58,876 nt of DNA from a virus (Duplodnaviria; Caudoviricetes), in the IMG/VR virus record IMGVR_UViG_3300016467_000949, positions 1 through 58,876 of that record. The stretch is one strand, 5' to 3'. The position numbers and the translations under genes were made by a program. This document shows positions 1-58,876 of this stretch, one piece after another. The notes beneath the pieces are model-generated. The model saw only the letters and a program-made list of their open reading frames with translations, was not told the DNA's origin and did no database searches. Numbering within the stretch: position 1 is the stretch's first letter; the number at the start of each line of letters is the position of its first letter.

Positions 1-78
1 CGGGGCAGAAAACCAAAAGGATGAAATAAATCTTTGGCGAAACTACGAGAACACAGAAATGCCGGACATAAGGAGAAG

Positions 79-525
79 ATGATGGCAACCAAGAAGCAGC
101 AGATGAAAAAGAAGGCTAGGGAATTGAAGGGCAAGGCTCGTGCCGCGGCCAGGAGGCACAAGCTGGAGCAGGCGAGGAAGGAGGACAGGAGAGGGGCGAA
201 ACTCAACAGAAGGTTCAGAGAAAAACTCCTACCCTTCGTCAAAGATCCTGAAAAGAAAAAGGCAATGGAAGAGAAGAACAGCCAGAAATCCATGGAAAAG
301 CTCGAGAGAAACATGCAGATTCTCAAGGCTTTGGAGGAGGAGTATGTCAAGGAGGCCGAAGAGAGGAAGAAGCTCAACGAGGGTCTGGAGGCCGAGGGTC
401 ATGTTACTCTGCAAGACAAGGTCAAGGCTCTCGAGGAGAAGGCGAGATCCGCCATGAGTCCCGAGCAAGCGGCTTCCGGAGGAATTGATTTGACCGCAGA
501 GAAACAGTCTTCTGAAGAAATCTAA
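79..525 (+). CDS. hypothetical Lys/Arg/Glu-rich coiled-coil protein
   Basis: ORF with AAGGAG just upstream of ATG 79; highly charged helical composition. Confidence 0.7.
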   Translation: MMATKKQQMKKKARELKGKARAAARRHKLEQARKEDRRGAKLNRRFREKLLPFVKDPEKKKAMEEKNSQKSMEKLERNMQILKALEEEYVKEAEERKKLNEGLEAEGHVTLQDKVKALEEKARSAMSPEQAASGGIDLTAEKQSSEEI

Positions 526-544
526 AAAAATCTGAAAAAATATA

Positions 545-573
545 TTGACAAGCAACCCTATATTACTTATAAC
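545..573 (+). promoter_or_regulatory. sigma70-like promoter for SSB gene
   Basis: TTGACA(545-550)-17 nt-TATAAC(568-573). Confidence 0.75.
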
Positions 574-636
574 TTGCTGACGCGAACAGAAGTAGCGTTG
601 GTTTGAACTTTTAACTTTTAACAACGGAGAATTAAC

Positions 637-1575
637 ATGTCACTTGATCTTGGTTCACTTCAGAGCGATTACAAGGGCCTCAAGTCCGCCGAGGGTTCTG
701 GCGGCTCCTTCCTAGAGAATTTCGTCAAAATGCCGGAAGGCAAGGGCAGCGTGGTGATGCGCCTTCTTCCCCCCGCCCCGGCTGGTAAGTTTGGTCGCGA
801 AAAGAACCCCTTCTACCTCACCACAGCCCTCCACAGGGTGAACGGCAAGAGCATTCACGACATCCGCGAGTATGTCAACGGCAAGTGGGTCGGCAAGAAT
901 CCCATCGTGGATTACATCCGCCACTGCTGGAAGGAGTCGGAGCAGGCTGCTCCCGCTGAACGCGACCGCCTGCAAAACCTCTACAGGCAGCTCAAGCCGA
1001 TCGAGAGGTACTACTACAATGTCATCGTCCGCACCGAGACGGCGGAGGACGGGACGGTCAGGAAGAACGTCGGCCCGAAGATTCTCTCCGTCGGCAAGAC
1101 GGTTCACGAGATCATCCTTCGCGGGATCCTCGGCGACAAGGAGATGAACCAGCCCCAGTTGGGCGACGTCACCGACTTCAAGAACGGATATGACTTTAAG
1201 CTCGTCAAAACGATCCGCAAGTCGGGCGACAACAGTTTCCCGAATTACGAGGGGTCTCACTTCCTTGAACAGAGTCCGGCTGGCGATCCGGATGAGTGCA
1301 AGAAATGGATGGAGGGTCTGCATGATCTCGTCGCCCTCAGGACCCTCAAGACCTACGAGGAACTGGAGCATGAACTTGCCGTCCACCTCGGACTGAAGCA
1401 GGAGTCTTCGGGCGGATTTGATCCCTCGAAGTTCTCCACCAAGCCCGTCGCGGCCGTTGCGGAGGAGAAGGTCTCCGCCCCCAAGGCTAGGGTTGAGGAA
1501 GAGTCCACCGGCGGCGACGACGACGACGAGATTGCCGATAAGGACTTTCTAGAGGAACTCAGAAGGTTGGGCTGA
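637..1575 (+). CDS. T4 gp32-like single-stranded DNA-binding protein
   Basis: MRLLP, RYYYNVIVR, GYDFKLVK..FPNYEGS blocks, acidic C-terminal tail; GGAG RBS; adjacent to recombinase. Confidence 0.85.
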   Translation: MSLDLGSLQSDYKGLKSAEGSGGSFLENFVKMPEGKGSVVMRLLPPAPAGKFGREKNPFYLTTALHRVNGKSIHDIREYVNGKWVGKNPIVDYIRHCWKESEQAAPAERDRLQNLYRQLKPIERYYYNVIVRTETAEDGTVRKNVGPKILSVGKTVHEIILRGILGDKEMNQPQLGDVTDFKNGYDFKLVKTIRKSGDNSFPNYEGSHFLEQSPAGDPDECKKWMEGLHDLVALRTLKTYEELEHELAVHLGLKQESSGGFDPSKFSTKPVAAVAEEKVSAPKARVEEESTGGDDDDEIADKDFLEELRRLG

Positions 1576-1593
1576 AAGGATTCGATAAGAGAA

Positions 1594-1627
1594 CCCCTCC
1601 CCGGGACAATCGGGTCCCGGGGAGGGG
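1594..1627 (+). terminator. GC-rich hairpin after SSB gene (terminator or processing site)
   Basis: perfect 14-bp stem CCCCTCCCCGGGAC/GTCCCGGGGAGGGG, 6-nt loop, weak U tail. Confidence 0.65.
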
Positions 1628-1675
1628 ATATGTTTGTCGCCCATTCTGCAATTCAAACAAAACAAAGGAGAAAAT

Positions 1676-2869
1676 ATGGCCAAATCTAAATCAAAGAACG
1701 AGGATTCCGCTCTGGAAGACATACTCAGTAGCACCGGCGGAGAGACATTGAGGAACGCCGGTCAGGTTCCCTATTATGTTGATACCGGCAACCTTGCAAT
1801 CAACTTCGCCTGCAGCGGCAAGTTCATCAAGGGTGGCTTCCCCGGGGGACGCATCATAGAAGCATTCGGCCCGGAGGCCTCTGGAAAGTCCCTGCTGGGA
1901 TACTGCTTTCTCGGCGCCATACAGAAGCAGGGGGGCATCGCCGTCCTCCTTGACTGCGAGCGATCCAGCGGAAGCGACTTCGCCGAACGGTGCGGACATG
2001 TCGATCCGGACAAACTTCTCGTATTTGATCCCGTAACGCTGCAGCAGGTTGAGAAAAAGATCATATCTGTGGTAAACGCTATCCGGGCCAAATACCCGAA
2101 GAAGCCTATTGGCATTGTTTGGGATTCCATCGGCGTCAATCCCACTGATCGCGAATGGAGCGAGGTTGACCTTCCAGAGAACGCTTCAAAGGCCGAACGC
2201 GACGCCGTTGGTAACGAGAGGCCGGGAGAGCGGGCCAAGTTCGCCAACAAGATATTGAGAAGCCTCAATCCTTTCCTCAACGACAAAGACGCCACCCTTT
2301 ACGTCATCAATCAGGTGCGAAAGAAGATCGGCGTCATTTATGGAAATGACGAGACCACATCAGGAGGCGGAGAAGCCCTCAAATTCTACGCATCCTTGAG
2401 ATTTCGTACTGGATCTCCAAAAGCCTTCCAAGACAAAACTACGAAGCTGTCTCTCGGAACCAACATGACAATTGTCAACAAGAAGAACAGGCACTTCACT
2501 CCGGGCATAAAGATTGAGAATGTCCCTCTTTTCTACGACTCCGGGATCAACCCTCTTGGCGGCCTCATGGATGCCATTCTCATGTCCAAGAGAGTTGAGC
2601 CCGCGAAGGGCGCAGGAAAGTACAAAATACTTTCGCCGTGGAACGGGGGCGACGAGGAGGCGGTCTTTCAGCAGGCGAAGTCCGCTCCGTTCGATGCCGA
2701 GGTTCTGATCAAGTATCCCGCTCTCATAGATGCCGAAAGCCCCGATGAGGTCAGGGAATACCTCAAGGAGTGGTCCGAGGCCATAGCCCTCACGAGCAGT
2801 GATAGCGTCGAGCAGATTGACACTGGCATGGACGTAAGCAACCTGATAGGGTCTAGAGATGAAGATTGA
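1676..2869 (+). CDS. uvsX: RecA/UvsX-like recombinase
   Basis: GRIIEAFGPEASGKS Walker A, WDS Walker B, INQVRKKIG, GGEALKFYAS; AAGGAG RBS before ATG 1676. Confidence 0.9.
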   Translation: MAKSKSKNEDSALEDILSSTGGETLRNAGQVPYYVDTGNLAINFACSGKFIKGGFPGGRIIEAFGPEASGKSLLGYCFLGAIQKQGGIAVLLDCERSSGSDFAERCGHVDPDKLLVFDPVTLQQVEKKIISVVNAIRAKYPKKPIGIVWDSIGVNPTDREWSEVDLPENASKAERDAVGNERPGERAKFANKILRSLNPFLNDKDATLYVINQVRKKIGVIYGNDETTSGGGEALKFYASLRFRTGSPKAFQDKTTKLSLGTNMTIVNKKNRHFTPGIKIENVPLFYDSGINPLGGLMDAILMSKRVEPAKGAGKYKILSPWNGGDEEAVFQQAKSAPFDAEVLIKYPALIDAESPDEVREYLKEWSEAIALTSSDSVEQIDTGMDVSNLIGSRDED

Positions 2870-3065
2870 TCTAACCGACGATCAAGTGGATGAAGTGGTT
2901 CTATTTGAACTACAGAGACATTCCAATTTGCTCAAGTCAAATATATCTGATCTTAAGAAAAAAAGACGCAAGGCCAAGTACGAGCAAGAAGATCTGGAGC
3001 GATTCATTGAGGTGCAAAACGCGATGAAAGTTTTGCTGGGTTACTACGGCAGTCACCTCAATTGA
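2859..3065 (+). CDS. hypothetical protein
   Basis: short ORF overlapping uvsX stop. Confidence 0.55.
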   Translation: MKIDLTDDQVDEVVLFELQRHSNLLKSNISDLKKKRRKAKYEQEDLERFIEVQNAMKVLLGYYGSHLN

Positions 3066-3300
3066 TTTTCTTGCATTCCACTATCTTGTAAGTGACTTTT
3101 TCTCCCTTGTAATTCTTGTCGCACAAGGCCGGTACAAGTCTCTTCAGATCGAGTATTTTCTTTCTCTCGATATCGGCCTTTACCACAAACATCTTCGCCC
3201 CGAAAGCCCTGCAGTACTCCTTCAGGTGTTTGAAGTTTCCGAGGAGGGTGAAGAATTTCTTTTTTTCCCTGGTTTCCAGCATCAGGCATTTTGAGGCCAT
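3058..3300 (-). CDS. hypothetical basic protein
   Basis: 80-aa ORF with AGGAG upstream on minus strand. Confidence 0.6.
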   Translation of the reverse strand: MASKCLMLETREKKKFFTLLGNFKHLKEYCRAFGAKMFVVKADIERKKILDLKRLVPALCDKNYKGEKVTYKIVECKKIN

Positions 3301-3396
3301 TTAAAATTTTCTCCTATTGCGTTCAAATTAACATTTTTCGTACAATTAGTCAATCCGTTTTTTGGACGAATAATCGCGTTTATTGGTTCGCCGGAT

Positions 3397-3404
3397 CATA
3401 AATA
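3397..3404 (+). promoter_or_regulatory. putative T4-type late promoter
   Basis: intergenic CATAAATA resembling TATAAATA. Confidence 0.45.
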
Positions 3405-3420
3405 AGGCGAGTAAAAAGTC

Positions 3421-3870
3421 ATGTCAAAGTTTGACGAAAAAATAGAAATGATGAGGGGCGTTGCACATCAGCTTGTCCCCTACAATTTCCCGCTCGGCCC
3501 CGTGGAACTCGAATACCACATAGCACCACTGAAGAGGTGTGAGGCCGTGGTGGACGGCTATTCCATAGTGTTTCATCTGAACAGGGCACTTTACGGCGAC
3601 CATTATTTAGAGACCTTTCAGGTATACAACAAGTACGCGCCCTTTTTGCCTTTTTGTCTGGTCACCAAATTGGCCAAAAAGGTTTTGGGAGGGCACTTCC
3701 TTTCGCTCGTGGAATTCTACCAGGACGATAGGAAGATATACTGCTGGAGCGTTTGTATCGACGACAGGGGCAGGCCGATGTCCTCGCCCATAAAGGAAAA
3801 GTCTAAGCCGAGGGTTTTTGAGGGATTTGAATACATGTACATGACGCCCGAGCAGCTAAATTTATATTGA
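3421..3870 (+). CDS. hypothetical protein
   Basis: 149-aa ORF. Confidence 0.7.
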   Translation: MSKFDEKIEMMRGVAHQLVPYNFPLGPVELEYHIAPLKRCEAVVDGYSIVFHLNRALYGDHYLETFQVYNKYAPFLPFCLVTKLAKKVLGGHFLSLVEFYQDDRKIYCWSVCIDDRGRPMSSPIKEKSKPRVFEGFEYMYMTPEQLNLY

Positions 3871-3913
3871 TTTCATGATTCTTTGCGGTCGGTCTCACAA
3901 AGGGAGGGCAGCC

Positions 3914-4222
3914 ATGAAAAGGACGACTAGGGAGAAGATTCAGAGGCTTTTTGTTGACTATCTCCTTAAGGAGGGAGCTGTTGAGCTCACACTCCCCAAC
4001 GGAATGGTTCTAGAAGTCGGAGTCACCCAGGAAAACAGGTACGGCGATCTCGAGATCATACCCGACTACTGCTGGGTCGTCGCCTCCCAGAGGAACCGCT
4101 CGGTATCCATAGACAGCTACAACCTTGGGATCAGGTATCCCGGAGACAACAAGGAGATGGTGTGCGAGCACTCCATTGAGTCTGCGGACGGCACTAGCAT
4201 CAATGTTCTTGATGTTGTCTAG
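3914..4222 (+). CDS. hypothetical protein
   Basis: GGAGG RBS before ATG 3914. Confidence 0.7.
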   Translation: MKRTTREKIQRLFVDYLLKEGAVELTLPNGMVLEVGVTQENRYGDLEIIPDYCWVVASQRNRSVSIDSYNLGIRYPGDNKEMVCEHSIESADGTSINVLDVV

Positions 4223-4336
4223 AAAATTCTGATATTGACTGCTCTATTGAAATCTACTAATCTATGAACCATGTGGCTCATGGAGCCTTTTAAATTTTGC
4301 CTTTAGGGCGTGTTTTCAGATGATGGAGATTTTTAA

Positions 4337-4615
4337 ATGGTTCAGTCAAAGAGAAAGTTGGGCAAGTCGGAGATATCGTTGATCAAGGAGTATTGCTCGA
4401 GGCTTTCGGACGAAGACTTGCAGACTGTCGCAATGATGCTTCGGGACGAGTTTGCCTCTGACGTCGGCGTGGCGCTAGAAATATTCCAGAAGGATGTTCA
4501 GGTGGATCGCTGGCTCACGCAGGCGACCGGCAATGAAGACCTGCGAATGCGAGTGGACGGAATCGGCGAATTTGCGCAGCTGGAAATAAACACAAGGCTT
4601 TCCAAGAAGAAGTGA
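4337..4615 (+). CDS. hypothetical protein
   Basis: GGAG RBS, 92 aa. Confidence 0.65.
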   Translation: MVQSKRKLGKSEISLIKEYCSRLSDEDLQTVAMMLRDEFASDVGVALEIFQKDVQVDRWLTQATGNEDLRMRVDGIGEFAQLEINTRLSKKK

Positions 4616-4630
4616 TTTGGAGGGTGGGGC

Positions 4631-4664
4631 GGGGGCGGCCGTGATGTTCTTCGCGGCCGCCCCC
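4631..4664 (+). terminator. GC-rich hairpin directly upstream of helicase start
   Basis: 14-bp stem (one G-U) GGGGGCGGCCGTGA/TCGCGGCCGCCCCC followed by ACGATTTT. Confidence 0.55.
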
Positions 4665-4672
4665 ACGATTTT

Positions 4673-6700
4673 ATGTCGCTCATAAGACTTTCGGACCAAT
4701 TGGAGCTCGTCAGCACGGCTGACTTCCCGCACGGGAAATACCCGTTCGAGAAATTCAACCAGGTGCAGAGCCGTGTTTTTGAAATCTGCGACAAGAACTG
4801 CAACTGTGTCATCGCAGCCCCCACGAGCGTCGGCAAGACGGTCTGTGCCGAGCTTTTCATGAGCCACGAGGTCCGCGTCAGGGGAGGCAAGGCCATATAC
4901 CTCGCTCCTCTTCGGGCGCTGGCAAAAGAGAAGATAGACGACTGGACATCCCCCGACTCCATCTTCGGCGACCTCAAGATCGCCATATGCACGGGCGACT
5001 ACAGGCTGACCGAGTCAAGGATGAGGGAACTCAACGAGGCGGACATCATCGTGATGACCTCTGAGATGCTCAACAGCCGCTGCAGGAACATGGATTCGGA
5101 GAAGAATGACTTCCTGAAGGACTGCGGCACCATCGTCGTGGACGAGTCGCACCTTCTCACGGTTCCCGGCCGCGGAGATCACCTTGAAGTCGGCCTGATG
5201 AAGTTCTCCGAGTTTGCCAGGGATCCGAGGATAGTGTTTCTATCCGCGACTATGCCGAACGTGGATCAGATAGCAGACTGGGTGGGCTGCAGCCTAGTCA
5301 AGAAGGACACCTACCTCGTCAAGTCCGAGTACAGACCCTGTCCGCTAGACATCCACTACGAGACCTACGAGGTGTCCGAAAGCTACGAACTTACGGAGGA
5401 GTACAAGGTCGCCAAGGCGGTGGACATCGTGAGGAACTATCCGGACGACAAGTTCCTTGTTTTCGTTCATTCCAAGTCCACTGGGGAGCGCGTCAAAAAA
5501 GCATTGGTGGATGCAAAGGTCGAATGTGAATTCCATAATGCAGATCTTGACAAAGACAAGCGTCACGAGGTGGAGAAGAAATTCAAATATGGAAAATTGA
5601 GGGTCATAATAGCGACGAGCACCTTGGCCTGGGGCTGCAATTTTCCTGCGAGAAGGGTGGTCATAACAGGCGTCCACAGGGGCATGAACGAGGTTGAGAC
5701 CTATGACATATTCCAGATGGCGGGACGAGCCGGAAGGCCGGGATACGACCCTCGTGGCGACGTTTATATCCTCCTTCCGGACAACAACGCTGAACATCAC
5801 GAGGATCGTCTTTCTTCGCCCAAGGACATTGAATCGCAACTTCTCAGCTACTCGGGCAAGGCGGAAGACCCCCATTACAAGACGCTGGCCTTCCACCTTG
5901 TCAGCGAGATACACCACGGCCAGATATCAACCCTCAAGGACATACATCACTGGTACGGAAAGTCGCTCGCCTACTTCCAGTACAACGACCTTGAGGATTC
6001 CATTGTGGATAAGACGATGGATCTTCTCATGAGGGTCGGTGCGGTCAAGGAGGTGGACGGCAAGTACGAGGTCACATCCGTCGGCAAGGTCTCCAGCATG
6101 ATGTACTACAGCCCGTTTGACGTCGCCGACTTGAGGAGGAATTTCAAATTCCTTTTTGGCAACGGGCTGCACATCAACGACATGGCGGTCGCCCTCGCCC
6201 TCGGGAACGTGGACTCCATCAGGATGGGCTTTGTCACTAGGGCGGAAAAGGACGAAATGGAGGACTTTGCCTCGAAGGTGCAGAACGCCTTCGGGGGCGG
6301 TTACCTTGAATCGTCCATAAAGGGGGCCTACTCCTACTACTGCCTTCTCAACGGCTACACCCTCGGCCCCTTCAATGCGATGGCCCGGGGGTTGCAGATG
6401 GACTTTGAGAGGCTGGCCTCCGTGCTCAACATGCTTGACTCCATGGCTGCCAAGTGGAACAGGCGGGATTTTTTCAACAATCTTTCCCTGAGGATAGCGT
6501 ACGGCGTCAGACCCGAACTCATAGACCTCTGCAAAGTTCCTAATGTCGGCAAGGTTCGGGCAGAGAGGCTTTATGCCGCGGGCATAAGAAAGCCCGCGGA
6601 CATGCTGAAGAATCCACAGGTCGTAAAAAAAATATTGAATATGAAGGACGAGAAGGTCATGGAGATACTAAAGGCGGCCAAGTCACTTTTTTCTTCTTAA
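4673..6700 (+). CDS. Ski2/Hel308-like SF2 DExH helicase
   Basis: APTSVGKT, DESH, SAT, TSTLAWGCNFPA, QMAGRAGRPGYD and C-terminal HhH (VPNVGKVRAERLYAAGI). Confidence 0.9.
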   Translation: MSLIRLSDQLELVSTADFPHGKYPFEKFNQVQSRVFEICDKNCNCVIAAPTSVGKTVCAELFMSHEVRVRGGKAIYLAPLRALAKEKIDDWTSPDSIFGDLKIAICTGDYRLTESRMRELNEADIIVMTSEMLNSRCRNMDSEKNDFLKDCGTIVVDESHLLTVPGRGDHLEVGLMKFSEFARDPRIVFLSATMPNVDQIADWVGCSLVKKDTYLVKSEYRPCPLDIHYETYEVSESYELTEEYKVAKAVDIVRNYPDDKFLVFVHSKSTGERVKKALVDAKVECEFHNADLDKDKRHEVEKKFKYGKLRVIIATSTLAWGCNFPARRVVITGVHRGMNEVETYDIFQMAGRAGRPGYDPRGDVYILLPDNNAEHHEDRLSSPKDIESQLLSYSGKAEDPHYKTLAFHLVSEIHHGQISTLKDIHHWYGKSLAYFQYNDLEDSIVDKTMDLLMRVGAVKEVDGKYEVTSVGKVSSMMYYSPFDVADLRRNFKFLFGNGLHINDMAVALALGNVDSIRMGFVTRAEKDEMEDFASKVQNAFGGGYLESSIKGAYSYYCLLNGYTLGPFNAMARGLQMDFERLASVLNMLDSMAAKWNRRDFFNNLSLRIAYGVRPELIDLCKVPNVGKVRAERLYAAGIRKPADMLKNPQVVKKILNMKDEKVMEILKAAKSLFSS

Positions 6701-8701
6701 TCCTCTGGATCTGTTTCTCACCCTGTCTACTACAAACTTGATTCTCTGCTCTAGAGCCGACTGATTCATCACTATTGTCCTATTTTCCTTTCCGCTTTTG
6801 GCCATCCACATCGCCGCGGACTGACTTATCCCGTCGCAATCCCTTCTTGTTTCGCAGCATGCACAGTCTCCAACAGTCTGCACTTCCACAGTTATAGAGT
6901 CTCCGTCTTCCACTTGTGCCGTATTTCCCGCACTCCCATTGAGTATTAAGGATACTTCACAATCGGGGAGGTTAGACGATGATATTTGTGCCGTAACCGT
7001 TCCCGCGCCGACCGCTTCTATTCCGCTTGACATCATATAGAGGCAGCATCCGCTTGTGGTAAGCGTAACCACGACTTGCTGACACGGCACGCAACTGCTC
7101 GAACTACTTGAACTACTCGAACTACTCGAACTACTGCTTGATTCGGAACTACTGCTTGATTCGGAACTACTGCTTGATTCGGAAGTGCTGCTTGAACACA
7201 AGCAGTTTTGTGCACATTCTTCCTTGGTTTCGTATGGTCCGCCGAGTATTTCGTAAATGCTTGGATTATATTGGGACTCAGGTATGCAGATTACGTCGCA
7301 ACTACTGCTGCTACTGCTACTTGACGACTCTGCGGTCGAACTTGAACTGCTTGATGACGAAGAGCTGCTTGATGACGAAGAGCTGCTTGATGACGAAGAA
7401 CTGCTTGATGACGAAGAACTGCTTGATGACGAAGAACTGCTTGATTGGGTGCTTGAACTACTAGATGGAGAAGTGCCCGATGATGAACTTGAAGATTCAC
7501 TTAGCGAAGAACTCGAGCTGCCTAGCGGAGAACTGCTGGAAGATGTCGTACTGGAACTTCCCGAGGTGGACGATGCAGATGTGCTAGAGCCAGAAGTGCT
7601 TGATCCTTCTGAGGTAGAACTGGTCGGCACAGACGGCAAAGTGCCGGATTGGGAGAAAACAAACCCGTTTGCTTGTATTGCAGATTTTGAAAATGTAGGG
7701 ATTTGCCAAAAAGTCTGTCTTCTGCGTGCGCAGTAATATCTTTCTTTGATGCTTGAACTGCTGGATTCTTCTTGTCCTCCGGACGAAGAACTGTTGTCTG
7801 TTGAGGAAGAAGAACTGTTGTCCGTTGACGAAGAAGAACTGTTTGAACTTTCCGAGCTTCCGCTTGTGACAGAAGATCCCGAAGTCCCACTTGAACCCGC
7901 AACGCTACTAGATGACGATCCTTCAGGACTGCTTGAAGACGACCCGCTAGAAGAGGAACTGCTTGGTGGCGGACTGCTAGAAGAAGAACTGCTTGATGAC
8001 GACCCGCCATGCGACGAACTGCTTGACGATGGACTGCTAGAAGAAGAACTGCTGGATCCGATCTGACTGCTAGACGAGTTACTTGATTCGCTGGATGGGC
8101 ACCCGCAGTAGATACAGCACTCTTCTTTGGAGGCCCATGAAAGAATGGGTATGAACGGCACGGAGAAGCACGAAGACGCTTGAGAGTCGCACGCCCAGCC
8201 ATAACAAGGGTATCCCTCCGGCACGCACCAATAATCATTCCCATCTGTACAATATTTGTAGCCGACAGGACAAGGATTTTCGCTGGCACTAGAGGATTCG
8301 TTTTGTGGCGGTCCACTTGTAGAACTAGATGTTGCCGTAGTGCTAGACCCGGACGATGCAGAGCTGCTAGAAACAGATGTGGAAGATGAACTTGTGGGGA
8401 TGGTTCCAGATTGGGCAAATACGAACCCGTTTGACTGAAGAAAGTCCTTCGAGAAGGACGGAAGATCTGGGAGTCTTCTTGCTTTTTTCTTGAATTTTAT
8501 TCCGCTGAAATTATAGCCGTCAAATACACAGTCACATTTGCATTCTGGCGGACTGCTCGGACCACATTCAAAGTATATCGTTACGCTGTCGCAGCAGTTG
8601 TCGGGGGGACACGTCTTGCAGCAGTCAGCGAAGCACTGTTGGGCCGGATTGATGGCCTTTCCCGGCTTACCCCTTTTGAATGGACCACAGCAGTTTGGCA
8701 T
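6683..8701 (-). CDS. Ser-rich/Cys-rich low-complexity protein, probably structural or surface-exposed
   Basis: 672-aa ORF with poly-Ser tracts separating Cys clusters; internal duplicated block P[ST]FSK..[LI]Q.NGFVF.QSGT. Confidence 0.75.
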   Translation of the reverse strand: MPNCCGPFKRGKPGKAINPAQQCFADCCKTCPPDNCCDSVTIYFECGPSSPPECKCDCVFDGYNFSGIKFKKKARRLPDLPSFSKDFLQSNGFVFAQSGTIPTSSSSTSVSSSSASSGSSTTATSSSTSGPPQNESSSASENPCPVGYKYCTDGNDYWCVPEGYPCYGWACDSQASSCFSVPFIPILSWASKEECCIYCGCPSSESSNSSSSQIGSSSSSSSSPSSSSSSHGGSSSSSSSSSSPPPSSSSSSGSSSSSPEGSSSSSVAGSSGTSGSSVTSGSSESSNSSSSSTDNSSSSSTDNSSSSGGQEESSSSSIKERYYCARRRQTFWQIPTFSKSAIQANGFVFSQSGTLPSVPTSSTSEGSSTSGSSTSASSTSGSSSTTSSSSSPLGSSSSSLSESSSSSSGTSPSSSSSTQSSSSSSSSSSSSSSSSSSSSSSSSSSSSSSSSSSSSTAESSSSSSSSSCDVICIPESQYNPSIYEILGGPYETKEECAQNCLCSSSTSESSSSSESSSSSESSSSSSSSSSSSSSSSCVPCQQVVVTLTTSGCCLYMMSSGIEAVGAGTVTAQISSSNLPDCEVSLILNGSAGNTAQVEDGDSITVEVQTVGDCACCETRRDCDGISQSAAMWMAKSGKENRTIVMNQSALEQRIKFVVDRVRNRSRGLRRKK
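7128..7181. repeat. 3 x 18-nt coding tandem repeat
   Basis: GAACTACTGCTTGATTCG x3 (ESSSSS on minus strand). Confidence 0.85.
7344..7445. repeat. ~5.7 x 18-nt coding tandem repeat (poly-Ser)
   Basis: GA[AG]CTGCTTGATGACGAA units. Confidence 0.9.
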
Positions 8702-8953
8702 TTAGTTCCCGAAAAAATCATCTGGATATTCAATTTTTACAACTCCATTCTTGTCCGTCTTTTCGCCGGTTTTGGGATCCTCCACCCACCATCTGACTTG
8801 GTTTACAGGTATGCCTAGTTCGTCCATGTGGCACTTGTCCCTAGGACTCACCGGCATGTGGTATTTCTGGCCCTCCATCAGGATCGCCACATTACATGTT
8901 CCCTCCGATCTGTTGAACAGAAGGCAGTTTCCGCATATTGCTTCTTTGGACAT
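8702..8953 (-). CDS. small Cys-containing hypothetical protein
   Basis: CGNC..C..C pattern; abuts Ser-rich gene. Confidence 0.65.
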   Translation of the reverse strand: MSKEAICGNCLLFNRSEGTCNVAILMEGQKYHMPVSPRDKCHMDELGIPVNQVRWWVEDPKTGEKTDKNGVVKIEYPDDFFGN

Positions 8954-8998
8954 GTAATAATTGAGCTAAAATACCGCAAATAAACCCGACGATATGTA

Positions 8999-9027
8999 TT
9001 GAAAACACGATACCTTTTTGATAGGAT
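8999..9027 (+). promoter_or_regulatory. sigma70-like promoter
   Basis: TTGAAA-17 nt-TAGGAT with extended TG. Confidence 0.55.
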
Positions 9028-9045
9028 CAAATTCAGGAGAAAAAT

Positions 9046-9636
9046 ATGAAATTCATATGCACCGCCGGGCAGATGAGAAGCGGAAAGAATGTCACGGGGG
9101 AATACCTTTGTGGAAGAAGCGGATTCCTGCCAGCCTCTTTCGCCAAGCCCGTGAAGGAAATCTACTGCAGGGCGTTCAGCGTAGATATGGATTTTGTGGA
9201 GAAATGGAAGGTCAGAGACGAACCCCCTCCCGGCTTCGAGAAAACTGTTAGACAGTCACTTCAGTTCATCGGAGACGGGTTCAGAAGCATAAATCCGAAT
9301 GTGTGGGTGGACTATGCTTTCAATAACAATCCCGAAAGATCATGCTATATGGACGGAAGGTATCTCAATGAGCTCTTCAGGGTCAAGAAGGAGGGTGGAG
9401 TTAACATTCTGCTCTGGCGTCCTAGGCACGAGAACAATGATTCTAATCAGTCGGAGGCGCAAATAAGACCGCTTGTGGACTGGTACGCAGAAAGACGAAT
9501 CGAGGGCGAAGTTGGGATGCTGGATAAGTCCTCGGCTCCGAAGGGTTGTGAGTTGATAGACTTCTTCTTGATCAACGACGGCGACATAGCCAGTCTTTAT
9601 AGAAAAATAGATCGTCTCGTAATTCCCAAGATTTAA
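9046..9636 (+). CDS. deoxynucleoside monophosphate kinase (T4 gp1-like)
   Basis: N-terminal P-loop GQMRSGK, FAKPVKE, RQSLQFIG, DGRYLNE. Confidence 0.8.
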   Translation: MKFICTAGQMRSGKNVTGEYLCGRSGFLPASFAKPVKEIYCRAFSVDMDFVEKWKVRDEPPPGFEKTVRQSLQFIGDGFRSINPNVWVDYAFNNNPERSCYMDGRYLNELFRVKKEGGVNILLWRPRHENNDSNQSEAQIRPLVDWYAERRIEGEVGMLDKSSAPKGCELIDFFLINDGDIASLYRKIDRLVIPKI

Positions 9637-10415
9637 AGAAAAGGCCAGTTGCGTCGGATCATGAATCCTTCGCTCGTCTTTTCCATCCATTTCTTGAATC
9701 CGAGGTTCCCTTCGCTCGTCTGCATAGCCTGCCTCTGTTGGATTCCTATTGTCTTGGGCGACTGTGACCCCATCGGAGCTCTTCTGTCCGCTGGAACGAA
9801 GAGCGGCTTGTTATATGTCGTGTTCGGAAGCTGCTGGGGTCTTACAAACGAGCCTGTGTTCTTTATGTCCGCTAGAGTTACATCAAAACTTCTGTTTGTT
9901 TTGTGGTCGTATACGCTGAACTCTATCTCTTCGTCCGGATCCTCTATGCCCTCTTGGTCTAGTATTTCTTCTACACCACTTGAAAGTTGTCTTTTTTTGT
10001 TGGCATCGTAACCGAACAACTCTATGTTATTTGATCTGACGGCGATCCACCCGTCATGCTTCATGACGTAAAGCCGTGCGTCCCCGCCGCCCCCGAGAAG
10101 CCTGTACACCTCCATGTTTATTCCAAGTCTCTTGATTATCCATTCGGATATTTTTACCGCATCAACACCCCGCTCCAGAAGCGTGTGATATATTGAATTG
10201 ATCAGGTGATAAGCTGCTTGAGATGGTTCGTCGTCAACGCGTCCAAGTTCTTCTGTGTTTATGTTAAGTTCCGTCGCGTAATCCATCATGGAGTCAAGGT
10301 GATCTGCGGCCACCGAGTTCAGTGCAACCATTTCGTGGTTCTGATCCCCTACGTCGCCGTCTGCGAAGTCAACCTGGCCGCCTTGAATCCAGTACTCTCC
10401 CCTAATCTTTGACAT
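9633..10415 (-). CDS. hypothetical protein
   Basis: 260-aa ORF coupled to upstream gene; C-terminal FKKWME motif. Confidence 0.7.
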   Translation of the reverse strand: MSKIRGEYWIQGGQVDFADGDVGDQNHEMVALNSVAADHLDSMMDYATELNINTEELGRVDDEPSQAAYHLINSIYHTLLERGVDAVKISEWIIKRLGINMEVYRLLGGGGDARLYVMKHDGWIAVRSNNIELFGYDANKKRQLSSGVEEILDQEGIEDPDEEIEFSVYDHKTNRSFDVTLADIKNTGSFVRPQQLPNTTYNKPLFVPADRRAPMGSQSPKTIGIQQRQAMQTSEGNLGFKKWMEKTSEGFMIRRNWPFL

Positions 10416-10804
10416 CACATGGCCCCTGGCTGTGGCTGGAAGTCCTGCGACATCAACTTGTCCAGGTCTTCTATTCCGACAAGGAATGTCTTCTCCCCGG
10501 GAACTCCGTCAATCTTGACGAATCCCCCTTCTCCGTCGTCCTTGTAGTGCCTGTTGCTTATTGATCGGTCGCTTGTGTTCCTCACCATCGCATGCGTGAT
10601 CCTTCCGTTGCTGTTGCGCTTGAATCCGACCACCTTGTATGGGGCGATGTTTGTCGCCCCCCCTCCGAGCGAGAAGAAACTCGCAACCTGGGGTTCGTGT
10701 TCAAGATCGGAGGGCTTTATGCCGAGTTCGTCCCTTAGCGACGACAGGAACGGATGCTTGCTCTCCTCTTCTTTCATGAATTCGGAAAAAGTTTTTTCAG
10801 CCAT
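10415..10804 (-). CDS. hypothetical protein, possible internal virion protein
   Basis: N-terminus MAEKTFSEFMKEE. Confidence 0.7.
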   Translation of the reverse strand: MAEKTFSEFMKEEESKHPFLSSLRDELGIKPSDLEHEPQVASFFSLGGGATNIAPYKVVGFKRNSNGRITHAMVRNTSDRSISNRHYKDDGEGGFVKIDGVPGEKTFLVGIEDLDKLMSQDFQPQPGAM

Positions 10805-10845
10805 ACATGAGATATATATCTAGGTCGCTTTTTTTTAGGAGAAAC

Positions 10846-11238
10846 ATGGCGAGTCCGGCATTTTCCGAATTCCGAGATCTCATGGACAAATGGGATGCCT
10901 CTTCGCATCTTTTTTCCGAGAACGACTTGTGCATGTTCTTCAAGAAAGACGGCGTGCTGTACGGCACGACCGAATCAGGGAGGATAACATTCGCCCGCAT
11001 GAAAAACCCAGAATCCAAGGAGGACAGGGACTGGATGAAGGATGCGACCTTTGTCGCCTACGACCTCGAAAAGACCGCGTCGGGCGAGAAGTCCATGTCC
11101 GTCTTCGGACAAAAGGAGGCCAGAAAGGCCGAGATAGTCAGCCAGGATGAGGCAGAAAAGGAGCTCGAGAAAAAGGGCAAAACTCTCCCCGTCGTCAGCG
11201 ACGACCACGAGCAGGATCGAACCATCGGCGAAAAATGA
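10846..11238 (+). CDS. hypothetical protein
   Basis: AGGAG RBS before ATG 10846. Confidence 0.7.
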   Translation: MASPAFSEFRDLMDKWDASSHLFSENDLCMFFKKDGVLYGTTESGRITFARMKNPESKEDRDWMKDATFVAYDLEKTASGEKSMSVFGQKEARKAEIVSQDEAEKELEKKGKTLPVVSDDHEQDRTIGEK

Positions 11239-11420
11239 AGATTACATTCAACACAATAGAGAGCTGGGCTAGCAATATAGGTTACGTTGTGGAAAAGACC
11301 GATTCTGGATTGGTCTGGTATAAGGAACACTACACGCGATTCAGGAGATGTTCCTCTGTTGACGAGGCCGTTGATCAGATTCTCCATGAAATCCGGGAGT
11401 CGCTCAAGGAGAAAGAATGA
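11235..11420 (+). CDS. hypothetical protein
   Basis: ATGA-coupled on both sides. Confidence 0.6.
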   Translation: MKITFNTIESWASNIGYVVEKTDSGLVWYKEHYTRFRRCSSVDEAVDQILHEIRESLKEKE

Positions 11421-12079
11421 CCCTTCCCTTCGGTGATTCCTCTAACAAATACGTGTGCTTCTGCTGCGGACTGCAGTTCGCAGAATACGAGGAGTTCAAA
11501 TCTCACATCATAGAAAGCCACGAAGAGGGCAGGGAATACGTCCGATGTCCCCTCGAACATTGCAAGGCTCCTGTCAGGGACGTCAAACTGCACATGAAGG
11601 TCAAGCACCCGAGCTTTGACTTTCGCAACTTTAAGGGGCAGGCGAGGGCTATAGTCTGGAGCGACTTCTCCGCCAAGGGAAAGAAGACGAGGAAGCCCAG
11701 GTTCAAGCAGGGCAAGTACGAGTCCACCAAGACCGGCAAGATACTCGGCTACAGATCTGGCCTCGAGGAGAAACTGTACAAAATTCTAGACCAGCACGAC
11801 GAGGTCATGTCTTTTTATTCGGAGCCGTTTAATATAGACTACATCCACAAAGGACAGGCTCACAAGTACACGCCAGATCTGATCGTCAATTTCATGGACG
11901 GCAGGAAACAGGTTTGGGAGGTGAAGCCCTCCAACCAGACAGATCTTGAGATGAACAAAAACAAGTGGCGGGCGGCCGAGGAAGCGTGCAAAATCAGGGG
12001 TTGGGAATTCAAGGTCTTTACCGAGCAGGGAATCGACAAGCTGGCGGTAGAGGTGAGAAGACAGAAATTGGACGACTGA
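11417..12079 (+). CDS. Zn-finger + TnsA-like PD-(D/E)xK nuclease (T4 gp4 head-completion-like)
   Basis: two C2H2-like motifs, then YRSGLE..YTPDLIV..EVKP..KWRAA. Confidence 0.75.
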   Translation: MTLPFGDSSNKYVCFCCGLQFAEYEEFKSHIIESHEEGREYVRCPLEHCKAPVRDVKLHMKVKHPSFDFRNFKGQARAIVWSDFSAKGKKTRKPRFKQGKYESTKTGKILGYRSGLEEKLYKILDQHDEVMSFYSEPFNIDYIHKGQAHKYTPDLIVNFMDGRKQVWEVKPSNQTDLEMNKNKWRAAEEACKIRGWEFKVFTEQGIDKLAVEVRRQKLDD

Positions 12080-12080
12080 A

Positions 12081-12419
12081 ATGCAAATCATACAAAAGGG
12101 CTGGGGCCACGAGAAGATAATACACAACTCGGAAGGCTACTGCGGCAAGATACTCTGCTTCTGCAAGGGCAAGAAGTGCTCCTACCACTACCACGCAGTA
12201 AAGGACGAGCACTTCTACTGCGTGGGCAAAATCCTTCTGAAGTACGGATGGACGGATGACATTTCCCGTGCCAAGCAAGTCGTTCTGAGCACGGGAGACG
12301 ACTTCCATGTTCCGGTGGGGATGAGACATCAGATGGAGGCTCTGGAGGACTCGGAACTCTTCGAGTTCTCCACTACCGACCATGCGGAAGATTCGATAAG
12401 AATCATCAAGGGCGACTAA
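12081..12419 (+). CDS. cupin-domain protein (sugar isomerase-like)
   Basis: KGWGHE..YCGK..SYHYHAVKDEHFY..GD.FHVP.GMRH. Confidence 0.8.
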   Translation: MQIIQKGWGHEKIIHNSEGYCGKILCFCKGKKCSYHYHAVKDEHFYCVGKILLKYGWTDDISRAKQVVLSTGDDFHVPVGMRHQMEALEDSELFEFSTTDHAEDSIRIIKGD

Positions 12420-12422
12420 ATA
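12416..12422 (+). promoter_or_regulatory. putative late promoter
   Basis: CTAAATA 5 nt before ATG 12428, no SD. Confidence 0.4.
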
Positions 12423-12427
12423 CCGTC

Positions 12428-13234
12428 ATGGAATTCAGAGATTTCATGATGAACGAGTATGCGAGAAAGCTCGCCAAGGCGTACGCCGACATCTTGAGGG
12501 ACGTGCCGCAGAGTCCCGAGCACCACCCGGAGGGTGCTGTTCTCAACCATGTCAGGCTCGTGAGAAAGGCAATATCATCCGCAGTGGATGAGTTGAGGAA
12601 TCTGAAGTCGGATGCCGTTCTCGGCGAGGTCCTTGCGAACCTGGACTTCAACATGACCTCCGAGGACATGAAAATACTCAACACCGCTGCGTGGCTCCAC
12701 GACATCGGCAAATTTAGTTCCACCACCATAGACGGAATTCATTTCAATTCCTCGCCGACGAAGGATGGAAAGATACAGGCCATCGGCCACGAAACACCCC
12801 AGCACTACCAGCCCCAGATAGAAAAACTTTCAGGCCTAGCTCCGAAGGAACTAGTGGAATTCTACGAAACCCACAGGGAAATAATCAACTTCCTCATAGA
12901 GCGCCACATGGACTTCGCCCACGGGGGATTCGGCAAGGGAGTCATATCCGGCTACTTTGAAAACGGAAGAATCAAAAACGACAGGAAAATAAAGCTTCTT
13001 CTCGTTCTCATGTGGGCGGACAAGATGGGACGGGGAAAGGTCGCCGATCTAGCCGACAACATATTAAAGCTCAGGGCTGCCGCCGAAAAGAGCAGGCAGA
13101 GTCACGCAAGGCTCGCCAAGCAATCCAGACCCTTCCAAGGAAACGAGGACGATTTCAGGGAGATGCTCAGAAAGAGGGGCGTGTCAGAAAAAGACATAGA
13201 TGCCGCCGTGACTTCCAAATTCGGATTCCGGTAG
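12428..13234 (+). CDS. HD-domain phosphohydrolase
   Basis: QSPEHHPEG.V.NH, AWLHDIGK, GHE, HM, AD motifs as in CCA-enzyme-type HD domains. Confidence 0.8.
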   Translation: MEFRDFMMNEYARKLAKAYADILRDVPQSPEHHPEGAVLNHVRLVRKAISSAVDELRNLKSDAVLGEVLANLDFNMTSEDMKILNTAAWLHDIGKFSSTTIDGIHFNSSPTKDGKIQAIGHETPQHYQPQIEKLSGLAPKELVEFYETHREIINFLIERHMDFAHGGFGKGVISGYFENGRIKNDRKIKLLLVLMWADKMGRGKVADLADNILKLRAAAEKSRQSHARLAKQSRPFQGNEDDFREMLRKRGVSEKDIDAAVTSKFGFR

Positions 13235-13247
13235 CTCTCTGAAGTTG

Positions 13248-14294
13248 ATGACAAAGACACCCCTCTACGTATTCCAGTGGATATCCGATCTGGGCGGAGC
13301 AGACACGAGGCTCAAGGAACTCCTGATCCTGCTCAAGAACGAGTTTGATATAACCTGCATACCGAATGACGAGTTCCGGCTCAGAGAAAAGCACAACACC
13401 GATTTCCTAGATTTTCACGGAATAAAGTACTGCATGCCTTCCTCGTTGCCGAAGAAGATGGAGGGATTTGCATATGCCAACTGCAACTTTCGCCTCTTCG
13501 ACGAGGGCGAGAGAATAGATTTTATACACGGTTCGGGGCTCAAGTTCTTATGGTCTAACGACATGATGTGGACGACCACCAACGAACTGGCGGGCATATC
13601 CAGAGGCCATGTAGATTGTTGCCTTTTCACTTCTCCGTTTCACAGGGACGCCATAGCCCCCAGTATATTCAAGGCTCGTCCGGATCAGAAGGCCGCAATA
13701 CTGGACAACTATTTTGACAGTTCCACTTGGGAGTACGTGGACAGACCCGCTAGGGACACTGTGGTCTGTGGCAAGCACAGCAGAAACGACATCATGAAGT
13801 TCTCGGAGGACTTTCCTGTCTTCTACGAATCCGCCACCATGAACCTTCCCGTTTCTTACAGGATCATGGGGTGGAGCAAGGATTTGGCCAAGAAGTACTC
13901 CTGGTTCAGATTTTCGGACAAGTGGACGCTCCTCAACACAAATCAGGAACCCACACAGAGGTACCTCTCCTCCATCGACGTGTTTCTTTACAACTGCAAC
14001 CACAGGTTCATAGAGAATCAGAGTCGTTCTGTGATAGAGTCGCAGCTTACAGGGTGTCCGATAGTGGCTCCGGGCAAGTGGAACTTCCCCAACATGGTTT
14101 GGGATAAGAGGACGGGCTTTCTGTGGGAGGATATTGATGAGCTCCGCGAGATCATGAATGACCTCATGAATGAGGATTTCAGAAAGAAGGTCGGACGCCT
14201 TGCAAGCCATGTAACGAGGGAAATTTGGTGCGACGCCGAATCCGCAAGAAGAAAGTGGAATGCGGTTCTCAACTATGTCGGAGGTGCAGTTTGA
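13248..14294 (+). CDS. glycosyltransferase, GT-B (GT4-like)
   Basis: GGAD N-terminal motif; ENQSRSVIESQLTGCPIV; TGFL. Confidence 0.7.
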   Translation: MTKTPLYVFQWISDLGGADTRLKELLILLKNEFDITCIPNDEFRLREKHNTDFLDFHGIKYCMPSSLPKKMEGFAYANCNFRLFDEGERIDFIHGSGLKFLWSNDMMWTTTNELAGISRGHVDCCLFTSPFHRDAIAPSIFKARPDQKAAILDNYFDSSTWEYVDRPARDTVVCGKHSRNDIMKFSEDFPVFYESATMNLPVSYRIMGWSKDLAKKYSWFRFSDKWTLLNTNQEPTQRYLSSIDVFLYNCNHRFIENQSRSVIESQLTGCPIVAPGKWNFPNMVWDKRTGFLWEDIDELREIMNDLMNEDFRKKVGRLASHVTREIWCDAESARRKWNAVLNYVGGAV

Positions 14295-15139
14295 AGACTC
14301 TAATATGGTCGGTAGCCTGGGGGGACTACAGGTACATGTTGCAGTCCCTTATGAAGTCTATAAGAGACGTGGGCGTTGAACATGACATTCTGACGTTCAC
14401 CGACCAGCCCCTGACCGGCGTAGTTTCTTGCAAGACTGATGAGAGGATAGAACTTGACTTCAAGCAGTACTGGAAGTTCCACTACCTCAATAAGTTGAAG
14501 AGCCTCGAATACGATCTGTTCGTATTCATAGACAGTGACCATTATTTCGTGAGGAAGCCCGAGAAAGACTTCTCGGATATTGTTGGCGATGATCCATGGC
14601 ATTCATTCCTCGAGTCTCCCATAAACTCCCCCAGAACAAGGAGGGGCGACTGGTGGGGCGTTCCCAATGACGCGATGGTGGAACTCTACAGGGGATTTGG
14701 GGTCAACCAGGGAACAGTATACAGCACTAACGGTGGTTTCTGGATGTGCAGGCGCGAGTTCATGGCGCACGCAGCGGAAACAGGACTGCTCTTTCGCGAC
14801 TACCAGAAAAACAAAGGTCTTGATCTTCCAGAAGAGGTCGCCATATCGGTTCTGTCGCACATGTTCAGCATGGACTACGAGAGCAGGTTCCACTACCGAT
14901 ACATGGACACATGGGCGAGCGAGTGGACGGGCGTGCTCAAGGACAGGATTCCGGATGGATCGTTCTGGGATTTCCAGGAATACATGACGATGGAGACTAA
15001 AAGCGTCAATCCCGCCATAGTCCACGCCATGAGAAGCAAGAGCGCCCTGGTAGAAAGCGGCAAGCAGATAATGGTCAAAAATCCGCCTTCTGATTTTGTC
15101 GCCTGGGAAAATGCCTCTTCTGCGTTGGCGGGCGTTTGA
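14291..15139 (+). CDS. putative glycosyltransferase, GT-A
   Basis: FVFIDSD (DxD), NGGF; TTG start overlapping upstream stop with GGAGG RBS. Confidence 0.6.
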   Translation: MKTLIWSVAWGDYRYMLQSLMKSIRDVGVEHDILTFTDQPLTGVVSCKTDERIELDFKQYWKFHYLNKLKSLEYDLFVFIDSDHYFVRKPEKDFSDIVGDDPWHSFLESPINSPRTRRGDWWGVPNDAMVELYRGFGVNQGTVYSTNGGFWMCRREFMAHAAETGLLFRDYQKNKGLDLPEEVAISVLSHMFSMDYESRFHYRYMDTWASEWTGVLKDRIPDGSFWDFQEYMTMETKSVNPAIVHAMRSKSALVESGKQIMVKNPPSDFVAWENASSALAGV

Positions 15140-15222
15140 TTGCAGTCAAATGCAATCGGCCCCGTTATCATTCATTGGATGCAAATTTTTCCCAAAAAAA
15201 TATTTTTTGCCCCCGCAAAAGG

Positions 15223-15228
15223 TAAATA
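15223..15228 (+). promoter_or_regulatory. putative late promoter
   Basis: TAAATA ~30 nt before MGIKIS gene; same motif precedes both paralogs. Confidence 0.45.
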
Positions 15229-15257
15229 AGTGGCGAACTTATTAAGAAGAGGGCAAA

Positions 15258-15527
15258 ATGGGCATCAAGATATCTCAGCTTCCCGTGGGCGAGGCGGAAC
15301 AGAACGCGGTGGTACCCGCCACAAATGCGGCGGGCAACACGACCCGCAAGGTCACGATGGGAGAAATAGCGGCTCTTGCAACCAAGCAGACCGTTGGCCT
15401 CGGCAATGTGGACAACACCTCGGATGCAAGCAAGCCCATCAGCACCGCGGTACAGAGCGCACTTGATGCAAAATTGAGTACAATTTTGCCGGTTATGTTG
15501 ACGACCTCCGCGTCGCTAAGGGTCTAG
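15258..15527 (+). CDS. fibre-associated protein, MGIKIS family copy 1 (appears truncated or frameshifted)
   Basis: MGIKIS.LP..VGLGNVDNTSDASKP; similarity to paralogs stops after LDAKLS (~15479). Confidence 0.65.
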   Translation: MGIKISQLPVGEAEQNAVVPATNAAGNTTRKVTMGEIAALATKQTVGLGNVDNTSDASKPISTAVQSALDAKLSTILPVMLTTSASLRV

Positions 15528-18500
15528 CCGTATACTCGGGAAACTTCATTCCTCCCCGTGGGCCTCTGGCGCCGTACGCCAGGCCGGAGCCCGTAGCGGC
15601 CCAAGCCAGCCTGCTTTTGCATTTTGACGGGGACTTCGCAGATTCAAGCGAAAATAACTCGACTTTTACATCGCACGGCCAACCCGCAACTAGCACGGAT
15701 CAGAGCAAGTTCGGCGGAAGCAGCGGTTATTTCGACGGGAGCAGTTATCTTACCGCACCGTTCGACGACCAGTTTGTTTTCGGCACGGGGGACTTCACAG
15801 TAGAGGGCTGGATTTATTGGAATCAAGCGAGCCAGGGTCCTCTGATTGCCGCGGGAGCTGGATTCAACGGTCCCGGACCTTGGCATGTCTGGGCGCTGAA
15901 TCCTAGAGCCGACCAAAGTCTTGTTTATTGGTCTCGAATCAATGAGCAGGCCGAAGCCGGAATGTTTTACATCGAGTGCCCTTATTCTTTTTCCACGAAC
16001 AAGTGGTACCATGTGGCGGCCTCACGTTTTAAAGGCACTACCAGGGTGTTCGTGAACGGCACTGAAATTGGTTCGGCTCCCGACGACACGGATTATTCCG
16101 TCGTCGGAGGGAGCAACGACAACAGCATTCACATCGGGTATTGGTTTACGGGTCTTGGGTATCAATACCACAACGGATATATAGACGAAATTCGCGTCAC
16201 CAAGGGAGTTGCGGTCTATACCAAGAACTTCGCACCTCCCATAGCGCCTCCCGATCCGATTGTGCGGCAGGGCGAAGTGTCCTCCGTTCCCGCAAGTTTG
16301 CTATTGCGCTTTGAAGGAGAAAACAACAGTACGAGTTTTAAAGACAGCAGCGTGAATGCCCTGACCTTGACGGCGAACGGGAACGCCAAGATCAGCACGG
16401 AGCAAAGCAAGTGGGGCGGAAGTAGCGGTTATTTTGACGGCAATTCTTCTGTTGCACTCGGTGCCACCGGAGCAACACTACACGGATCTGCCGAAGATTT
16501 TACGATAGAGTGTTGGGTGTGGCCCGAGCAGTTTTCAATTTCAAGCACAACAATTTTTGGTACGCGACCTGTTGCCCCGTTCGAAGACAATTGTTTAATT
16601 TTAGCGTTAGATGCAAGCGGTCAGCCGTTTGTACACACTAACGCAACGGTTCTGCTGACCGGAGGCTCCGTTGCAGCTCAGCAATGGACGCATTTGGCGC
16701 TTACCCGACAAGGCAATATATTTAGCTTGTTTGCAAACGGAGTTCTTTTAAATCAAGCAACCGTTTCGTTCGTTTTGGCGAGCAGTGAAACAGCGTTACT
16801 TGGTTGGGAGCCTAGGGGCGAACGCGGAAAGTTTTACGGCTACATTGACGATTTCCGCATCGTCAAAGGGCTGGCACTCTATACCGAGAACTTCACGTTA
16901 CCCACCGCTCCCGTGGCCGCAGTCGTGCGCCCGCCGGAAGGCGAGCCGGCGTCACTGTTGCTGCATTTTGACGGCCCCAGCGGCAGCACGAATTTCAAAG
17001 ACTCCAGCCCAAATGCGCTGACAGTGATGCAAAACGGAACCGCTCAAATCAGTACGACGCAGAGTAAGTGGGGCGGGAGCAGCGGGTATTTCGCTGGTGA
17101 CAACAATTATGTGTACACCAACACCTCGCCTGCATTTAATTTCACCGGTTCCTTTACGATTGAAACGTGGGTTTATTGGTTAGGCGGCAATTTTTATGAC
17201 TTTATCCTAGACTTTAGACCAACCGGAAATTTTGCTTTCTTATTTCAAAACGGCCAGTTTTATCCGTTTTTCGGCGGCACGGACTGGGGCGGTGGCGGCG
17301 ACGCAATACCTGCAAATGAATGGGTACATGTGGCTTTTGTCTACGACGGCAAAGATTGCCGCATGTACGCCAACGGCGTGCTGTATCGGACGGTGACCGA
17401 ACCAAATATGACACAGCCAGCGTGTCCCGCACTGGTTGGTCAAAGATTTGAGGGTGACCTTCACTCGTTTAACGGCTACATTGACGACCTCCGCATCACC
17501 AAAGGTCTGGCCGTCTACACCGACACGTTCGTTCCCCCGACTGCGCCGCTTTCGCCCTATGCGCAGCCAGCAGAACTCGCCGCGCAAGCCAGTCTGCTCC
17601 TGCACTTCGACGGCAACTTCAATGACTCGTCTGGTAATAACTTAACCGTGACGCCGAACGGCAGCGCGCACATTGACGACAATTTTAAGTTTGGCACCCA
17701 AAGCGCATTAATCGGAAGCGGCGACGACATCACTATTTCAGATGCGTCTGTCATAAATTTTGGCGACGGTGATTTTACCGTAGAGTGTTGGATTTTCGTT
17801 GATTTGGCTTCCAGTTCCAATCAGTACGTTTGGGACATGGGCGCCAATCAAGGCCAAATACAAATTATCCCGGAAAATAGTTACAACGGGCCGCTTTTTG
17901 TAACGTGGGCCGGCACAATTATTGGCGGGCAAACGCCAATCACTTCAAATCAGTGGACGCATTTAGCCGTTGCTCGACATAACGGCGTAACGACGCTGTA
18001 CATCAATGGCGTGGCTGTAGGCTCGACGCCTGACACATCAAATTATGCAGGCACGACATTAAAACTTGGCTCGTACGGCGGTGGCGGTTACAACCTTCAC
18101 GGCAATATTGATGACTTCCGAGTGGTCAAAGGCCTCGCCGTCTATACGGGCAACTTCATTCCGCCCGAAGCGCCCCTCTCGCCGATTGCCAAGCCCAAGC
18201 CCGTCGAGGCGCAGTCCAGCCTGCTGTTGCACTTCAATGGCGCGAACGGCAGCACCGATATCAAAGACAGCAGCGTGAACGCTCTGACTGTGACTGCAAA
18301 CGGGGATGCGGTTATTTCCGCATCCCAAGGCAAGTTTGGAGGTGCGAGCGGGTATTTTGACGGCGATGGCGATTACTTGTTGATTAATTCTTCGCCGGAA
18401 GTTGAATTGGGATCAGAAAATTTCACAATAGAGTTGTGGTACTACGCTCTGACCACATCTTCAACGCCTTATCCGTCTTTGATTTCAAAGGGAGAGCAAG

Positions 18501-20008
18501 GCTCCACTTCCGCCGATGCTTGGACTGTTGAATTTGACGGCTCTGGTCTTTTAAGTGTCTATATTTGGGCTGTAGGTGGCGTGTTGGGAAGCAATCAACC
18601 AATGCCATTAAATGTTTGGACTCATGTGGCATTGGTTCGGGACGGGTCTACCTTGTCTCTTTTCATAAACGGTCAATTAGAAGACCAACTAACAAATTTT
18701 ACGGCGAACATAGCCTCAAATCCCAACGGTCCTGTTGTGATAGGCTGTGGGTGGTACGACAGAAGCGCTCGTTTCTTCAACGGCTACATAGACGACCTCC
18801 GCATCGTCAAAGGCATGGCCGTCTACACCGGGCCGTTCATTCCGCCGAACAAACCGCTCACCGGCATAGCGTCTCCGAAGCCAACAGAAGTTCAGGCGGC
18901 TTTGCTGCTTCATTTTGGCGGGCCAAACGGGAGCTCCACCTTCAAAGACTCCAGTCCAAATGGCATTTCTTTGACAGCAAACAATGTGGTAATCAGTTCA
19001 GAAAATAAGTTCGGCGGATCAAGCGGTTATTTCAACGGAGGTGCTGTTTCTACCTTGACCACTGCGGATGTGCCCGCATTTGGCTTCGGCACGGGTGACT
19101 TCACCATAGAGATGTTTGTGAAACAGCAAAATGCAACCCGCAATTCAGTTTTGTCCATAGGCACATATCAGGATGGAATTTTGTGGCGCCTCACGCCCGG
19201 AGTTCCCGATTCGCTGTATCTGGCCATAAGCGCTCCCGGAGGCAACTATTGGGATTGGGATGCGAAGTCCGTGCCGATCAATGTGTGGTCTCACATCGCA
19301 CTCACCCGCCAGAGCGGCACGTTGCGGGCATTTGTTGACGGAGTCAAGGTATTTGAGCAAACGGGCGTCACGGTTGATCTCGGAGCCTCAAGGCCATTGA
19401 CAATTGGCTGTGGAGCGCACGAATTAAGTTCCACTGACGCCTATTACGGACACATAGACGAACTAAGGATCATAAAAGGATATGCCGCTTACGCGGATCC
19501 TTTCACGCCCCCGAAAAGACCATGGAATCCGATTGAGTCCGTATACGAAGAAGTCCTTGGCTCCGTTCCGGGTTGTGTTGATCCTTCGGCGATTAATTAC
19601 AACCCATCCGCGAACTCAAACGACGGAAGTTGTCAATATGCAGTCTACGGATGCACCGACTTTAGCGCATGCAACTACAATCCTTCCGCCACGATAGACG
19701 ACTACACATGCCTGTACGCATATGACACCGGATCATACGCATGCGTGGGATCGCCCGGATGGTGCCAGATTTCCACGAATGTAATATACGACCCTTGCAC
19801 AGGAAGTTATGTCGGAGGCACTAATTACACCTTTGACGGATCATGCTATGACGGGTGCATCTTCGGTTGCAAGGACATGCTCGCAGCAAACTACGATCCC
19901 AGTGCCGAGATAGACGACGGCAGCTGCTGCTATGCAGGGTGTACTGATCCTGCCGCCACCAATTACAATCCAGCCGCATGCGGAGACGACGGAAGTTGCG
20001 CATACTAG
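15467..20008 (+). CDS. large LamG/concanavalin A-like repeat adhesin or fibre protein (5' end disrupted)
   Basis: six LLLHF.G..FT[IV]E.W..W.H[VL]A..G[YH]IDD.R..KG.AVY repeats plus four C-terminal GCxD..A.NY.P.A repeats; frame is open from 15467 and begins with the tail of a seventh repeat; first start codon is TTG 15617 inside a repeat. Confidence 0.8.
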   Translation, partial: CKIEYNFAGYVDDLRVAKGLAVYSGNFIPPRGPLAPYARPEPVAAQASLLLHFDGDFADSSENNSTFTSHGQPATSTDQSKFGGSSGYFDGSSYLTAPFDDQFVFGTGDFTVEGWIYWNQASQGPLIAAGAGFNGPGPWHVWALNPRADQSLVYWSRINEQAEAGMFYIECPYSFSTNKWYHVAASRFKGTTRVFVNGTEIGSAPDDTDYSVVGGSNDNSIHIGYWFTGLGYQYHNGYIDEIRVTKGVAVYTKNFAPPIAPPDPIVRQGEVSSVPASLLLRFEGENNSTSFKDSSVNALTLTANGNAKISTEQSKWGGSSGYFDGNSSVALGATGATLHGSAEDFTIECWVWPEQFSISSTTIFGTRPVAPFEDNCLILALDASGQPFVHTNATVLLTGGSVAAQQWTHLALTRQGNIFSLFANGVLLNQATVSFVLASSETALLGWEPRGERGKFYGYIDDFRIVKGLALYTENFTLPTAPVAAVVRPPEGEPASLLLHFDGPSGSTNFKDSSPNALTVMQNGTAQISTTQSKWGGSSGYFAGDNNYVYTNTSPAFNFTGSFTIETWVYWLGGNFYDFILDFRPTGNFAFLFQNGQFYPFFGGTDWGGGGDAIPANEWVHVAFVYDGKDCRMYANGVLYRTVTEPNMTQPACPALVGQRFEGDLHSFNGYIDDLRITKGLAVYTDTFVPPTAPLSPYAQPAELAAQASLLLHFDGNFNDSSGNNLTVTPNGSAHIDDNFKFGTQSALIGSGDDITISDASVINFGDGDFTVECWIFVDLASSSNQYVWDMGANQGQIQIIPENSYNGPLFVTWAGTIIGGQTPITSNQWTHLAVARHNGVTTLYINGVAVGSTPDTSNYAGTTLKLGSYGGGGYNLHGNIDDFRVVKGLAVYTGNFIPPEAPLSPIAKPKPVEAQSSLLLHFNGANGSTDIKDSSVNALTVTANGDAVISASQGKFGGASGYFDGDGDYLLINSSPEVELGSENFTIELWYYALTTSSTPYPSLISKGEQGSTSADAWTVEFDGSGLLSVYIWAVGGVLGSNQPMPLNVWTHVALVRDGSTLSLFINGQLEDQLTNFTANIASNPNGPVVIGCGWYDRSARFFNGYIDDLRIVKGMAVYTGPFIPPNKPLTGIASPKPTEVQAALLLHFGGPNGSSTFKDSSPNGISLTANNVVISSENKFGGSSGYFNGGAVSTLTTADVPAFGFGTGDFTIEMFVKQQNATRNSVLSIGTYQDGILWRLTPGVPDSLYLAISAPGGNYWDWDAKSVPINVWSHIALTRQSGTLRAFVDGVKVFEQTGVTVDLGASRPLTIGCGAHELSSTDAYYGHIDELRIIKGYAAYADPFTPPKRPWNPIESVYEEVLGSVPGCVDPSAINYNPSANSNDGSCQYAVYGCTDFSACNYNPSATIDDYTCLYAYDTGSYACVGSPGWCQISTNVIYDPCTGSYVGGTNYTFDGSCYDGCIFGCKDMLAANYDPSAEIDDGSCCYAGCTDPAATNYNPAACGDDGSCAY

Positions 20009-20034
20009 ACCAATTTTTAAACAAGGAGTGAAAA

Positions 20035-20376
20035 ATGTCCCTACTTAATAAACCCGCCCCCGTGACACCTACCCCCTGCATGATTGCGAGTAAACTCAAG
20101 GCCCAGGCCCGTAACACCTATGGTTCCCTTGCGAGACTGTTCAACGAAGGATCAAAAGAGTTCTGGCAGAACAGCCATGCGACACCAGAAGCAATAGCAT
20201 CCTGCCTCGGCAAGGACGGTGCGGAACTCTTCCGCCTTCACGGACTGATCGGACAACTTCTGACGCAGATAGACCCGACTTCAATATCCGAGGGGGCCGC
20301 CGTGGTGGGCAGTTTTTCCTACGCCCAGGACGGAAGCCTCGTAATCCACAAGGCGAGTTCTTCCAGCTCAATGTGA
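20035..20376 (+). CDS. hypothetical protein
   Basis: AAGGAG RBS, 113 aa. Confidence 0.7.
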   Translation: MSLLNKPAPVTPTPCMIASKLKAQARNTYGSLARLFNEGSKEFWQNSHATPEAIASCLGKDGAELFRLHGLIGQLLTQIDPTSISEGAAVVGSFSYAQDGSLVIHKASSSSSM

Positions 20377-20393
20377 TAAAATATTTTTTTATG

Positions 20394-20403
20394 TAAATAA
20401 ATA
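20394..20403 (+). promoter_or_regulatory. putative late promoter
   Basis: overlapping TAAATAAATA before ATG 20430. Confidence 0.45.
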
Positions 20404-20429
20404 CATGTGTAATTTAAAGAGGATGAAAA

Positions 20430-21242
20430 ATGGGGATTAAAATATCTGATCTTCCTTCGGGATCCGCTGAACAGACGGCCTTTGCCCCCGTCACGAACGC
20501 GGCTGGCACCGAAACTCGCAAGGTGACCCTCATGGGCATCGCTTCGCTCGCGACGAAGCAGACCGTGGGTCTGGCGAACGTAGACAACACGAGCGATGCA
20601 AACAAACCCATCAGTGCCGCCACGCAGACGGCTCTTGACCTCAAGGCGCCTTTGAACAATCCGACTTTCACTGGGACTGTCGGCGGAATAACCAAGAGTA
20701 TGGTTGGATTGGGCAATCTTGACAACACCAGCGATGCCAACAAGCCTGTGAGCACGGCTGTTCAGACGGCTCTTGATTCTAAATTGTCAGCTTCAGGCGG
20801 CACAGTGCAGGGATACTTATCTTTTGTAGAAGATGAAATTTCTGTATCTCCTTTGACTGTTTCCCCCACAGGGATCATGTTCCCAGACGGCACGATTCAG
20901 ACCACGGCCGCAAGCGGCAGCGCGACGGTGGTTGACCTGCCGTTTGCTAATCCGCTAGTCACAGATGCCAGCACAGGCGACATCTTTGACGTGACTTTGA
21001 CCGGAAACACGACCCTCGCTAACCCGACGAACCCCGTCAACGGACAAACAATACGCTGGCGCATCACGCAGGACGGCACCGGGAGCCGTGCGGTGACTTT
21101 GGGCAACAAGTTCGTGATTCCTTCGTCCGCAACGAGTCCGCTTCCGTTCAGCACGGCGGCGAACAAGATGGACATTCTCGCCGCGACCTATCATGCGGGT
21201 CGGGACAAGTGGGACATCATAGCATTCGTAATGGGGTACTAA
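20430..21242 (+). CDS. tail-fibre-like protein, MGIKIS family copy 2
   Basis: two VGL.N[VL]DNTSDANKP repeats, FPDGTIQTTA, ITQDGTGSR C-terminal module. Confidence 0.75.
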   Translation: MGIKISDLPSGSAEQTAFAPVTNAAGTETRKVTLMGIASLATKQTVGLANVDNTSDANKPISAATQTALDLKAPLNNPTFTGTVGGITKSMVGLGNLDNTSDANKPVSTAVQTALDSKLSASGGTVQGYLSFVEDEISVSPLTVSPTGIMFPDGTIQTTAASGSATVVDLPFANPLVTDASTGDIFDVTLTGNTTLANPTNPVNGQTIRWRITQDGTGSRAVTLGNKFVIPSSATSPLPFSTAANKMDILAATYHAGRDKWDIIAFVMGY

Positions 21243-21245
21243 TTT

Positions 21246-22625
21246 ATGGCAGACTTATCGGGCTACACGCCGATCTACGTCAGGACTACCGGCAACGACA
21301 CGACCGGGAGCGGTACGTCAGGATCGCCGTACGCAACTGCCCAGAAGGCGTTTGATATCGCGCTCGCGGCTGCTTCTGGCAACTACGTCATTGACCTTGG
21401 CGTTGGATCGTTCGGCGGCGTCGTTCTGACAGGAAACTGGCCGTCACGGATTGCAGTTCGCGGCGTTAGCGCAGCGCAGAGCAATCTCGGCAATATCTTT
21501 GGCACTGGCGCAGATGCGACTGGAGACGAAAGTTGCGAATCCACTACCGCCGCCGTTGCTTTGTCCGTCAGCATTGTTGGCAACAAAAGTGCAACGCTTG
21601 GAAACATCACGCTAGTCGGCGGTGACGATCCTACCACCTGCGGCATTGGCGCTGCGAACGGCGGGTCAGTCTCTCTGACTGACTGCGTTTGCGGCAACAT
21701 TTCTTTGACTGGCGGCTACAACGAGTCTTTTTCTGGCTCGGGCGGATCAGTTTCTCTCCAGGGTTGCGCGGCTGGCAATATCACTGCAATCGCCGTAGAC
21801 AGCATACTTTCGTATTCAGGCTTTACTGGCGGCACGGTGGCCCTCAACCAATCGCAGGCTTTGAACATCGTCGTGTCTGGTTCTCGCGGTATGGATTTTG
21901 GTGGCGATGGTGGCACTGTCACGCTCATTCAATCCCAGGCAGGGAGCATTACCAGCAACGGGGGCTACTCTATCACCGCAAGCGGAGATGGCGGAACGGT
22001 TACTATCTCTGACTCGAGTACTTGCGGGAACATTTCTGCCACCGGAACTACTTCGGATGCGGACGGCGGCACCGGCGGCGATGTTACTGTCACCGCGAGT
22101 ACCTCTGGAAACATAGATGTTTCTGGCGGCTACGGCTATAACCTCGCTGGCAACGGCGGAACCGTAACGCTCAATCAAGCGCAAGCAGGAGACATCGTGA
22201 GCAACGGCGGTCAGGGATATGAAAACCCTGGCGATGGCGGGCCTGTGACAGTTTCTAACAAGAGTGTATGCGGAAGCATCGATTCAAATGGCGGATACGG
22301 CGATTACATCGGCTCAGGCAGCGGCGGCGATGTAGTTGTCAACAACAGCACGGTCGGCAATATTTCATCTGTAGGTTCTTCTGGCGGAAACAACGGCGGG
22401 CCTGGAGGGACTGTCGCAGTCGCAGACGGAGTCTGCGGAAGCATTATCTGCCGTGAAACATACGGAGGCGTAGACCCTGACGCTGGCGCTATTCACACTG
22501 GCGTTGTTACGCTGTCGGGTTACACTACAATACCTAATTCCATCGTAGTCGGTGACGAGTTGATTACGACTAATCTCAAAAAAGGCCGCGGCATCAACGG
22601 CTCAAGCATTCTTGGTGTTTTTTAG
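21246..22625 (+). CDS. Gly-rich beta-solenoid-like fibre/spike protein
   Basis: YVRTTGNDTTGSGT..PYAT N-terminus; repeated GG.V.[LV]....G.I...GG units. Confidence 0.7.
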   Translation: MADLSGYTPIYVRTTGNDTTGSGTSGSPYATAQKAFDIALAAASGNYVIDLGVGSFGGVVLTGNWPSRIAVRGVSAAQSNLGNIFGTGADATGDESCESTTAAVALSVSIVGNKSATLGNITLVGGDDPTTCGIGAANGGSVSLTDCVCGNISLTGGYNESFSGSGGSVSLQGCAAGNITAIAVDSILSYSGFTGGTVALNQSQALNIVVSGSRGMDFGGDGGTVTLIQSQAGSITSNGGYSITASGDGGTVTISDSSTCGNISATGTTSDADGGTGGDVTVTASTSGNIDVSGGYGYNLAGNGGTVTLNQAQAGDIVSNGGQGYENPGDGGPVTVSNKSVCGSIDSNGGYGDYIGSGSGGDVVVNNSTVGNISSVGSSGGNNGGPGGTVAVADGVCGSIICRETYGGVDPDAGAIHTGVVTLSGYTTIPNSIVVGDELITTNLKKGRGINGSSILGVF

Positions 22626-22634
22626 GAGGTATAC

Positions 22635-22901
22635 ATGAATCTTCCAAATCCAGTCCAACTCACTATTCCCGGCAACAATAGGTTGCATACGTTCGCAGAA
22701 TTGCCGCTCACGCTCATTGACGAGGAGCGGCTGAAGCGAGTGCAAGCACGACTCAGGACATTTCCGCGCCTGCTGACACTGTGGGAAGGCGCAGCCTACG
22801 ACGCCGCCGGCGACTATACGCAAGCACAGGCGGAGGCAAGGGTACTGGAACTTCTTGGACCTGACATCAAGGCGGGGCTGGAGAGGTTGTTTAACAAATA
22901 G
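22635..22901 (+). CDS. hypothetical protein (possible fibre chaperone)
   Basis: AGGAGG RBS; follows fibre gene. Confidence 0.7.
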   Translation: MNLPNPVQLTIPGNNRLHTFAELPLTLIDEERLKRVQARLRTFPRLLTLWEGAAYDAAGDYTQAQAEARVLELLGPDIKAGLERLFNK

Positions 22902-22926
22902 CCTCACTTGTTCGCAATACATACTA

Positions 22927-22954
22927 TTGCACCTTAATTATATTCTGCTAGAAT
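22927..22954 (+). promoter_or_regulatory. sigma70-like promoter, probably leaderless thyX mRNA
   Basis: TTGCAC-16 nt-TAGAAT with extended TG; ATG 7 nt downstream. Confidence 0.55.
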
Positions 22955-22961
22955 AGTCCGA

Positions 22962-23606
22962 ATGAAAGCAGAACTTTTAAGTCATTTCGGTGACGATTTG
23001 ATGGTCGTCAATGCCGCAAGGGTAAGTTACGGCAAGAGCAAGGAGGTCCTAGATGACAAAGATTCCAGGCTCATAAAGTTTCTTGTGGATCACGGCCACA
23101 CTTCTCCCTTCCGCCACCCCCAGTTGCAGTTCAGGATACAGTGTCCCATATTCGTGGAGAGGCAGCTCTTCAAGCACCAGGTGGGCCTAACAGCCAACAG
23201 CATAAGCGGACGCTATGTTGACTTCTCGGATGAGTACTGGATTCCGGAGCAACTCAGGCTTCAGTCCAAGGACAGCAAGCAGGGAAGTGCCGGAGACGCT
23301 TCTCCTTCGGACAACTCTCACTTTTTGACAAGAATCAACTGCCTTGTATCCCAGTGCAAGGAGCTGTACGAGGACATGGTGGCCGCAGGAGTGGCAAAGG
23401 AGCAGTGCAGGATAATACTCCCGCTCTGCCTAGAAACTCAGTTCATATGGACGGGTTCTCTTGCAGCATTCCTGCATCTCTGGAGATTGAGGCTGAAGCC
23501 AGATGCTCAGAAAGAGACAAGGGATGTCGCCCAGATGATGTTGGATGAGGTGCGGAGCCTCCCTGGCAATCCATTCCGCCTCACGCTGGAGGCGTTCGGG
23601 CTTTGA
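22962..23606 (+). CDS. thyX: FAD-dependent thymidylate synthase
   Basis: VNAARVSY, GHTSPFRH, RQLFKHQ..NSISGRY, LRL..DAQKE. Confidence 0.92.
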   Translation: MKAELLSHFGDDLMVVNAARVSYGKSKEVLDDKDSRLIKFLVDHGHTSPFRHPQLQFRIQCPIFVERQLFKHQVGLTANSISGRYVDFSDEYWIPEQLRLQSKDSKQGSAGDASPSDNSHFLTRINCLVSQCKELYEDMVAAGVAKEQCRIILPLCLETQFIWTGSLAAFLHLWRLRLKPDAQKETRDVAQMMLDEVRSLPGNPFRLTLEAFGL

Positions 23607-24955
23607 ACGAGTTGATTGATCGTCAATTCAATTGCCGTCCGAGAGTCGCCGTCTTCGGGGATGCGATGCTGGACGAGTATTACGAGGTATCCGCGGACAG
23701 GGTCAGTCCAGAATTCCCGATACCTGTATTTCACGCTCCTCATGATGTTCCCGGGATCGTTTTAGGAGGAGCCGCGAATGTCTGTCGGCAGTTTTCCAAC
23801 TTTAATTTTGATGTCAGTCTGTTTGCCTTGACCAACGAGAAGATCAAGTACCTCGCCGGCGGAATAGACATGGAAGGGTGCATTTTCTCAAAGAGGGTTC
23901 CAGTCAAGAAGAGGTTCTACAGCGATGGCTTTCCTCTTTTCCGCTTTGATGTGGAGACTGGTGATTACGGACTGGAGCCTGAATCATTGAAGAGACTGCA
24001 GGATAAACTTCTGGAAAAACTCCTTTCCAGGGATCCTTTCAGCGTCGTCGTCTTTTCGGACTATGACAAAGGACTCTTCCGCGGGATGGGCGACTTCATC
24101 GGACGCATCGATGAAGGAACGATCACCATAGTGGATCCCAAAAAGGCCCCGGCCTCCAGATGGAGGGGATGCACCATAATAAAACCCAATGCCCGCGAGG
24201 CAGCGGAGATGAGCGGCCAGTCCGACTGGAAAAGGCAGTGCGATTTCTTCATGCGGGAGACGGGCTGTCAAGCGGTCGTCATAACGCAGGCCGGGGAAGG
24301 GGTTGTGGGAAATGTCCAAGGTGTCTGGTTCGAGCACCGCCCGACCTTCAAGAAGGCTCCCAGGTCGGTTGTCGGGGCTGGAGACGCCTTCATCGCCTTT
24401 CTTGCCATGTGCATGGCTCATTCCATAGACATCCGCAGAGCGGTGGAGATATCCTTTGAGGCTTGTTCTTTGTATGTGGACGAGCCCAGAAACCGTCCTT
24501 TGTACCCCTATCAGATATCTCCTTCTAAATGTGTAGACCCCCGAATGCTCATAAAAAGGGATTTTTCCCTGGCTTTTACAAACGGATGCTTTGACATTCT
24601 CCATCCCGGCCACTTGGAACTTCTCAAATTCGCCCGATCCAAGGCGGACGGGCTCGTGGTCGCCCTGAATTCAGATGAAAGCGTCAGGAGGCAGAAAAAG
24701 AGCCATCCGCTCATCAATTCGCTCGGGTACAGGAAATCCATGGTTGAGGCCCTGGGATGCGTGGATTTCGTGGTGGATTTCAACGAGGACACGCCGTACG
24801 AACTGATAAAAAAGGTGGCTCCTGATGTATTAGTGAAGGGTTCCGACTGGACCGACCCAGTGGGTTCCGACCTCGTTGCGGAGGTTCATTCTTTCGGCCT
24901 CGTGGACGACCACTCCACGACCTCCATAATAGAGAAAATCAGAGCCGGCAACTAG
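23603..24955 (+). CDS. hldE: bifunctional heptose-7-P kinase / heptose-1-P adenylyltransferase
   Basis: GDAMLDEY..RVSPEFPIPV..GGAANV, SDYDKG, GAGD; FTNGCFDILHPGH, LNSDESV, STTSII. Confidence 0.88.
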   Translation: MNELIDRQFNCRPRVAVFGDAMLDEYYEVSADRVSPEFPIPVFHAPHDVPGIVLGGAANVCRQFSNFNFDVSLFALTNEKIKYLAGGIDMEGCIFSKRVPVKKRFYSDGFPLFRFDVETGDYGLEPESLKRLQDKLLEKLLSRDPFSVVVFSDYDKGLFRGMGDFIGRIDEGTITIVDPKKAPASRWRGCTIIKPNAREAAEMSGQSDWKRQCDFFMRETGCQAVVITQAGEGVVGNVQGVWFEHRPTFKKAPRSVVGAGDAFIAFLAMCMAHSIDIRRAVEISFEACSLYVDEPRNRPLYPYQISPSKCVDPRMLIKRDFSLAFTNGCFDILHPGHLELLKFARSKADGLVVALNSDESVRRQKKSHPLINSLGYRKSMVEALGCVDFVVDFNEDTPYELIKKVAPDVLVKGSDWTDPVGSDLVAEVHSFGLVDDHSTTSIIEKIRAGN

Positions 24956-24963
24956 ATACATCC

Positions 24964-25254
24964 ATGTTGAAATTCAGCGAATGGATGGAGCTAAAAGAAC
25001 AGATGATCGGAACTGCGGCCGCAGGCGTATCCGGTCTGATGAAGAAACCGGGCATGTCGGGCTTCGACAAGACCAAGAAGAGGATAGACCAGACCATCAA
25101 GGGTCTGTTTCTCAAAGGAAACACCAAGCAGGCATCCAAGCAGGTGGACACGATCATAAACGGAGAGATCAATAACGCATCCACCGGCCTTGAGGACGCG
25201 GCAAAACTCGCCGGCATGAGGGACTCCATAAAGAAGAGTCTTTCTTCCCTATGA
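24964..25254 (+). CDS. hypothetical protein, possible internal virion protein
   Basis: N-terminus MLKFSEWMELKE; CTAGATA 5 nt upstream. Confidence 0.65.
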   Translation: MLKFSEWMELKEQMIGTAAAGVSGLMKKPGMSGFDKTKKRIDQTIKGLFLKGNTKQASKQVDTIINGEINNASTGLEDAAKLAGMRDSIKKSLSSL

Positions 25255-25436
25255 ACTTCCGCGAGTGGCTCGTGAGCGAGGGTGGCCGTGGTTCTGGCAC
25301 CAAGTTCACATCTACGGGCCTTAATGCGGGGGGTCAGGCCCAGAGCGGAATGACGTTCAGGATGTCTGTGAAACCCGCAAAGCCTTTTGTTCCCCGCATA
25401 AAAACGAAAATAAGGCCGTGGAAGAGCTCTATTTGA
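25251..25436 (+). CDS. small basic protein, possible internal virion protein
   Basis: N-terminus MNFREWLVSE; ATGA coupled. Confidence 0.6.
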   Translation: MNFREWLVSEGGRGSGTKFTSTGLNAGGQAQSGMTFRMSVKPAKPFVPRIKTKIRPWKSSI

Positions 25437-25439
25437 TGT

Positions 25440-25901
25440 GTGGACAAAGATTTATCAAATATCACGATAGTGTGCGAGTGCCTTCCTTGCCATGACTGGA
25501 TGGCATTCGCCTCGTGGTACTCCTTGAGCAAAAGACTGCCTGACTCCAAGATTTCAATAGAATGCCGTCACTGCCACCTATTCGGCTGGGCAAGGCGACT
25601 TGGGGTTGCAATAGTGCTTTCCGGGACGGGTTTCAAGATACCCCCCACCGTCATGGCGGTCAGGGACTTTGACGGGGATGTGTCTATATCCTCATCTAAA
25701 GGTGAAACGCAAACTTGTTTCGTTGATTATTCCCAGGGATGTGGCAATTTTGTTGTGGATGACTGGATAAATAACAGCAAGGTTCCCTTCTTCAGCGCGC
25801 TGAAAAGGTTTGGAACCGGCAGCTTGACCGTCAACGAGATGGCCATCCTGAATGTCTGGGAGCAGTGTCACAACCTTTACCTGCACGCGGGAGGGCAATG
25901 A
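25440..25901 (+). CDS. hypothetical protein
   Basis: 153-aa ORF in operon. Confidence 0.65.
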   Translation: MDKDLSNITIVCECLPCHDWMAFASWYSLSKRLPDSKISIECRHCHLFGWARRLGVAIVLSGTGFKIPPTVMAVRDFDGDVSISSSKGETQTCFVDYSQGCGNFVVDDWINNSKVPFFSALKRFGTGSLTVNEMAILNVWEQCHNLYLHAGGQ

Positions 25902-26170
25902 AAAGATTCTATTTCGGAAATGAAGACGGCGACGAGGACGAAGACGAGGATCTGGATGACCCAAGGTTCATGATGCCCGACCCATCCGAGTTCATATCCA
26001 TGGCCAGGCTAGACAGCCCGGACCAGTACCTCCTGGAGTGTTCTTTGAGGATGTGCGAAAGAAGTATTTTTTGGAGGTTTTTCAGCGTGGAAAGGAAGAC
26101 TTCTATGGTGAGCAAGGTGTTTTTAGATCTTAGAAAACTAACGGAAGGAATGGACGATGCCCAGATATGA
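25898..26170 (+). CDS. hypothetical acidic protein
   Basis: GGAGG RBS, ATGA coupling. Confidence 0.65.
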   Translation: MKRFYFGNEDGDEDEDEDLDDPRFMMPDPSEFISMARLDSPDQYLLECSLRMCERSIFWRFFSVERKTSMVSKVFLDLRKLTEGMDDAQI

Positions 26171-26507
26171 GATGCAGTGTTTGAAGTGCGAGGAGGTGTA
26201 TGACGTGTGGTGCAAGATCTCCGACAAGGACGAGTCCGTAAAAAAGGCCGCTTGTCCCTCTTGCAACTCAAAGAAGAAGGAGGAGATATTCGGATGCCCC
26301 TCCGTAAAGTTCACAAATCCCGTCGGAACCGACAGGTGGAACAGCGAATCCAAGGGTCACGACTACAGGTTCAAGTACAACATGGATAAGCCGGGAGGGC
26401 CGCGGGACCAGCGGGCGGCGGCGGCAAGAGCCTCCAAGGTCGGAGCCGAACCATACAGAAAGATAGACGACATATCCAGCGGAAAGCACTTCGGCGAAGT
26501 GAAATGA
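26157..26507 (+). CDS. FmdB-family zinc-ribbon protein
   Basis: MPRYEMQCLKC...CPSC. Confidence 0.75.
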   Translation: MPRYEMQCLKCEEVYDVWCKISDKDESVKKAACPSCNSKKKEEIFGCPSVKFTNPVGTDRWNSESKGHDYRFKYNMDKPGGPRDQRAAAARASKVGAEPYRKIDDISSGKHFGEVK

Positions 26508-26578
26508 GCTTGATTTTTGTTTTGACTTTTGTCATACTAGTCTAAATGTAAAAGGGCGACCACGGAAAGGAACCTGAC

Positions 26579-29500
26579 ATGGGCGACATGCTCAATAAAA
26601 TCTCCGCCAAGTTTGACAAGGAAAATTTCAAGAAACTGAACGAGGGAATGTCCTTCTCGGAGTACATCGACCTCGTCTACAAGAATCCGAGGCTCGCGAG
26701 GACTGCGTACCAGTACCTCTACGACATGATCACGAGCAAGGGAACTTCAAAGATAGAGAGATACAGAAGGACTTACATCCGCTACAAGTTCTTCGATGAT
26801 TCAGACACTCCCATCTTCGGCCTTGATGAGACGCTACACCAGATAGTCCAGTTCTTCAAGGGAGCGGCAGGCGGTTACGGCCCTGAACGAAGGTTCCTCC
26901 TCCTCCACGGTCCGGTGGGAAGCTCCAAATCCACCATCCTTCGTTGCATAAAGAAGGGGCTTGAGAAGTACTCGCTCACAGACGAGGGAGCATGGTACAC
27001 ATTCAAGTGGGTGAATCTCCCCACGGGCAAGGATTACGGCATCTACACGCAGGCGGAGGACGAGTCTCCCATGCACGAGGATCCCCTCAAGCTCCTCCCG
27101 CCCGACATGAGGAAGGAAGTGGTGGATGAACTTAACAAGATTCTTGTGGAAATGACCCCCGAGAAGGAGCGGACATCCCTCTACAGACTTTCGGTGGAGG
27201 GCGAACTTGACCCCAGGTCAAAGAAGTTCATGCAAGAACTTCTCTCTCGATACGAGGGCGACTGGGGTAAGGTTGTGGAGAACCACATCAGAGTCGTCAG
27301 AAAGACCCACAGCGAGGCAGATCGCTGTGGCATCGCCACCTTCCAGCCGAAGGACGAGAAGAACCAGGACAGCACCGAACTGACGGGGGATATAAATTGG
27401 GGGAAGCTTCCTCACTTCGGGTCGGATTCCGACGCCAGGTGTGTGACCGGAGACACCTTGATTTCCACCGACCGGGGATTTGTGAGAATTTCCGAACTTC
27501 TTGACGGACAAACGGCAGAACCTGAAATGTTCCTGCCCCTCAGCGCCAAGGTCAGCAGTTTGGGTGGCGAGACTGACGCGGTCAATGTCTATTTCGGCGG
27601 AATGAAGGATGTCCACAAGGTTATTACCAAGTTCGGATATTCAATAACATCCACAGGCAACCACAAACTTCTGACGCTGACCGAGGATGGCATCAAATGG
27701 AAAAAGGTCAATGACCTTGAGACTGGGGACTATGTCGCACTCGGCAGGGGATGTTCAACATTCAGCGACAAGGATGCGGAACTCAATCCTATAGAATTTA
27801 AGGAATACGGAAATGAGAGAAACAAGCCCACCTTCCCGACCAAGATAACACCAGAATTGGGATACTTCTTCGGATTGTGGATCGGGGACGGCCACTATTC
27901 CATAAATAAGGAAAATGCACATTATGAATTCGGATGGACGCAAAAAGAACCAGATCGCCTTGAGTCTTTCAAAAGGATGTTCAAAGAGAATTTTTCTCTG
28001 GAATTCAATGAAACTCCTCACAACAATACAACTGTATTGAGGATAAGTAGCAGGAAACTTGTAGAGTGGCTCCACAAGTCGGCGGGCTTGAGAGGAAAGT
28101 CGTCCACCAAGAAAATACCGGACTGCATCCTAAAGTCTACAAAGGAGACGATAGTCGCTTGCTTGAGAGGTCTTTGGGAGACGGACGGCAATATAAGAAG
28201 CAATCATGGATCTAATACTGCATTTTTCTGCACCAATTCCTTTGAACTTGCTTCTCAAGTCCAAAGGTTGCTGCTGTCGTTTGGGATTGTCTCATCGCTT
28301 CAAAAAGCTGTCTCAGATATGTATTCCGTGCTCGTGTACGGAAAGAATGTCAATCTGCTGTGTGAACTCATACCTCAGCTGAAGGGAAGATTCACAACGG
28401 GTCAGTTGGCAGAACTCAAGTCCGCCCCGAATGCCGATATTCTTCCGAACATAAAGCCGCTGATGGTCGCCATATACAAAAAGTTCATGGCCAAGCTCCC
28501 GAACGATTCGGAAATCAAGAACAGGCTAAAGAAAAGGTACGGCGGCAATCTGTTTGACTCTAGAAAGAAGAATGTTTCCTACGAGACCCTGAATGACTTC
28601 TTGTCGGACTTTGCCTTTGACAAGGAGGATTTGGATTATATTAGATTGAAGGAAATACAGGATGCCAACCATGTTTGGATGCCCGTCCAAGAGGTGATCT
28701 CTTGCGGAAGGAAGGAGGTTTTTGACCTGTACGTTCCCGAGACCAACGCCTATTGGGCAGACGGGTTCGTGAGCCACAACTCCTTCAACTTTGACGGCGA
28801 ATTCTGCGTGGGCAACAGGGGCCTCGTGGAGTTCATTGAGGTTCTCAAGCTCGCCAAGGAGTTCCTCTACGACCTCCTAGGCGCGTCGCAGGAGAAGCAG
28901 ATAAAGCCCAAGAAGTTCCCGCAGGTTGCGGTGGACACGGTTCTCGTCGGCCACACAAACTCCCCGGAGTTTATCAGGCTGAAGAGCGACCAGACCATGG
29001 AGGCTCTCAGGGACAGGACTGTCAAGATAGACGTCCCTTATCTTCTGAGGTGGAGCGACGAGTTGAAGGTCCTGGAGAACCAGTATTCGGGTGACAGGAT
29101 CAAGCAGCACATAGCCCCGCACACGCTTGAGATCGCCGCTCTCTGGTCGGTCCTCACAAGGCTTCAGGACGACAAGGACGGCAAGATAAGCCTCGTGGAG
29201 AAGGCCAAGCTCTACGACGGAAGGAGTCTCCCCGGATGGACTGAGGACAGCGTCAAGGAGATGAGGGACAAGTATCCGGACGAGGGCATGATCGGCATCA
29301 GTTGCCGTTACACTCAGGACAAGATCAGCAACTGCCTAAGTTCTCACTACGACTATATCAACTTCTTCATGGTTCTCAATGAGCTCAAGGCGGGAATAGA
29401 CCATCAGTCGCTCCTGAACAACCAGGAGGACAAGTCAAGATATGTCGCGTGCATAGACCTCGCCAAGAAGGAACTTGATGAAATTTTGAAGACCGAGGTG

Positions 29501-29995
29501 CAGAAGGCTCTTGTTGGCGATGAGCACGCAATAGAGAGACTCTGCGGCAATTACATAGACAACGTGATGGCCTACATCAACGGCACGAAGATCAAGAACC
29601 CCTTCACCGAACAGGATCAGGAGCCGGATGAGAGGCTCATGCGATCCATAGAGGAGAAGATAGACATCCCCGAGGTCGGAGCCGACGACTTCCGCAGGAT
29701 GCTAGCGGGATTCATCGGACACCTGGCGCACAGCGGCAAGCAGTTCAAGTGGGACTCAAACCCCCAGCTGAAGAAGGCTCTTGAGGCCAAGCTCTTCGAG
29801 GACACCAAGGATCACATCAAGCTTTCGGCCCTCAACATCAAGGGCGCGACAGTCGTGGACAAGGAAATCCAGGAGAAGATTGATGCAGTGAAGAAGAGGC
29901 TCATAAGCCAGTACGGCTACAACGAGCAGAGCGCCACCGACGTTCTGGAGTACATAAGCTCCATCTTCGCCCGCGGCGACGTATCCGAGGACTAA
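26579..29995 (+). CDS. prkA: PrkA/YeaG AAA+ ATPase precursor containing an intein (~691 aa after splicing)
   Basis: IFGLDE, LLLHGPVGSSKS, QPKDEKNQDSTELTG, FNFDGEF..NRGLVEF.E, HTN..E, EALRDR, HIAPHTLE. Confidence 0.92.
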   Translation: MGDMLNKISAKFDKENFKKLNEGMSFSEYIDLVYKNPRLARTAYQYLYDMITSKGTSKIERYRRTYIRYKFFDDSDTPIFGLDETLHQIVQFFKGAAGGYGPERRFLLLHGPVGSSKSTILRCIKKGLEKYSLTDEGAWYTFKWVNLPTGKDYGIYTQAEDESPMHEDPLKLLPPDMRKEVVDELNKILVEMTPEKERTSLYRLSVEGELDPRSKKFMQELLSRYEGDWGKVVENHIRVVRKTHSEADRCGIATFQPKDEKNQDSTELTGDINWGKLPHFGSDSDARCVTGDTLISTDRGFVRISELLDGQTAEPEMFLPLSAKVSSLGGETDAVNVYFGGMKDVHKVITKFGYSITSTGNHKLLTLTEDGIKWKKVNDLETGDYVALGRGCSTFSDKDAELNPIEFKEYGNERNKPTFPTKITPELGYFFGLWIGDGHYSINKENAHYEFGWTQKEPDRLESFKRMFKENFSLEFNETPHNNTTVLRISSRKLVEWLHKSAGLRGKSSTKKIPDCILKSTKETIVACLRGLWETDGNIRSNHGSNTAFFCTNSFELASQVQRLLLSFGIVSSLQKAVSDMYSVLVYGKNVNLLCELIPQLKGRFTTGQLAELKSAPNADILPNIKPLMVAIYKKFMAKLPNDSEIKNRLKKRYGGNLFDSRKKNVSYETLNDFLSDFAFDKEDLDYIRLKEIQDANHVWMPVQEVISCGRKEVFDLYVPETNAYWADGFVSHNSFNFDGEFCVGNRGLVEFIEVLKLAKEFLYDLLGASQEKQIKPKKFPQVAVDTVLVGHTNSPEFIRLKSDQTMEALRDRTVKIDVPYLLRWSDELKVLENQYSGDRIKQHIAPHTLEIAALWSVLTRLQDDKDGKISLVEKAKLYDGRSLPGWTEDSVKEMRDKYPDEGMIGISCRYTQDKISNCLSSHYDYINFFMVLNELKAGIDHQSLLNNQEDKSRYVACIDLAKKELDEILKTEVQKALVGDEHAIERLCGNYIDNVMAYINGTKIKNPFTEQDQEPDERLMRSIEEKIDIPEVGADDFRRMLAGFIGHLAHSGKQFKWDSNPQLKKALEAKLFEDTKDHIKLSALNIKGATVVDKEIQEKIDAVKKRLISQYGYNEQSATDVLEYISSIFARGDVSED
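27440..28780 (+). mobile_element. intein with LAGLIDADG homing endonuclease (447 aa)
   Basis: begins CVTGDT, ends VSHN followed by Ser; block B STGNHKL; LGYFFGLWIGDG and LRGLWETDG; interrupts SDSDAR/SFNFDGE. Confidence 0.92.
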
Positions 29996-30007
29996 TCTGG
30001 AGGAACC

Positions 30008-31204
30008 GTGCCCCGCAGGATTGACTCTGACCACAAGGACTTCCAGGACGTCTATGGCGGCATAAGGCGCAAGGAACTCAAGAAGTACATAAAGAATGGC
30101 ACGATCTTCCGAAACAGAGGCAAGAACGGGAAGATCGTCGTCACAATACCCAAGATAGACATCCCCCACATCGTCTACGGCGAGAGCGACGACGGCGTAG
30201 GACGGGGTCAGGGCGAGAAGGGGGATGTCATAGGAAAAGACCCCCAGAAGGGCGACGGCAAGGGCAACAAGGCAGGACAGGACGCGGGAGACGGCATGGA
30301 TATAGCCGTGGACCTCGAGGAAGTTCTCAAGTTCATGCAGGAGGAACTCGAACTCCCCGACATGAAGCCCAAGCCCGGCGACACCTATGAGCAGATTATA
30401 AAGAAGTACAACAACATATCGCTGGTCGGACCGGAAAGCCTTCGGCACAACGCCAGAACCCTGAAGCAGGCCCTGAAGAGGCAGTGTTCGGACGGATCAA
30501 TACACAAGCTGCATCAGATACCGGGATTTGCCAACCCAGTCAGGCTCATAACGCCCATCAACAGCGACAAGCGCTATCGCCAGTTCAGCGAGATAAAGAT
30601 ACCGTCCAGCAACGCGGTCATATTCTTCGCCCGAGACGGATCGGCCAGCATGGACCAATACAAGTGCGACATCGTCAGCGACATGAGTTGGTGGATAGAC
30701 ACTTGGATCAGAAAGTTCTACGACAAGGTTGAGCGGGTTTATGTGTGGCACGACACCGTCGCTAAGGAGGTGGACGAGAAGAAATTCTACAAGTACAGGT
30801 ACGGCGGCGGAACAACATGTTCAACCGCCCTTAAGCTTATCTCCAAGATGTTCGAAAACAGGTACAACCCGATCAAGTGGAACATCTATCTCTTTTACTT
30901 CACAGACGGGGAGAATTGGGATAACGACAACGAGGTCTTTTGCGACGTTCTAGAAAAGGATTTCAATGGCAATGTCGTCAACATGGTGGGAATAACTCAG
31001 ATACTGCCTTGGCAGTATGAGAACAGCCTCAAACAACATGTGGATGAGAAGTGCAAGAACAGAAACTTGAAGACCACACAGGTCGGATCATCCGCAAGGC
31101 AGATGTCAGAGGATGACCGGGACGTCCAGATAAAGAACTCTATAATAGAACTGCTCGGAAGGGGATCGAAGAAGGAGAACTACTGGGCTAACACGCTCGG
31201 TTGA
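30008..31204 (+). CDS. yeaH: YeaH/YhbH (DUF444) vWA-domain protein
   Basis: EELELP, DKRYR, SNAVIFFARDGSASM (DxSxS MIDAS), GGGT, NIY.FYFTDGENW; GGAGG RBS. Confidence 0.88.
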   Translation: MPRRIDSDHKDFQDVYGGIRRKELKKYIKNGTIFRNRGKNGKIVVTIPKIDIPHIVYGESDDGVGRGQGEKGDVIGKDPQKGDGKGNKAGQDAGDGMDIAVDLEEVLKFMQEELELPDMKPKPGDTYEQIIKKYNNISLVGPESLRHNARTLKQALKRQCSDGSIHKLHQIPGFANPVRLITPINSDKRYRQFSEIKIPSSNAVIFFARDGSASMDQYKCDIVSDMSWWIDTWIRKFYDKVERVYVWHDTVAKEVDEKKFYKYRYGGGTTCSTALKLISKMFENRYNPIKWNIYLFYFTDGENWDNDNEVFCDVLEKDFNGNVVNMVGITQILPWQYENSLKQHVDEKCKNRNLKTTQVGSSARQMSEDDRDVQIKNSIIELLGRGSKKENYWANTLG

Positions 31205-32796
31205 ATATGAACCAGAATAAATTCATGCTCGGTTCGCCCGTCCTCATGGGCGACAAGACGATTCCCGGCGTACCCATGCCCGAGGAGCTCAAGAGGCTCC
31301 TTCCCGAGATATTCAGGAAGGTCAGCGAGTTCGGCTGTGACTTCCCGCCCACCGTAGTGGAGATGCTGACCTACGACGAGATCAGTGAGATCGCCGCCTA
31401 CGGCGGCTTTCCCGTCAGGTACCCCCACTGGAAGTGGGGCATGGAGTACGAGGAACTCCAGCGCGGATATATGCACGGAATGCATCGGATTTATGAAATG
31501 GTTACGAACTGTACGCCCGTATACCTATATTGCCTTGACTCAAACACGCTCCTTGACAATGTGACCGTAGTAGCCCACGCCCTCGGCCATGCGGACTTCT
31601 TCAAGAACAACATCTACTTCGCACAGACCAGCCAGAACATGATGAACGAGCTGGCGAACCACGGCACGCGGATAAGAAGGTACATGAGCAGATGGGGCAA
31701 GGAGAGGGTCACGGAGTTCATAGACCATGTCCTCAGGATAGAGACCCTCATAGACCCAGCCAAAGCCTGGGAACCCAAGAGGTACAAGAACAGCATCCCG
31801 AGGGACGACAGGAAGTACAGGCACCCGAGCCGCTTCAGGGTGGAGGAAGGCCACGACTACATGGAATGCTACCTCAACACCGAGGAGTGGATAAGGGAGC
31901 AGCAGAAGAAGATAGAGAAGATGGAGGCTGCCGAATACCTCGATCTGTTCGTGGGGTCCACCAAGGACATCATGGGGTTCATCAGGGACAACGCTCCGCT
32001 CAAGACATGGGAGAGCGACATCGTCTCCATGCTCTATGAGGAAAGCATGTACTTCGCACCACAGAGGATGACTAAGACAATCAATGAGGGACATGCCAGC
32101 TGGGTTGACTACCACATAATTGCAAAACAGGGACTCAGTGGACTTGGTCAAGATCACGACAGTGCGGGCATAATAGAGTATGCCAAGCACAAAATGGGGG
32201 TTCTAGGGGGCAAATACAGCATGAACCCCTACAAGCTCGGATTTAATCTTCTTTGCGACATAGAGGAGCGGTGGAATAAGGGCATGTTCGGCAGGGATTG
32301 GGAGGAATGCTCGGACATAAGGGAGAAGGAGAAGTGGGACAAGAATCTGGGACTGGGCAAGGAGAAGGTTTTTGAGGTGAGGAAGCTGTACAACGACGTC
32401 ACGTTCATCATGGAATTCTTCACCCCCGAGTTCTGCGAAAAGTACGAGTTCTTCGAGTGGAAGAAGTATCCCAACGGCGAGTATAAGATCGAGAGCAAAG
32501 ACCCCCACAGGATAAAGGCAAAGCTCGTATCCCGATACATGAACGGCGGCCTGCCCGAGATAAGGCTCGTAGACCCAAATCACAGGGGAAAGGGAATCCT
32601 GTTCCTCCAGCACAACTGGCACGGCAGACCCCTCCACGAGGCCTATGTTGGGCCGGTTCTGGAGTCCCTGAGGAGGCTCTGGAAGAACGACGTATGCCTT
32701 GCGACCAAGAACAAGGAGGGCAGGGAGCTCATCTACAGGTGCAAGACGGACGAGTGCATTGTTGACATGGTGCCTAGGGAGGACTACGAGGGCTAG
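31201..32796 (+). CDS. spoVR: SpoVR/YcgB family protein
   Basis: GFPVRYPHWKWG, IYEMV.N, AHALGHADFFKNN, YFAPQ..TK.INEG.AS, NPYKLG. Confidence 0.92.
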   Translation: MNMNQNKFMLGSPVLMGDKTIPGVPMPEELKRLLPEIFRKVSEFGCDFPPTVVEMLTYDEISEIAAYGGFPVRYPHWKWGMEYEELQRGYMHGMHRIYEMVTNCTPVYLYCLDSNTLLDNVTVVAHALGHADFFKNNIYFAQTSQNMMNELANHGTRIRRYMSRWGKERVTEFIDHVLRIETLIDPAKAWEPKRYKNSIPRDDRKYRHPSRFRVEEGHDYMECYLNTEEWIREQQKKIEKMEAAEYLDLFVGSTKDIMGFIRDNAPLKTWESDIVSMLYEESMYFAPQRMTKTINEGHASWVDYHIIAKQGLSGLGQDHDSAGIIEYAKHKMGVLGGKYSMNPYKLGFNLLCDIEERWNKGMFGRDWEECSDIREKEKWDKNLGLGKEKVFEVRKLYNDVTFIMEFFTPEFCEKYEFFEWKKYPNGEYKIESKDPHRIKAKLVSRYMNGGLPEIRLVDPNHRGKGILFLQHNWHGRPLHEAYVGPVLESLRRLWKNDVCLATKNKEGRELIYRCKTDECIVDMVPREDYEG

Positions 32797-32871
32797 AAAA
32801 TCCCTATTTTTGGGCATTTTTCCTATTTTTCCAAACGCATTTCCGCCTTCTTTTTTGCCCTCTGGGGGGTC

Positions 32872-32877
32872 TAAATA
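32872..32877 (+). promoter_or_regulatory. putative late promoter before clpP
   Basis: intergenic TAAATA. Confidence 0.35.
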
Positions 32878-32904
32878 CGGTGTCTGTCCGAGCTCAATTA
32901 CACC

Positions 32905-33597
32905 GTGTCATCAATGAATCCCACCAAGAAAAGCGTATCGGTGGAGCAGCTTATAAGCGAAATCCACAACCACCACATAAACCATCTTACGAGGGAGATA
33001 TACCTGCACGGCTACGTGGATGCTGATGAGGAGCCCGGGGTGGACTACAGGATGGCCACCTCATTCATAAAGAATCTGCATATCCTGGAACTTCAGAACA
33101 GCCAGAACATCCTCATCCACATGCACACCATAGGGGGTAACTGGAGCGACGGGATGGCGATATTCAATTCAATCAGGCTTTCTAAGGCCCCGATCACAAT
33201 CATGGGATACGCCCAGGCCAGCAGCATGAGCGGGATAGTCTTCCAGGCCGCCGACAAGAGGGTTCTCATGCCCGACTGCGAGATCATGATACACCACGGC
33301 TCCATAGCCCTTGACGACAACACGATGGCTGTGAAGAGCGCAGTGGACCAGAACGAGAAGTACTGCAAGAAGATGCTGGAAATATTCGCGGAGAGAGCCA
33401 TAATGGGCAAGTATTTCAAGGAGAGGAAATATAGTCTCAGAAAGGCGATGACCTTCATAGATCAGAAGATAAAGCAGAACGGCGACTGGTACCTGATGCC
33501 CGACGAGGCGGTCTACTACGGGTTTGCGGACGGCATCCTTGGCGAGAAGGGATTTGAGACCGTGGCCAAGACCAGATCGGGAAGGAAGCGCAAGTGA
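32905..33597 (+). CDS. clpP: ClpP-family protease subunit
   Basis: REIYLHG, HTIGG..DGMAIFNSI, ASSM (Ser), IMIHH (His), DWYL..EAV.YGFAD. Confidence 0.85.
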   Translation: MSSMNPTKKSVSVEQLISEIHNHHINHLTREIYLHGYVDADEEPGVDYRMATSFIKNLHILELQNSQNILIHMHTIGGNWSDGMAIFNSIRLSKAPITIMGYAQASSMSGIVFQAADKRVLMPDCEIMIHHGSIALDDNTMAVKSAVDQNEKYCKKMLEIFAERAIMGKYFKERKYSLRKAMTFIDQKIKQNGDWYLMPDEAVYYGFADGILGEKGFETVAKTRSGRKRK

Positions 33598-33857
33598 ACG
33601 CATTTTCGTGGATCACGGCCCTCCTCATATTCATGACATATGTTGTAATAGACATGCTGTATGCCTATTACATAATGTGCGTCGAGGAACGCCGGCCGTT
33701 CAGGGCTGCGGCCACCACGAGCGTCATCTACAGTCTTTTGGCCTACGGGGTTGTCTCATACTCTCAGAATATTCTGTACCTGATCCCCTTGGCTTCCGGG
33801 GCGTTTTTTGGTACATTCATAATGGTCGCTTACAAGAAGAGAAAGGAAATGAAATGA
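33594..33857 (+). CDS. small membrane protein
   Basis: about three hydrophobic segments; GTGA coupled to clpP. Confidence 0.7.
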   Translation: MNAFSWITALLIFMTYVVIDMLYAYYIMCVEERRPFRAAATTSVIYSLLAYGVVSYSQNILYLIPLASGAFFGTFIMVAYKKRKEMK

Positions 33858-34066
33858 CCGAGCATGAGTTGCTTTTGACGGACGAGTTCGTGGCATTCTC
33901 CCAGGCTGTATCCGCGGTCCACGAGGAGAAGAAGGTTTTAGAGGAGGAGTTCAAGAAGCACTTTGAGGACTACAAGTCCAAGAAGAAGGAACTTGAGAAC
34001 AAGGTCGCCTCCGCGAGTGCGAAGTGGGAGGAATGGAAGAAGGCGCAGCTCTCCGCAAAGAAGTAG
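33854..34066 (+). CDS. small coiled-coil protein
   Basis: AAGGA RBS, K/E-rich. Confidence 0.65.
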   Translation: MTEHELLLTDEFVAFSQAVSAVHEEKKVLEEEFKKHFEDYKSKKKELENKVASASAKWEEWKKAQLSAKK

Positions 34067-34090
34067 TTTCTTCGCACGAATGCCTGTTAA

Positions 34091-34816
34091 ATGAAAAAAG
34101 CGCTTGTCACGTTCTATCAGGCCAAGTACGGCTTTCTGGACGTGGTTCTGCCGAGATTCAGGAGGTACGCCTCGAGGATCGGAGCGGAGATGGTGGAAGT
34201 CAACATGGACGGATCCTCCAATGTCTTTATGGACAAGTTCTTTCATGTCGCGGGCCTTCCCTACGACCGTTGCATCGTTCTTGACGTGGACATTCTCCTG
34301 AGGAACGACGCTCCCGATCTCTTCTCCATAGTTCCTGCGGACTCCTTGGGGATATACGACGAAGGATCATCATTTCACCGACCTCAAAAATCCGACTTGG
34401 ATCAGATAGAGGCTAGGCACAAGGTCTACGCTCATCTCATAGATTACTGCGGATTTGATCCTTCTCCTATATCGGGGGGTTTTTCTTTTGAGCGACCCCT
34501 CCGGTACTATAACATTGGAGTCGTGGTCTACAACAGGCAGGCCATGGATCTTCACGGCTCCCTTCCCGAAGAACTGGTTGAGAGGCTCTACCGCTACGAA
34601 GGCTGGACTTGTTCCGAACAGACCCTATTGAGCTATCTAATACTCAAGAGCGGAATTAAAACCTTTCATCTGCCTGTCTGCTTCAATCAGATGCCTTGCA
34701 ACCGGTGCGCAGATTACCTGAAGACCTCTTACGTATCGCATTATGCGGGTCTCGGAGATGCCAAGGAACAAGAAATGCTGAGGGACGACCTGATATGGAA
34801 GGGAGAGGGGTTGTGA
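34091..34816 (+). CDS. glycosyltransferase, GT8-like
   Basis: VLDVDIL, YYNIGV, EQTLL, FN, SHYAG. Confidence 0.75.
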   Translation: MKKALVTFYQAKYGFLDVVLPRFRRYASRIGAEMVEVNMDGSSNVFMDKFFHVAGLPYDRCIVLDVDILLRNDAPDLFSIVPADSLGIYDEGSSFHRPQKSDLDQIEARHKVYAHLIDYCGFDPSPISGGFSFERPLRYYNIGVVVYNRQAMDLHGSLPEELVERLYRYEGWTCSEQTLLSYLILKSGIKTFHLPVCFNQMPCNRCADYLKTSYVSHYAGLGDAKEQEMLRDDLIWKGEGL

Positions 34817-35829
34817 GGAAGCTCGCTTCTGTGCAAAAGGTGAAATTCGTACGCCCCATCGCCGGGGCGGACGCCATAGAGTGCGTCGGCGTTCTCGGCT
34901 GGGAGTGCGTCTCCAAGGTGGGCGAGTTCGTTCCCGGCGACGAATGTATTTATTTCGAGATCGACAGTCTTCTTCCGGACGAGCCTGTCTTTGAATTCCT
35001 CAAGAAGTCTTGTTGGAAGGAAGACCTCGGCAGATATCGTCTCCGCACCGTTCGCCTCAGGGGGCAAATAAGTCAGGGACTTGCTCTTCCGATTGCCCTT
35101 TTCCCCGAACTGGCCGGACGGGAAATCGGCTTTGATGCGACGGATATTCTCGGAGTCGAGAAGTACGAGCCTCCGATACCTGCACAGATACAGGGAGACG
35201 CGAGGAGTTTCAGCTGGCCCATAGAGAAGACCGATGAGATCAGAGTACAGCAGGACGATGAATACGGGTTCATATCTCGTCTGACGGGCAATCCTTATTA
35301 CATAACTCTCAAGATTGACGGCACGAGCTCCAGTTTCATGGTATCGGACGGGGAGTACCACGTCTGCGGAAGGAACTACAGCTACAAGAGGACGGACACC
35401 CACTCCTTCTGGAAGATCAGCGAGATGTACGGCATAGAGCAGAGACTCAGGGATCACACCACGCGTACGGGACAGAGGCTTGCGATACAGGGCGAGATCG
35501 CGGGTCCCGGCATACAGAAGAACCCTCTCGGCCTCAAGTTCCCAGACTTGTTTGTGTTTAACGTTGTTGACATGGACGCGGGAAGGCTTGATTTGGATGC
35601 CGCTCTCGGGATCGCCTCCGAATTCGGACTCAACTTCGTTCCGATCCTCGAGCGGGGCGAGTCCTTTTCACATTCCCAGGCGGAACTCCTTGATCTCGCA
35701 AAAGGAAAGTACACAGATCATTTTCCTTCTGCAAAACCGGGGCAGGACAGGGAGGGCATCGTGATCCGGAGTCTCTGCGGCAGAATAAGTTTCAAGGCTA
35801 TAAACAACGACTTCCTCCTGAAGGAATGA
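34813..35829 (+). CDS. ATP-dependent RNA ligase (DRB0094/Rnl2-like)
   Basis: RKLAS..PI.GADAIE, YFEIDS, KIDGTS, QGEIAGPGIQKN, EGIV, SFKAINNDFLL. Confidence 0.88.
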   Translation: MRKLASVQKVKFVRPIAGADAIECVGVLGWECVSKVGEFVPGDECIYFEIDSLLPDEPVFEFLKKSCWKEDLGRYRLRTVRLRGQISQGLALPIALFPELAGREIGFDATDILGVEKYEPPIPAQIQGDARSFSWPIEKTDEIRVQQDDEYGFISRLTGNPYYITLKIDGTSSSFMVSDGEYHVCGRNYSYKRTDTHSFWKISEMYGIEQRLRDHTTRTGQRLAIQGEIAGPGIQKNPLGLKFPDLFVFNVVDMDAGRLDLDAALGIASEFGLNFVPILERGESFSHSQAELLDLAKGKYTDHFPSAKPGQDREGIVIRSLCGRISFKAINNDFLLKE

Positions 35830-35830
35830 A

Positions 35831-35859
35831 TTGACTTGATTAGAGATTTTTATTAGAAT
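35831..35859 (+). promoter_or_regulatory. sigma70-like promoter, probably leaderless
   Basis: TTGACT-17 nt-TAGAAT; ATG 6 nt downstream. Confidence 0.6.
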
Positions 35860-35865
35860 CCTGGA

Positions 35866-36288
35866 ATGACACTTCCATACGAAAGGTTCAGGGCGGTCAA
35901 GTTCGCGAGGGACTTCTTGGGCGACCTTATTGATTCCAAGAAGACCCCGAGAATCCCCAGGGAAGTGAGGAAGCGAGCCCTTTCTGTTCTCAGGCACTAC
36001 CCCTTGGAATACGAGATGAAGCGGGCCTCAGAACTTGCTCCCGAGATTTTTTCAAGCCCGAGTTTTCAAGGAAAAGTCAATATGACATTTGAGGAATTCG
36101 TATCGAAGGTCGATTCATTGCACAGCACGCACAGGGAGTTGAGATATGGACAGTCGCTCATGATTGTCCTCGGCGAGGTCTGGATAGAGAAGTACAGGGA
36201 AATCACTGGCACGGATGACGACTGTTTCTACGACGACGCCACCGTGAGGTTCACCCTCGACAGACTTGAAAAGGAGTGGAAAGAATGA
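35866..36288 (+). CDS. hypothetical protein (two apparent modules)
   Basis: MTLPYERFRAV..LRHYP module followed by MTFEEF..LRYGQ module. Confidence 0.65.
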   Translation: MTLPYERFRAVKFARDFLGDLIDSKKTPRIPREVRKRALSVLRHYPLEYEMKRASELAPEIFSSPSFQGKVNMTFEEFVSKVDSLHSTHRELRYGQSLMIVLGEVWIEKYREITGTDDDCFYDDATVRFTLDRLEKEWKE

Positions 36289-36701
36289 GTCCCGAACTCG
36301 AGAGCAAACTGACGAGCGATTTCCCCGATCTGTTCAGGGGAAGATCTAAGCCAAACACGGAATCTCTGATGTGCTACGGCTGTGAACACGATGACGGCTG
36401 GTTCAGCATAATCCGAGCCATGTGCCATGCCATAGAGAATCACCTGAAAAGGCAGAATCCGCGTCCCGAATACGAGTTTGTCCAGATAAAAGAGAAGTTC
36501 GGCACGCTCAGGGTCTATGACAACGGCCACGACGAGTATATTGCCGGCGTCATAAGGATGGCCGAGAACATGAGTGCCCTCACCTGTGAGGTCACGGGGA
36601 ATCCCGGAGGCATGTGCAGAAAGGGATTCTGGTACAGAACTTTGTGCGAAGAGCAGGCGGAGAAGGACGGATATATCCCCGCTGGAAAGAAAGAGGGCTG
36701 A
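36285..36701 (+). CDS. conserved phage hypothetical protein
   Basis: GW..II, QIKEKFGTLRVY, TCEVTG.PG..TLC. Confidence 0.75.
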   Translation: MSPELESKLTSDFPDLFRGRSKPNTESLMCYGCEHDDGWFSIIRAMCHAIENHLKRQNPRPEYEFVQIKEKFGTLRVYDNGHDEYIAGVIRMAENMSALTCEVTGNPGGMCRKGFWYRTLCEEQAEKDGYIPAGKKEG

Positions 36702-38278
36702 TGACCACTGCGATAGATCTTTATTCTGGAGTGGGTGGGTGGTCGCTTGGCCTGAGGATGGCTGGAATAGACGTGGTCTCCTCGTACGAGTGGTGGAACA
36801 AGGCCAACGACACAAATTTCAACAACAACCGTCATAAGACTGAATGCCTTGACATAAGGCAACTTTCTCCCTCCTCGGTTCCAAAGGTGGACTTGGTCGT
36901 CGGGAGCCCTCCTTGTACCCATTTCTCCCTGGCGAACAGGGGAGGGAAGGGCAACATATATGAAGGACTCAAGGATGTGGAGAAGTTCCTTGAGATCGTG
37001 GACGTCGTAAAACCTCGTTTCTGGGCCATGGAGAACGTCCCACGCCTTGCGGCAATCATGGAGAGGGAGCTGTGCCAAGGAGGAGTCCTCCACAGATTTG
37101 CGGGGCTGAATCCGAGGATCATGGTTTTGGACTCCTCTGAATGGGGCATTCCCCAGAGAAGGCAGAGATGCATAGCGGGCAACTTCAACTTTGATCTTCT
37201 TTTCTCCTACCGGGACTGCCTTCCAAACCGCACCCTTGGTGATGTGGTCTCCTCCCTTTCCTCCGATCCGATCCGCGACCCGGTCTATGGGATTTCCGTT
37301 CCGGCATCCGGCTTGTTCGACCATGAAGAGGAAGACATCCTTTCGTCCGAGGAGGAGAGGATAAATCGCGAGATGAAGACTTTCCATCCGGTTTACAACA
37401 ACATGTCCTTTCCTGACGACCCGCGTAAGCCCTCTAGGACGGTGACGGCGACATGTACCAGAGTTTCGCGTGAAAGCATCGTGGTACGTACGGATAAGGG
37501 TTTCCGAAGGCTGACGGTGCGGGAGCGGGCGTGTCTGCAGTCCTTTCCCGTGAACTATCAGTTCTACGGGGACAGCCATTCGCAGAAGCTGAAGATGGTT
37601 GGAAACGCGGTGCCTCCTCTTCTTTCCTTCTACATAGCCCAAGCGATGCTAGGCACTTCTGTTTCGGACCTTCCCGACCCCTCTTCCGCCATATCGGTTT
37701 TTTCCGCTCCGTCGGAGGCTCCCGCGAAGACGAAGCCCGACAAGCCTGGATGCTCCTATTCGGCACAAAGGCGGTTCCGCTCGGCAATCCCCCATCTCAG
37801 GTTCAAGAGCGGCGTCCGGTTCGAACTCGGCAATTCATTTGTCAAAAAGTCTCCCGAATGGAGAGTCAAGTTCTTCTTCGGAGGCTCAAAGAAGATAGGG
37901 GAGGTCGTCCTTGACGGCCTGCTCCTGAAGGACATTGAAAAGGTCAGGGGAGCCAAGTCCAAAATTGCCAAGGCCATGAAGATATGCGAGGAAGTTTCCG
38001 GGATCATTTCCGGCACATCAGCCCACAACCTACAGCATGCCTGGACTCACTGCGAGGGCGGGTGCGTCCATCCGCATTCGCTCGTGGACGCCATAGGCGA
38101 TGCGGTGGGATTCCTGATTGCGGAGGACAGTCCCGGGCTTTCTTCTGAAGTCGTGCGCGGCGTGATGGCGTCTAGGGGCAACCCTCCCGGCTGGGAGAAG
38201 GTTCTCCGCAACGCTCCAGCGGTGTTCGCGGGGCTTTTGGTGGGTTGCGTGGTCAACGGCATGCTGAAGAAGTTTTGA
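36701..38278 (+). CDS. C5 DNA cytosine methyltransferase with C-terminal extension
   Basis: DLYSGVGG (I), GSPPC (IV), ENV (VI), QRRQR (VIII), RERACLQSFP (IX), GNAVPP (X). Confidence 0.9.
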   Translation: MTTAIDLYSGVGGWSLGLRMAGIDVVSSYEWWNKANDTNFNNNRHKTECLDIRQLSPSSVPKVDLVVGSPPCTHFSLANRGGKGNIYEGLKDVEKFLEIVDVVKPRFWAMENVPRLAAIMERELCQGGVLHRFAGLNPRIMVLDSSEWGIPQRRQRCIAGNFNFDLLFSYRDCLPNRTLGDVVSSLSSDPIRDPVYGISVPASGLFDHEEEDILSSEEERINREMKTFHPVYNNMSFPDDPRKPSRTVTATCTRVSRESIVVRTDKGFRRLTVRERACLQSFPVNYQFYGDSHSQKLKMVGNAVPPLLSFYIAQAMLGTSVSDLPDPSSAISVFSAPSEAPAKTKPDKPGCSYSAQRRFRSAIPHLRFKSGVRFELGNSFVKKSPEWRVKFFFGGSKKIGEVVLDGLLLKDIEKVRGAKSKIAKAMKICEEVSGIISGTSAHNLQHAWTHCEGGCVHPHSLVDAIGDAVGFLIAEDSPGLSSEVVRGVMASRGNPPGWEKVLRNAPAVFAGLLVGCVVNGMLKKF

Positions 38279-38664
38279 TGAAGACAAGAGAGCAAATCAT
38301 AGAGTCCATGTGCCTTACATGGCGTCACGACTACGGGCTGAACAAGAACGGTTTCGGCACGGGCATGACCGACGAGGAACGCAAGGCCCTGCGGTCTAGG
38401 ATGGGTCAGATATTCGACAACGACATCGCCCCGCACATGGAATTCAGGAATGAGTCGAGGAAGACCGAACTGATCCACGACGGCATCATTAAAATACATT
38501 CGTTTGAACTGACCGAAAGAGAACAGAAGAGGATAAGCCTGGGTCTTAAGTACGGTCCCTTGGCTGCGGCAATGAAGGATGACGGAACCTTCTGGGAGTC
38601 GGAATCGCCACCCAAGGAGCCATGGAGGAGATGGCTGTTCAAGAAGTTTTTGGGGAGGGATTGA
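38278..38664 (+). CDS. hypothetical protein
   Basis: TGATG coupling to MTase. Confidence 0.65.
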   Translation: MKTREQIIESMCLTWRHDYGLNKNGFGTGMTDEERKALRSRMGQIFDNDIAPHMEFRNESRKTELIHDGIIKIHSFELTEREQKRISLGLKYGPLAAAMKDDGTFWESESPPKEPWRRWLFKKFLGRD

Positions 38665-38800
38665 ATTTGCGGAGAACGGCACCGAGCCATGATTCGGACT
38701 TCTTTTTCTTTTCTCCGTACTGCCTACGTCTTCTTCTTTTTTCCTTTATTGAATCAACAGCGACTCCCGCCGCGTCTCTTGCATTTTTTGTTTTTTTCAT
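38639..38800 (-). CDS. small highly basic peptide (53 aa, below the supplied track's cut-off)
   Basis: MKKTKNARDAAGVAVDSIKEKRRRRRQYGEKKKKSESWLGAVLRKFNPSPKTS, translated by hand. Confidence 0.4.
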   Translation of the reverse strand: MKKTKNARDAAGVAVDSIKEKRRRRRQYGEKKKKSESWLGAVLRKFNPSPKTS

Positions 38801-38885
38801 GATTTGAATTTAATGCAATTGCCGCGCCATAGCCAAAATTAGCCTTTTCCGTCAAATGAAAAGGAATGCCATCAAATTTAATGGA

Positions 38886-38913
38886 TTTACTGTTTGAAAA
38901 AATAGACTATAAT
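38886..38913 (+). promoter_or_regulatory. sigma70-like promoter heading the small-ORF region
   Basis: TTTACT-16 nt-TATAAT. Confidence 0.5.
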
Positions 38914-38937
38914 CAAGGCCGAAAGGACTCTTCAAAA

Positions 38938-39165
38938 ATGACCAAACTTCAGCTTTTGCAGTATCTTGAACGGGTCGCCAAGGAATACCGCCTCGGATGC
39001 AAAGAATCCTTGATCCGCAACGCTCACATGAACGATCTCGGTGGAGAGTGTAGTATGGATCAGAAGTTGGTGGATGCCATCCTTGTAGACTTCATCAACA
39101 AGGTCGGCGTGGATCAGTGGGTTGACTACGGGCTTTATGCCAAGGATTTGAGGGGGGGGACATAA
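38938..39165 (+). CDS. hypothetical protein
   Basis: AAAGGA RBS before ATG 38938. Confidence 0.65.
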   Translation: MTKLQLLQYLERVAKEYRLGCKESLIRNAHMNDLGGECSMDQKLVDAILVDFINKVGVDQWVDYGLYAKDLRGGT

Positions 39166-39452
39166 TGCGAAGGTCTGATTATTTTTTCTTGAGCGTTGTC
39201 GCGATAATCATCATCGGCACCTTGGTGGTTCTCCTGCGCGATTTAGAAAATTCATACTCGGGCAGGAATCAGAAGACAGTTGATGTGACGGGCGCCTATC
39301 TGATTCCGGAGAGCCTGGAAGGTTGCAAGATTTTCCGCCTTACGCCCGCCGGATTCGGCCAGACGCTCTATATAATTTCTAGAGATGGGGAGTCAACGGC
39401 GGTCGGCTGGCCGGGCCACAAGGGCAGAAGGACTTTTGTTCTGGAGAAATAA
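39165..39452 (+). CDS. membrane-anchored hypothetical protein
   Basis: N-terminal TM segment. Confidence 0.65.
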   Translation: MRRSDYFFLSVVAIIIIGTLVVLLRDLENSYSGRNQKTVDVTGAYLIPESLEGCKIFRLTPAGFGQTLYIISRDGESTAVGWPGHKGRRTFVLEK

Positions 39453-39865
39453 TGAAAGACTACATCGGACATTTATTGATGGTCTTGGGAGCTGCGGCTC
39501 TTGTCGCAGGTCTGGGCATCTACCGCAGAAGCCAGGCTCCGAAGCCCGAACCCGAGAAGAAGAAGGGCGTGGAGGTAGTCTGCAAGACCTGCGGCGGCAC
39601 AGGCGAGACGGAGCAGGACGTCAACCTGCTCATGGCGAAGGCCGCGTACTCCATCTGGTTCAACGGGCACTCCAGAAACTGCGAGGCCTGCAAGAATTTT
39701 CCAGACGGGTCTCCTTGCGAGGTGGACAGGAATAAGTACAAGGAGATCATGGACAAGTACGAGGAGCGTGGCTCGAAGATTGACAAGGCCGCCTGCCCCG
39801 GCTGCATGGGTATGGGTAGTTACATTCAGTACGAGGGGTACAGGTTTGGAAGGGAGCGGGATTGA
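39452..39865 (+). CDS. membrane-anchored Zn-finger protein (DnaJ-like CxxCxGxG motifs)
   Basis: TM segment, CKTCGGTG ... CPGCMGMG. Confidence 0.65.
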   Translation: MKDYIGHLLMVLGAAALVAGLGIYRRSQAPKPEPEKKKGVEVVCKTCGGTGETEQDVNLLMAKAAYSIWFNGHSRNCEACKNFPDGSPCEVDRNKYKEIMDKYEERGSKIDKAACPGCMGMGSYIQYEGYRFGRERD

Positions 39866-40095
39866 ACTTTCATTCTAAAATATACAAAACCTGTTTTGGC
39901 GGACCATTTCACGGCAAGACTTTTGCTCCGCACCACGGAGAAACGATTGTAAGAATTCTCACTTGGTCTGAAGGGAAATATGTCGGAGACAGCTTGTATC
40001 GGGTTGATGAAGACAAGTTGAACTACATGGGTCACGATGGAACCAAAACTTGGCCATCGGAATTGCACGCGACCAATAACCAAAAGAGGAAGCCC

Positions 40096-40281
40096 ATGAC
40101 CGATCTTGAAAGAATACGAACGATGCTGTGCGAGTTGGTTGAAGAAAAGGTCGTGGACACTTGGCTAGAAACGCCCAATGCAAAGTTCAACAACAAAAAG
40201 CCGATTGAACTCATAAAGGATGGTGACTTAAAGCCTCTAGAGGAAATGATCTATAGACTGAAGAGCGGGACTCCCGTTTGA
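40096..40281 (+). CDS. Xre/MbcA/ParS antitoxin C-terminal-like domain protein (may extend upstream to 39862)
   Basis: WLETPNAKFNNKKPIELI..G; GAGGA RBS before ATG 40096. Confidence 0.6.
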   Translation: MTDLERIRTMLCELVEEKVVDTWLETPNAKFNNKKPIELIKDGDLKPLEEMIYRLKSGTPV

Positions 40282-40604
40282 AATTTTCAATTCAAACCGA
40301 CTCACAAGCCATGCAAATAATAAACCACATCAAACTGCATGATATATTCATTTCCAAGTTGGATGAAATCTGCTCCGACAAGCCTTCCAACCGAGAATCA
40401 AGAATTCTGGCTTGGAAGAGTCTGTTGAATAAGCACGGGTGCATATTGGTTCTTGAGTCCCACATGGCCGAAGAGTTCAACAACAAGAGTCCGGAAGACT
40501 ACATCTGTATTGACTCCTACAGAACGAATATCGCAAGAGGATCGTGGGTTTTGGTGCCGAGAGATTTTGCCGAGAGGGTTCTTGTTTTGGGTTACATCCC
40601 GTAG
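40278..40604 (+). CDS. LGxLP family member 1
   Basis: ends VPRDFAERVLVLGYIP. Confidence 0.75.
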   Translation: MKFSIQTDSQAMQIINHIKLHDIFISKLDEICSDKPSNRESRILAWKSLLNKHGCILVLESHMAEEFNNKSPEDYICIDSYRTNIARGSWVLVPRDFAERVLVLGYIP

Positions 40605-40607
40605 AAT

Positions 40608-40925
40608 TTGGAGAACTATATTGTGATTGTTGAAATTTCAAGATTTGAGCACGAAGGGCAAGTTTTCATCCTCAGCAGGCCGGCCCCCTTCAGCCTCACA
40701 CAAGTTGATGACCTTTGGGTCTACGAGAACGAAGGTCTCAACCTTCTGGGCTATTCCCCAAATCGGGACGAAGCCCTGAAGAACTTGAACGAGGACTTCG
40801 CCAACTTCTACCACGAAATCGCACTTGAAAAGGACGAGAACCTCGAAGAAAAAGCCGCAGAAATGAAGCGGCAGTTTCTAGACTTGTTGGAATCTGTCTT
40901 CTTGCCCTTGGGGGCAAAAAAATGA
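40608..40925 (+). CDS. hypothetical protein, HicB-like fold possible
   Basis: LNLLGYSPNRDEALKNLNE. Confidence 0.55.
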   Translation: MENYIVIVEISRFEHEGQVFILSRPAPFSLTQVDDLWVYENEGLNLLGYSPNRDEALKNLNEDFANFYHEIALEKDENLEEKAAEMKRQFLDLLESVFLPLGAKK

Positions 40926-41236
40926 AAGACTGCCGACTATTGTGGCGTTTGTCATTCATCGTTAATTTGGCTTTGATTTCACTTGTTGTTTTGAACTTGG
41001 TTGACCCAAAGCCGCCCTTCAAACACACACTGCCAGAACCGCCCATACTTAAACTTTCAGACTATCCAAAAACTCAAGAACATTGTAAAATATGTCCCCA
41101 GTGCCGGGAGAGATGGGATTTGATTGAAAAGAATCAGATCACATGGGATAGCCCCGTCTGTTGTAGCGAAGGCTTTGAAATCGGAATGCAAGAATTTAGG
41201 GAAAGATGGGAAAAACTTGAAAAAGAAAGAAATTAA
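40922..41236 (+). CDS. membrane-anchored hypothetical protein
   Basis: TM segment plus Cys cluster. Confidence 0.6.
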   Translation: MKDCRLLWRLSFIVNLALISLVVLNLVDPKPPFKHTLPEPPILKLSDYPKTQEHCKICPQCRERWDLIEKNQITWDSPVCCSEGFEIGMQEFRERWEKLEKERN

Positions 41237-41250
41237 ATAGGAGAAATAAA

Positions 41251-41592
41251 ATGTTTAAAAGAGGATTTGTTCTAGAATTATTCGGATTTATTTTTTTCTT
41301 TTTTTTATCGGTGATGATACTATTAGCATTCGGGGTAAAATTTAATACCATTTTATCCAAAAAACACACAGGAAAAATTGAATATAAATTTCAAGATACT
41401 TTGGAGTTTTGTGATAAAGACACTAATGAAGTTGTTAAAAAATTAGATAATGTAGAATTTAGAGTGTTAGACAAAAATCGTTATATGTATGTGGCCAAGA
41501 CACCAGATTTGCCGTCACCACAAGTTCTAATAATGAATGATTTTCCACCAAACACTTATCTTATATTTTACCAAACACCCGATGGAGAATAA
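41251..41592 (+). CDS. membrane-anchored protein, paralog of 42593..42886
   Basis: YKFQDTLEFCD..EFRVL; AGGAG RBS; AT-rich DNA. Confidence 0.7.
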   Translation: MFKRGFVLELFGFIFFFFLSVMILLAFGVKFNTILSKKHTGKIEYKFQDTLEFCDKDTNEVVKKLDNVEFRVLDKNRYMYVAKTPDLPSPQVLIMNDFPPNTYLIFYQTPDGE

Positions 41593-41595
41593 ATA

Positions 41596-41967
41596 ATGTA
41601 TAAAACAATAGCGGATTTAAATAAGAAAAAAGGATGGAATATTAGGGTACTTCAATGGAAAGACTCTGATGAAGTAAATAGTATACTTAAAAATCAACAA
41701 CAAAATAATCCAGAATGGTATTATGTAGATTTTTATCGTACTGATGATTATACTCGGGGTATTCGCATAGAAGGCACAAAAGAGGATTTGCAAAAAATAG
41801 TAGATGTGTTAAATGTTGCTATTCAACCGCCAGAAGAAAATACACTTGAAACTCGCACAGTTTCCAAGCCAAGAGCAGTCCTGAAAGTAGAAGCGGTTCC
41901 TATTCCGCCGAAGATTCAATCCATGATGGCCGATGCGATAAGAGAGAGCGACAATGGAAAGCCGTGA
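41596..41967 (+). CDS. hypothetical protein
   Basis: GGAG RBS. Confidence 0.6.
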   Translation: MYKTIADLNKKKGWNIRVLQWKDSDEVNSILKNQQQNNPEWYYVDFYRTDDYTRGIRIEGTKEDLQKIVDVLNVAIQPPEENTLETRTVSKPRAVLKVEAVPIPPKIQSMMADAIRESDNGKP

Positions 41968-42166
41968 AAATAAAGAACACAAGGAAAGAGTGCTCAAGGC
42001 TTGCCAAAGCATGATCGGAATAGACCCCTCGGGTGCTCTTCATTATTTTTGGCTTGAAAAAGGAAGTTGCCTAAGCTCGGATGATTTGCGAATAATTGCA
42101 GACGAACTAGACAGACTTAACGAAGATTGGCATGTCAAGTGCGAAGAATATTTCAAAACCAAATGA
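41954..42166 (+). CDS. hypothetical protein
   Basis: DLRIIADELDRLN helix; coupled. Confidence 0.6.
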   Translation: MESRENKEHKERVLKACQSMIGIDPSGALHYFWLEKGSCLSSDDLRIIADELDRLNEDWHVKCEEYFKTK

Positions 42167-42324
42167 GCAAACCGCCAAATGTCAAGCCGTACTCATGGGT
42201 CTTGGCTTATGACGAGTCAAGATCCGAATACCGCTGGCATCACATTGAAAACCCAGAAGAAAAACATGTTGTTCTGGATGCATCTAAAATTTTCCTAGGA
42301 TGGAAGGAGCAAGTGCAAAAGTGA
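42163..42324 (+). CDS. small hypothetical protein
   Basis: ATGA/GTGA coupled on both sides. Confidence 0.5.
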   Translation: MSKPPNVKPYSWVLAYDESRSEYRWHHIENPEEKHVVLDASKIFLGWKEQVQK

Positions 42325-42596
42325 AGCGAGGATTCACACTGACGGAAGTCCTGGTTGTCATCTTCATCCTTGTGAGCTTGGGCGGGTTGCTTGTTCCCGC
42401 CCTCCAAGCCGCCAGGAACAATGCCAAAAACCTTCGTGAAAATAAAAATCCCGAAGAGGCGAACAAGAACGGTTGGTACATGAGCACGATGCGCCACGAC
42501 GGGCACCTGTGGGTGATGAACAGGAGGATGGACTACTTCTTGCACCACCCCGACTGCCCGTGCAGAGGTGCCTTGGCCGAAAGGGAAGAGAAGTGA
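42321..42596 (+). CDS. prepilin-type N-terminal cleavage/methylation protein (DUF1559-like N-terminus)
   Basis: KRG|FTLTEVLVVIFILVSLGGLLVPALQAAR. Confidence 0.8.
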   Translation: MKRGFTLTEVLVVIFILVSLGGLLVPALQAARNNAKNLRENKNPEEANKNGWYMSTMRHDGHLWVMNRRMDYFLHHPDCPCRGALAEREEK

Positions 42597-42886
42597 AGGT
42601 CGGATTCCTTTGCTTGTACTTGGGCTTCTTGATTGCAGTGCTCGTCGGCTTCTTGGTCAATCCCCCGTCCGAACCGTCGTACAAGTACCGAGACACCATA
42701 GAGTTCTGCGACAGGGAAACAGGGGAGTCTAGGAAGACGATCAGGAATGCAGAGTTCCGACTACTGAACAAAGACGATATAATGTATGGCGTCAAGATAA
42801 AGGTCAAAGAAAAAGAGCAGGAAGCCCTAGTGATGGATAAAATTCCGTCGGATTGCTTCGTGAGAATCAGGAAGGATTCGGAATGA
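42593..42886 (+). CDS. membrane-anchored protein, paralog of 41251..41592
   Basis: YKYRDTIEFCD..EFRLL. Confidence 0.7.
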   Translation: MKVGFLCLYLGFLIAVLVGFLVNPPSEPSYKYRDTIEFCDRETGESRKTIRNAEFRLLNKDDIMYGVKIKVKEKEQEALVMDKIPSDCFVRIRKDSE

Positions 42887-43242
42887 ACTGGAATTGCAAC
42901 TATTGCGGACACAGAACGGAACCCGTAAAGGAAGTCACACAGGACGGCGACGACTGGCCCGCCGGTCGGGCTTGCCGTCTGTGCGGCAAGGGAGAAATGG
43001 TCTGTCGCCCAATGGAAGTTCGCTTAATCAGCCCCATTGAACCATCTCCCGCCGTAACCTTCGTGGTTCAAAGGAGCTATGACGGCGAGGTCTGGGAGGA
43101 TTATTTCGTGGGCGATATGTACTCGTCAAAAGCTGAAGCCGTGAGCGTTGCGTCCGAACAGCACGAACGATATAATCTTACGAGAAAATTTCGTGTGATA
43201 CGTAGAGTAGAGAAAGTTGAGTGGGAGCCGAAATATGACTAA
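42883..43242 (+). CDS. Zn-ribbon-containing hypothetical protein
   Basis: CNYC...CRLC. Confidence 0.6.
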   Translation: MNWNCNYCGHRTEPVKEVTQDGDDWPAGRACRLCGKGEMVCRPMEVRLISPIEPSPAVTFVVQRSYDGEVWEDYFVGDMYSSKAEAVSVASEQHERYNLTRKFRVIRRVEKVEWEPKYD

Positions 43243-44002
43243 AGACAATGAGTTTTTGAACTGGCTGGCCGACAGGCTCGTTCATGTTTATGGCGAGAGT
43301 CCGAATGTGGATTTTGTCCACAAATTAAGGGAGATCGCCAAGAATACAGACCCAGAGCAGACTAGATTGAACCCCTGTGTGGGTCTTCGTGACCATCAGC
43401 TTACGGAAGAAGAGGCCGCGGCGCTTGATCGCATTATTCAGAGTACGGCGCCTCTGCCCTACACTCCGAAGACACCAGTGAAAGAGATATCGGCCGAGGA
43501 ATTCATGTATCGCATGAATTCTCGTCTTGATGAAGTCCGCAAACTACCGTCGATTGAAGGCGGCAGAGTGGAAACAGGTCCGGTGCAGTTCGGAGATGAT
43601 TGGCCCGGAATTTTCATTCGGGGAGACAACGCATTTGGTTACGCCATGGAATTGCAGAGTGCGATAGCAAGGATGCCTGAGTGTATAGAGAAAATGCAGA
43701 TGAAGTGGCTGTGCGAACTCTTGCGCGGCGCCGTCGTCATTCCGGTCAAATCTCCGGAAAAGATCAAGGTTCCGACAATTGACGGCGAGGCCGAAGTGGA
43801 AGCCATGAGATTCACCGAAGAAAACAAGGATCAGGTCTACAACTGGGCGAGGTCAATTCAAAAGAATGTCTACCACGATTTCTCCGAAGACAACAAGCCC
43901 ATATTGAGAATAACGACAATTTTTGACGGGGAGATTATCTGCCGTCTTGGTGATTACTTGGTCAAAACAGACGACGAACAGAGGTTGAACGTAGTAAGAT
44001 GA
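43235..44002 (+). CDS. multi-module hypothetical protein
   Basis: WLADRLVHVYGE, RVETGPVQFGDDWPG and EAMRF..GDYLVK blocks. Confidence 0.7.
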   Translation: MTKDNEFLNWLADRLVHVYGESPNVDFVHKLREIAKNTDPEQTRLNPCVGLRDHQLTEEEAAALDRIIQSTAPLPYTPKTPVKEISAEEFMYRMNSRLDEVRKLPSIEGGRVETGPVQFGDDWPGIFIRGDNAFGYAMELQSAIARMPECIEKMQMKWLCELLRGAVVIPVKSPEKIKVPTIDGEAEVEAMRFTEENKDQVYNWARSIQKNVYHDFSEDNKPILRITTIFDGEIICRLGDYLVKTDDEQRLNVVR

Positions 44003-44355
44003 GAAGCAAACTTGAATACGACGAGCAGTACGGCTACTGGTCATATTATGTCGATGGAGAAGATATTTACGACCTGAAAGAGGTTGAGATCAACGGCAAC
44101 AAGTACAAGGTTGTGAAGGTGGACAATGCCGAAGTTGAATATGAAATGGGTCATCGCAGCGTCGTTCACTCAATAAAATACCACATCAAGGTTCCTTTTG
44201 AGAAAACCTCCGTTTTGGTTGATCTTACTCAAATCCTAGACAGAAAGACGCGAACTTGGGAACGCCGACCTAGAAGATCAAGGGTCAAAGTCCGAGCGAC
44301 CAAGTTCAGTACGGAAAAGCCAAAGCCAGCCCCCACACGTGCGAGGATTCGTTGA
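43999..44355 (+). CDS. hypothetical protein
   Basis: coupled ORF. Confidence 0.6.
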   Translation: MRSKLEYDEQYGYWSYYVDGEDIYDLKEVEINGNKYKVVKVDNAEVEYEMGHRSVVHSIKYHIKVPFEKTSVLVDLTQILDRKTRTWERRPRRSRVKVRATKFSTEKPKPAPTRARIR

Positions 44356-44702
44356 TGACACAGCCCAGAACATGGTTCCTCGACTTTGACGGCACTCTCG
44401 TCGCCCACAAGAGCCACATGAGGGACGAGGACTATATCCTTGACGGAACGAAGGACTTCTTCGCGTCCGTTGTCAAAGATAATGACTATGTCGTCATAAC
44501 GACCGCTCGAGGCGAAGACCACAAAGAACGAGTAGAAGGATTCCTGAATAGGAACAACATCAGATTTGATCTAGTGTTGTGCGGACTCCCCACCGGCCCT
44601 AGAATATTGGTCAACGACTCGAAGCCGTGCGGGATGCAGACCGCATACTCCTACAACTTGGAGAGAGATAAGGGAATTCTTTCCGTGGATTGGAAACCAT
44701 GA
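44352..44702 (+). CDS. HAD-superfamily phosphatase-like protein
   Basis: LDFDGTL, ITTAR, G.RILVNDSKP. Confidence 0.75.
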   Translation: MMTQPRTWFLDFDGTLVAHKSHMRDEDYILDGTKDFFASVVKDNDYVVITTARGEDHKERVEGFLNRNNIRFDLVLCGLPTGPRILVNDSKPCGMQTAYSYNLERDKGILSVDWKP

Positions 44703-44724
44703 CAGAAAAATTGGAGAATAACTA

Positions 44725-44928
44725 ATGTTTGGTGAAAAACGATTTGTTGATATTGGTCAAACTCTTTTCATCAGTTGGATTAGAGATTTGCCTACTGGAA
44801 TTGAAAATAATACACAAAAAGAAAATTGTGAACAGTTCAACATGATTGCTAAAATGGCTTTTGATGCGGCAGGAGAATTTGCTAAGGTTTTTGAAAATCA
44901 GGAGAATAATAATGTCTCAAACATTTGA
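44725..44928 (+). CDS. hypothetical protein
   Basis: GGAG RBS; AT-rich. Confidence 0.55.
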   Translation: MFGEKRFVDIGQTLFISWIRDLPTGIENNTQKENCEQFNMIAKMAFDAAGEFAKVFENQENNNVSNI

Positions 44929-45091
44929 AGTTTATTACATCGTAGAAAATTTGACGCACAATCGTAAGATTGTGGCTGGACCCTATTATGATCGCATGGA
45001 AGCCTACGAAGCCAGCGAGAAACTAGAGGCAAAAAGTCCGTACAGAGAGCGCGTGTTCGAAATTATGTCTCACACTCTAGAACTTGAATAA
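44912..45091 (+). CDS. hypothetical protein
   Basis: AGGAG RBS before ATG 44912. Confidence 0.55.
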   Translation: MSQTFEVYYIVENLTHNRKIVAGPYYDRMEAYEASEKLEAKSPYRERVFEIMSHTLELE

Positions 45092-45106
45092 AACGAAGGA
45101 GAAAGA

Positions 45107-45529
45107 ATGATGGAAAGAAGAAAATTTGTCAAGGCTCTGTTGCCCCTGGCGACTCTGTTCTCGTTCAAGGGGGCGTTTGGCTTTCAAACCGGATCCGCAA
45201 ACCTCCTTGAAGACCACGAACGACTAGCGCCCGTTCCATGGGGCACTCGCCGCTACAAGGGCAAGACATTGATCGTGACCGAACCTCGCAGTCTTGAGGC
45301 CGCATTCAAGAGGAGAGGGGGAATGCATTTGCCTCGATTCAAATCCGACAAGGGCATCTTGGACGAACTGCGGAGGTTCGTTGACATGGGCGAAGGCCAT
45401 ATGGATGAGATTGGAAACGAGGTTTACGGCTGTGTACATGGGGACGGAAGTTATTCGGTCGCTTCGTTCGCCCCTCCCCACGGCCATCCCAAGGAGTACA
45501 GGATTCTGCTCAAGGCCACAAAAACATGA
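45107..45529 (+). CDS. putative Tat-exported protein
   Basis: MERRKFVK twin-arginine motif plus hydrophobic stretch. Confidence 0.6.
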   Translation: MMERRKFVKALLPLATLFSFKGAFGFQTGSANLLEDHERLAPVPWGTRRYKGKTLIVTEPRSLEAAFKRRGGMHLPRFKSDKGILDELRRFVDMGEGHMDEIGNEVYGCVHGDGSYSVASFAPPHGHPKEYRILLKATKT

Positions 45530-45996
45530 ACTACGACTCCTCCAAGGACACCCTCCTCCACATCAGAAGGGTGTCCGAACTGCTCCACGCAGTCATCTCC
45601 GACTTCGCGGAAAGGGCGTCCGCACACGATGCATCTAAGCTGGAAAGCCCGGAAAAGGAACTTTTTGATCAATACACGCCCCTGCTGAATTCAACCACGT
45701 ACGGCAGTTCGGAATACAACAAGTACCTTTCGGAACTGAAGGTGGCCTTGGATCATCACTACAAGAACAACTCGCACCACCCCGAACACCATCCCGATGG
45801 CATCTATGGGATGAACCTTTTTGACCTTCTGGAGATGCTAGTTGATTGGAAGGCCGCAACCGAGCGACACGAAGACGGCAGCATTGAAAAATCCCTTGAC
45901 ATAAATGTAGGAAGGTTCCACGTATCGCACGAGCTGTACTACATCCTCAAAAATACAATTGACTATATGAGCAAAAAGAGGGAGTGGAACAAGTGA
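45526..45996 (+). CDS. DUF5662-like HD-fold protein
   Basis: HDASK, HHY..NSHHPEH, EMLVDW. Confidence 0.75.
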   Translation: MNYDSSKDTLLHIRRVSELLHAVISDFAERASAHDASKLESPEKELFDQYTPLLNSTTYGSSEYNKYLSELKVALDHHYKNNSHHPEHHPDGIYGMNLFDLLEMLVDWKAATERHEDGSIEKSLDINVGRFHVSHELYYILKNTIDYMSKKREWNK

Positions 45997-46250
45997 CAAA
46001 AATCGGGATCGGAGACTTCGCGACCTGCCGGAAGGGCGAACTCGGCCTCATCCTCTGGGAGCGCCCCTGCAGGGACAAGAGAACCAACAGGCTGTATGTC
46101 CTTTACCATGGCATCAACTTGAGTCCCGATAAGTTCGGCCTCAACTGGCAAAGCAGGAATCCCACGAAGGTCAACAAGAGCCATGTCAAAAAAATGTTCA
46201 AGCCCGTCAATGTCCGGGCAGACCGAACTCCTAGAAGATCGTCTCTTTGA
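45993..46250 (+). CDS. hypothetical protein
   Basis: GTGA coupled. Confidence 0.55.
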   Translation: MTKIGIGDFATCRKGELGLILWERPCRDKRTNRLYVLYHGINLSPDKFGLNWQSRNPTKVNKSHVKKMFKPVNVRADRTPRRSSL

Positions 46251-46560
46251 GATGTTCATGGAGAGGTTCAAGAAATTCTCGCTGGAATTCAAATCAAGGA
46301 ATTCCCGCACTTTTCCGGCTTCCGAACACTTTGTTGACAACGACTCATCCACGACCCACATCTCCTTCGGCGAGCAGGAGATGTGGAACGCATGGTCTGC
46401 CCACGTGCGCAGACTCGGCTGCAAGATGGCCTATGTCCGCAATCCAGAAGATGGTAGGATGTATGTCCGCGACTACAGCGACCCGGTGGTCAATTCACGG
46501 TTCATAGAGATTCCCAAGGATGTGGCGGTCAGAATATTGGCTCTCGGTTATATTCCATGA
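46210..46560 (+). CDS. LGxLP family member 2
   Basis: ends IPKDVAVRILALGYIP; start uncertain. Confidence 0.75.
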   Translation: MSGQTELLEDRLFEMFMERFKKFSLEFKSRNSRTFPASEHFVDNDSSTTHISFGEQEMWNAWSAHVRRLGCKMAYVRNPEDGRMYVRDYSDPVVNSRFIEIPKDVAVRILALGYIP

Positions 46561-46766
46561 AAACAAAAATCCAATTCTTCCACCCCTTTGATCTCGTGGT
46601 CTATGACGGGCCGAGCAACCCCCCGAGGGATTACTCGGATGACACACATAGGTACGGATTCAGCCTTGACTTGACGACCGAGCTTTACTTCTATACTTAC
46701 GACTGGGGCTATGGCGTGAATTTCAGGCTCTTTGGCTTTGGCTTTGAATTAGCGAGGTTCGGATGA
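46557..46766 (+). CDS. hypothetical aromatic-rich protein
   Basis: coupled ORF. Confidence 0.55.
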   Translation: MKTKIQFFHPFDLVVYDGPSNPPRDYSDDTHRYGFSLDLTTELYFYTYDWGYGVNFRLFGFGFELARFG

Positions 46767-47386
46767 GGGTGTACATAGGCCCATACAAGAACTGGTGGGG
46801 TCCGTATCAGATCGCAGATATTCTGCGATATGTTGGGGTCTCCAAGAGGCGTTGCAAGAGGGTCGGCGAGTGGCTCAACAATACCCGCTTTCAGGAGTTC
46901 TGCGAGTGGATCCACGCCCGCAGGAAGCGTACCGTAAAGATTCGCATAGACGACTACGATGTGTGGGGCGTGGATCACACGCTTGCCATGATCGTGGTTC
47001 CCTTGCTCCATCGGCTCAAGGAGAAGACGCACGGCGCCCCCCATGTTGACGACGAGGATGTTCCAGAACATTTGAAAAGCACCAGCGCCCCGCCGCTGAC
47101 CGAAGAAGAGATCAATACTGGAAACCCTGACAACAACCATTTTCATCGTTGGGACTGGGTTCTTGACGAAATCATCTGGTGCTTCAGGCAGATTTTGGAC
47201 GAGGAATCCGAACTTCAGTTCTCCAAGGACAAAGACCCCGCCAAGCCCAGCAATGAAAAGGGACTTTCCTTCCGAGAATCAATGGAAAGAATTGATTTTG
47301 ATCACGACGCATACAAGGCACACCACGACAGGATTCAGAACGGGATGTGTTTGTTCGGCAAGTACCTCAGGGGCATGTGGGATTAA
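46763..47386 (+). CDS. conserved phage hypothetical protein
   Basis: IDDYDVW..DHTLA..P, WDWVLDE, LFGKY..WD. Confidence 0.75.
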   Translation: MRVYIGPYKNWWGPYQIADILRYVGVSKRRCKRVGEWLNNTRFQEFCEWIHARRKRTVKIRIDDYDVWGVDHTLAMIVVPLLHRLKEKTHGAPHVDDEDVPEHLKSTSAPPLTEEEINTGNPDNNHFHRWDWVLDEIIWCFRQILDEESELQFSKDKDPAKPSNEKGLSFRESMERIDFDHDAYKAHHDRIQNGMCLFGKYLRGMWD

Positions 47387-47387
47387 A

Positions 47388-47591
47388 ATGGAAGTGACTT
47401 TTTTGCTGACTGAAATAAAAGAAATTGATGCTGATTTGGCGAATTTTCTTTTTGAAAACGGCTTTGACGACTGCACCCCCTACAGTTCCGAAGGCAGGAG
47501 TTTCTTGTCTTTGGACGATGAGAAACCCCAGGTCAGACTGGAGCAACTTTTTAAACTTGGTATAAAGGCCGAGATAATGGGGCGGGACTGA
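47388..47591 (+). CDS. small hypothetical protein
   Basis: LFENGFDDCT..G..FLSLD. Confidence 0.55.
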   Translation: MEVTFLLTEIKEIDADLANFLFENGFDDCTPYSSEGRSFLSLDDEKPQVRLEQLFKLGIKAEIMGRD

Positions 47592-47968
47592 TGGATGCTA
47601 AAATCAAGGATTTACTCGAAGAAAAGTTCCATTCAATCCTCTGTCAGTCCGAGGCTTCCTTGAATTTGTTCGGGCCGGTTCCTCCGATTTGGCACATCGG
47701 CCGCCGCACGCCGTCGGTCATTTCTTCGTTCAGCGTGCCGAAGAAAGAGCGGAAGGAGATAATGTCCCAGTGGGGTTCGTACATTAGAAAACTTGGAATT
47801 ACCAGGGTGTCCGCCCCCAAGAACGCGACCGAAAACGCCTATGTCCTGGACCCTGCAACGAGTTGGTTCAATGCGGGAATACCATCCAGACTGTGGCACC
47901 GACCGTTATATGTCAAAATTCCCCGGCATTTGGCAATGAAGATTCTTGTTTTGGGAAGTCTGCCCTGA
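47591..47968 (+). CDS. LGxLP family member 3
   Basis: ends IPRHLAMKILVLGSLP. Confidence 0.75.
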   Translation: MDAKIKDLLEEKFHSILCQSEASLNLFGPVPPIWHIGRRTPSVISSFSVPKKERKEIMSQWGSYIRKLGITRVSAPKNATENAYVLDPATSWFNAGIPSRLWHRPLYVKIPRHLAMKILVLGSLP

Positions 47969-47999
47969 CCAGCTTTGCAGGTCTGAAAAACTGACTATA

Positions 48000-48344
48000 A
48001 TGGTTGCGAATAAACACGAGTGGACCGACGAAGAACTGATCGCCAAAATCCTTGAGAAAACGGACGAGAAGGAGTTTTTCAAAGATATTGTCAAATGGAT
48101 GTGTCATGTTCTGGCTCCCACAAAAAGGCGACAGATCATAGGGGATATCAGAGGTTGGAGCCGAACTTCCGCCGCCACACGCAGATTGTCTCATTCGGAT
48201 TTTTGCATGTTCATTTTCTCTTCAAGAATCAGGGCAAGTAAGCCTTTGGAAAACCGAATGTTGCTGGGCGAGTCTAATGAGTGGACCAAGAAGTATTTTG
48301 AAAATTTCCCGATAGGACAAGAGCAAGATGAACCGCAGGTCTAA
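48000..48344 (+). CDS. family B member 1
   Basis: FFKDIVKW..RASKPLENRMLLGESNEWTKKYFENFP. Confidence 0.7.
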   Translation: MVANKHEWTDEELIAKILEKTDEKEFFKDIVKWMCHVLAPTKRRQIIGDIRGWSRTSAATRRLSHSDFCMFIFSSRIRASKPLENRMLLGESNEWTKKYFENFPIGQEQDEPQV

Positions 48345-48831
48345 ACAAGTCGTCGGCATGGTCAACTTCCCCGTGGACGGGGAGGAGTACACCAGCACCA
48401 ACGAGGGAGGCATGTTCGTTCAGCTCTGGTGCGTGGAAGGGGAGAGATTCTCCTGCGGCGTCTGCTGCGGATACGGGGGCGTTTACTCCATGATGGGTGA
48501 GGAGCTCATCGGCACGGACGAAGAGGTCAACACCGACAACTTTCACGAGATTGAGGAGGGCAAAGACCCGATGGAATGGGAACAGAGTTTCGCCCTTGAG
48601 GAGAAACTTTTCCCCCGCATCAGGAAAGAGGGCGAACACCAGTACCTTTCTGAGGAACTCCTCGCCTGCGTGAACATGGGCAGTACCGGCTGGAGTGGAT
48701 CAAACGGCAACCACGATTACTGGCGTTGCCGGTACGAAGACCTTAATGATGCCGGTAAGGGCATCTACGATGCACTCAAGAATGCCTATCCCAAGGCCAA
48801 ATTTATTCTAGTGACATGGCTTGACACATGA
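48328..48831 (+). CDS. hypothetical acidic protein
   Basis: 167-aa ORF. Confidence 0.65.
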   Translation: MNRRSKQVVGMVNFPVDGEEYTSTNEGGMFVQLWCVEGERFSCGVCCGYGGVYSMMGEELIGTDEEVNTDNFHEIEEGKDPMEWEQSFALEEKLFPRIRKEGEHQYLSEELLACVNMGSTGWSGSNGNHDYWRCRYEDLNDAGKGIYDALKNAYPKAKFILVTWLDT

Positions 48832-49100
48832 CAAACCAAGACATGGAGTCCAGGCTTCTTCGCATTCTCTTGCATAAGTACAAGGATACGAGTGAAGTCC
48901 GGGGTCGGGGAGCTCGACAAACTCGCGTCCGCTTGCGGTCGTGGAAGGGCATCATCTCCTCCGTGGGATGCGAACTCATGCCCTCTCAGGGATTAAAAAG
49001 CGACGACAAAGACATCTTCGTCAATCACCTCGCTTGGGGGACGGTCCGTATTCCTAGGGACATCGCCATCAGAATTCTGGTTTTGGGGAGTCTGCCGTGA
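48828..49100 (+). CDS. LGxLP family member 4
   Basis: ends IPRDIAIRILVLGSLP. Confidence 0.75.
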   Translation: MTNQDMESRLLRILLHKYKDTSEVRGRGARQTRVRLRSWKGIISSVGCELMPSQGLKSDDKDIFVNHLAWGTVRIPRDIAIRILVLGSLP

Positions 49101-49396
49101 CCGAAGATCATGTTCTCAAGCTATTGCTTCTTGTCATAGACAAGGTGATGGAAGCGGACTACGACGACCAAAAACGAGCGTTCAAGGAAGTCGAGGGGTT
49201 GATAGGCTCAATACAGGATGATATTGGGAGTTGTTCCGGCCCTTACACCCATGAATTTCCAAATGATCGTAGTCCAGGACTCTGGAGAGCATACGGATGT
49301 GACAACCACGCCCACATAATCAATCTCAAGTTCGGCTGCTTCGCCGTCGGAAGGGAACTGGCGGAGAGGATTCTTGTGCTAGGAAGTTTGCCATGA
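49097..49396 (+). CDS. LGxLP family member 5
   Basis: ends VGRELAERILVLGSLP. Confidence 0.75.
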   Translation: MTEDHVLKLLLLVIDKVMEADYDDQKRAFKEVEGLIGSIQDDIGSCSGPYTHEFPNDRSPGLWRAYGCDNHAHIINLKFGCFAVGRELAERILVLGSLP

Positions 49397-49773
49397 CGGA
49401 CAACCTCCAGACAAGACTTGATAAGTCCTTGAGGTTTCAATACCGATTGCTTCCGCCTCCAAGCGAAAAAAGGGTGTATTGCTGGCGGCGTTACCTCTCA
49501 AAACTCAAAGGATTCAGGACGATCAGCCTTGATCTTTTTCTCACAAACTTGGAGTTGTTTTCAGAGCATGTCGTCGTGAAGGATCCTTCTTGCGACTTGA
49601 GCGACGGTCCCGCCCCGGGGAAGAGGCTTATCGTCGCCCATAGGGACTTCGCCCTCAAGTGCCTCGTGATGGGACTTCCCGACATATGTTCCATGCGGTT
49701 CAAAAAGCCCGGGCGGTGGGACATGCACGACCAGATGGGACTTGAATTCAAATTGCCGCAGAGGCTTCCATGA
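49393..49773 (+). CDS. LGxLP family member 6 (C-terminally extended)
   Basis: RDFALKCLVMGLP followed by ~30 further residues. Confidence 0.7.
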   Translation: MTDNLQTRLDKSLRFQYRLLPPPSEKRVYCWRRYLSKLKGFRTISLDLFLTNLELFSEHVVVKDPSCDLSDGPAPGKRLIVAHRDFALKCLVMGLPDICSMRFKKPGRWDMHDQMGLEFKLPQRLP

Positions 49774-50096
49774 CCGAAGAGGAAAAGAAACTCTATTCCA
49801 TTCTGCATTCCAGTTTTTGCAGGATGGCGGAAGCTGCCCGCGGTGGCGGGGGAATGGCATCCGTATCTTTTCTGGGGAAAGTCTTTGATGGAACCGCATG
49901 GATCAGACTGCAGTTGTCTTGGGAGCATCGCATCTGTCATAATCTGGATGCGGTCTTCACCTCCGCGCGAAGAAATCCAACGGAAAATTTCTATGTGAGC
50001 GACCCCTCCCGGCAAATCATTTTTTTGGGAACCGTGTATATTGAGATCAATAAGGAAATCGGCCTGAAAATTCTCACCCTAGGAAACATTGCATGA
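49770..50096 (+). CDS. LGxLP family member 7
   Basis: ends INKEIGLKILTLGNIA. Confidence 0.72.
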   Translation: MTEEEKKLYSILHSSFCRMAEAARGGGGMASVSFLGKVFDGTAWIRLQLSWEHRICHNLDAVFTSARRNPTENFYVSDPSRQIIFLGTVYIEINKEIGLKILTLGNIA

Positions 50097-50596
50097 CCAT
50101 CGCCACGAAACTGAAGAACATCAACGCCGAAATAGGACGCAAGGAAGAAGAAATGCGTCGTCTCGGCGAGGAGGTTAACGAACTCAGAAACAAAAGGCTT
50201 AAACTCGAGGAAGATGTGGACGAACTGCATTTTGTCTCTCCCGAACCCGGCGACTTCTGGCACGAGATGTTCACTCCTTTCTTCATCGTCTTGGCGGTGG
50301 AGGACGACGGATCCGTGACGATATGTGAGAAGACCAAGACGGTCTACGAGGATCCCGACCAAAATATGGTGCTGAAGAGCTACGAGAATCCCGAAGACCC
50401 GGAGGTCAAGGAGTACTTCTCCCGTCCCCGCAAGGACATCGGATATACATTTGACATAAGCGAAACAAGGGTTGTTTCGCGTCCAGAATTCGAAAAGATG
50501 CTCAAGTGCTACTCTTTCATGCCAGAAAAACTGACATATAAGTGCATTCCCGGACGGTGCAAGGAAATTGTCAAGATATGGAAAGAACAAAAATGA
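50093..50596 (+). CDS. hypothetical protein with N-terminal coiled coil
   Basis: PEPGDFWHEM block. Confidence 0.7.
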   Translation: MTIATKLKNINAEIGRKEEEMRRLGEEVNELRNKRLKLEEDVDELHFVSPEPGDFWHEMFTPFFIVLAVEDDGSVTICEKTKTVYEDPDQNMVLKSYENPEDPEVKEYFSRPRKDIGYTFDISETRVVSRPEFEKMLKCYSFMPEKLTYKCIPGRCKEIVKIWKEQK

Positions 50597-50853
50597 CGGA
50601 TGAAGAGGAGTTAAAGTTGTATGTTGCCCTAGAGAGGCGGTGGAAAGCCATGACCGACTCGCCAGAAAAAGAGAAGGAATATTCATGGATAGAGTATGTG
50701 GTTGAAATGGGCATGTCCTTTTCCCCCGAACGCCAGAAAGACGGCAACATACACATACAGAATCCGGCGTGTTTGGGCGGTGGCGGACTTTTGTATGTCT
50801 CCATGCCGCCAGAGGTCGCCGAGAAAATACTCGTTCTCGGAGGAACACCATGA
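50593..50853 (+). CDS. LGxLP family member 8
   Basis: ends MPPEVAEKILVLGGTP. Confidence 0.75.
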   Translation: MTDEEELKLYVALERRWKAMTDSPEKEKEYSWIEYVVEMGMSFSPERQKDGNIHIQNPACLGGGGLLYVSMPPEVAEKILVLGGTP

Positions 50854-51272
50854 AATATGACTACTATGACGAGACGAACTGGGTGAAGAAGAATGTGAAC
50901 TTTGGCAAATGGACCTACCACGCCAAGGATTCAGACAAGGCAACTCCCGTTCCTTCTCCGCCGACTGACGAACAAATGATAGAAGTGATCCTTGAACATC
51001 AGTACTTGGAGGAAAAGGATTTTTTTCTTGACATGGTAGAATGGCTCCGGAATGATGCGCCGAAAAAGTTGCGCACGATGCTTCGAGAGCTCTGGCCGGT
51101 AAATACGATCACGCAACGCGCCATCGCCAATCTTGACTACGAACGGCTCTGCGAGGTGATCTACAAGATTGGCTTCCGGGCGAGCGAAATTCTTGAGCGA
51201 CGGATGATGCTCGGACAGAACAACGAGTGGGTCAAGAAGTACTTCAAGGATTTCCCGCCGAGGCAAAAATGA
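50850..51272 (+). CDS. family B member 2
   Basis: FFLDMVEWL..IGFRASEILERRMMLGQNNEWVKKYFKDFP. Confidence 0.75.
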   Translation: MKYDYYDETNWVKKNVNFGKWTYHAKDSDKATPVPSPPTDEQMIEVILEHQYLEEKDFFLDMVEWLRNDAPKKLRTMLRELWPVNTITQRAIANLDYERLCEVIYKIGFRASEILERRMMLGQNNEWVKKYFKDFPPRQK

Positions 51273-51577
51273 ATTGGGACATTCCTGACGCCGACATGCA
51301 TGTCTGGAGGATTACTGGCAGTGACTCCAAGACATATCCCGTCTCCGGCATGGAATACAAACTTTTGAATCTGTTTGAGAAACGATATGATTCCTTCGGC
51401 GATACTGAAAAATGGCACATACACTTGAAATCTCTCGGCATTAGATTGACCGAGAACAAAAGAAAAGTAGGCCTGTCCGTTCCTGATCCCCACACCAAAC
51501 AGTGCTGGATTCCTCTTTGGATATCGGTTCCCGAAGAACTCGCTCAAAAAATTCTTGTATTGGGGGGCTTGCCATGA
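51269..51577 (+). CDS. LGxLP family member 9
   Basis: ends VPEELAQKILVLGGLP. Confidence 0.75.
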   Translation: MNWDIPDADMHVWRITGSDSKTYPVSGMEYKLLNLFEKRYDSFGDTEKWHIHLKSLGIRLTENKRKVGLSVPDPHTKQCWIPLWISVPEELAQKILVLGGLP

Positions 51578-52020
51578 GGGCCAGAATCGTTGAAAGAACC
51601 CGTCAGAACGGCACCAAGAATTACTGGATACAGAAGAGGTTCCTGTTTTGGTGGTTTGATTTTGACGAATATAACTCACTGGCAGAGGCTCAAAAGAAAA
51701 TGTGCTTCTATGACGGCACGAGAGTCGTAGACCGTGTTGTCGGAGAAGACTCACAACGAAAACCAGACCCCGAAGTCTCCGTACTGACACACAAACTGAA
51801 GACCGCATTTGAGGATAGACTCAAGGCGGAGGACAACCCGGAAGATTTCCTGAATGGCCTGAATCCCTATGTTTTCCATGAATTTAAGCACTATATTCCG
51901 GATATCGTCAACGAGGCTCAGGGGAAACTATATGTCATAGACAGCCCCATCCACGGCGGCAAAGCCATAGTGTTGGATGGAGACTTCGCCCAAAAAGTTC
52001 TGACGCTAGGGCTGCCATGA
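51574..52020 (+). CDS. LGxLP family member 10 (with extra N-terminal module)
   Basis: WIQKRFLFWW module; ends DFAQKVLTLGLP. Confidence 0.72.
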   Translation: MRARIVERTRQNGTKNYWIQKRFLFWWFDFDEYNSLAEAQKKMCFYDGTRVVDRVVGEDSQRKPDPEVSVLTHKLKTAFEDRLKAEDNPEDFLNGLNPYVFHEFKHYIPDIVNEAQGKLYVIDSPIHGGKAIVLDGDFAQKVLTLGLP

Positions 52021-52334
52021 ATGACATCAGGGAAGAATTCCAAAAAATACTGGACAAAAAGTTCTGGTCTTTCTGGCACAGGAGCCTTTCCGAAGACCAA
52101 AATGACTGGCTTCAAGAAAATTGGCATGGGTGGCTTGAGGAAAACAACATCAAGAAGATGAGGAGCGAGGGCGAATACTCGGAAGTGCGAATAAAGCACG
52201 GATTGAAGGTCACCGAACATCATATGTGTTGCTTCAACCGATCCGCCTCAACACTTTCCGACGAAAGGCACCCTCTTCTCTTGGTTCCGTATGACCTCGC
52301 CTTCAGGTCTGTCGTCCTCGGAGGTCTGCCATGA
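52017..52334 (+). CDS. LGxLP family member 11
   Basis: ends VPYDLAFRSVVLGGLP. Confidence 0.75.
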   Translation: MNDIREEFQKILDKKFWSFWHRSLSEDQNDWLQENWHGWLEENNIKKMRSEGEYSEVRIKHGLKVTEHHMCCFNRSASTLSDERHPLLLVPYDLAFRSVVLGGLP

Positions 52335-52636
52335 CGCTCGCCGACAAACTTTACGAAATATTAGACCACAGTTATTACAATTTTTGTAGAACAGAGGGCG
52401 CTCCCAAAGGATACTATTTTGGAAAACTCGGAAATGAAAATCGCACGAGTGTAGAGTTAATTCTAAAGTGGCATCAAATGCTCACTTCAAATGGAATGAT
52501 GACCTCCGAAGAATTCATGTGCCAAAGGGGTTTGGTCTGTGTCAAGGATCCGGCCATTATACACAATGAATGGATCATCATTTCCGAAGACCTCGCCCTT
52601 AAGATTGCCACTCTCGGATGCTTGCCATGTATCTAG
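52331..52636 (+). CDS. LGxLP family member 12
   Basis: ends ISEDLALKIATLGCLPCI. Confidence 0.75.
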   Translation: MTLADKLYEILDHSYYNFCRTEGAPKGYYFGKLGNENRTSVELILKWHQMLTSNGMMTSEEFMCQRGLVCVKDPAIIHNEWIIISEDLALKIATLGCLPCI

Positions 52637-52902
52637 ACAATCACAAGCTCTATGACATCCTTGAGAAAAAGTACAACTCCCTTTTGATGGATGATTTTAT
52701 CCGCACCTTCAAGAGGTCAAGCATTGAGGGCATCTCATGCCCGACCAATTACAAGTGGGAGGAGTTCTTGGAATCAATGGACATCAAAACATTTCCTAGG
52801 GCAAATTCTGTTTCAATCAAAAATCCCGCCCCTCATTCCGGTTCATTGTCTATTCCCAACGAAGTTGCGGAGAAAATTTTGGTTCTCGGGGACCTTCCTT
52901 GA
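52627..52902 (+). CDS. LGxLP family member 13
   Basis: ends IPNEVAEKILVLGDLP. Confidence 0.75.
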   Translation: MYLDNHKLYDILEKKYNSLLMDDFIRTFKRSSIEGISCPTNYKWEEFLESMDIKTFPRANSVSIKNPAPHSGSLSIPNEVAEKILVLGDLP

Positions 52903-53213
52903 ATCCCAACATCCAAGACAAGTTGCTCGTCATTTTCGCAGACAGACTTTTGCGCATCTGGGGAGAGAAGTCCTGTTCGTTCCGCGCGGTTTTTTCTCCC
53001 GAAGATCGTGCAGATATCGCTCGGGAGTGGAGCGACTATATTGAGGGTCTTGGTGGCGAAATACAGGTCTGGGGCAAGGCCGTCCAAGATCAGCATGGTT
53101 GCCTTTTGATCCGCAATCCGTGCGAGGAATCAGAAAGAGACCAAACAATGACATATATCAGGCTTACGGAGAATCTGGCCTTGAAAATCCTCGCCTTGGG
53201 GGAACTGCCTTGA
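52899..53213 (+). CDS. LGxLP family member 14
   Basis: ends LTENLALKILALGELP. Confidence 0.75.
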   Translation: MNPNIQDKLLVIFADRLLRIWGEKSCSFRAVFSPEDRADIAREWSDYIEGLGGEIQVWGKAVQDQHGCLLIRNPCEESERDQTMTYIRLTENLALKILALGELP

Positions 53214-53494
53214 GTCCGAAATTAATTTGTGGGCTGGCATCCAAGATTGAATCAAAATTTTGGTCTCTAAATCGGGCCAATCAGGTTGAAGAATGGAACC
53301 TATGGCTTGATACCAATGGGATCAGGAGGCTGAAATGGAATGAGTGTGGCTTTGACTATTTCAATCCTAGAAAATCAACGATAATCCACATGCACAATCC
53401 CGCCTCTAGGGTTTCCATCTCGGAGCGTCCGTTGCTTATTTTGACCAAAGAATTCGCCGAAAAAGTCTTCTTTCTGGGATTTCTGCCATATTGA
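53210..53494 (+). CDS. LGxLP family member 15
   Basis: ends LTKEFAEKVFFLGFLPY. Confidence 0.72.
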   Translation: MSPKLICGLASKIESKFWSLNRANQVEEWNLWLDTNGIRRLKWNECGFDYFNPRKSTIIHMHNPASRVSISERPLLILTKEFAEKVFFLGFLPY

Positions 53495-53518
53495 GATTTC
53501 ACCAGAATACATTATAAT
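53491..53518 (+). promoter_or_regulatory. sigma70-like promoter
   Basis: TTGAGA-16 nt-TATAAT before GGAGG RBS. Confidence 0.5.
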
Positions 53519-53536
53519 TCGGATGGAGGGCATCTG

Positions 53537-53995
53537 ATGGATTCAAATAACAAGCACTGTACATGGACTCACAATCCAAATCCCGTCTATACATGGGAAG
53601 TTAAAAATAACTGGCAAAACACAACTGTTTGGCCACCCAACACAGTTACCACCACTACCATTCCTGGCGTGACCGTGGCATCCACATCCTTTCAGTTTCC
53701 TCCCCCGGCGACCAACGAGTCCATGATAGATGACATTATGAATCGCACGGAGGATAAGGGATTCTTCCGTGATATGGTGGAGTGGCTTGAAAAAGAGGCT
53801 CCGAAGAGGCTTCCGTTGATGCTGAGGGAGTTCTGTTCGCCTATGCACACCGGGCCAGTCTTTTACGACCGCCTCTGCGAGGTTCTCTATCAGATCGGTT
53901 TCAGGACGAGCGAGATGCTTGAGCGAAGAATGATACTGGGGCCGGCCAACAAGTGGGTCGCGGATTACTTCAAGGATTTTCCGTCAAGGCAATGA
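53537..53995 (+). CDS. family B member 3
   Basis: FFRDMVEWL..IGFRTSEMLERRMILGPANKWVADYFKDFP; Thr/Pro-rich N-terminus. Confidence 0.75.
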   Translation: MDSNNKHCTWTHNPNPVYTWEVKNNWQNTTVWPPNTVTTTTIPGVTVASTSFQFPPPATNESMIDDIMNRTEDKGFFRDMVEWLEKEAPKRLPLMLREFCSPMHTGPVFYDRLCEVLYQIGFRTSEMLERRMILGPANKWVADYFKDFPSRQ

Positions 53996-53999
53996 AGAA

Positions 54000-54368
54000 A
54001 TGACCGACTGGCACGAGGCGACCGAGCGGCTCCGAGCCATATTTGCGGACAAGGTACGGAGGATAAGACTTGAAATACCCGCCGACGAGATCGCCGAGGA
54101 GGCGGGAAAAGCCTTTCTTGCTGGAACCCCCGGCGACGACGGATCCTGGCTGATGGAAGGGTCGGGGCTGGAGGCTCTGATACGCCGGATTAACAGCGGC
54201 CACAAAGATGGCATCGTCCGAATCGCCAACGAAATAGGAACGGTTGTCAAAGAAGAGCATGTCAATGTTGAGGACAAAGAAAACATATTCATGGGTACGA
54301 ACGGTCTCTTGATAAGAATATCAAAGGAAACCGCTCTCAAGATACTGACATTAGGAGAGATTCCTTGA
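54000..54368 (+). CDS. LGxLP family member 16
   Basis: ends ISKETALKILTLGEIP. Confidence 0.75.
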   Translation: MTDWHEATERLRAIFADKVRRIRLEIPADEIAEEAGKAFLAGTPGDDGSWLMEGSGLEALIRRINSGHKDGIVRIANEIGTVVKEEHVNVEDKENIFMGTNGLLIRISKETALKILTLGEIP

Positions 54369-54556
54369 AGAAAATCAATGACAGTTGTTATGAGTGTGAA
54401 TTTGGGGTGTTCTATAAGATTTTCGCCCGTCGCAACGACTCGTGGGAATTCAAATCCAAGACGCTTCTCAAGGAAAAGGACTTGGAGTTCGTTCTAAATG
54501 CAATCAGGGAATTGAAATCAGTCGCCACTCTTGATTGTTCTGCCTCCAAAACCTAA
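54365..54556 (+). CDS. small hypothetical protein
   Basis: TTGA coupled with AGGAG RBS. Confidence 0.5.
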   Translation: MKKINDSCYECEFGVFYKIFARRNDSWEFKSKTLLKEKDLEFVLNAIRELKSVATLDCSASKT

Positions 54557-54559
54557 AAT

Positions 54560-55213
54560 GTGTCCATGAAGGACTTCTTTCACAGGGCGGTCAAGATCAC
54601 GGACAAGGAGGACAACATCTTCTTCTGGTCTGACATGCACCTCGGGCAGGAATGCAGGAGTTGGGATGAGCCGCTCTATGTCAAGCGTGGCTTCAAATCG
54701 CTCGAGGAACACGATTCGGCTCTCGTAAAGAGATGGAACGAAAGAATCTCCCACGAGGGGGTCGTGTTCAACCTCGGCGACATGCTGTTCGGTTACGACG
54801 GCGAACGCAGGCTGATCAACTACTTTGAGATGCTCAACTTCAGGACGATGTACCTCCTCTTCGGAAACCACACCGCAGGGACGAAGCAGGTCTTCGAGAA
54901 ACTAGAAGGCAATGTCTACGAGGTGAATTCGGAGAAGAGGGTCGTGTTCTGCCCGAACTACATGGAAGCGCACATCAACGGTTACATGTGCGTGCTTAGT
55001 CACTATGCCATCGCGTCGTTCAACGGGCAGGGCAAGGGAGCCTATATGATCCATGGTCATTCCCACGGTAATCTTTACGGCTCTGACATGGGGGGTGTCC
55101 TCTACAAGGCCAGGGTCGTGGACGTGGGGGTTGAAAGATTTCCAATCCCTCCGTCGTTCGGCGACATCAGAAAACTCTTCAGGGAGGAGCCGGTCAGCTT
55201 TGACCACCATTGA
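54560..55213 (+). CDS. calcineurin-like metallophosphoesterase
   Basis: SDMHLG, NLGD, GNH, H, HGHSH, DVGV. Confidence 0.85.
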   Translation: MSMKDFFHRAVKITDKEDNIFFWSDMHLGQECRSWDEPLYVKRGFKSLEEHDSALVKRWNERISHEGVVFNLGDMLFGYDGERRLINYFEMLNFRTMYLLFGNHTAGTKQVFEKLEGNVYEVNSEKRVVFCPNYMEAHINGYMCVLSHYAIASFNGQGKGAYMIHGHSHGNLYGSDMGGVLYKARVVDVGVERFPIPPSFGDIRKLFREEPVSFDHH

Positions 55214-55214
55214 A

Positions 55215-55580
55215 ATGGATGACAAGGAAAAAAGACTGAAGGCCCTCGAGGAACTTTCCCGTCTAGACGAGGAATTGGGGCTGGACAAAGGGTGGCCCGA
55301 GAACCGCGAGATAGAAGGACTCAGGCTCGTCTGCACGAGTCCGGCCTGCCCAGAGCAGTACGAAGTCCTGGATGCAGAAGGAAAGCAAGTGGGCTACCTC
55401 CGCCTCCGCCACGGAAGATTCCGAGCCGATTACCCCGACTGCGGTGGCGAGACTGTCTATGTGTCCAACACAAAGGGTGACGGCGTGTTCAGCGAGGAAG
55501 AGAGGGTTCCTGAGCTCACAAACGCCGTAAGGAAACTTCTTGAAAGGCGAGACAAGTGCACTGGCCCCGCAACAGACTGA
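55215..55580 (+). CDS. hypothetical protein
   Basis: LVCTSPACPEQY..GYLRLRHG. Confidence 0.7.
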   Translation: MDDKEKRLKALEELSRLDEELGLDKGWPENREIEGLRLVCTSPACPEQYEVLDAEGKQVGYLRLRHGRFRADYPDCGGETVYVSNTKGDGVFSEEERVPELTNAVRKLLERRDKCTGPATD

Positions 55581-55921
55581 AGAAGGTTCCGCTTCCCTTC
55601 GGCAGGATGCGCCTTGGCGGCGTGGAAGACAAGCTTGACTCCATAGTTTTCGCCGCGTTCGTACGATTGTTCGGACCCAATGACAATTGGCCGATCAACA
55701 CCCGCCAGAGGAAGGAGTGGGGGCGGTTCCTCTCTGATAGGGGCATAGTCTGGGAAGTCCGTCTCAGGAACAAGCCCAATTGGGAGGGGTGGGAACTTGT
55801 GGAAGGGAAGGGCGGCGTAGTTGTGCGTCCCCAAGGGCTTGAAGAACACATAAAAATAAACCACTATTTCGTACCCAAAGACCTCGCCATGAGGATGCTC
55901 GCCCTGGGGGAACTTCTCTGA
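55556..55921 (+). CDS. LGxLP family member 17
   Basis: ends VPKDLAMRMLALGELL; start uncertain. Confidence 0.72.
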   Translation: MHWPRNRLKKVPLPFGRMRLGGVEDKLDSIVFAAFVRLFGPNDNWPINTRQRKEWGRFLSDRGIVWEVRLRNKPNWEGWELVEGKGGVVVRPQGLEEHIKINHYFVPKDLAMRMLALGELL

Positions 55922-56271
55922 TGGAAAAGGAACGCGTAGAAAAACTTTCCCGAATCTTCAAGGCCGAGTACGAAAAGATCAATCTTGGCTTCTACGAAGC
56001 AGAGGCCTGGAAGAAGTATCTGCACGGATACAGCGAGATACATTTCTTGAGCGGAATTTCTGACATGGTTGAGTTCATCAACTGTGGCGAAATCATTGAA
56101 AAAAATCCCGTCGCCGTCCGAAACCCAGCCTCGCTCATGGAGATTCTTGTTCTCCCGAGGGAATTTGCCGACAAGGTTCTTGCCCTCGGATTGCCCCGCG
56201 ACGTTTCATCCACGGTAGAGGAATTCAAGAGCAGGCCTGTTCCTAGGCTTGGCAGAAAGTCCAAAAAATGA
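55921..56271 (+). CDS. LGxLP family member 18 (C-terminally extended)
   Basis: LPREFADKVLALGLP followed by basic tail. Confidence 0.72.
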   Translation: MEKERVEKLSRIFKAEYEKINLGFYEAEAWKKYLHGYSEIHFLSGISDMVEFINCGEIIEKNPVAVRNPASLMEILVLPREFADKVLALGLPRDVSSTVEEFKSRPVPRLGRKSKK

Positions 56272-56603
56272 TCTGGAACAAAAGTTCCTTGGAAAAACTG
56301 AATGAACTGGTCAAGGCAAAGTTCGGTGACATCAGGGGTGTGATCCAACTCCTGCCGGGCGACATCGAAGAGCAGTCCATGATCATAGAGAAGGCTTGGC
56401 ACGAATACTGCATGAGAGTCGGAGTAAAAATGAATATCATTCCGGCTTACAAAACGGAGACCCGAGAAGACCTTCCCGCTCCCGGGGAGGCCATGTTCCT
56501 TTCGGACGGCACGGTGAGGATCAGGAACATCTGGGGGGACAAGTATATCGACATGTCCGAGGATTTTGCAGTCAAGGCTTTAGTGCTTGGTTTTCTTCCT
56601 TGA
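56268..56603 (+). CDS. LGxLP family member 19
   Basis: ends MSEDFAVKALVLGFLP. Confidence 0.75.
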   Translation: MIWNKSSLEKLNELVKAKFGDIRGVIQLLPGDIEEQSMIIEKAWHEYCMRVGVKMNIIPAYKTETREDLPAPGEAMFLSDGTVRIRNIWGDKYIDMSEDFAVKALVLGFLP

Positions 56604-56620
56604 CTAGCTACTTTAGGCCG

Positions 56621-57361
56621 ATGAAATACATTTCATTCGCGGCTCTGATTTTGTCTTCTGCGGCTCCCATTTGGGCGGCCGAAACGCTAGTCAGATACAA
56701 GGAGGTGACCAAGGTCTCGGACAAGGAATCCGACTATGTCAACACCTATGTTCCCGCGTACAAGTGCGATGGGCCCGAAATCCCGACCGAAGGGCTTCAG
56801 TGTCCGATTCCCCACGAGGACAGGGTCAAGAACTACACGGGCATCCAATGCGTCTATTCATCGATAGAGGCACTCGGCAGGTGGGCGGAGGAGCCAAAAC
56901 TTGTAAATCCTCCGCTCACAAGCAGACCGGAGTGCAAGGGCTATTCCGGCCCAAGGCAGGCCGCGGCGGTACTTGATAAGTTGAAGGTCAGATACGAGCA
57001 GACCTACGGCAACAAGGAAAAGGGATTAAAACTCATAAAGAAAGCCATGCGGGAGGGCAGGGGAGTTCTCTGGGACGTTCCAGGACATGCGATGATTCTC
57101 TTGCACTACGATGAGGTTCAAGACAAGGTGTGTTGGGTTGACAACTCCGACAGCACGCTCAAGGTCCAGCAGACAACTGTGGAGAAATTCAACAAGAGAT
57201 GGGGTTCATGGGTTCTTGCCATATGCCCCGACAAGGATTTCGTCCCAGAAAAGGCAAGGGGCTACGGCTTTCCTATCCACACCCATTCGGGGGAAATAAG
57301 GGAATTTCCAAGAGGTTATCTGCCTTTTCCCGATATCATGTGGTCATTGCGTGGCAATTGA
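56621..57361 (+). CDS. secreted papain-fold (C39-like) cysteine peptidase
   Basis: signal peptide MKYISFAALILSSAAPIWA; QCVYSS (Cys), GHAM (His), VDN; F..RW. Confidence 0.65.
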   Translation: MKYISFAALILSSAAPIWAAETLVRYKEVTKVSDKESDYVNTYVPAYKCDGPEIPTEGLQCPIPHEDRVKNYTGIQCVYSSIEALGRWAEEPKLVNPPLTSRPECKGYSGPRQAAAVLDKLKVRYEQTYGNKEKGLKLIKKAMREGRGVLWDVPGHAMILLHYDEVQDKVCWVDNSDSTLKVQQTTVEKFNKRWGSWVLAICPDKDFVPEKARGYGFPIHTHSGEIREFPRGYLPFPDIMWSLRGN

Positions 57362-57430
57362 CATCCACAATCTTTAGATGATTGTGGAAATACTTTTCCT
57401 AGGCTTCTGCTTGGTTTTTGCTTTCGCTCA

Positions 57431-57438
57431 CATAAATA
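57431..57438 (+). promoter_or_regulatory. putative late promoter
   Basis: CATAAATA before ATG 57465. Confidence 0.45.
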
Positions 57439-57464
57439 ATGGCACTAATTACAATGAGGATCAA

Positions 57465-57803
57465 ATGGGAATAAAAATATCCGAACTTCCTTCGGGCGTG
57501 GCCGAGCAGTCAGCAGTGGTTCCTGCTACTAATGCTGATGCCACCGAAACTAGAAAGGTCACCCTTCTTGGAATTGCCTCTCTTGCAACCAAGCAGACCG
57601 TCGGCCTCGCTAATGTGGATAACACGAGCGATGCGAACAAGCCAGTGAGCACCGCCGTCCAATCGGAGTTGAATACAAAGGTCTCAAGTCAGACGACGGG
57701 AATTGCAGGAGCCACTGCGATAACGAACATCGTCTCCATCTCCCAGGCAAACTATGATGCCCTCCCCGTAAAAAATCCGAGCACGCTCTACGTGATTACA
57801 TGA
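57465..57803 (+). CDS. fibre-associated protein, MGIKIS family copy 3
   Basis: GAGGA RBS; VGLANVDNTSDANKP; ends SQANYDAL..KNPSTLYVI. Confidence 0.75.
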   Translation: MGIKISELPSGVAEQSAVVPATNADATETRKVTLLGIASLATKQTVGLANVDNTSDANKPVSTAVQSELNTKVSSQTTGIAGATAITNIVSISQANYDALPVKNPSTLYVIT

Positions 57804-57804
57804 A

Positions 57805-58876
57805 ATGTCATTGCAACTTAATTTAAATACGGTATTTTTGCGTGTCGGATCATCTCAGGTAGTTCGCCTATACCTCGGGACGACGGAGTTGACGCCTAAT
57901 TATTGGCTTCCCTCTTACGACGAGTGGTATAAGGCCGCTTTTTACAAGTCCAACGGACTTAACTCCGGCTATTGGACTTATGCAACCCAGAGCGACACGA
58001 CTCCAACCCCTGTTCAATCTGATTCTGCAGGAAACGGATTGGCTGGAGGCATCGGCAATTATGCCAATTTCGACGCCGGTGCCGATTGGAATGGTATGGA
58101 CGGGAATGTCACGACCGTGGGGACTAACGGAGGGCCGAGCGCGTACGGCACATTTGATCAGAATGGAAATGTCTGGGAATGGAACGATTCGGTTTCGGGT
58201 GATTTACGGGGTGTAGGTGGTGGGGACTGGTTTTGTTCGCAGTTCAGGCTGTCAAACTCGGGAACCGTGACTTTCAATCCGGATGGTACTGTGAGGCAGA
58301 CAATAGCGACCTACCACGGAAGTCCCACGTCGGAAAGTGAAAAAATAGGATTCAGGGTGGCGAGTTTTTCAAACCCCCTGTCCCTTGCGAACTTCGCAAG
58401 CGTATCAGATCCCAACAACTCTGCCGATGTGAATGGAACCGGATCCGTGTCCTATTCTTATAAGATCGGAAAGTACGAGGTTACGAATGATGAATATGTG
58501 GAGTTTTTGAATTCAATTGCTCAAACTGACACTCACGGCGTATACAGCGAATCAATGGGTACGGTCATAATTGGCTCCGGCCCCGATGCGGGTAGCCCGA
58601 GTCCCAGCCAAAGAGGTGGGATCACAAGATCGGGAGTTGCCGGGTCATACTCTTATGCCTCTAAAACCAACATGGGCAACAAACCCGTCAACTATGTGAG
58701 TTGGTTTAGCGCTGCCCGATACTGCAATTGGCTTCACAACGGAAAGCCATCTGGACTTCAGAACAGCTCCACCACCGAGGACGGAGCCTATCCCCTTTTG
58801 GGGGCTACATCGGGGATTATTTTGAAGAGAACCATTACTCCCACGATAACTCCGACTCCCACTCAAACCATTACTC
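57805..58876 (+). CDS. SUMF1/FGE-sulfatase (C-type-lectin fold) protein, partial; absent from supplied track because it runs off the window
   Basis: hand translation shows no stop: YWLPSYDEWYKAAFY, YGTFDQNGNVWEW, IGFRVAS, IGKYEVTN, KPVNYVSWFSAARYCNWLHNG. Confidence 0.85.
   Translation, partial: MSLQLNLNTVFLRVGSSQVVRLYLGTTELTPNYWLPSYDEWYKAAFYKSNGLNSGYWTYATQSDTTPTPVQSDSAGNGLAGGIGNYANFDAGADWNGMDGNVTTVGTNGGPSAYGTFDQNGNVWEWNDSVSGDLRGVGGGDWFCSQFRLSNSGTVTFNPDGTVRQTIATYHGSPTSESEKIGFRVASFSNPLSLANFASVSDPNNSADVNGTGSVSYSYKIGKYEVTNDEYVEFLNSIAQTDTHGVYSESMGTVIIGSGPDAGSPSPSQRGGITRSGVAGSYSYASKTNMGNKPVNYVSWFSAARYCNWLHNGKPSGLQNSSTTEDGAYPLLGATSGIILKRTITPTITPTPTQTIT

Follow-up and report, generated by a model that had tools for sequence, protein, structure and literature searches.

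An undescribed family of small, strongly diverged phage proteins encoded in a gene array with probable high turnover

The DNA analysed here, a 58,876-base fragment of an uncultivated large phage (the window), carries 19 strongly diverged copies of one small protein domain. Codon-level and profile evidence shows that the 19 reading frames are genuine coding genes and that they belong to a single family carried by phages. The array seems to be best read as a multigene family of binding modules with fast turnover. As a tentative overall explanation, we suggest an undescribed phage family in which a conserved core carries variable parts, and in which the individual copies may bind different host or competitor proteins. 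The pattern looks like that of a viral multigene family, here in a phage lineage.

The array and its genes

The members and two associated non-member genes are as follows (E, E value with the outside-only profile described below):

40278..40604, plus strand, member, 108 aa, TTG start, end RVLVLGYIP, E 6.3e-21; outlier, with the main array 5.6 kb downstream
46210..46560, plus strand, member, 116 aa, end RILALGYIP, E 2.5e-18
46763..47386, plus strand, non-member, phrog_11543 gene with no assigned function
47591..47968, plus strand, member, 125 aa, pI 10.1, end KILVLGSLP, E 6.7e-19
48828..49100, plus strand, member, 90 aa, pI 10.5, end RILVLGSLP, E 2.3e-15
49097..49396, plus strand, member, 99 aa, GTG start overlapping the preceding stop, E 5.4e-5
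49393..49773, plus strand, member, 126 aa, motif KCLVMGLP followed by 30 residues, E 1.4e-11
49770..50096, plus strand, member, 108 aa, end KILTLGNIA, E 5.2e-14
50593..50853, plus strand, member, 86 aa, pI 4.7, end KILVLGGTP, E 1.3e-18
51269..51577, plus strand, member, 102 aa, end KILVLGGLP, E 2.2e-16
51574..52020, plus strand, weak member, 148 aa, long N-terminal extension, end KVLTLGLP, E 2e-5
52017..52334, plus strand, member, 105 aa, end RSVVLGGLP, E 3.7e-15
52331..52636, plus strand, member, 101 aa, end KIATLGCLPCI, E 4.5e-22
52627..52902, plus strand, member, 91 aa, end KILVLGDLP, E 2.5e-19; modelled
52899..53213, plus strand, member, 104 aa, TTG start overlapping the preceding stop, end KILALGELP, E 4.4e-20
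53210..53494, plus strand, member, 94 aa, TTG start, end KVFFLGFLPY, E 1.4e-12
54000..54368, plus strand, member, 122 aa, end KILTLGEIP, E 2.2e-10
54560..55213, plus strand, non-member, phosphoesterase gene (phrog_547, E 1.1e-31; weak Metallophos_2 match)
55556..55921, plus strand, member, 121 aa, GTG start, end RMLALGELL, E 5.8e-8
55921..56271, plus strand, member, 116 aa, motif KVLALGLP followed by 24 residues, E 1e-13
56268..56603, plus strand, member, 111 aa, last of the array, end KALVLGFLP, E 1.5e-15

The 19 starts named in the initial annotation all proved to belong to open frames on the plus strand with a start codon (14 ATG, two GTG and three TTG) and the C-terminal motif, and the encoded proteins are 86-148 aa long. 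The pattern [AG]x[KR]-h-h-h-[LM]-G is present in all 19 members; the chain ends exactly with the motif in 15 of them and continues for one or two residues in 52331 and 53210 and for 24-30 residues in 49393 and 55921. A six-frame scan of all 58,876 bases for the motif returned the 19 members and four other matches, none of which adjoins a stop codon. The further blocks that had been described as common to most members do exist, but they are less frequent than this wording suggests: the strict N-terminal pattern of the [KR]LxxI[LF]xx[KR][FY] type occurs in seven members, the W-helix pattern in 11 (the aligned Trp column itself in 17) and [VILM]x[DN]P in 11. The run of seven consecutive members at 51269-53494 was borne out, and there are further runs of four at 48828-50096 and of three at 55556-56603. 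The array is operon-like with overlapping stop and start codons; from 46.2 to 56.6 kb, neighbouring genes overlap by 4 bases at 17 of 27 junctions. Scans for promoters and terminators gave signals no higher than shuffled controls.

Searching the record with a profile that included the 19 members found exactly these and nothing more. Since this first profile contained the members themselves, a second one was built from 108 outside sequences, none of which is 50% or more identical to any window member. It recovers all 19 at E ≤ 5.4e-5 and 17 of them at E ≤ 6e-8, the weakest being 51574 and 49097, which has neither the Trp nor the DP. The conservation acts on the protein: for 12 tail codons, the mean pairwise identity at codon positions 1, 2 and 3 is 0.59, 0.75 and 0.34, respectively, and six different codons are used for the conserved tail Leu. 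The repeat of the array is protein-coded and does not have the character of a DNA repeat. Moreover, independent runs contain pairs of one-base indels within family genes (46363/46366, 46397/46400 and 52841/52848) that regain the frame within 3-7 bases, i.e. at least three compensated pairs among those listed, besides 26 further indels.

The family is described in no curated library. No family of Pfam, PHROGs, NCBIfam or PADLOC was matched by more than one of the 19 members, and Foldseek found no matching fold for two modelled members (best E 1.3 and 0.51 in the PDB and 0.62 in BFVD, TM under 0.42 throughout), in agreement with the earlier impression that no known family is involved. In 50,697 GenBank phage records, there was no match better than E 0.4. 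The profile search of metagenomes, which had been suggested at the outset, identified 521 representative clusters (50% identity) at E ≤ 0.001 among 1.84 billion proteins. These relatives are all without a name wherever a name field is present, and 35 of 35 are unnamed or "hypothetical" and without a Pfam domain. The motif is the exact C-terminal end in 116 of the 150 top outside representatives; the strict motif occurs in 139 top representatives, 23 of which have a chain that continues past it.

Turnover, selection and neighbouring genes

Related phage records contain 26 to 33 copies: there are 32 in G001, 33 in G004 and 32 in G005, three records whose identical scores suggest a single phage, and 26 in G006, a fragment of 73,428 bases. 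The comparison shows that the member sets differ between close relatives and are mosaic. The core proteins of the window and G006 are 74-93% identical and syntenic; four of the 19 window members have an orthologue there (71-88% identical), and the remaining 15 are at most 21-39% identical. Eleven of the 26 members of G006 are at least 50% identical to members of G001, and 10 of the 19 members in the window resemble some G001 member more than any paralogue in the window. The outlying copy 40278 finds its best matches at 40% identity in G001 and 39% in G006, and the G001 counterparts of 49393, with a similar extension, and of 55556 are 36% and 34% identical, respectively. A contig of 83,646 bases from another study's run is colinear with the window and carries its set, mostly with 2-5% differences and a more diverged 5' end, but with another body in place of that of member 51269. 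Runs X2 and X3 have unlike sequence instead of this body (51268-51528), with the tail still alike. Positions 46441-46649, touching member 46210, are less than 80% alike in run X2, as are positions 53274-53382 inside member 53210 in runs X2 and X5.

The sequence comparisons further show that the paralogues are old and that the retained orthologues are under purifying selection. For the four pairs orthologous with G006, dN/dS is 0.11 (54000, 84% identical), 0.14 (55556, 88%), 0.10 (55921, 83%) and 0.25 (56268, 71%), and it is 0.03-0.11 in the eight well-conserved genes with readable dS (MPE, orf55053, orf13245, orf14225, ThyX, ClpP, orf34696 and MTase); these ratios are rough because dS is near saturation (0.5-1.6). 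The purifying selection on the four retained orthologues differs from a classical arms-race signature on those members.

Two non-member genes accompany the array in all three phages compared. The phosphoesterase gene lies in or beside it, directly before the first member in G001 (76% identical) and inside the array in G006 (93%). The phrog_11543 gene is located between the first and second members in G001 (56%) and just before the array in G006 (59%). The once considered link to PrkA finds no support: G006, a genome fragment, has 26 copies, yet its 73,428 bases give no match to PrkA, which may lie elsewhere in that genome, and the PrkA/DUF444/SpoVR block is absent from the syntenic site.

Predicted fold and the last helix

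AlphaFold2 models of two members are alike, each with a pair of helices at the N-terminus, then a beta-sheet and a helix at the C-terminus, as would be expected for a common fold; the two models are not independent since both rest on the same alignment. Member 52627 (pLDDT 83.3, pTM 0.71) is predicted to have helices at residues 5-30, 39-50 and 78-87 and strands at 61-65 and 73-77, and the most divergent member, 49097 (pLDDT 77, pTM 0.67), is predicted as helix-helix, four strands and helix. Each gene encodes a small soluble domain, some 90-125 aa in length, which is modelled as helix, helix, beta-hairpin or small sheet, and helix. The conserved alignment columns (7, 8, 11, 12, 15, 16, 19; 44, 47, 48, 51, 52; 62, 64, 66, 67; 73, 74, 76, 77; 79-81, 83-88, 90, 91) form one stripe on helix 1, comprise Trp, Tyr and Leu on helix 2 and alternate residues in two strands, and cover the last helix nearly throughout, from an N-terminal Pro-x-Glu to a C-terminal Gly-x-Leu-Pro. 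Columns 20-38 are occupied in less than 40% of the sequences, except for 28-32 (0.77-0.87). The conserved residues may form the hydrophobic core and the helix caps, and the differences between copies would then sit in the length-variable linker between helices 1 and 2 and in the loops around the hairpin. Of the earlier idea of a common scaffold with variable surfaces, it holds that the members are one family whose shared scaffold carries variable parts; that the differences lie on the surface is what we infer.

The view of the conserved tail as a tag or a separate docking peptide finds no support, as the predicted helix directly follows the last strand, its conserved faces have the spacing of buried ones, and some chains continue past the motif (four of the 19 window members and about 13 of the 32 members of G001). 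The tail is a whole capped helix, and since its conserved positions are spaced as in a buried face, it more likely belongs to the fold core than serves as a tag. An adaptor family, in which the last helix, perhaps together with helix 1, docks on one shared partner (a protease, chaperone, polymerase or phage structure) and the variable part recruits clients, is unlikely, even if the poxvirus ankyrin proteins with their C-terminal F-box-like motif provide a model. For a family at about 20-30% identity, the conservation of the last helix is indeed extreme (Ala81 and Gly88 in 134 of 135 sequences each, Pro91 in 128, and position 83 with 122 Lys and 13 Arg), most top representatives stop exactly at the motif, and a ClpP gene is present in the window and both relatives. 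However, the helix is conserved on about three of its four faces, with the small residues Ala81 and Gly88 seven apart, which agrees with close packing inside the fold; there is no linker ahead of it, and hydrophobic stripes conserved elsewhere in the protein would provide its packing partners. Moreover, ClpP alone does not select substrates, and no unfoldase was noticed in the window.

Possible functions and known systems

The evolutionary pattern and the context suggest a possible role as host- or defence-binding effectors, and binding rather than enzymatic activity fits because no set of catalytic residues is conserved. Each copy may be a stable scaffold that shows a different surface. During infection, the copies may act within the cell by stoichiometric binding to various proteins of the host or of competitors, possibly take-over targets or defence proteins. 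The repertoire would be tuned by the gain, loss and exchange of whole members and not by rapid point mutation.

Three other functions are improbable. If the members were packaged cargo that enters the capsid and is injected together with the DNA, as are the T4 internal proteins, their terminal h-L-x-L-G-x-L-P would serve to target them to the capsid, much as encapsulin cargo peptides dock within a shell of the HK97 fold. The terminal position of the motif in most members, the many small and diverse proteins that are unlike between relatives, and the tail-fibre-like genes after the array (57378 onwards) would agree with this, but the motif is predicted to be part of the fold with no flexible linker ahead, the whole domain is conserved beyond the tail, and the continuing chains argue against it. 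Small nucleic-acid-binding regulators, e.g. transcription or translation factors for different gene classes, hardly seem a better choice: the size, the helix-rich layout, the conserved Lys7, Lys15 and Lys83 and the pI above 8.5 in six of the 19 members (range 4.7 to 10.5) are compatible, and winged-helix proteins (PadR, forkhead and MarR) are among the weak top Foldseek rows at a probability of 0.08 or less. Yet no structural match rises above chance level (E above 0.5 in each case), ten members have a pI of 6.3 or lower, and in the Pfam search none of the 19 matches a helix-turn-helix or ribbon-helix-helix family; we know of no precedent for a single phage with 19-33 regulators from the same family. 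Equally doubtful is an immunity- or antitoxin-like array, modelled on the tandem "polyimmunity" loci of polymorphic toxin systems, that would neutralise toxins of competitor bacteria, other phages or host abortive-infection systems. Tandem small diverged paralogues in sets unlike between relatives would fit, and there is a chance-level match to the HicB antitoxin (E 1.2), but no toxin gene is recognisable beside the array, neither a Pfam immunity family nor a PADLOC family common to more than one member was found, and this possibility would be a special case of varied-target binding and no true alternative. Finally, decaying duplicates or chance reading frames joined by a repeated DNA element are extremely improbable, even though long reading frames exist on the opposite strand too (e.g. 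49991-50851): the near-random third and conserved first and second codon positions of the tail, the low dN/dS, the compensated indels, the hundreds of outside homologues with the same length and ends and the recovery of all 19 members by the outside-only profile refute this reading as far as sequence analysis reaches.

Four known systems resemble the proposed family of varied-target binding modules. Phage anti-defence clusters (anti-CRISPR and similar) also consist of small accessory proteins without known domains that act through binding and vary among related phages; these clusters hold unrelated proteins and do not consist of dozens of paralogues that share a fold, and the defence-side library PADLOC yields nothing common to more than one member. 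Polymorphic toxin immunity arrays likewise are rows of small diverged paralogues that lack an enzymatic motif and presumably bind a different partner each, but they are cellular and lie beside toxin genes, and a scan of 185,579 species genomes did not find the strict motif, which about three of the 19 window members would match. The T4 internal proteins and the hyperplastic regions of T4-like phages share small, highly polymorphic proteins, a short conserved terminal sequence and variation between close relatives, and the replication set of the window is T4-like as well (gp32-like, RecA/UvsX-like, helicase), although no RecA of a GenBank phage exceeds 33% identity. In T4, however, the signal is N-terminal, about 10 residues long and cleaved off, whereas here the whole domain is conserved and the motif is the C-terminal helix. 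Finally, multigene families of large eukaryotic DNA viruses, such as MGF110/360/505 of African swine fever virus and the ankyrin/PRANC and BTB-Kelch families of poxviruses, also form tandem arrays of many strongly diverged paralogues in the accessory part of a large dsDNA virus genome, with sets that vary among related strains, and poxvirus ankyrin proteins likewise have a variable body and a constant motif at the C-terminus. The functions of these families in host range and immune evasion are experimentally shown, whereas that of the phage family is what we infer; it differs from them in its bacterial hosts, in its unrelated fold and sequence, and in the purifying selection that acts on its retained members.

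A phage-borne family of small domains

All 19 ORF starts proposed in the initial annotation are start codons of open + strand frames, which encode proteins of 86-148 amino acids with pI values from 4.7 to 10.5 (family A, members being named by their start coordinate). The C-terminal motif [AG]x[KR]-h-h-h-[LM]-G, hereafter the tail, is common to all of them: a six-frame scan of the whole window returned these 19 and four unrelated hits. In 15 members nothing follows the motif; two have a further 1-2 residues after it, and another two have 24-30. The other shared blocks described initially are present as well; however, they are looser than the tail, the strict N-terminal pattern being found in 7 and the [VILM]x[DN]P turn in 11 of the 19 members, with an aligned Trp in 17. 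Since the first profile contained the 19 proteins themselves and was thus circular, a second one was built from outside sequences (108, none of them 50% or more identical to any window member). With this profile every one of the 19 is recognized (E <= 5.4e-5), 17 of them at E <= 6e-8, and the weakest are 49097 and 51574.

The repeated tail is conserved as protein, not as DNA: Over the 12 codons of the tail, the first, second and third positions have mean pairwise identities of 0.59, 0.75 and 0.34, respectively, and six different codons are in use for the conserved Leu. In a repeat search of 38000-58876, the tails appear only as 39-base repeats of 62-77% identity, and apart from one pair in family B genes (see below) no further repeats were detected. 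In particular, the region gave no template/variable repeat pair with differences at adenines, and no reverse transcriptase is present among the 20 larger ORFs of this genome fragment that were scanned in Pfam; the members do not look like targets of a diversity-generating retroelement.

This is a real family that has so far gone unnamed. The initial view that it corresponds to no known family holds in the curated libraries, in the profile search and in Foldseek (PDB, BFVD). At E <= 1, no family of Pfam-A, PHROGs v4, NCBIfam 20 or PADLOC-DB 2 matches more than one of the 19 members, and the best single-member E values are 0.1, 0.016, 0.0076 and 0.00026, respectively, the last to a homing endonuclease. 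Among 1.84 billion proteins, the profile matches 521 representative clusters with an E value of 0.001 or lower, and 20 of these reach E <= 1e-10. The best 150 of the 521 representatives are mostly of similar size (80-130 amino acids in 140); in 116 the last residue is that of [LMIV]G(x)[LIVMFT]P, 8 extend 1-3 residues past the motif, 15 extend further, and 11 have a variant motif. A second database yielded 35 relatives, all unnamed or annotated as hypothetical protein and none with a Pfam domain. The best match in 50,697 GenBank phage records has an E value of 0.4. A strict back-translated tail pattern is absent from 185,579 species of bacteria and archaea, each represented by one genome; as it would itself recover only about 3 of the 19 copies in the window, the result argues well against cellular arrays and weakly against single copies. 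In the main-text literature covered, which includes parts of PMC12028318, PMC13573597 and PMC12484599, neither the family nor comparable arrays in large phages are described.

No fused forms were seen among the longer proteins searched, which is weak evidence; one 586-residue representative, a single case that may be a gene-calling artefact, joins the family domain to a PcfJ-like domain. Two family domains lie in tandem in one chain at 30849-31838 of the related phage record G001 and in the outside representatives P0002 and P0031. The outside representative P0098 (95 amino acids) has an N-terminus like that of the array-associated gene 46763-47386 and a family A tail (...KILALGYMP); either two neighbouring genes have formed a chimera, or the gene call spans a deletion.

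The array and its genomic setting

The window is a complete, linear IMG/VR virus record of 58,876 bases with an estimated completeness of 12%, and thus covers only part of a phage genome that is much larger. The estimates for its relatives (6-18% for G001, G004 and G005, 44% for G006) imply conflicting sizes, and we therefore call the phage large and give no figure. The RecA-like protein is at most 33% identical to anything in the 50,697 GenBank phage records, which hold no cultivated relative. The window lacks tRNA genes, and scanning the 185,579 species genomes with an alignment of the DUF444 protein revealed no cellular relative.

Features of the window
40278-56603, + strand: the 19 family A genes
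47946-48344, 50850-51272 and 53537-53995, interspersed in the array: three copies of a second paralogue set, family B
Also interspersed in the array: a phosphoesterase gene (phrog_547), phrog_11543 and phrog_21607 genes, and several ORFs without a match
26579-32796: PrkA with an intein carrying a LAGLIDADG domain, followed by DUF444 and SpoVR
Pfam scan of the larger ORFs: gp32-like protein, RecA/UvsX-like recombinase, DEAD-box helicase, ClpP, C5 cytosine methyltransferase, and a 1,463-residue protein with six Laminin_G_3 domains
6683-8701, - strand: Cys-rich ORF of 672 amino acids without a Pfam family
41251-41592 and 42473-42886: two small proteins that form a third paralogue set (39% identity over 61 amino acids, E 1e-14), both with a hydrophobic N-terminal segment
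42300-42596: ORF of 98 amino acids with a prepilin-type N-terminal methylation motif (PF07963, E 2.4e-5), predicted to be a phage-encoded pilin-like protein
15258-15527, 20430-21242 and 57378-57803: three genes with a common, near-identical N-terminus of about 70 amino acids (MGIKIS.LP.G.AEQ...NVDNTSDA.KP)
57805 to the end of the window: ORF with a putative motif of formylglycine-generating-enzyme-like domains

The prepilin motif was rejected as a host indicator, being too general to name a host. The N-terminal segments encoded by 57378 and 20430 are 78% identical and the C-terminal parts differ among the three genes that share this segment, which looks like a shared domain for the attachment of fibre or receptor-binding proteins that are exchangeable. 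The frame encoding PrkA and its intein (26579-29995) is open over 1,147 amino acids here versus 719 in G001, which thus appears to be without the intein.

Of the 27 gene junctions between 46.2 and 56.6 kb, 17 are 4-base stop/start overlaps, in which the next ATG, GTG or TTG begins with the third base of the final Pro codon. Seventeen of the 19 family genes end in Pro-TGA or, in one case, in Ala/Leu-TGA, and the final base together with the TG of the stop forms the next start codon. A C-terminal Pro before the stop codon slows termination in E. coli, which might favour re-initiation here. Neither promoter-like sites (22 vs 16.9 +/- 4.3) nor terminator-like sites (16 vs 20.8 +/- 4.8) are enriched over shuffled sequences.

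The family B proteins share the motifs ...FF.D[IM]V.W... and ...RM.LG..N.W...YF..FP, and two of their genes have a common 139-base stretch of 77% identity, the only such pair in the repeat search. They match no Pfam or PHROG family and give only a sub-threshold EncFtn-like hit (E 0.0096). A family A gene directly follows a family B gene in two of three cases. Family B was rejected as an obligate partner: Its profile matches only the three window copies among the loci searched, including G001, and G006 has one relative (32-60% identity), so that family B is not a constant companion.

Parts of the array were recovered in twelve DNA runs from 11 studies, and one of these runs may be the source sample; among the 14 matching runs listed there is no RNA run. 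In the run X2, labelled as a wastewater metagenome, a single contig of 83,646 bases is colinear over 46094-57000 (compared region: 46000-57000), and three other runs (X3, X4 and X5) gave shorter pieces. The X2 contig differs in 1.8-5.2% of letters over three long pieces (46901-56606) and in 7-16% over the short pieces 46094-46832 and 56675-57000. Patches less than 80% alike lie within the members 46210 (46441-46649), 53210 (53274-53382) and 51269, and also outside the family (46832-46901, 47100-47219, 56606-56675). The body of 51269 (51268-51528) is swapped for 249 unlike letters in X2 and X3, the tail still being alike. Among the differences listed (40 of about 1,200, and 12 of 38 indels), the single-base indels inside family genes are compensating pairs (46363/46366, 46397/46400, 52841/52848).

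Predicted fold and the C-terminal helix

The AlphaFold2 models of member 52627 (pLDDT 83.3, pTM 0.71) and of the most divergent member, 49097 (pLDDT 77), were built on one common alignment of 135 sequences and are therefore not independent. The first consists of a helix (5-30), a second helix (39-50), two strands (61-65 and 73-77) and a last helix (78-87), with the last four residues (Gly-Asp-Leu-Pro) modelled as coil; the second has two helices, four strands and a final helix. With a structural match set at a Foldseek E value <= 0.001 or TM >= 0.5, the best hits of the 52627 model were at E 1.3 in PDB (TM <= 0.32) and E 0.62 in BFVD (TM <= 0.41), and the best PDB hit of the 49097 model was at E 0.51 (TM <= 0.39). 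The profile reached E 0.019 at best against PDB sequences. In the ESM Atlas, two members gave best feature scores of 0.86 and 0.75 and a best structural TM of 0.39, and no usable look-alike. The modelled domain is thus a candidate for a new fold by comparison with PDB, BFVD and the ESM Atlas. A homodimer prediction for 52627 with the alignment scored 0.20 versus a mark of 0.42, a score that weighs neither way on oligomerisation.

Column statistics over the 135 aligned sequences separate a conserved core from variable loops. Conserved columns are 7, 8, 11, 12, 15, 16 and 19 in helix 1; 44, 47, 48, 51 and 52 in helix 2; 62, 64, 66 and 67 in strand 1 and the turn; 73, 74, 76 and 77 in strand 2; and 79, 80, 81, 83-88, 90 and 91 in the last helix and tail, where only 82 and 89 are free. 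This spacing appears to be that of buried helix faces and of one face per strand. Variability is found in the linker between helices 1 and 2 (most of columns 20-38 are filled in less than 40% of the sequences, columns 28-32 at 0.77-0.87) and in the loops at columns 55-61 and 68-72. A His, Cys, Ser or acidic set suggestive of catalysis is not conserved.

What, then, is the tail? Ala81 is conserved in 134 of the 135 sequences, and so is Gly88, seven positions further on. Pro77-x-Glu79 at the start of the last helix and Gly88-x-Leu90-Pro91 at its end look like ordinary helix caps. The spacing of the conserved columns and the caps lead us to read the tail as a single whole helix that packs tightly in the core. 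The initial annotation had suggested that it could dock onto a shared partner or act as a sorting or degradation tag. A tag would be a short peptide at the free C-terminus outside the folded domain; the terminal position of the motif in most members would suit this, whereas in the model the motif belongs to a helix contiguous with the last strand, and we lean towards a part of the core. A common docking helix would fit the strong conservation of this helix, but sits poorly with a helix packed into the core, and we consider it improbable. Similarly, the members could be packaged cargo with a C-terminal capsid signal: The motif is terminal in 15 of the 19 members and in 116 of the best 150 representatives, yet some members extend beyond it, and we would give this idea little credence. 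A role as nucleic-acid-binding regulators would suit small, helix-rich proteins, but it, too, seems to us quite unlikely: Winged-helix regulators (PadR, MarR, forkhead) appeared in Foldseek at chance level (probability <= 0.08), their order differs from the modelled helix-helix-strand-strand-helix, and there is no Pfam hit.

Relatives, evolution and possible role

We searched for relatives with degenerate DNA patterns of the tail in viral contigs, followed by whole-record profile searches, and a search with the RecA-like protein added five related records (G006-G010). At least three related phages carry an expanded family of 19-33 copies: 19 copies are present in the window, 26 in G006, 32 in G001, 33 in G004 and 32 in G005, and identical scores suggest that the latter three are one phage sampled three times. 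No copies were found in G007-G010, but these are fragments rated 5-28% complete, and their zero counts say little. Two of the seven viral pattern hits, G002 and G003, contain no family member and were discarded as chance matches. Of 13 metagenome loci matched by the tail pattern, examined as partial loci, eight have 1-7 tandem copies and five have no member.

Comparison with the relatives shows that the paralogues are old and that their repertoires are mosaic. G001 is a moderately distant relative with core proteins 70-94% identical to those of the window; no family member is alignable as DNA between the two, and best protein matches reach 23-48% identity. Even so, for ten of the 19 window members the nearest sequence lies in G001 and not among the paralogues of the window, with 10 reciprocal best hits, and the paralogues thus predate the split of both phages. 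There are no recent duplicates, the best pair within the window being 38% identical over 55 residues. The G001 array and phosphoesterase sit between homologues of genes that are adjacent in the window (12079/12081), and the array thus occupies a different site. The close syntenic relative G006 (core proteins 74-93% identical) has orthologues of the four 3'-most members, 54000 (84%), 55556 (88%), 55921 (83%) and 56268 (71%), whereas the other 15 reach only 21-39% identity, and 11 of the 26 G006 members are 50-84% identical to G001 members. From these split matches we conclude that members have been swapped or replaced in blocks.

For the four orthologous pairs (in the above order), dN/dS between the window and G006 is 0.11, 0.14, 0.10 and 0.25 (Nei-Gojobori; dS of 0.5-1.6 is near saturation), as compared to 0.03-0.11 for eight well-conserved genes and 0.10-0.20 for other accessory genes with readable dS. 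The retained members are thus under purifying selection that is somewhat weaker than for core enzymes. The comparison also lends no support to the speculative link to PrkA made initially: G006 keeps its 26 copies, and the 73,428 bases of this fragment contain no PrkA. Both the window and G001 have the PrkA/DUF444/SpoVR block, which is missing at the syntenic site of G006 (48053-49195), where the flanking genes abut; it behaves as an accessory module. ClpP is encoded in the window, G001 and G006, which on its own is uninformative on a link to the family.

The reading that we prefer is that the copies would be stoichiometric binders. Each copy would bind its own target inside the infected cell, and gain, loss and exchange of members would change the repertoire and adapt the phage to hosts or defences. 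With a conserved core, variable loops and mosaic repertoires, we regard this reading as a real possibility, to be held tentatively. An immunity-like array is largely a special case of the binder reading and has a small chance of being correct in its own right. Non-functional ORFs are very unlikely in view of the purifying selection.

The genes of large uncultivated phages are mostly without known function, and this family, whose domain is a candidate new fold, fills about 6-10 kb per carrier genome; several hundred of the unnamed protein clusters in public metagenomes belong to it. If the members are binding modules, they would provide a natural collection of small, stable scaffolds that differ in their surfaces and are ready for use, and a handle on how very large phages cope with diverse hosts or defences. 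They would also show, in a virus of bacteria, the multigene-family strategy that poxviruses and African swine fever virus are known to use.

Large DNA viruses of eukaryotes are known to have multigene families in tandem. The family is new and its fold possibly so; arrays of this kind as such are already known from those viruses. The likeness is one of the kind of system, not of homology: In both, many tandem paralogues are present in a large virus genome, and the repertoire differs between relatives, as 15 of the 19 members have no orthologue in G006 despite core proteins that are 74-93% identical. The family might even be a phage counterpart of these systems, with a new stable-scaffold fold in 20-30 or more ancient versions per genome, exchanged in blocks, each disarming or redirecting a different host protein; we consider this conceivable, if rather doubtful. 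In its boldest form, the constant C-terminal helix would be a common handle by which the whole repertoire is either packed into the capsid and co-injected or brought to a single phage machine that all members share.
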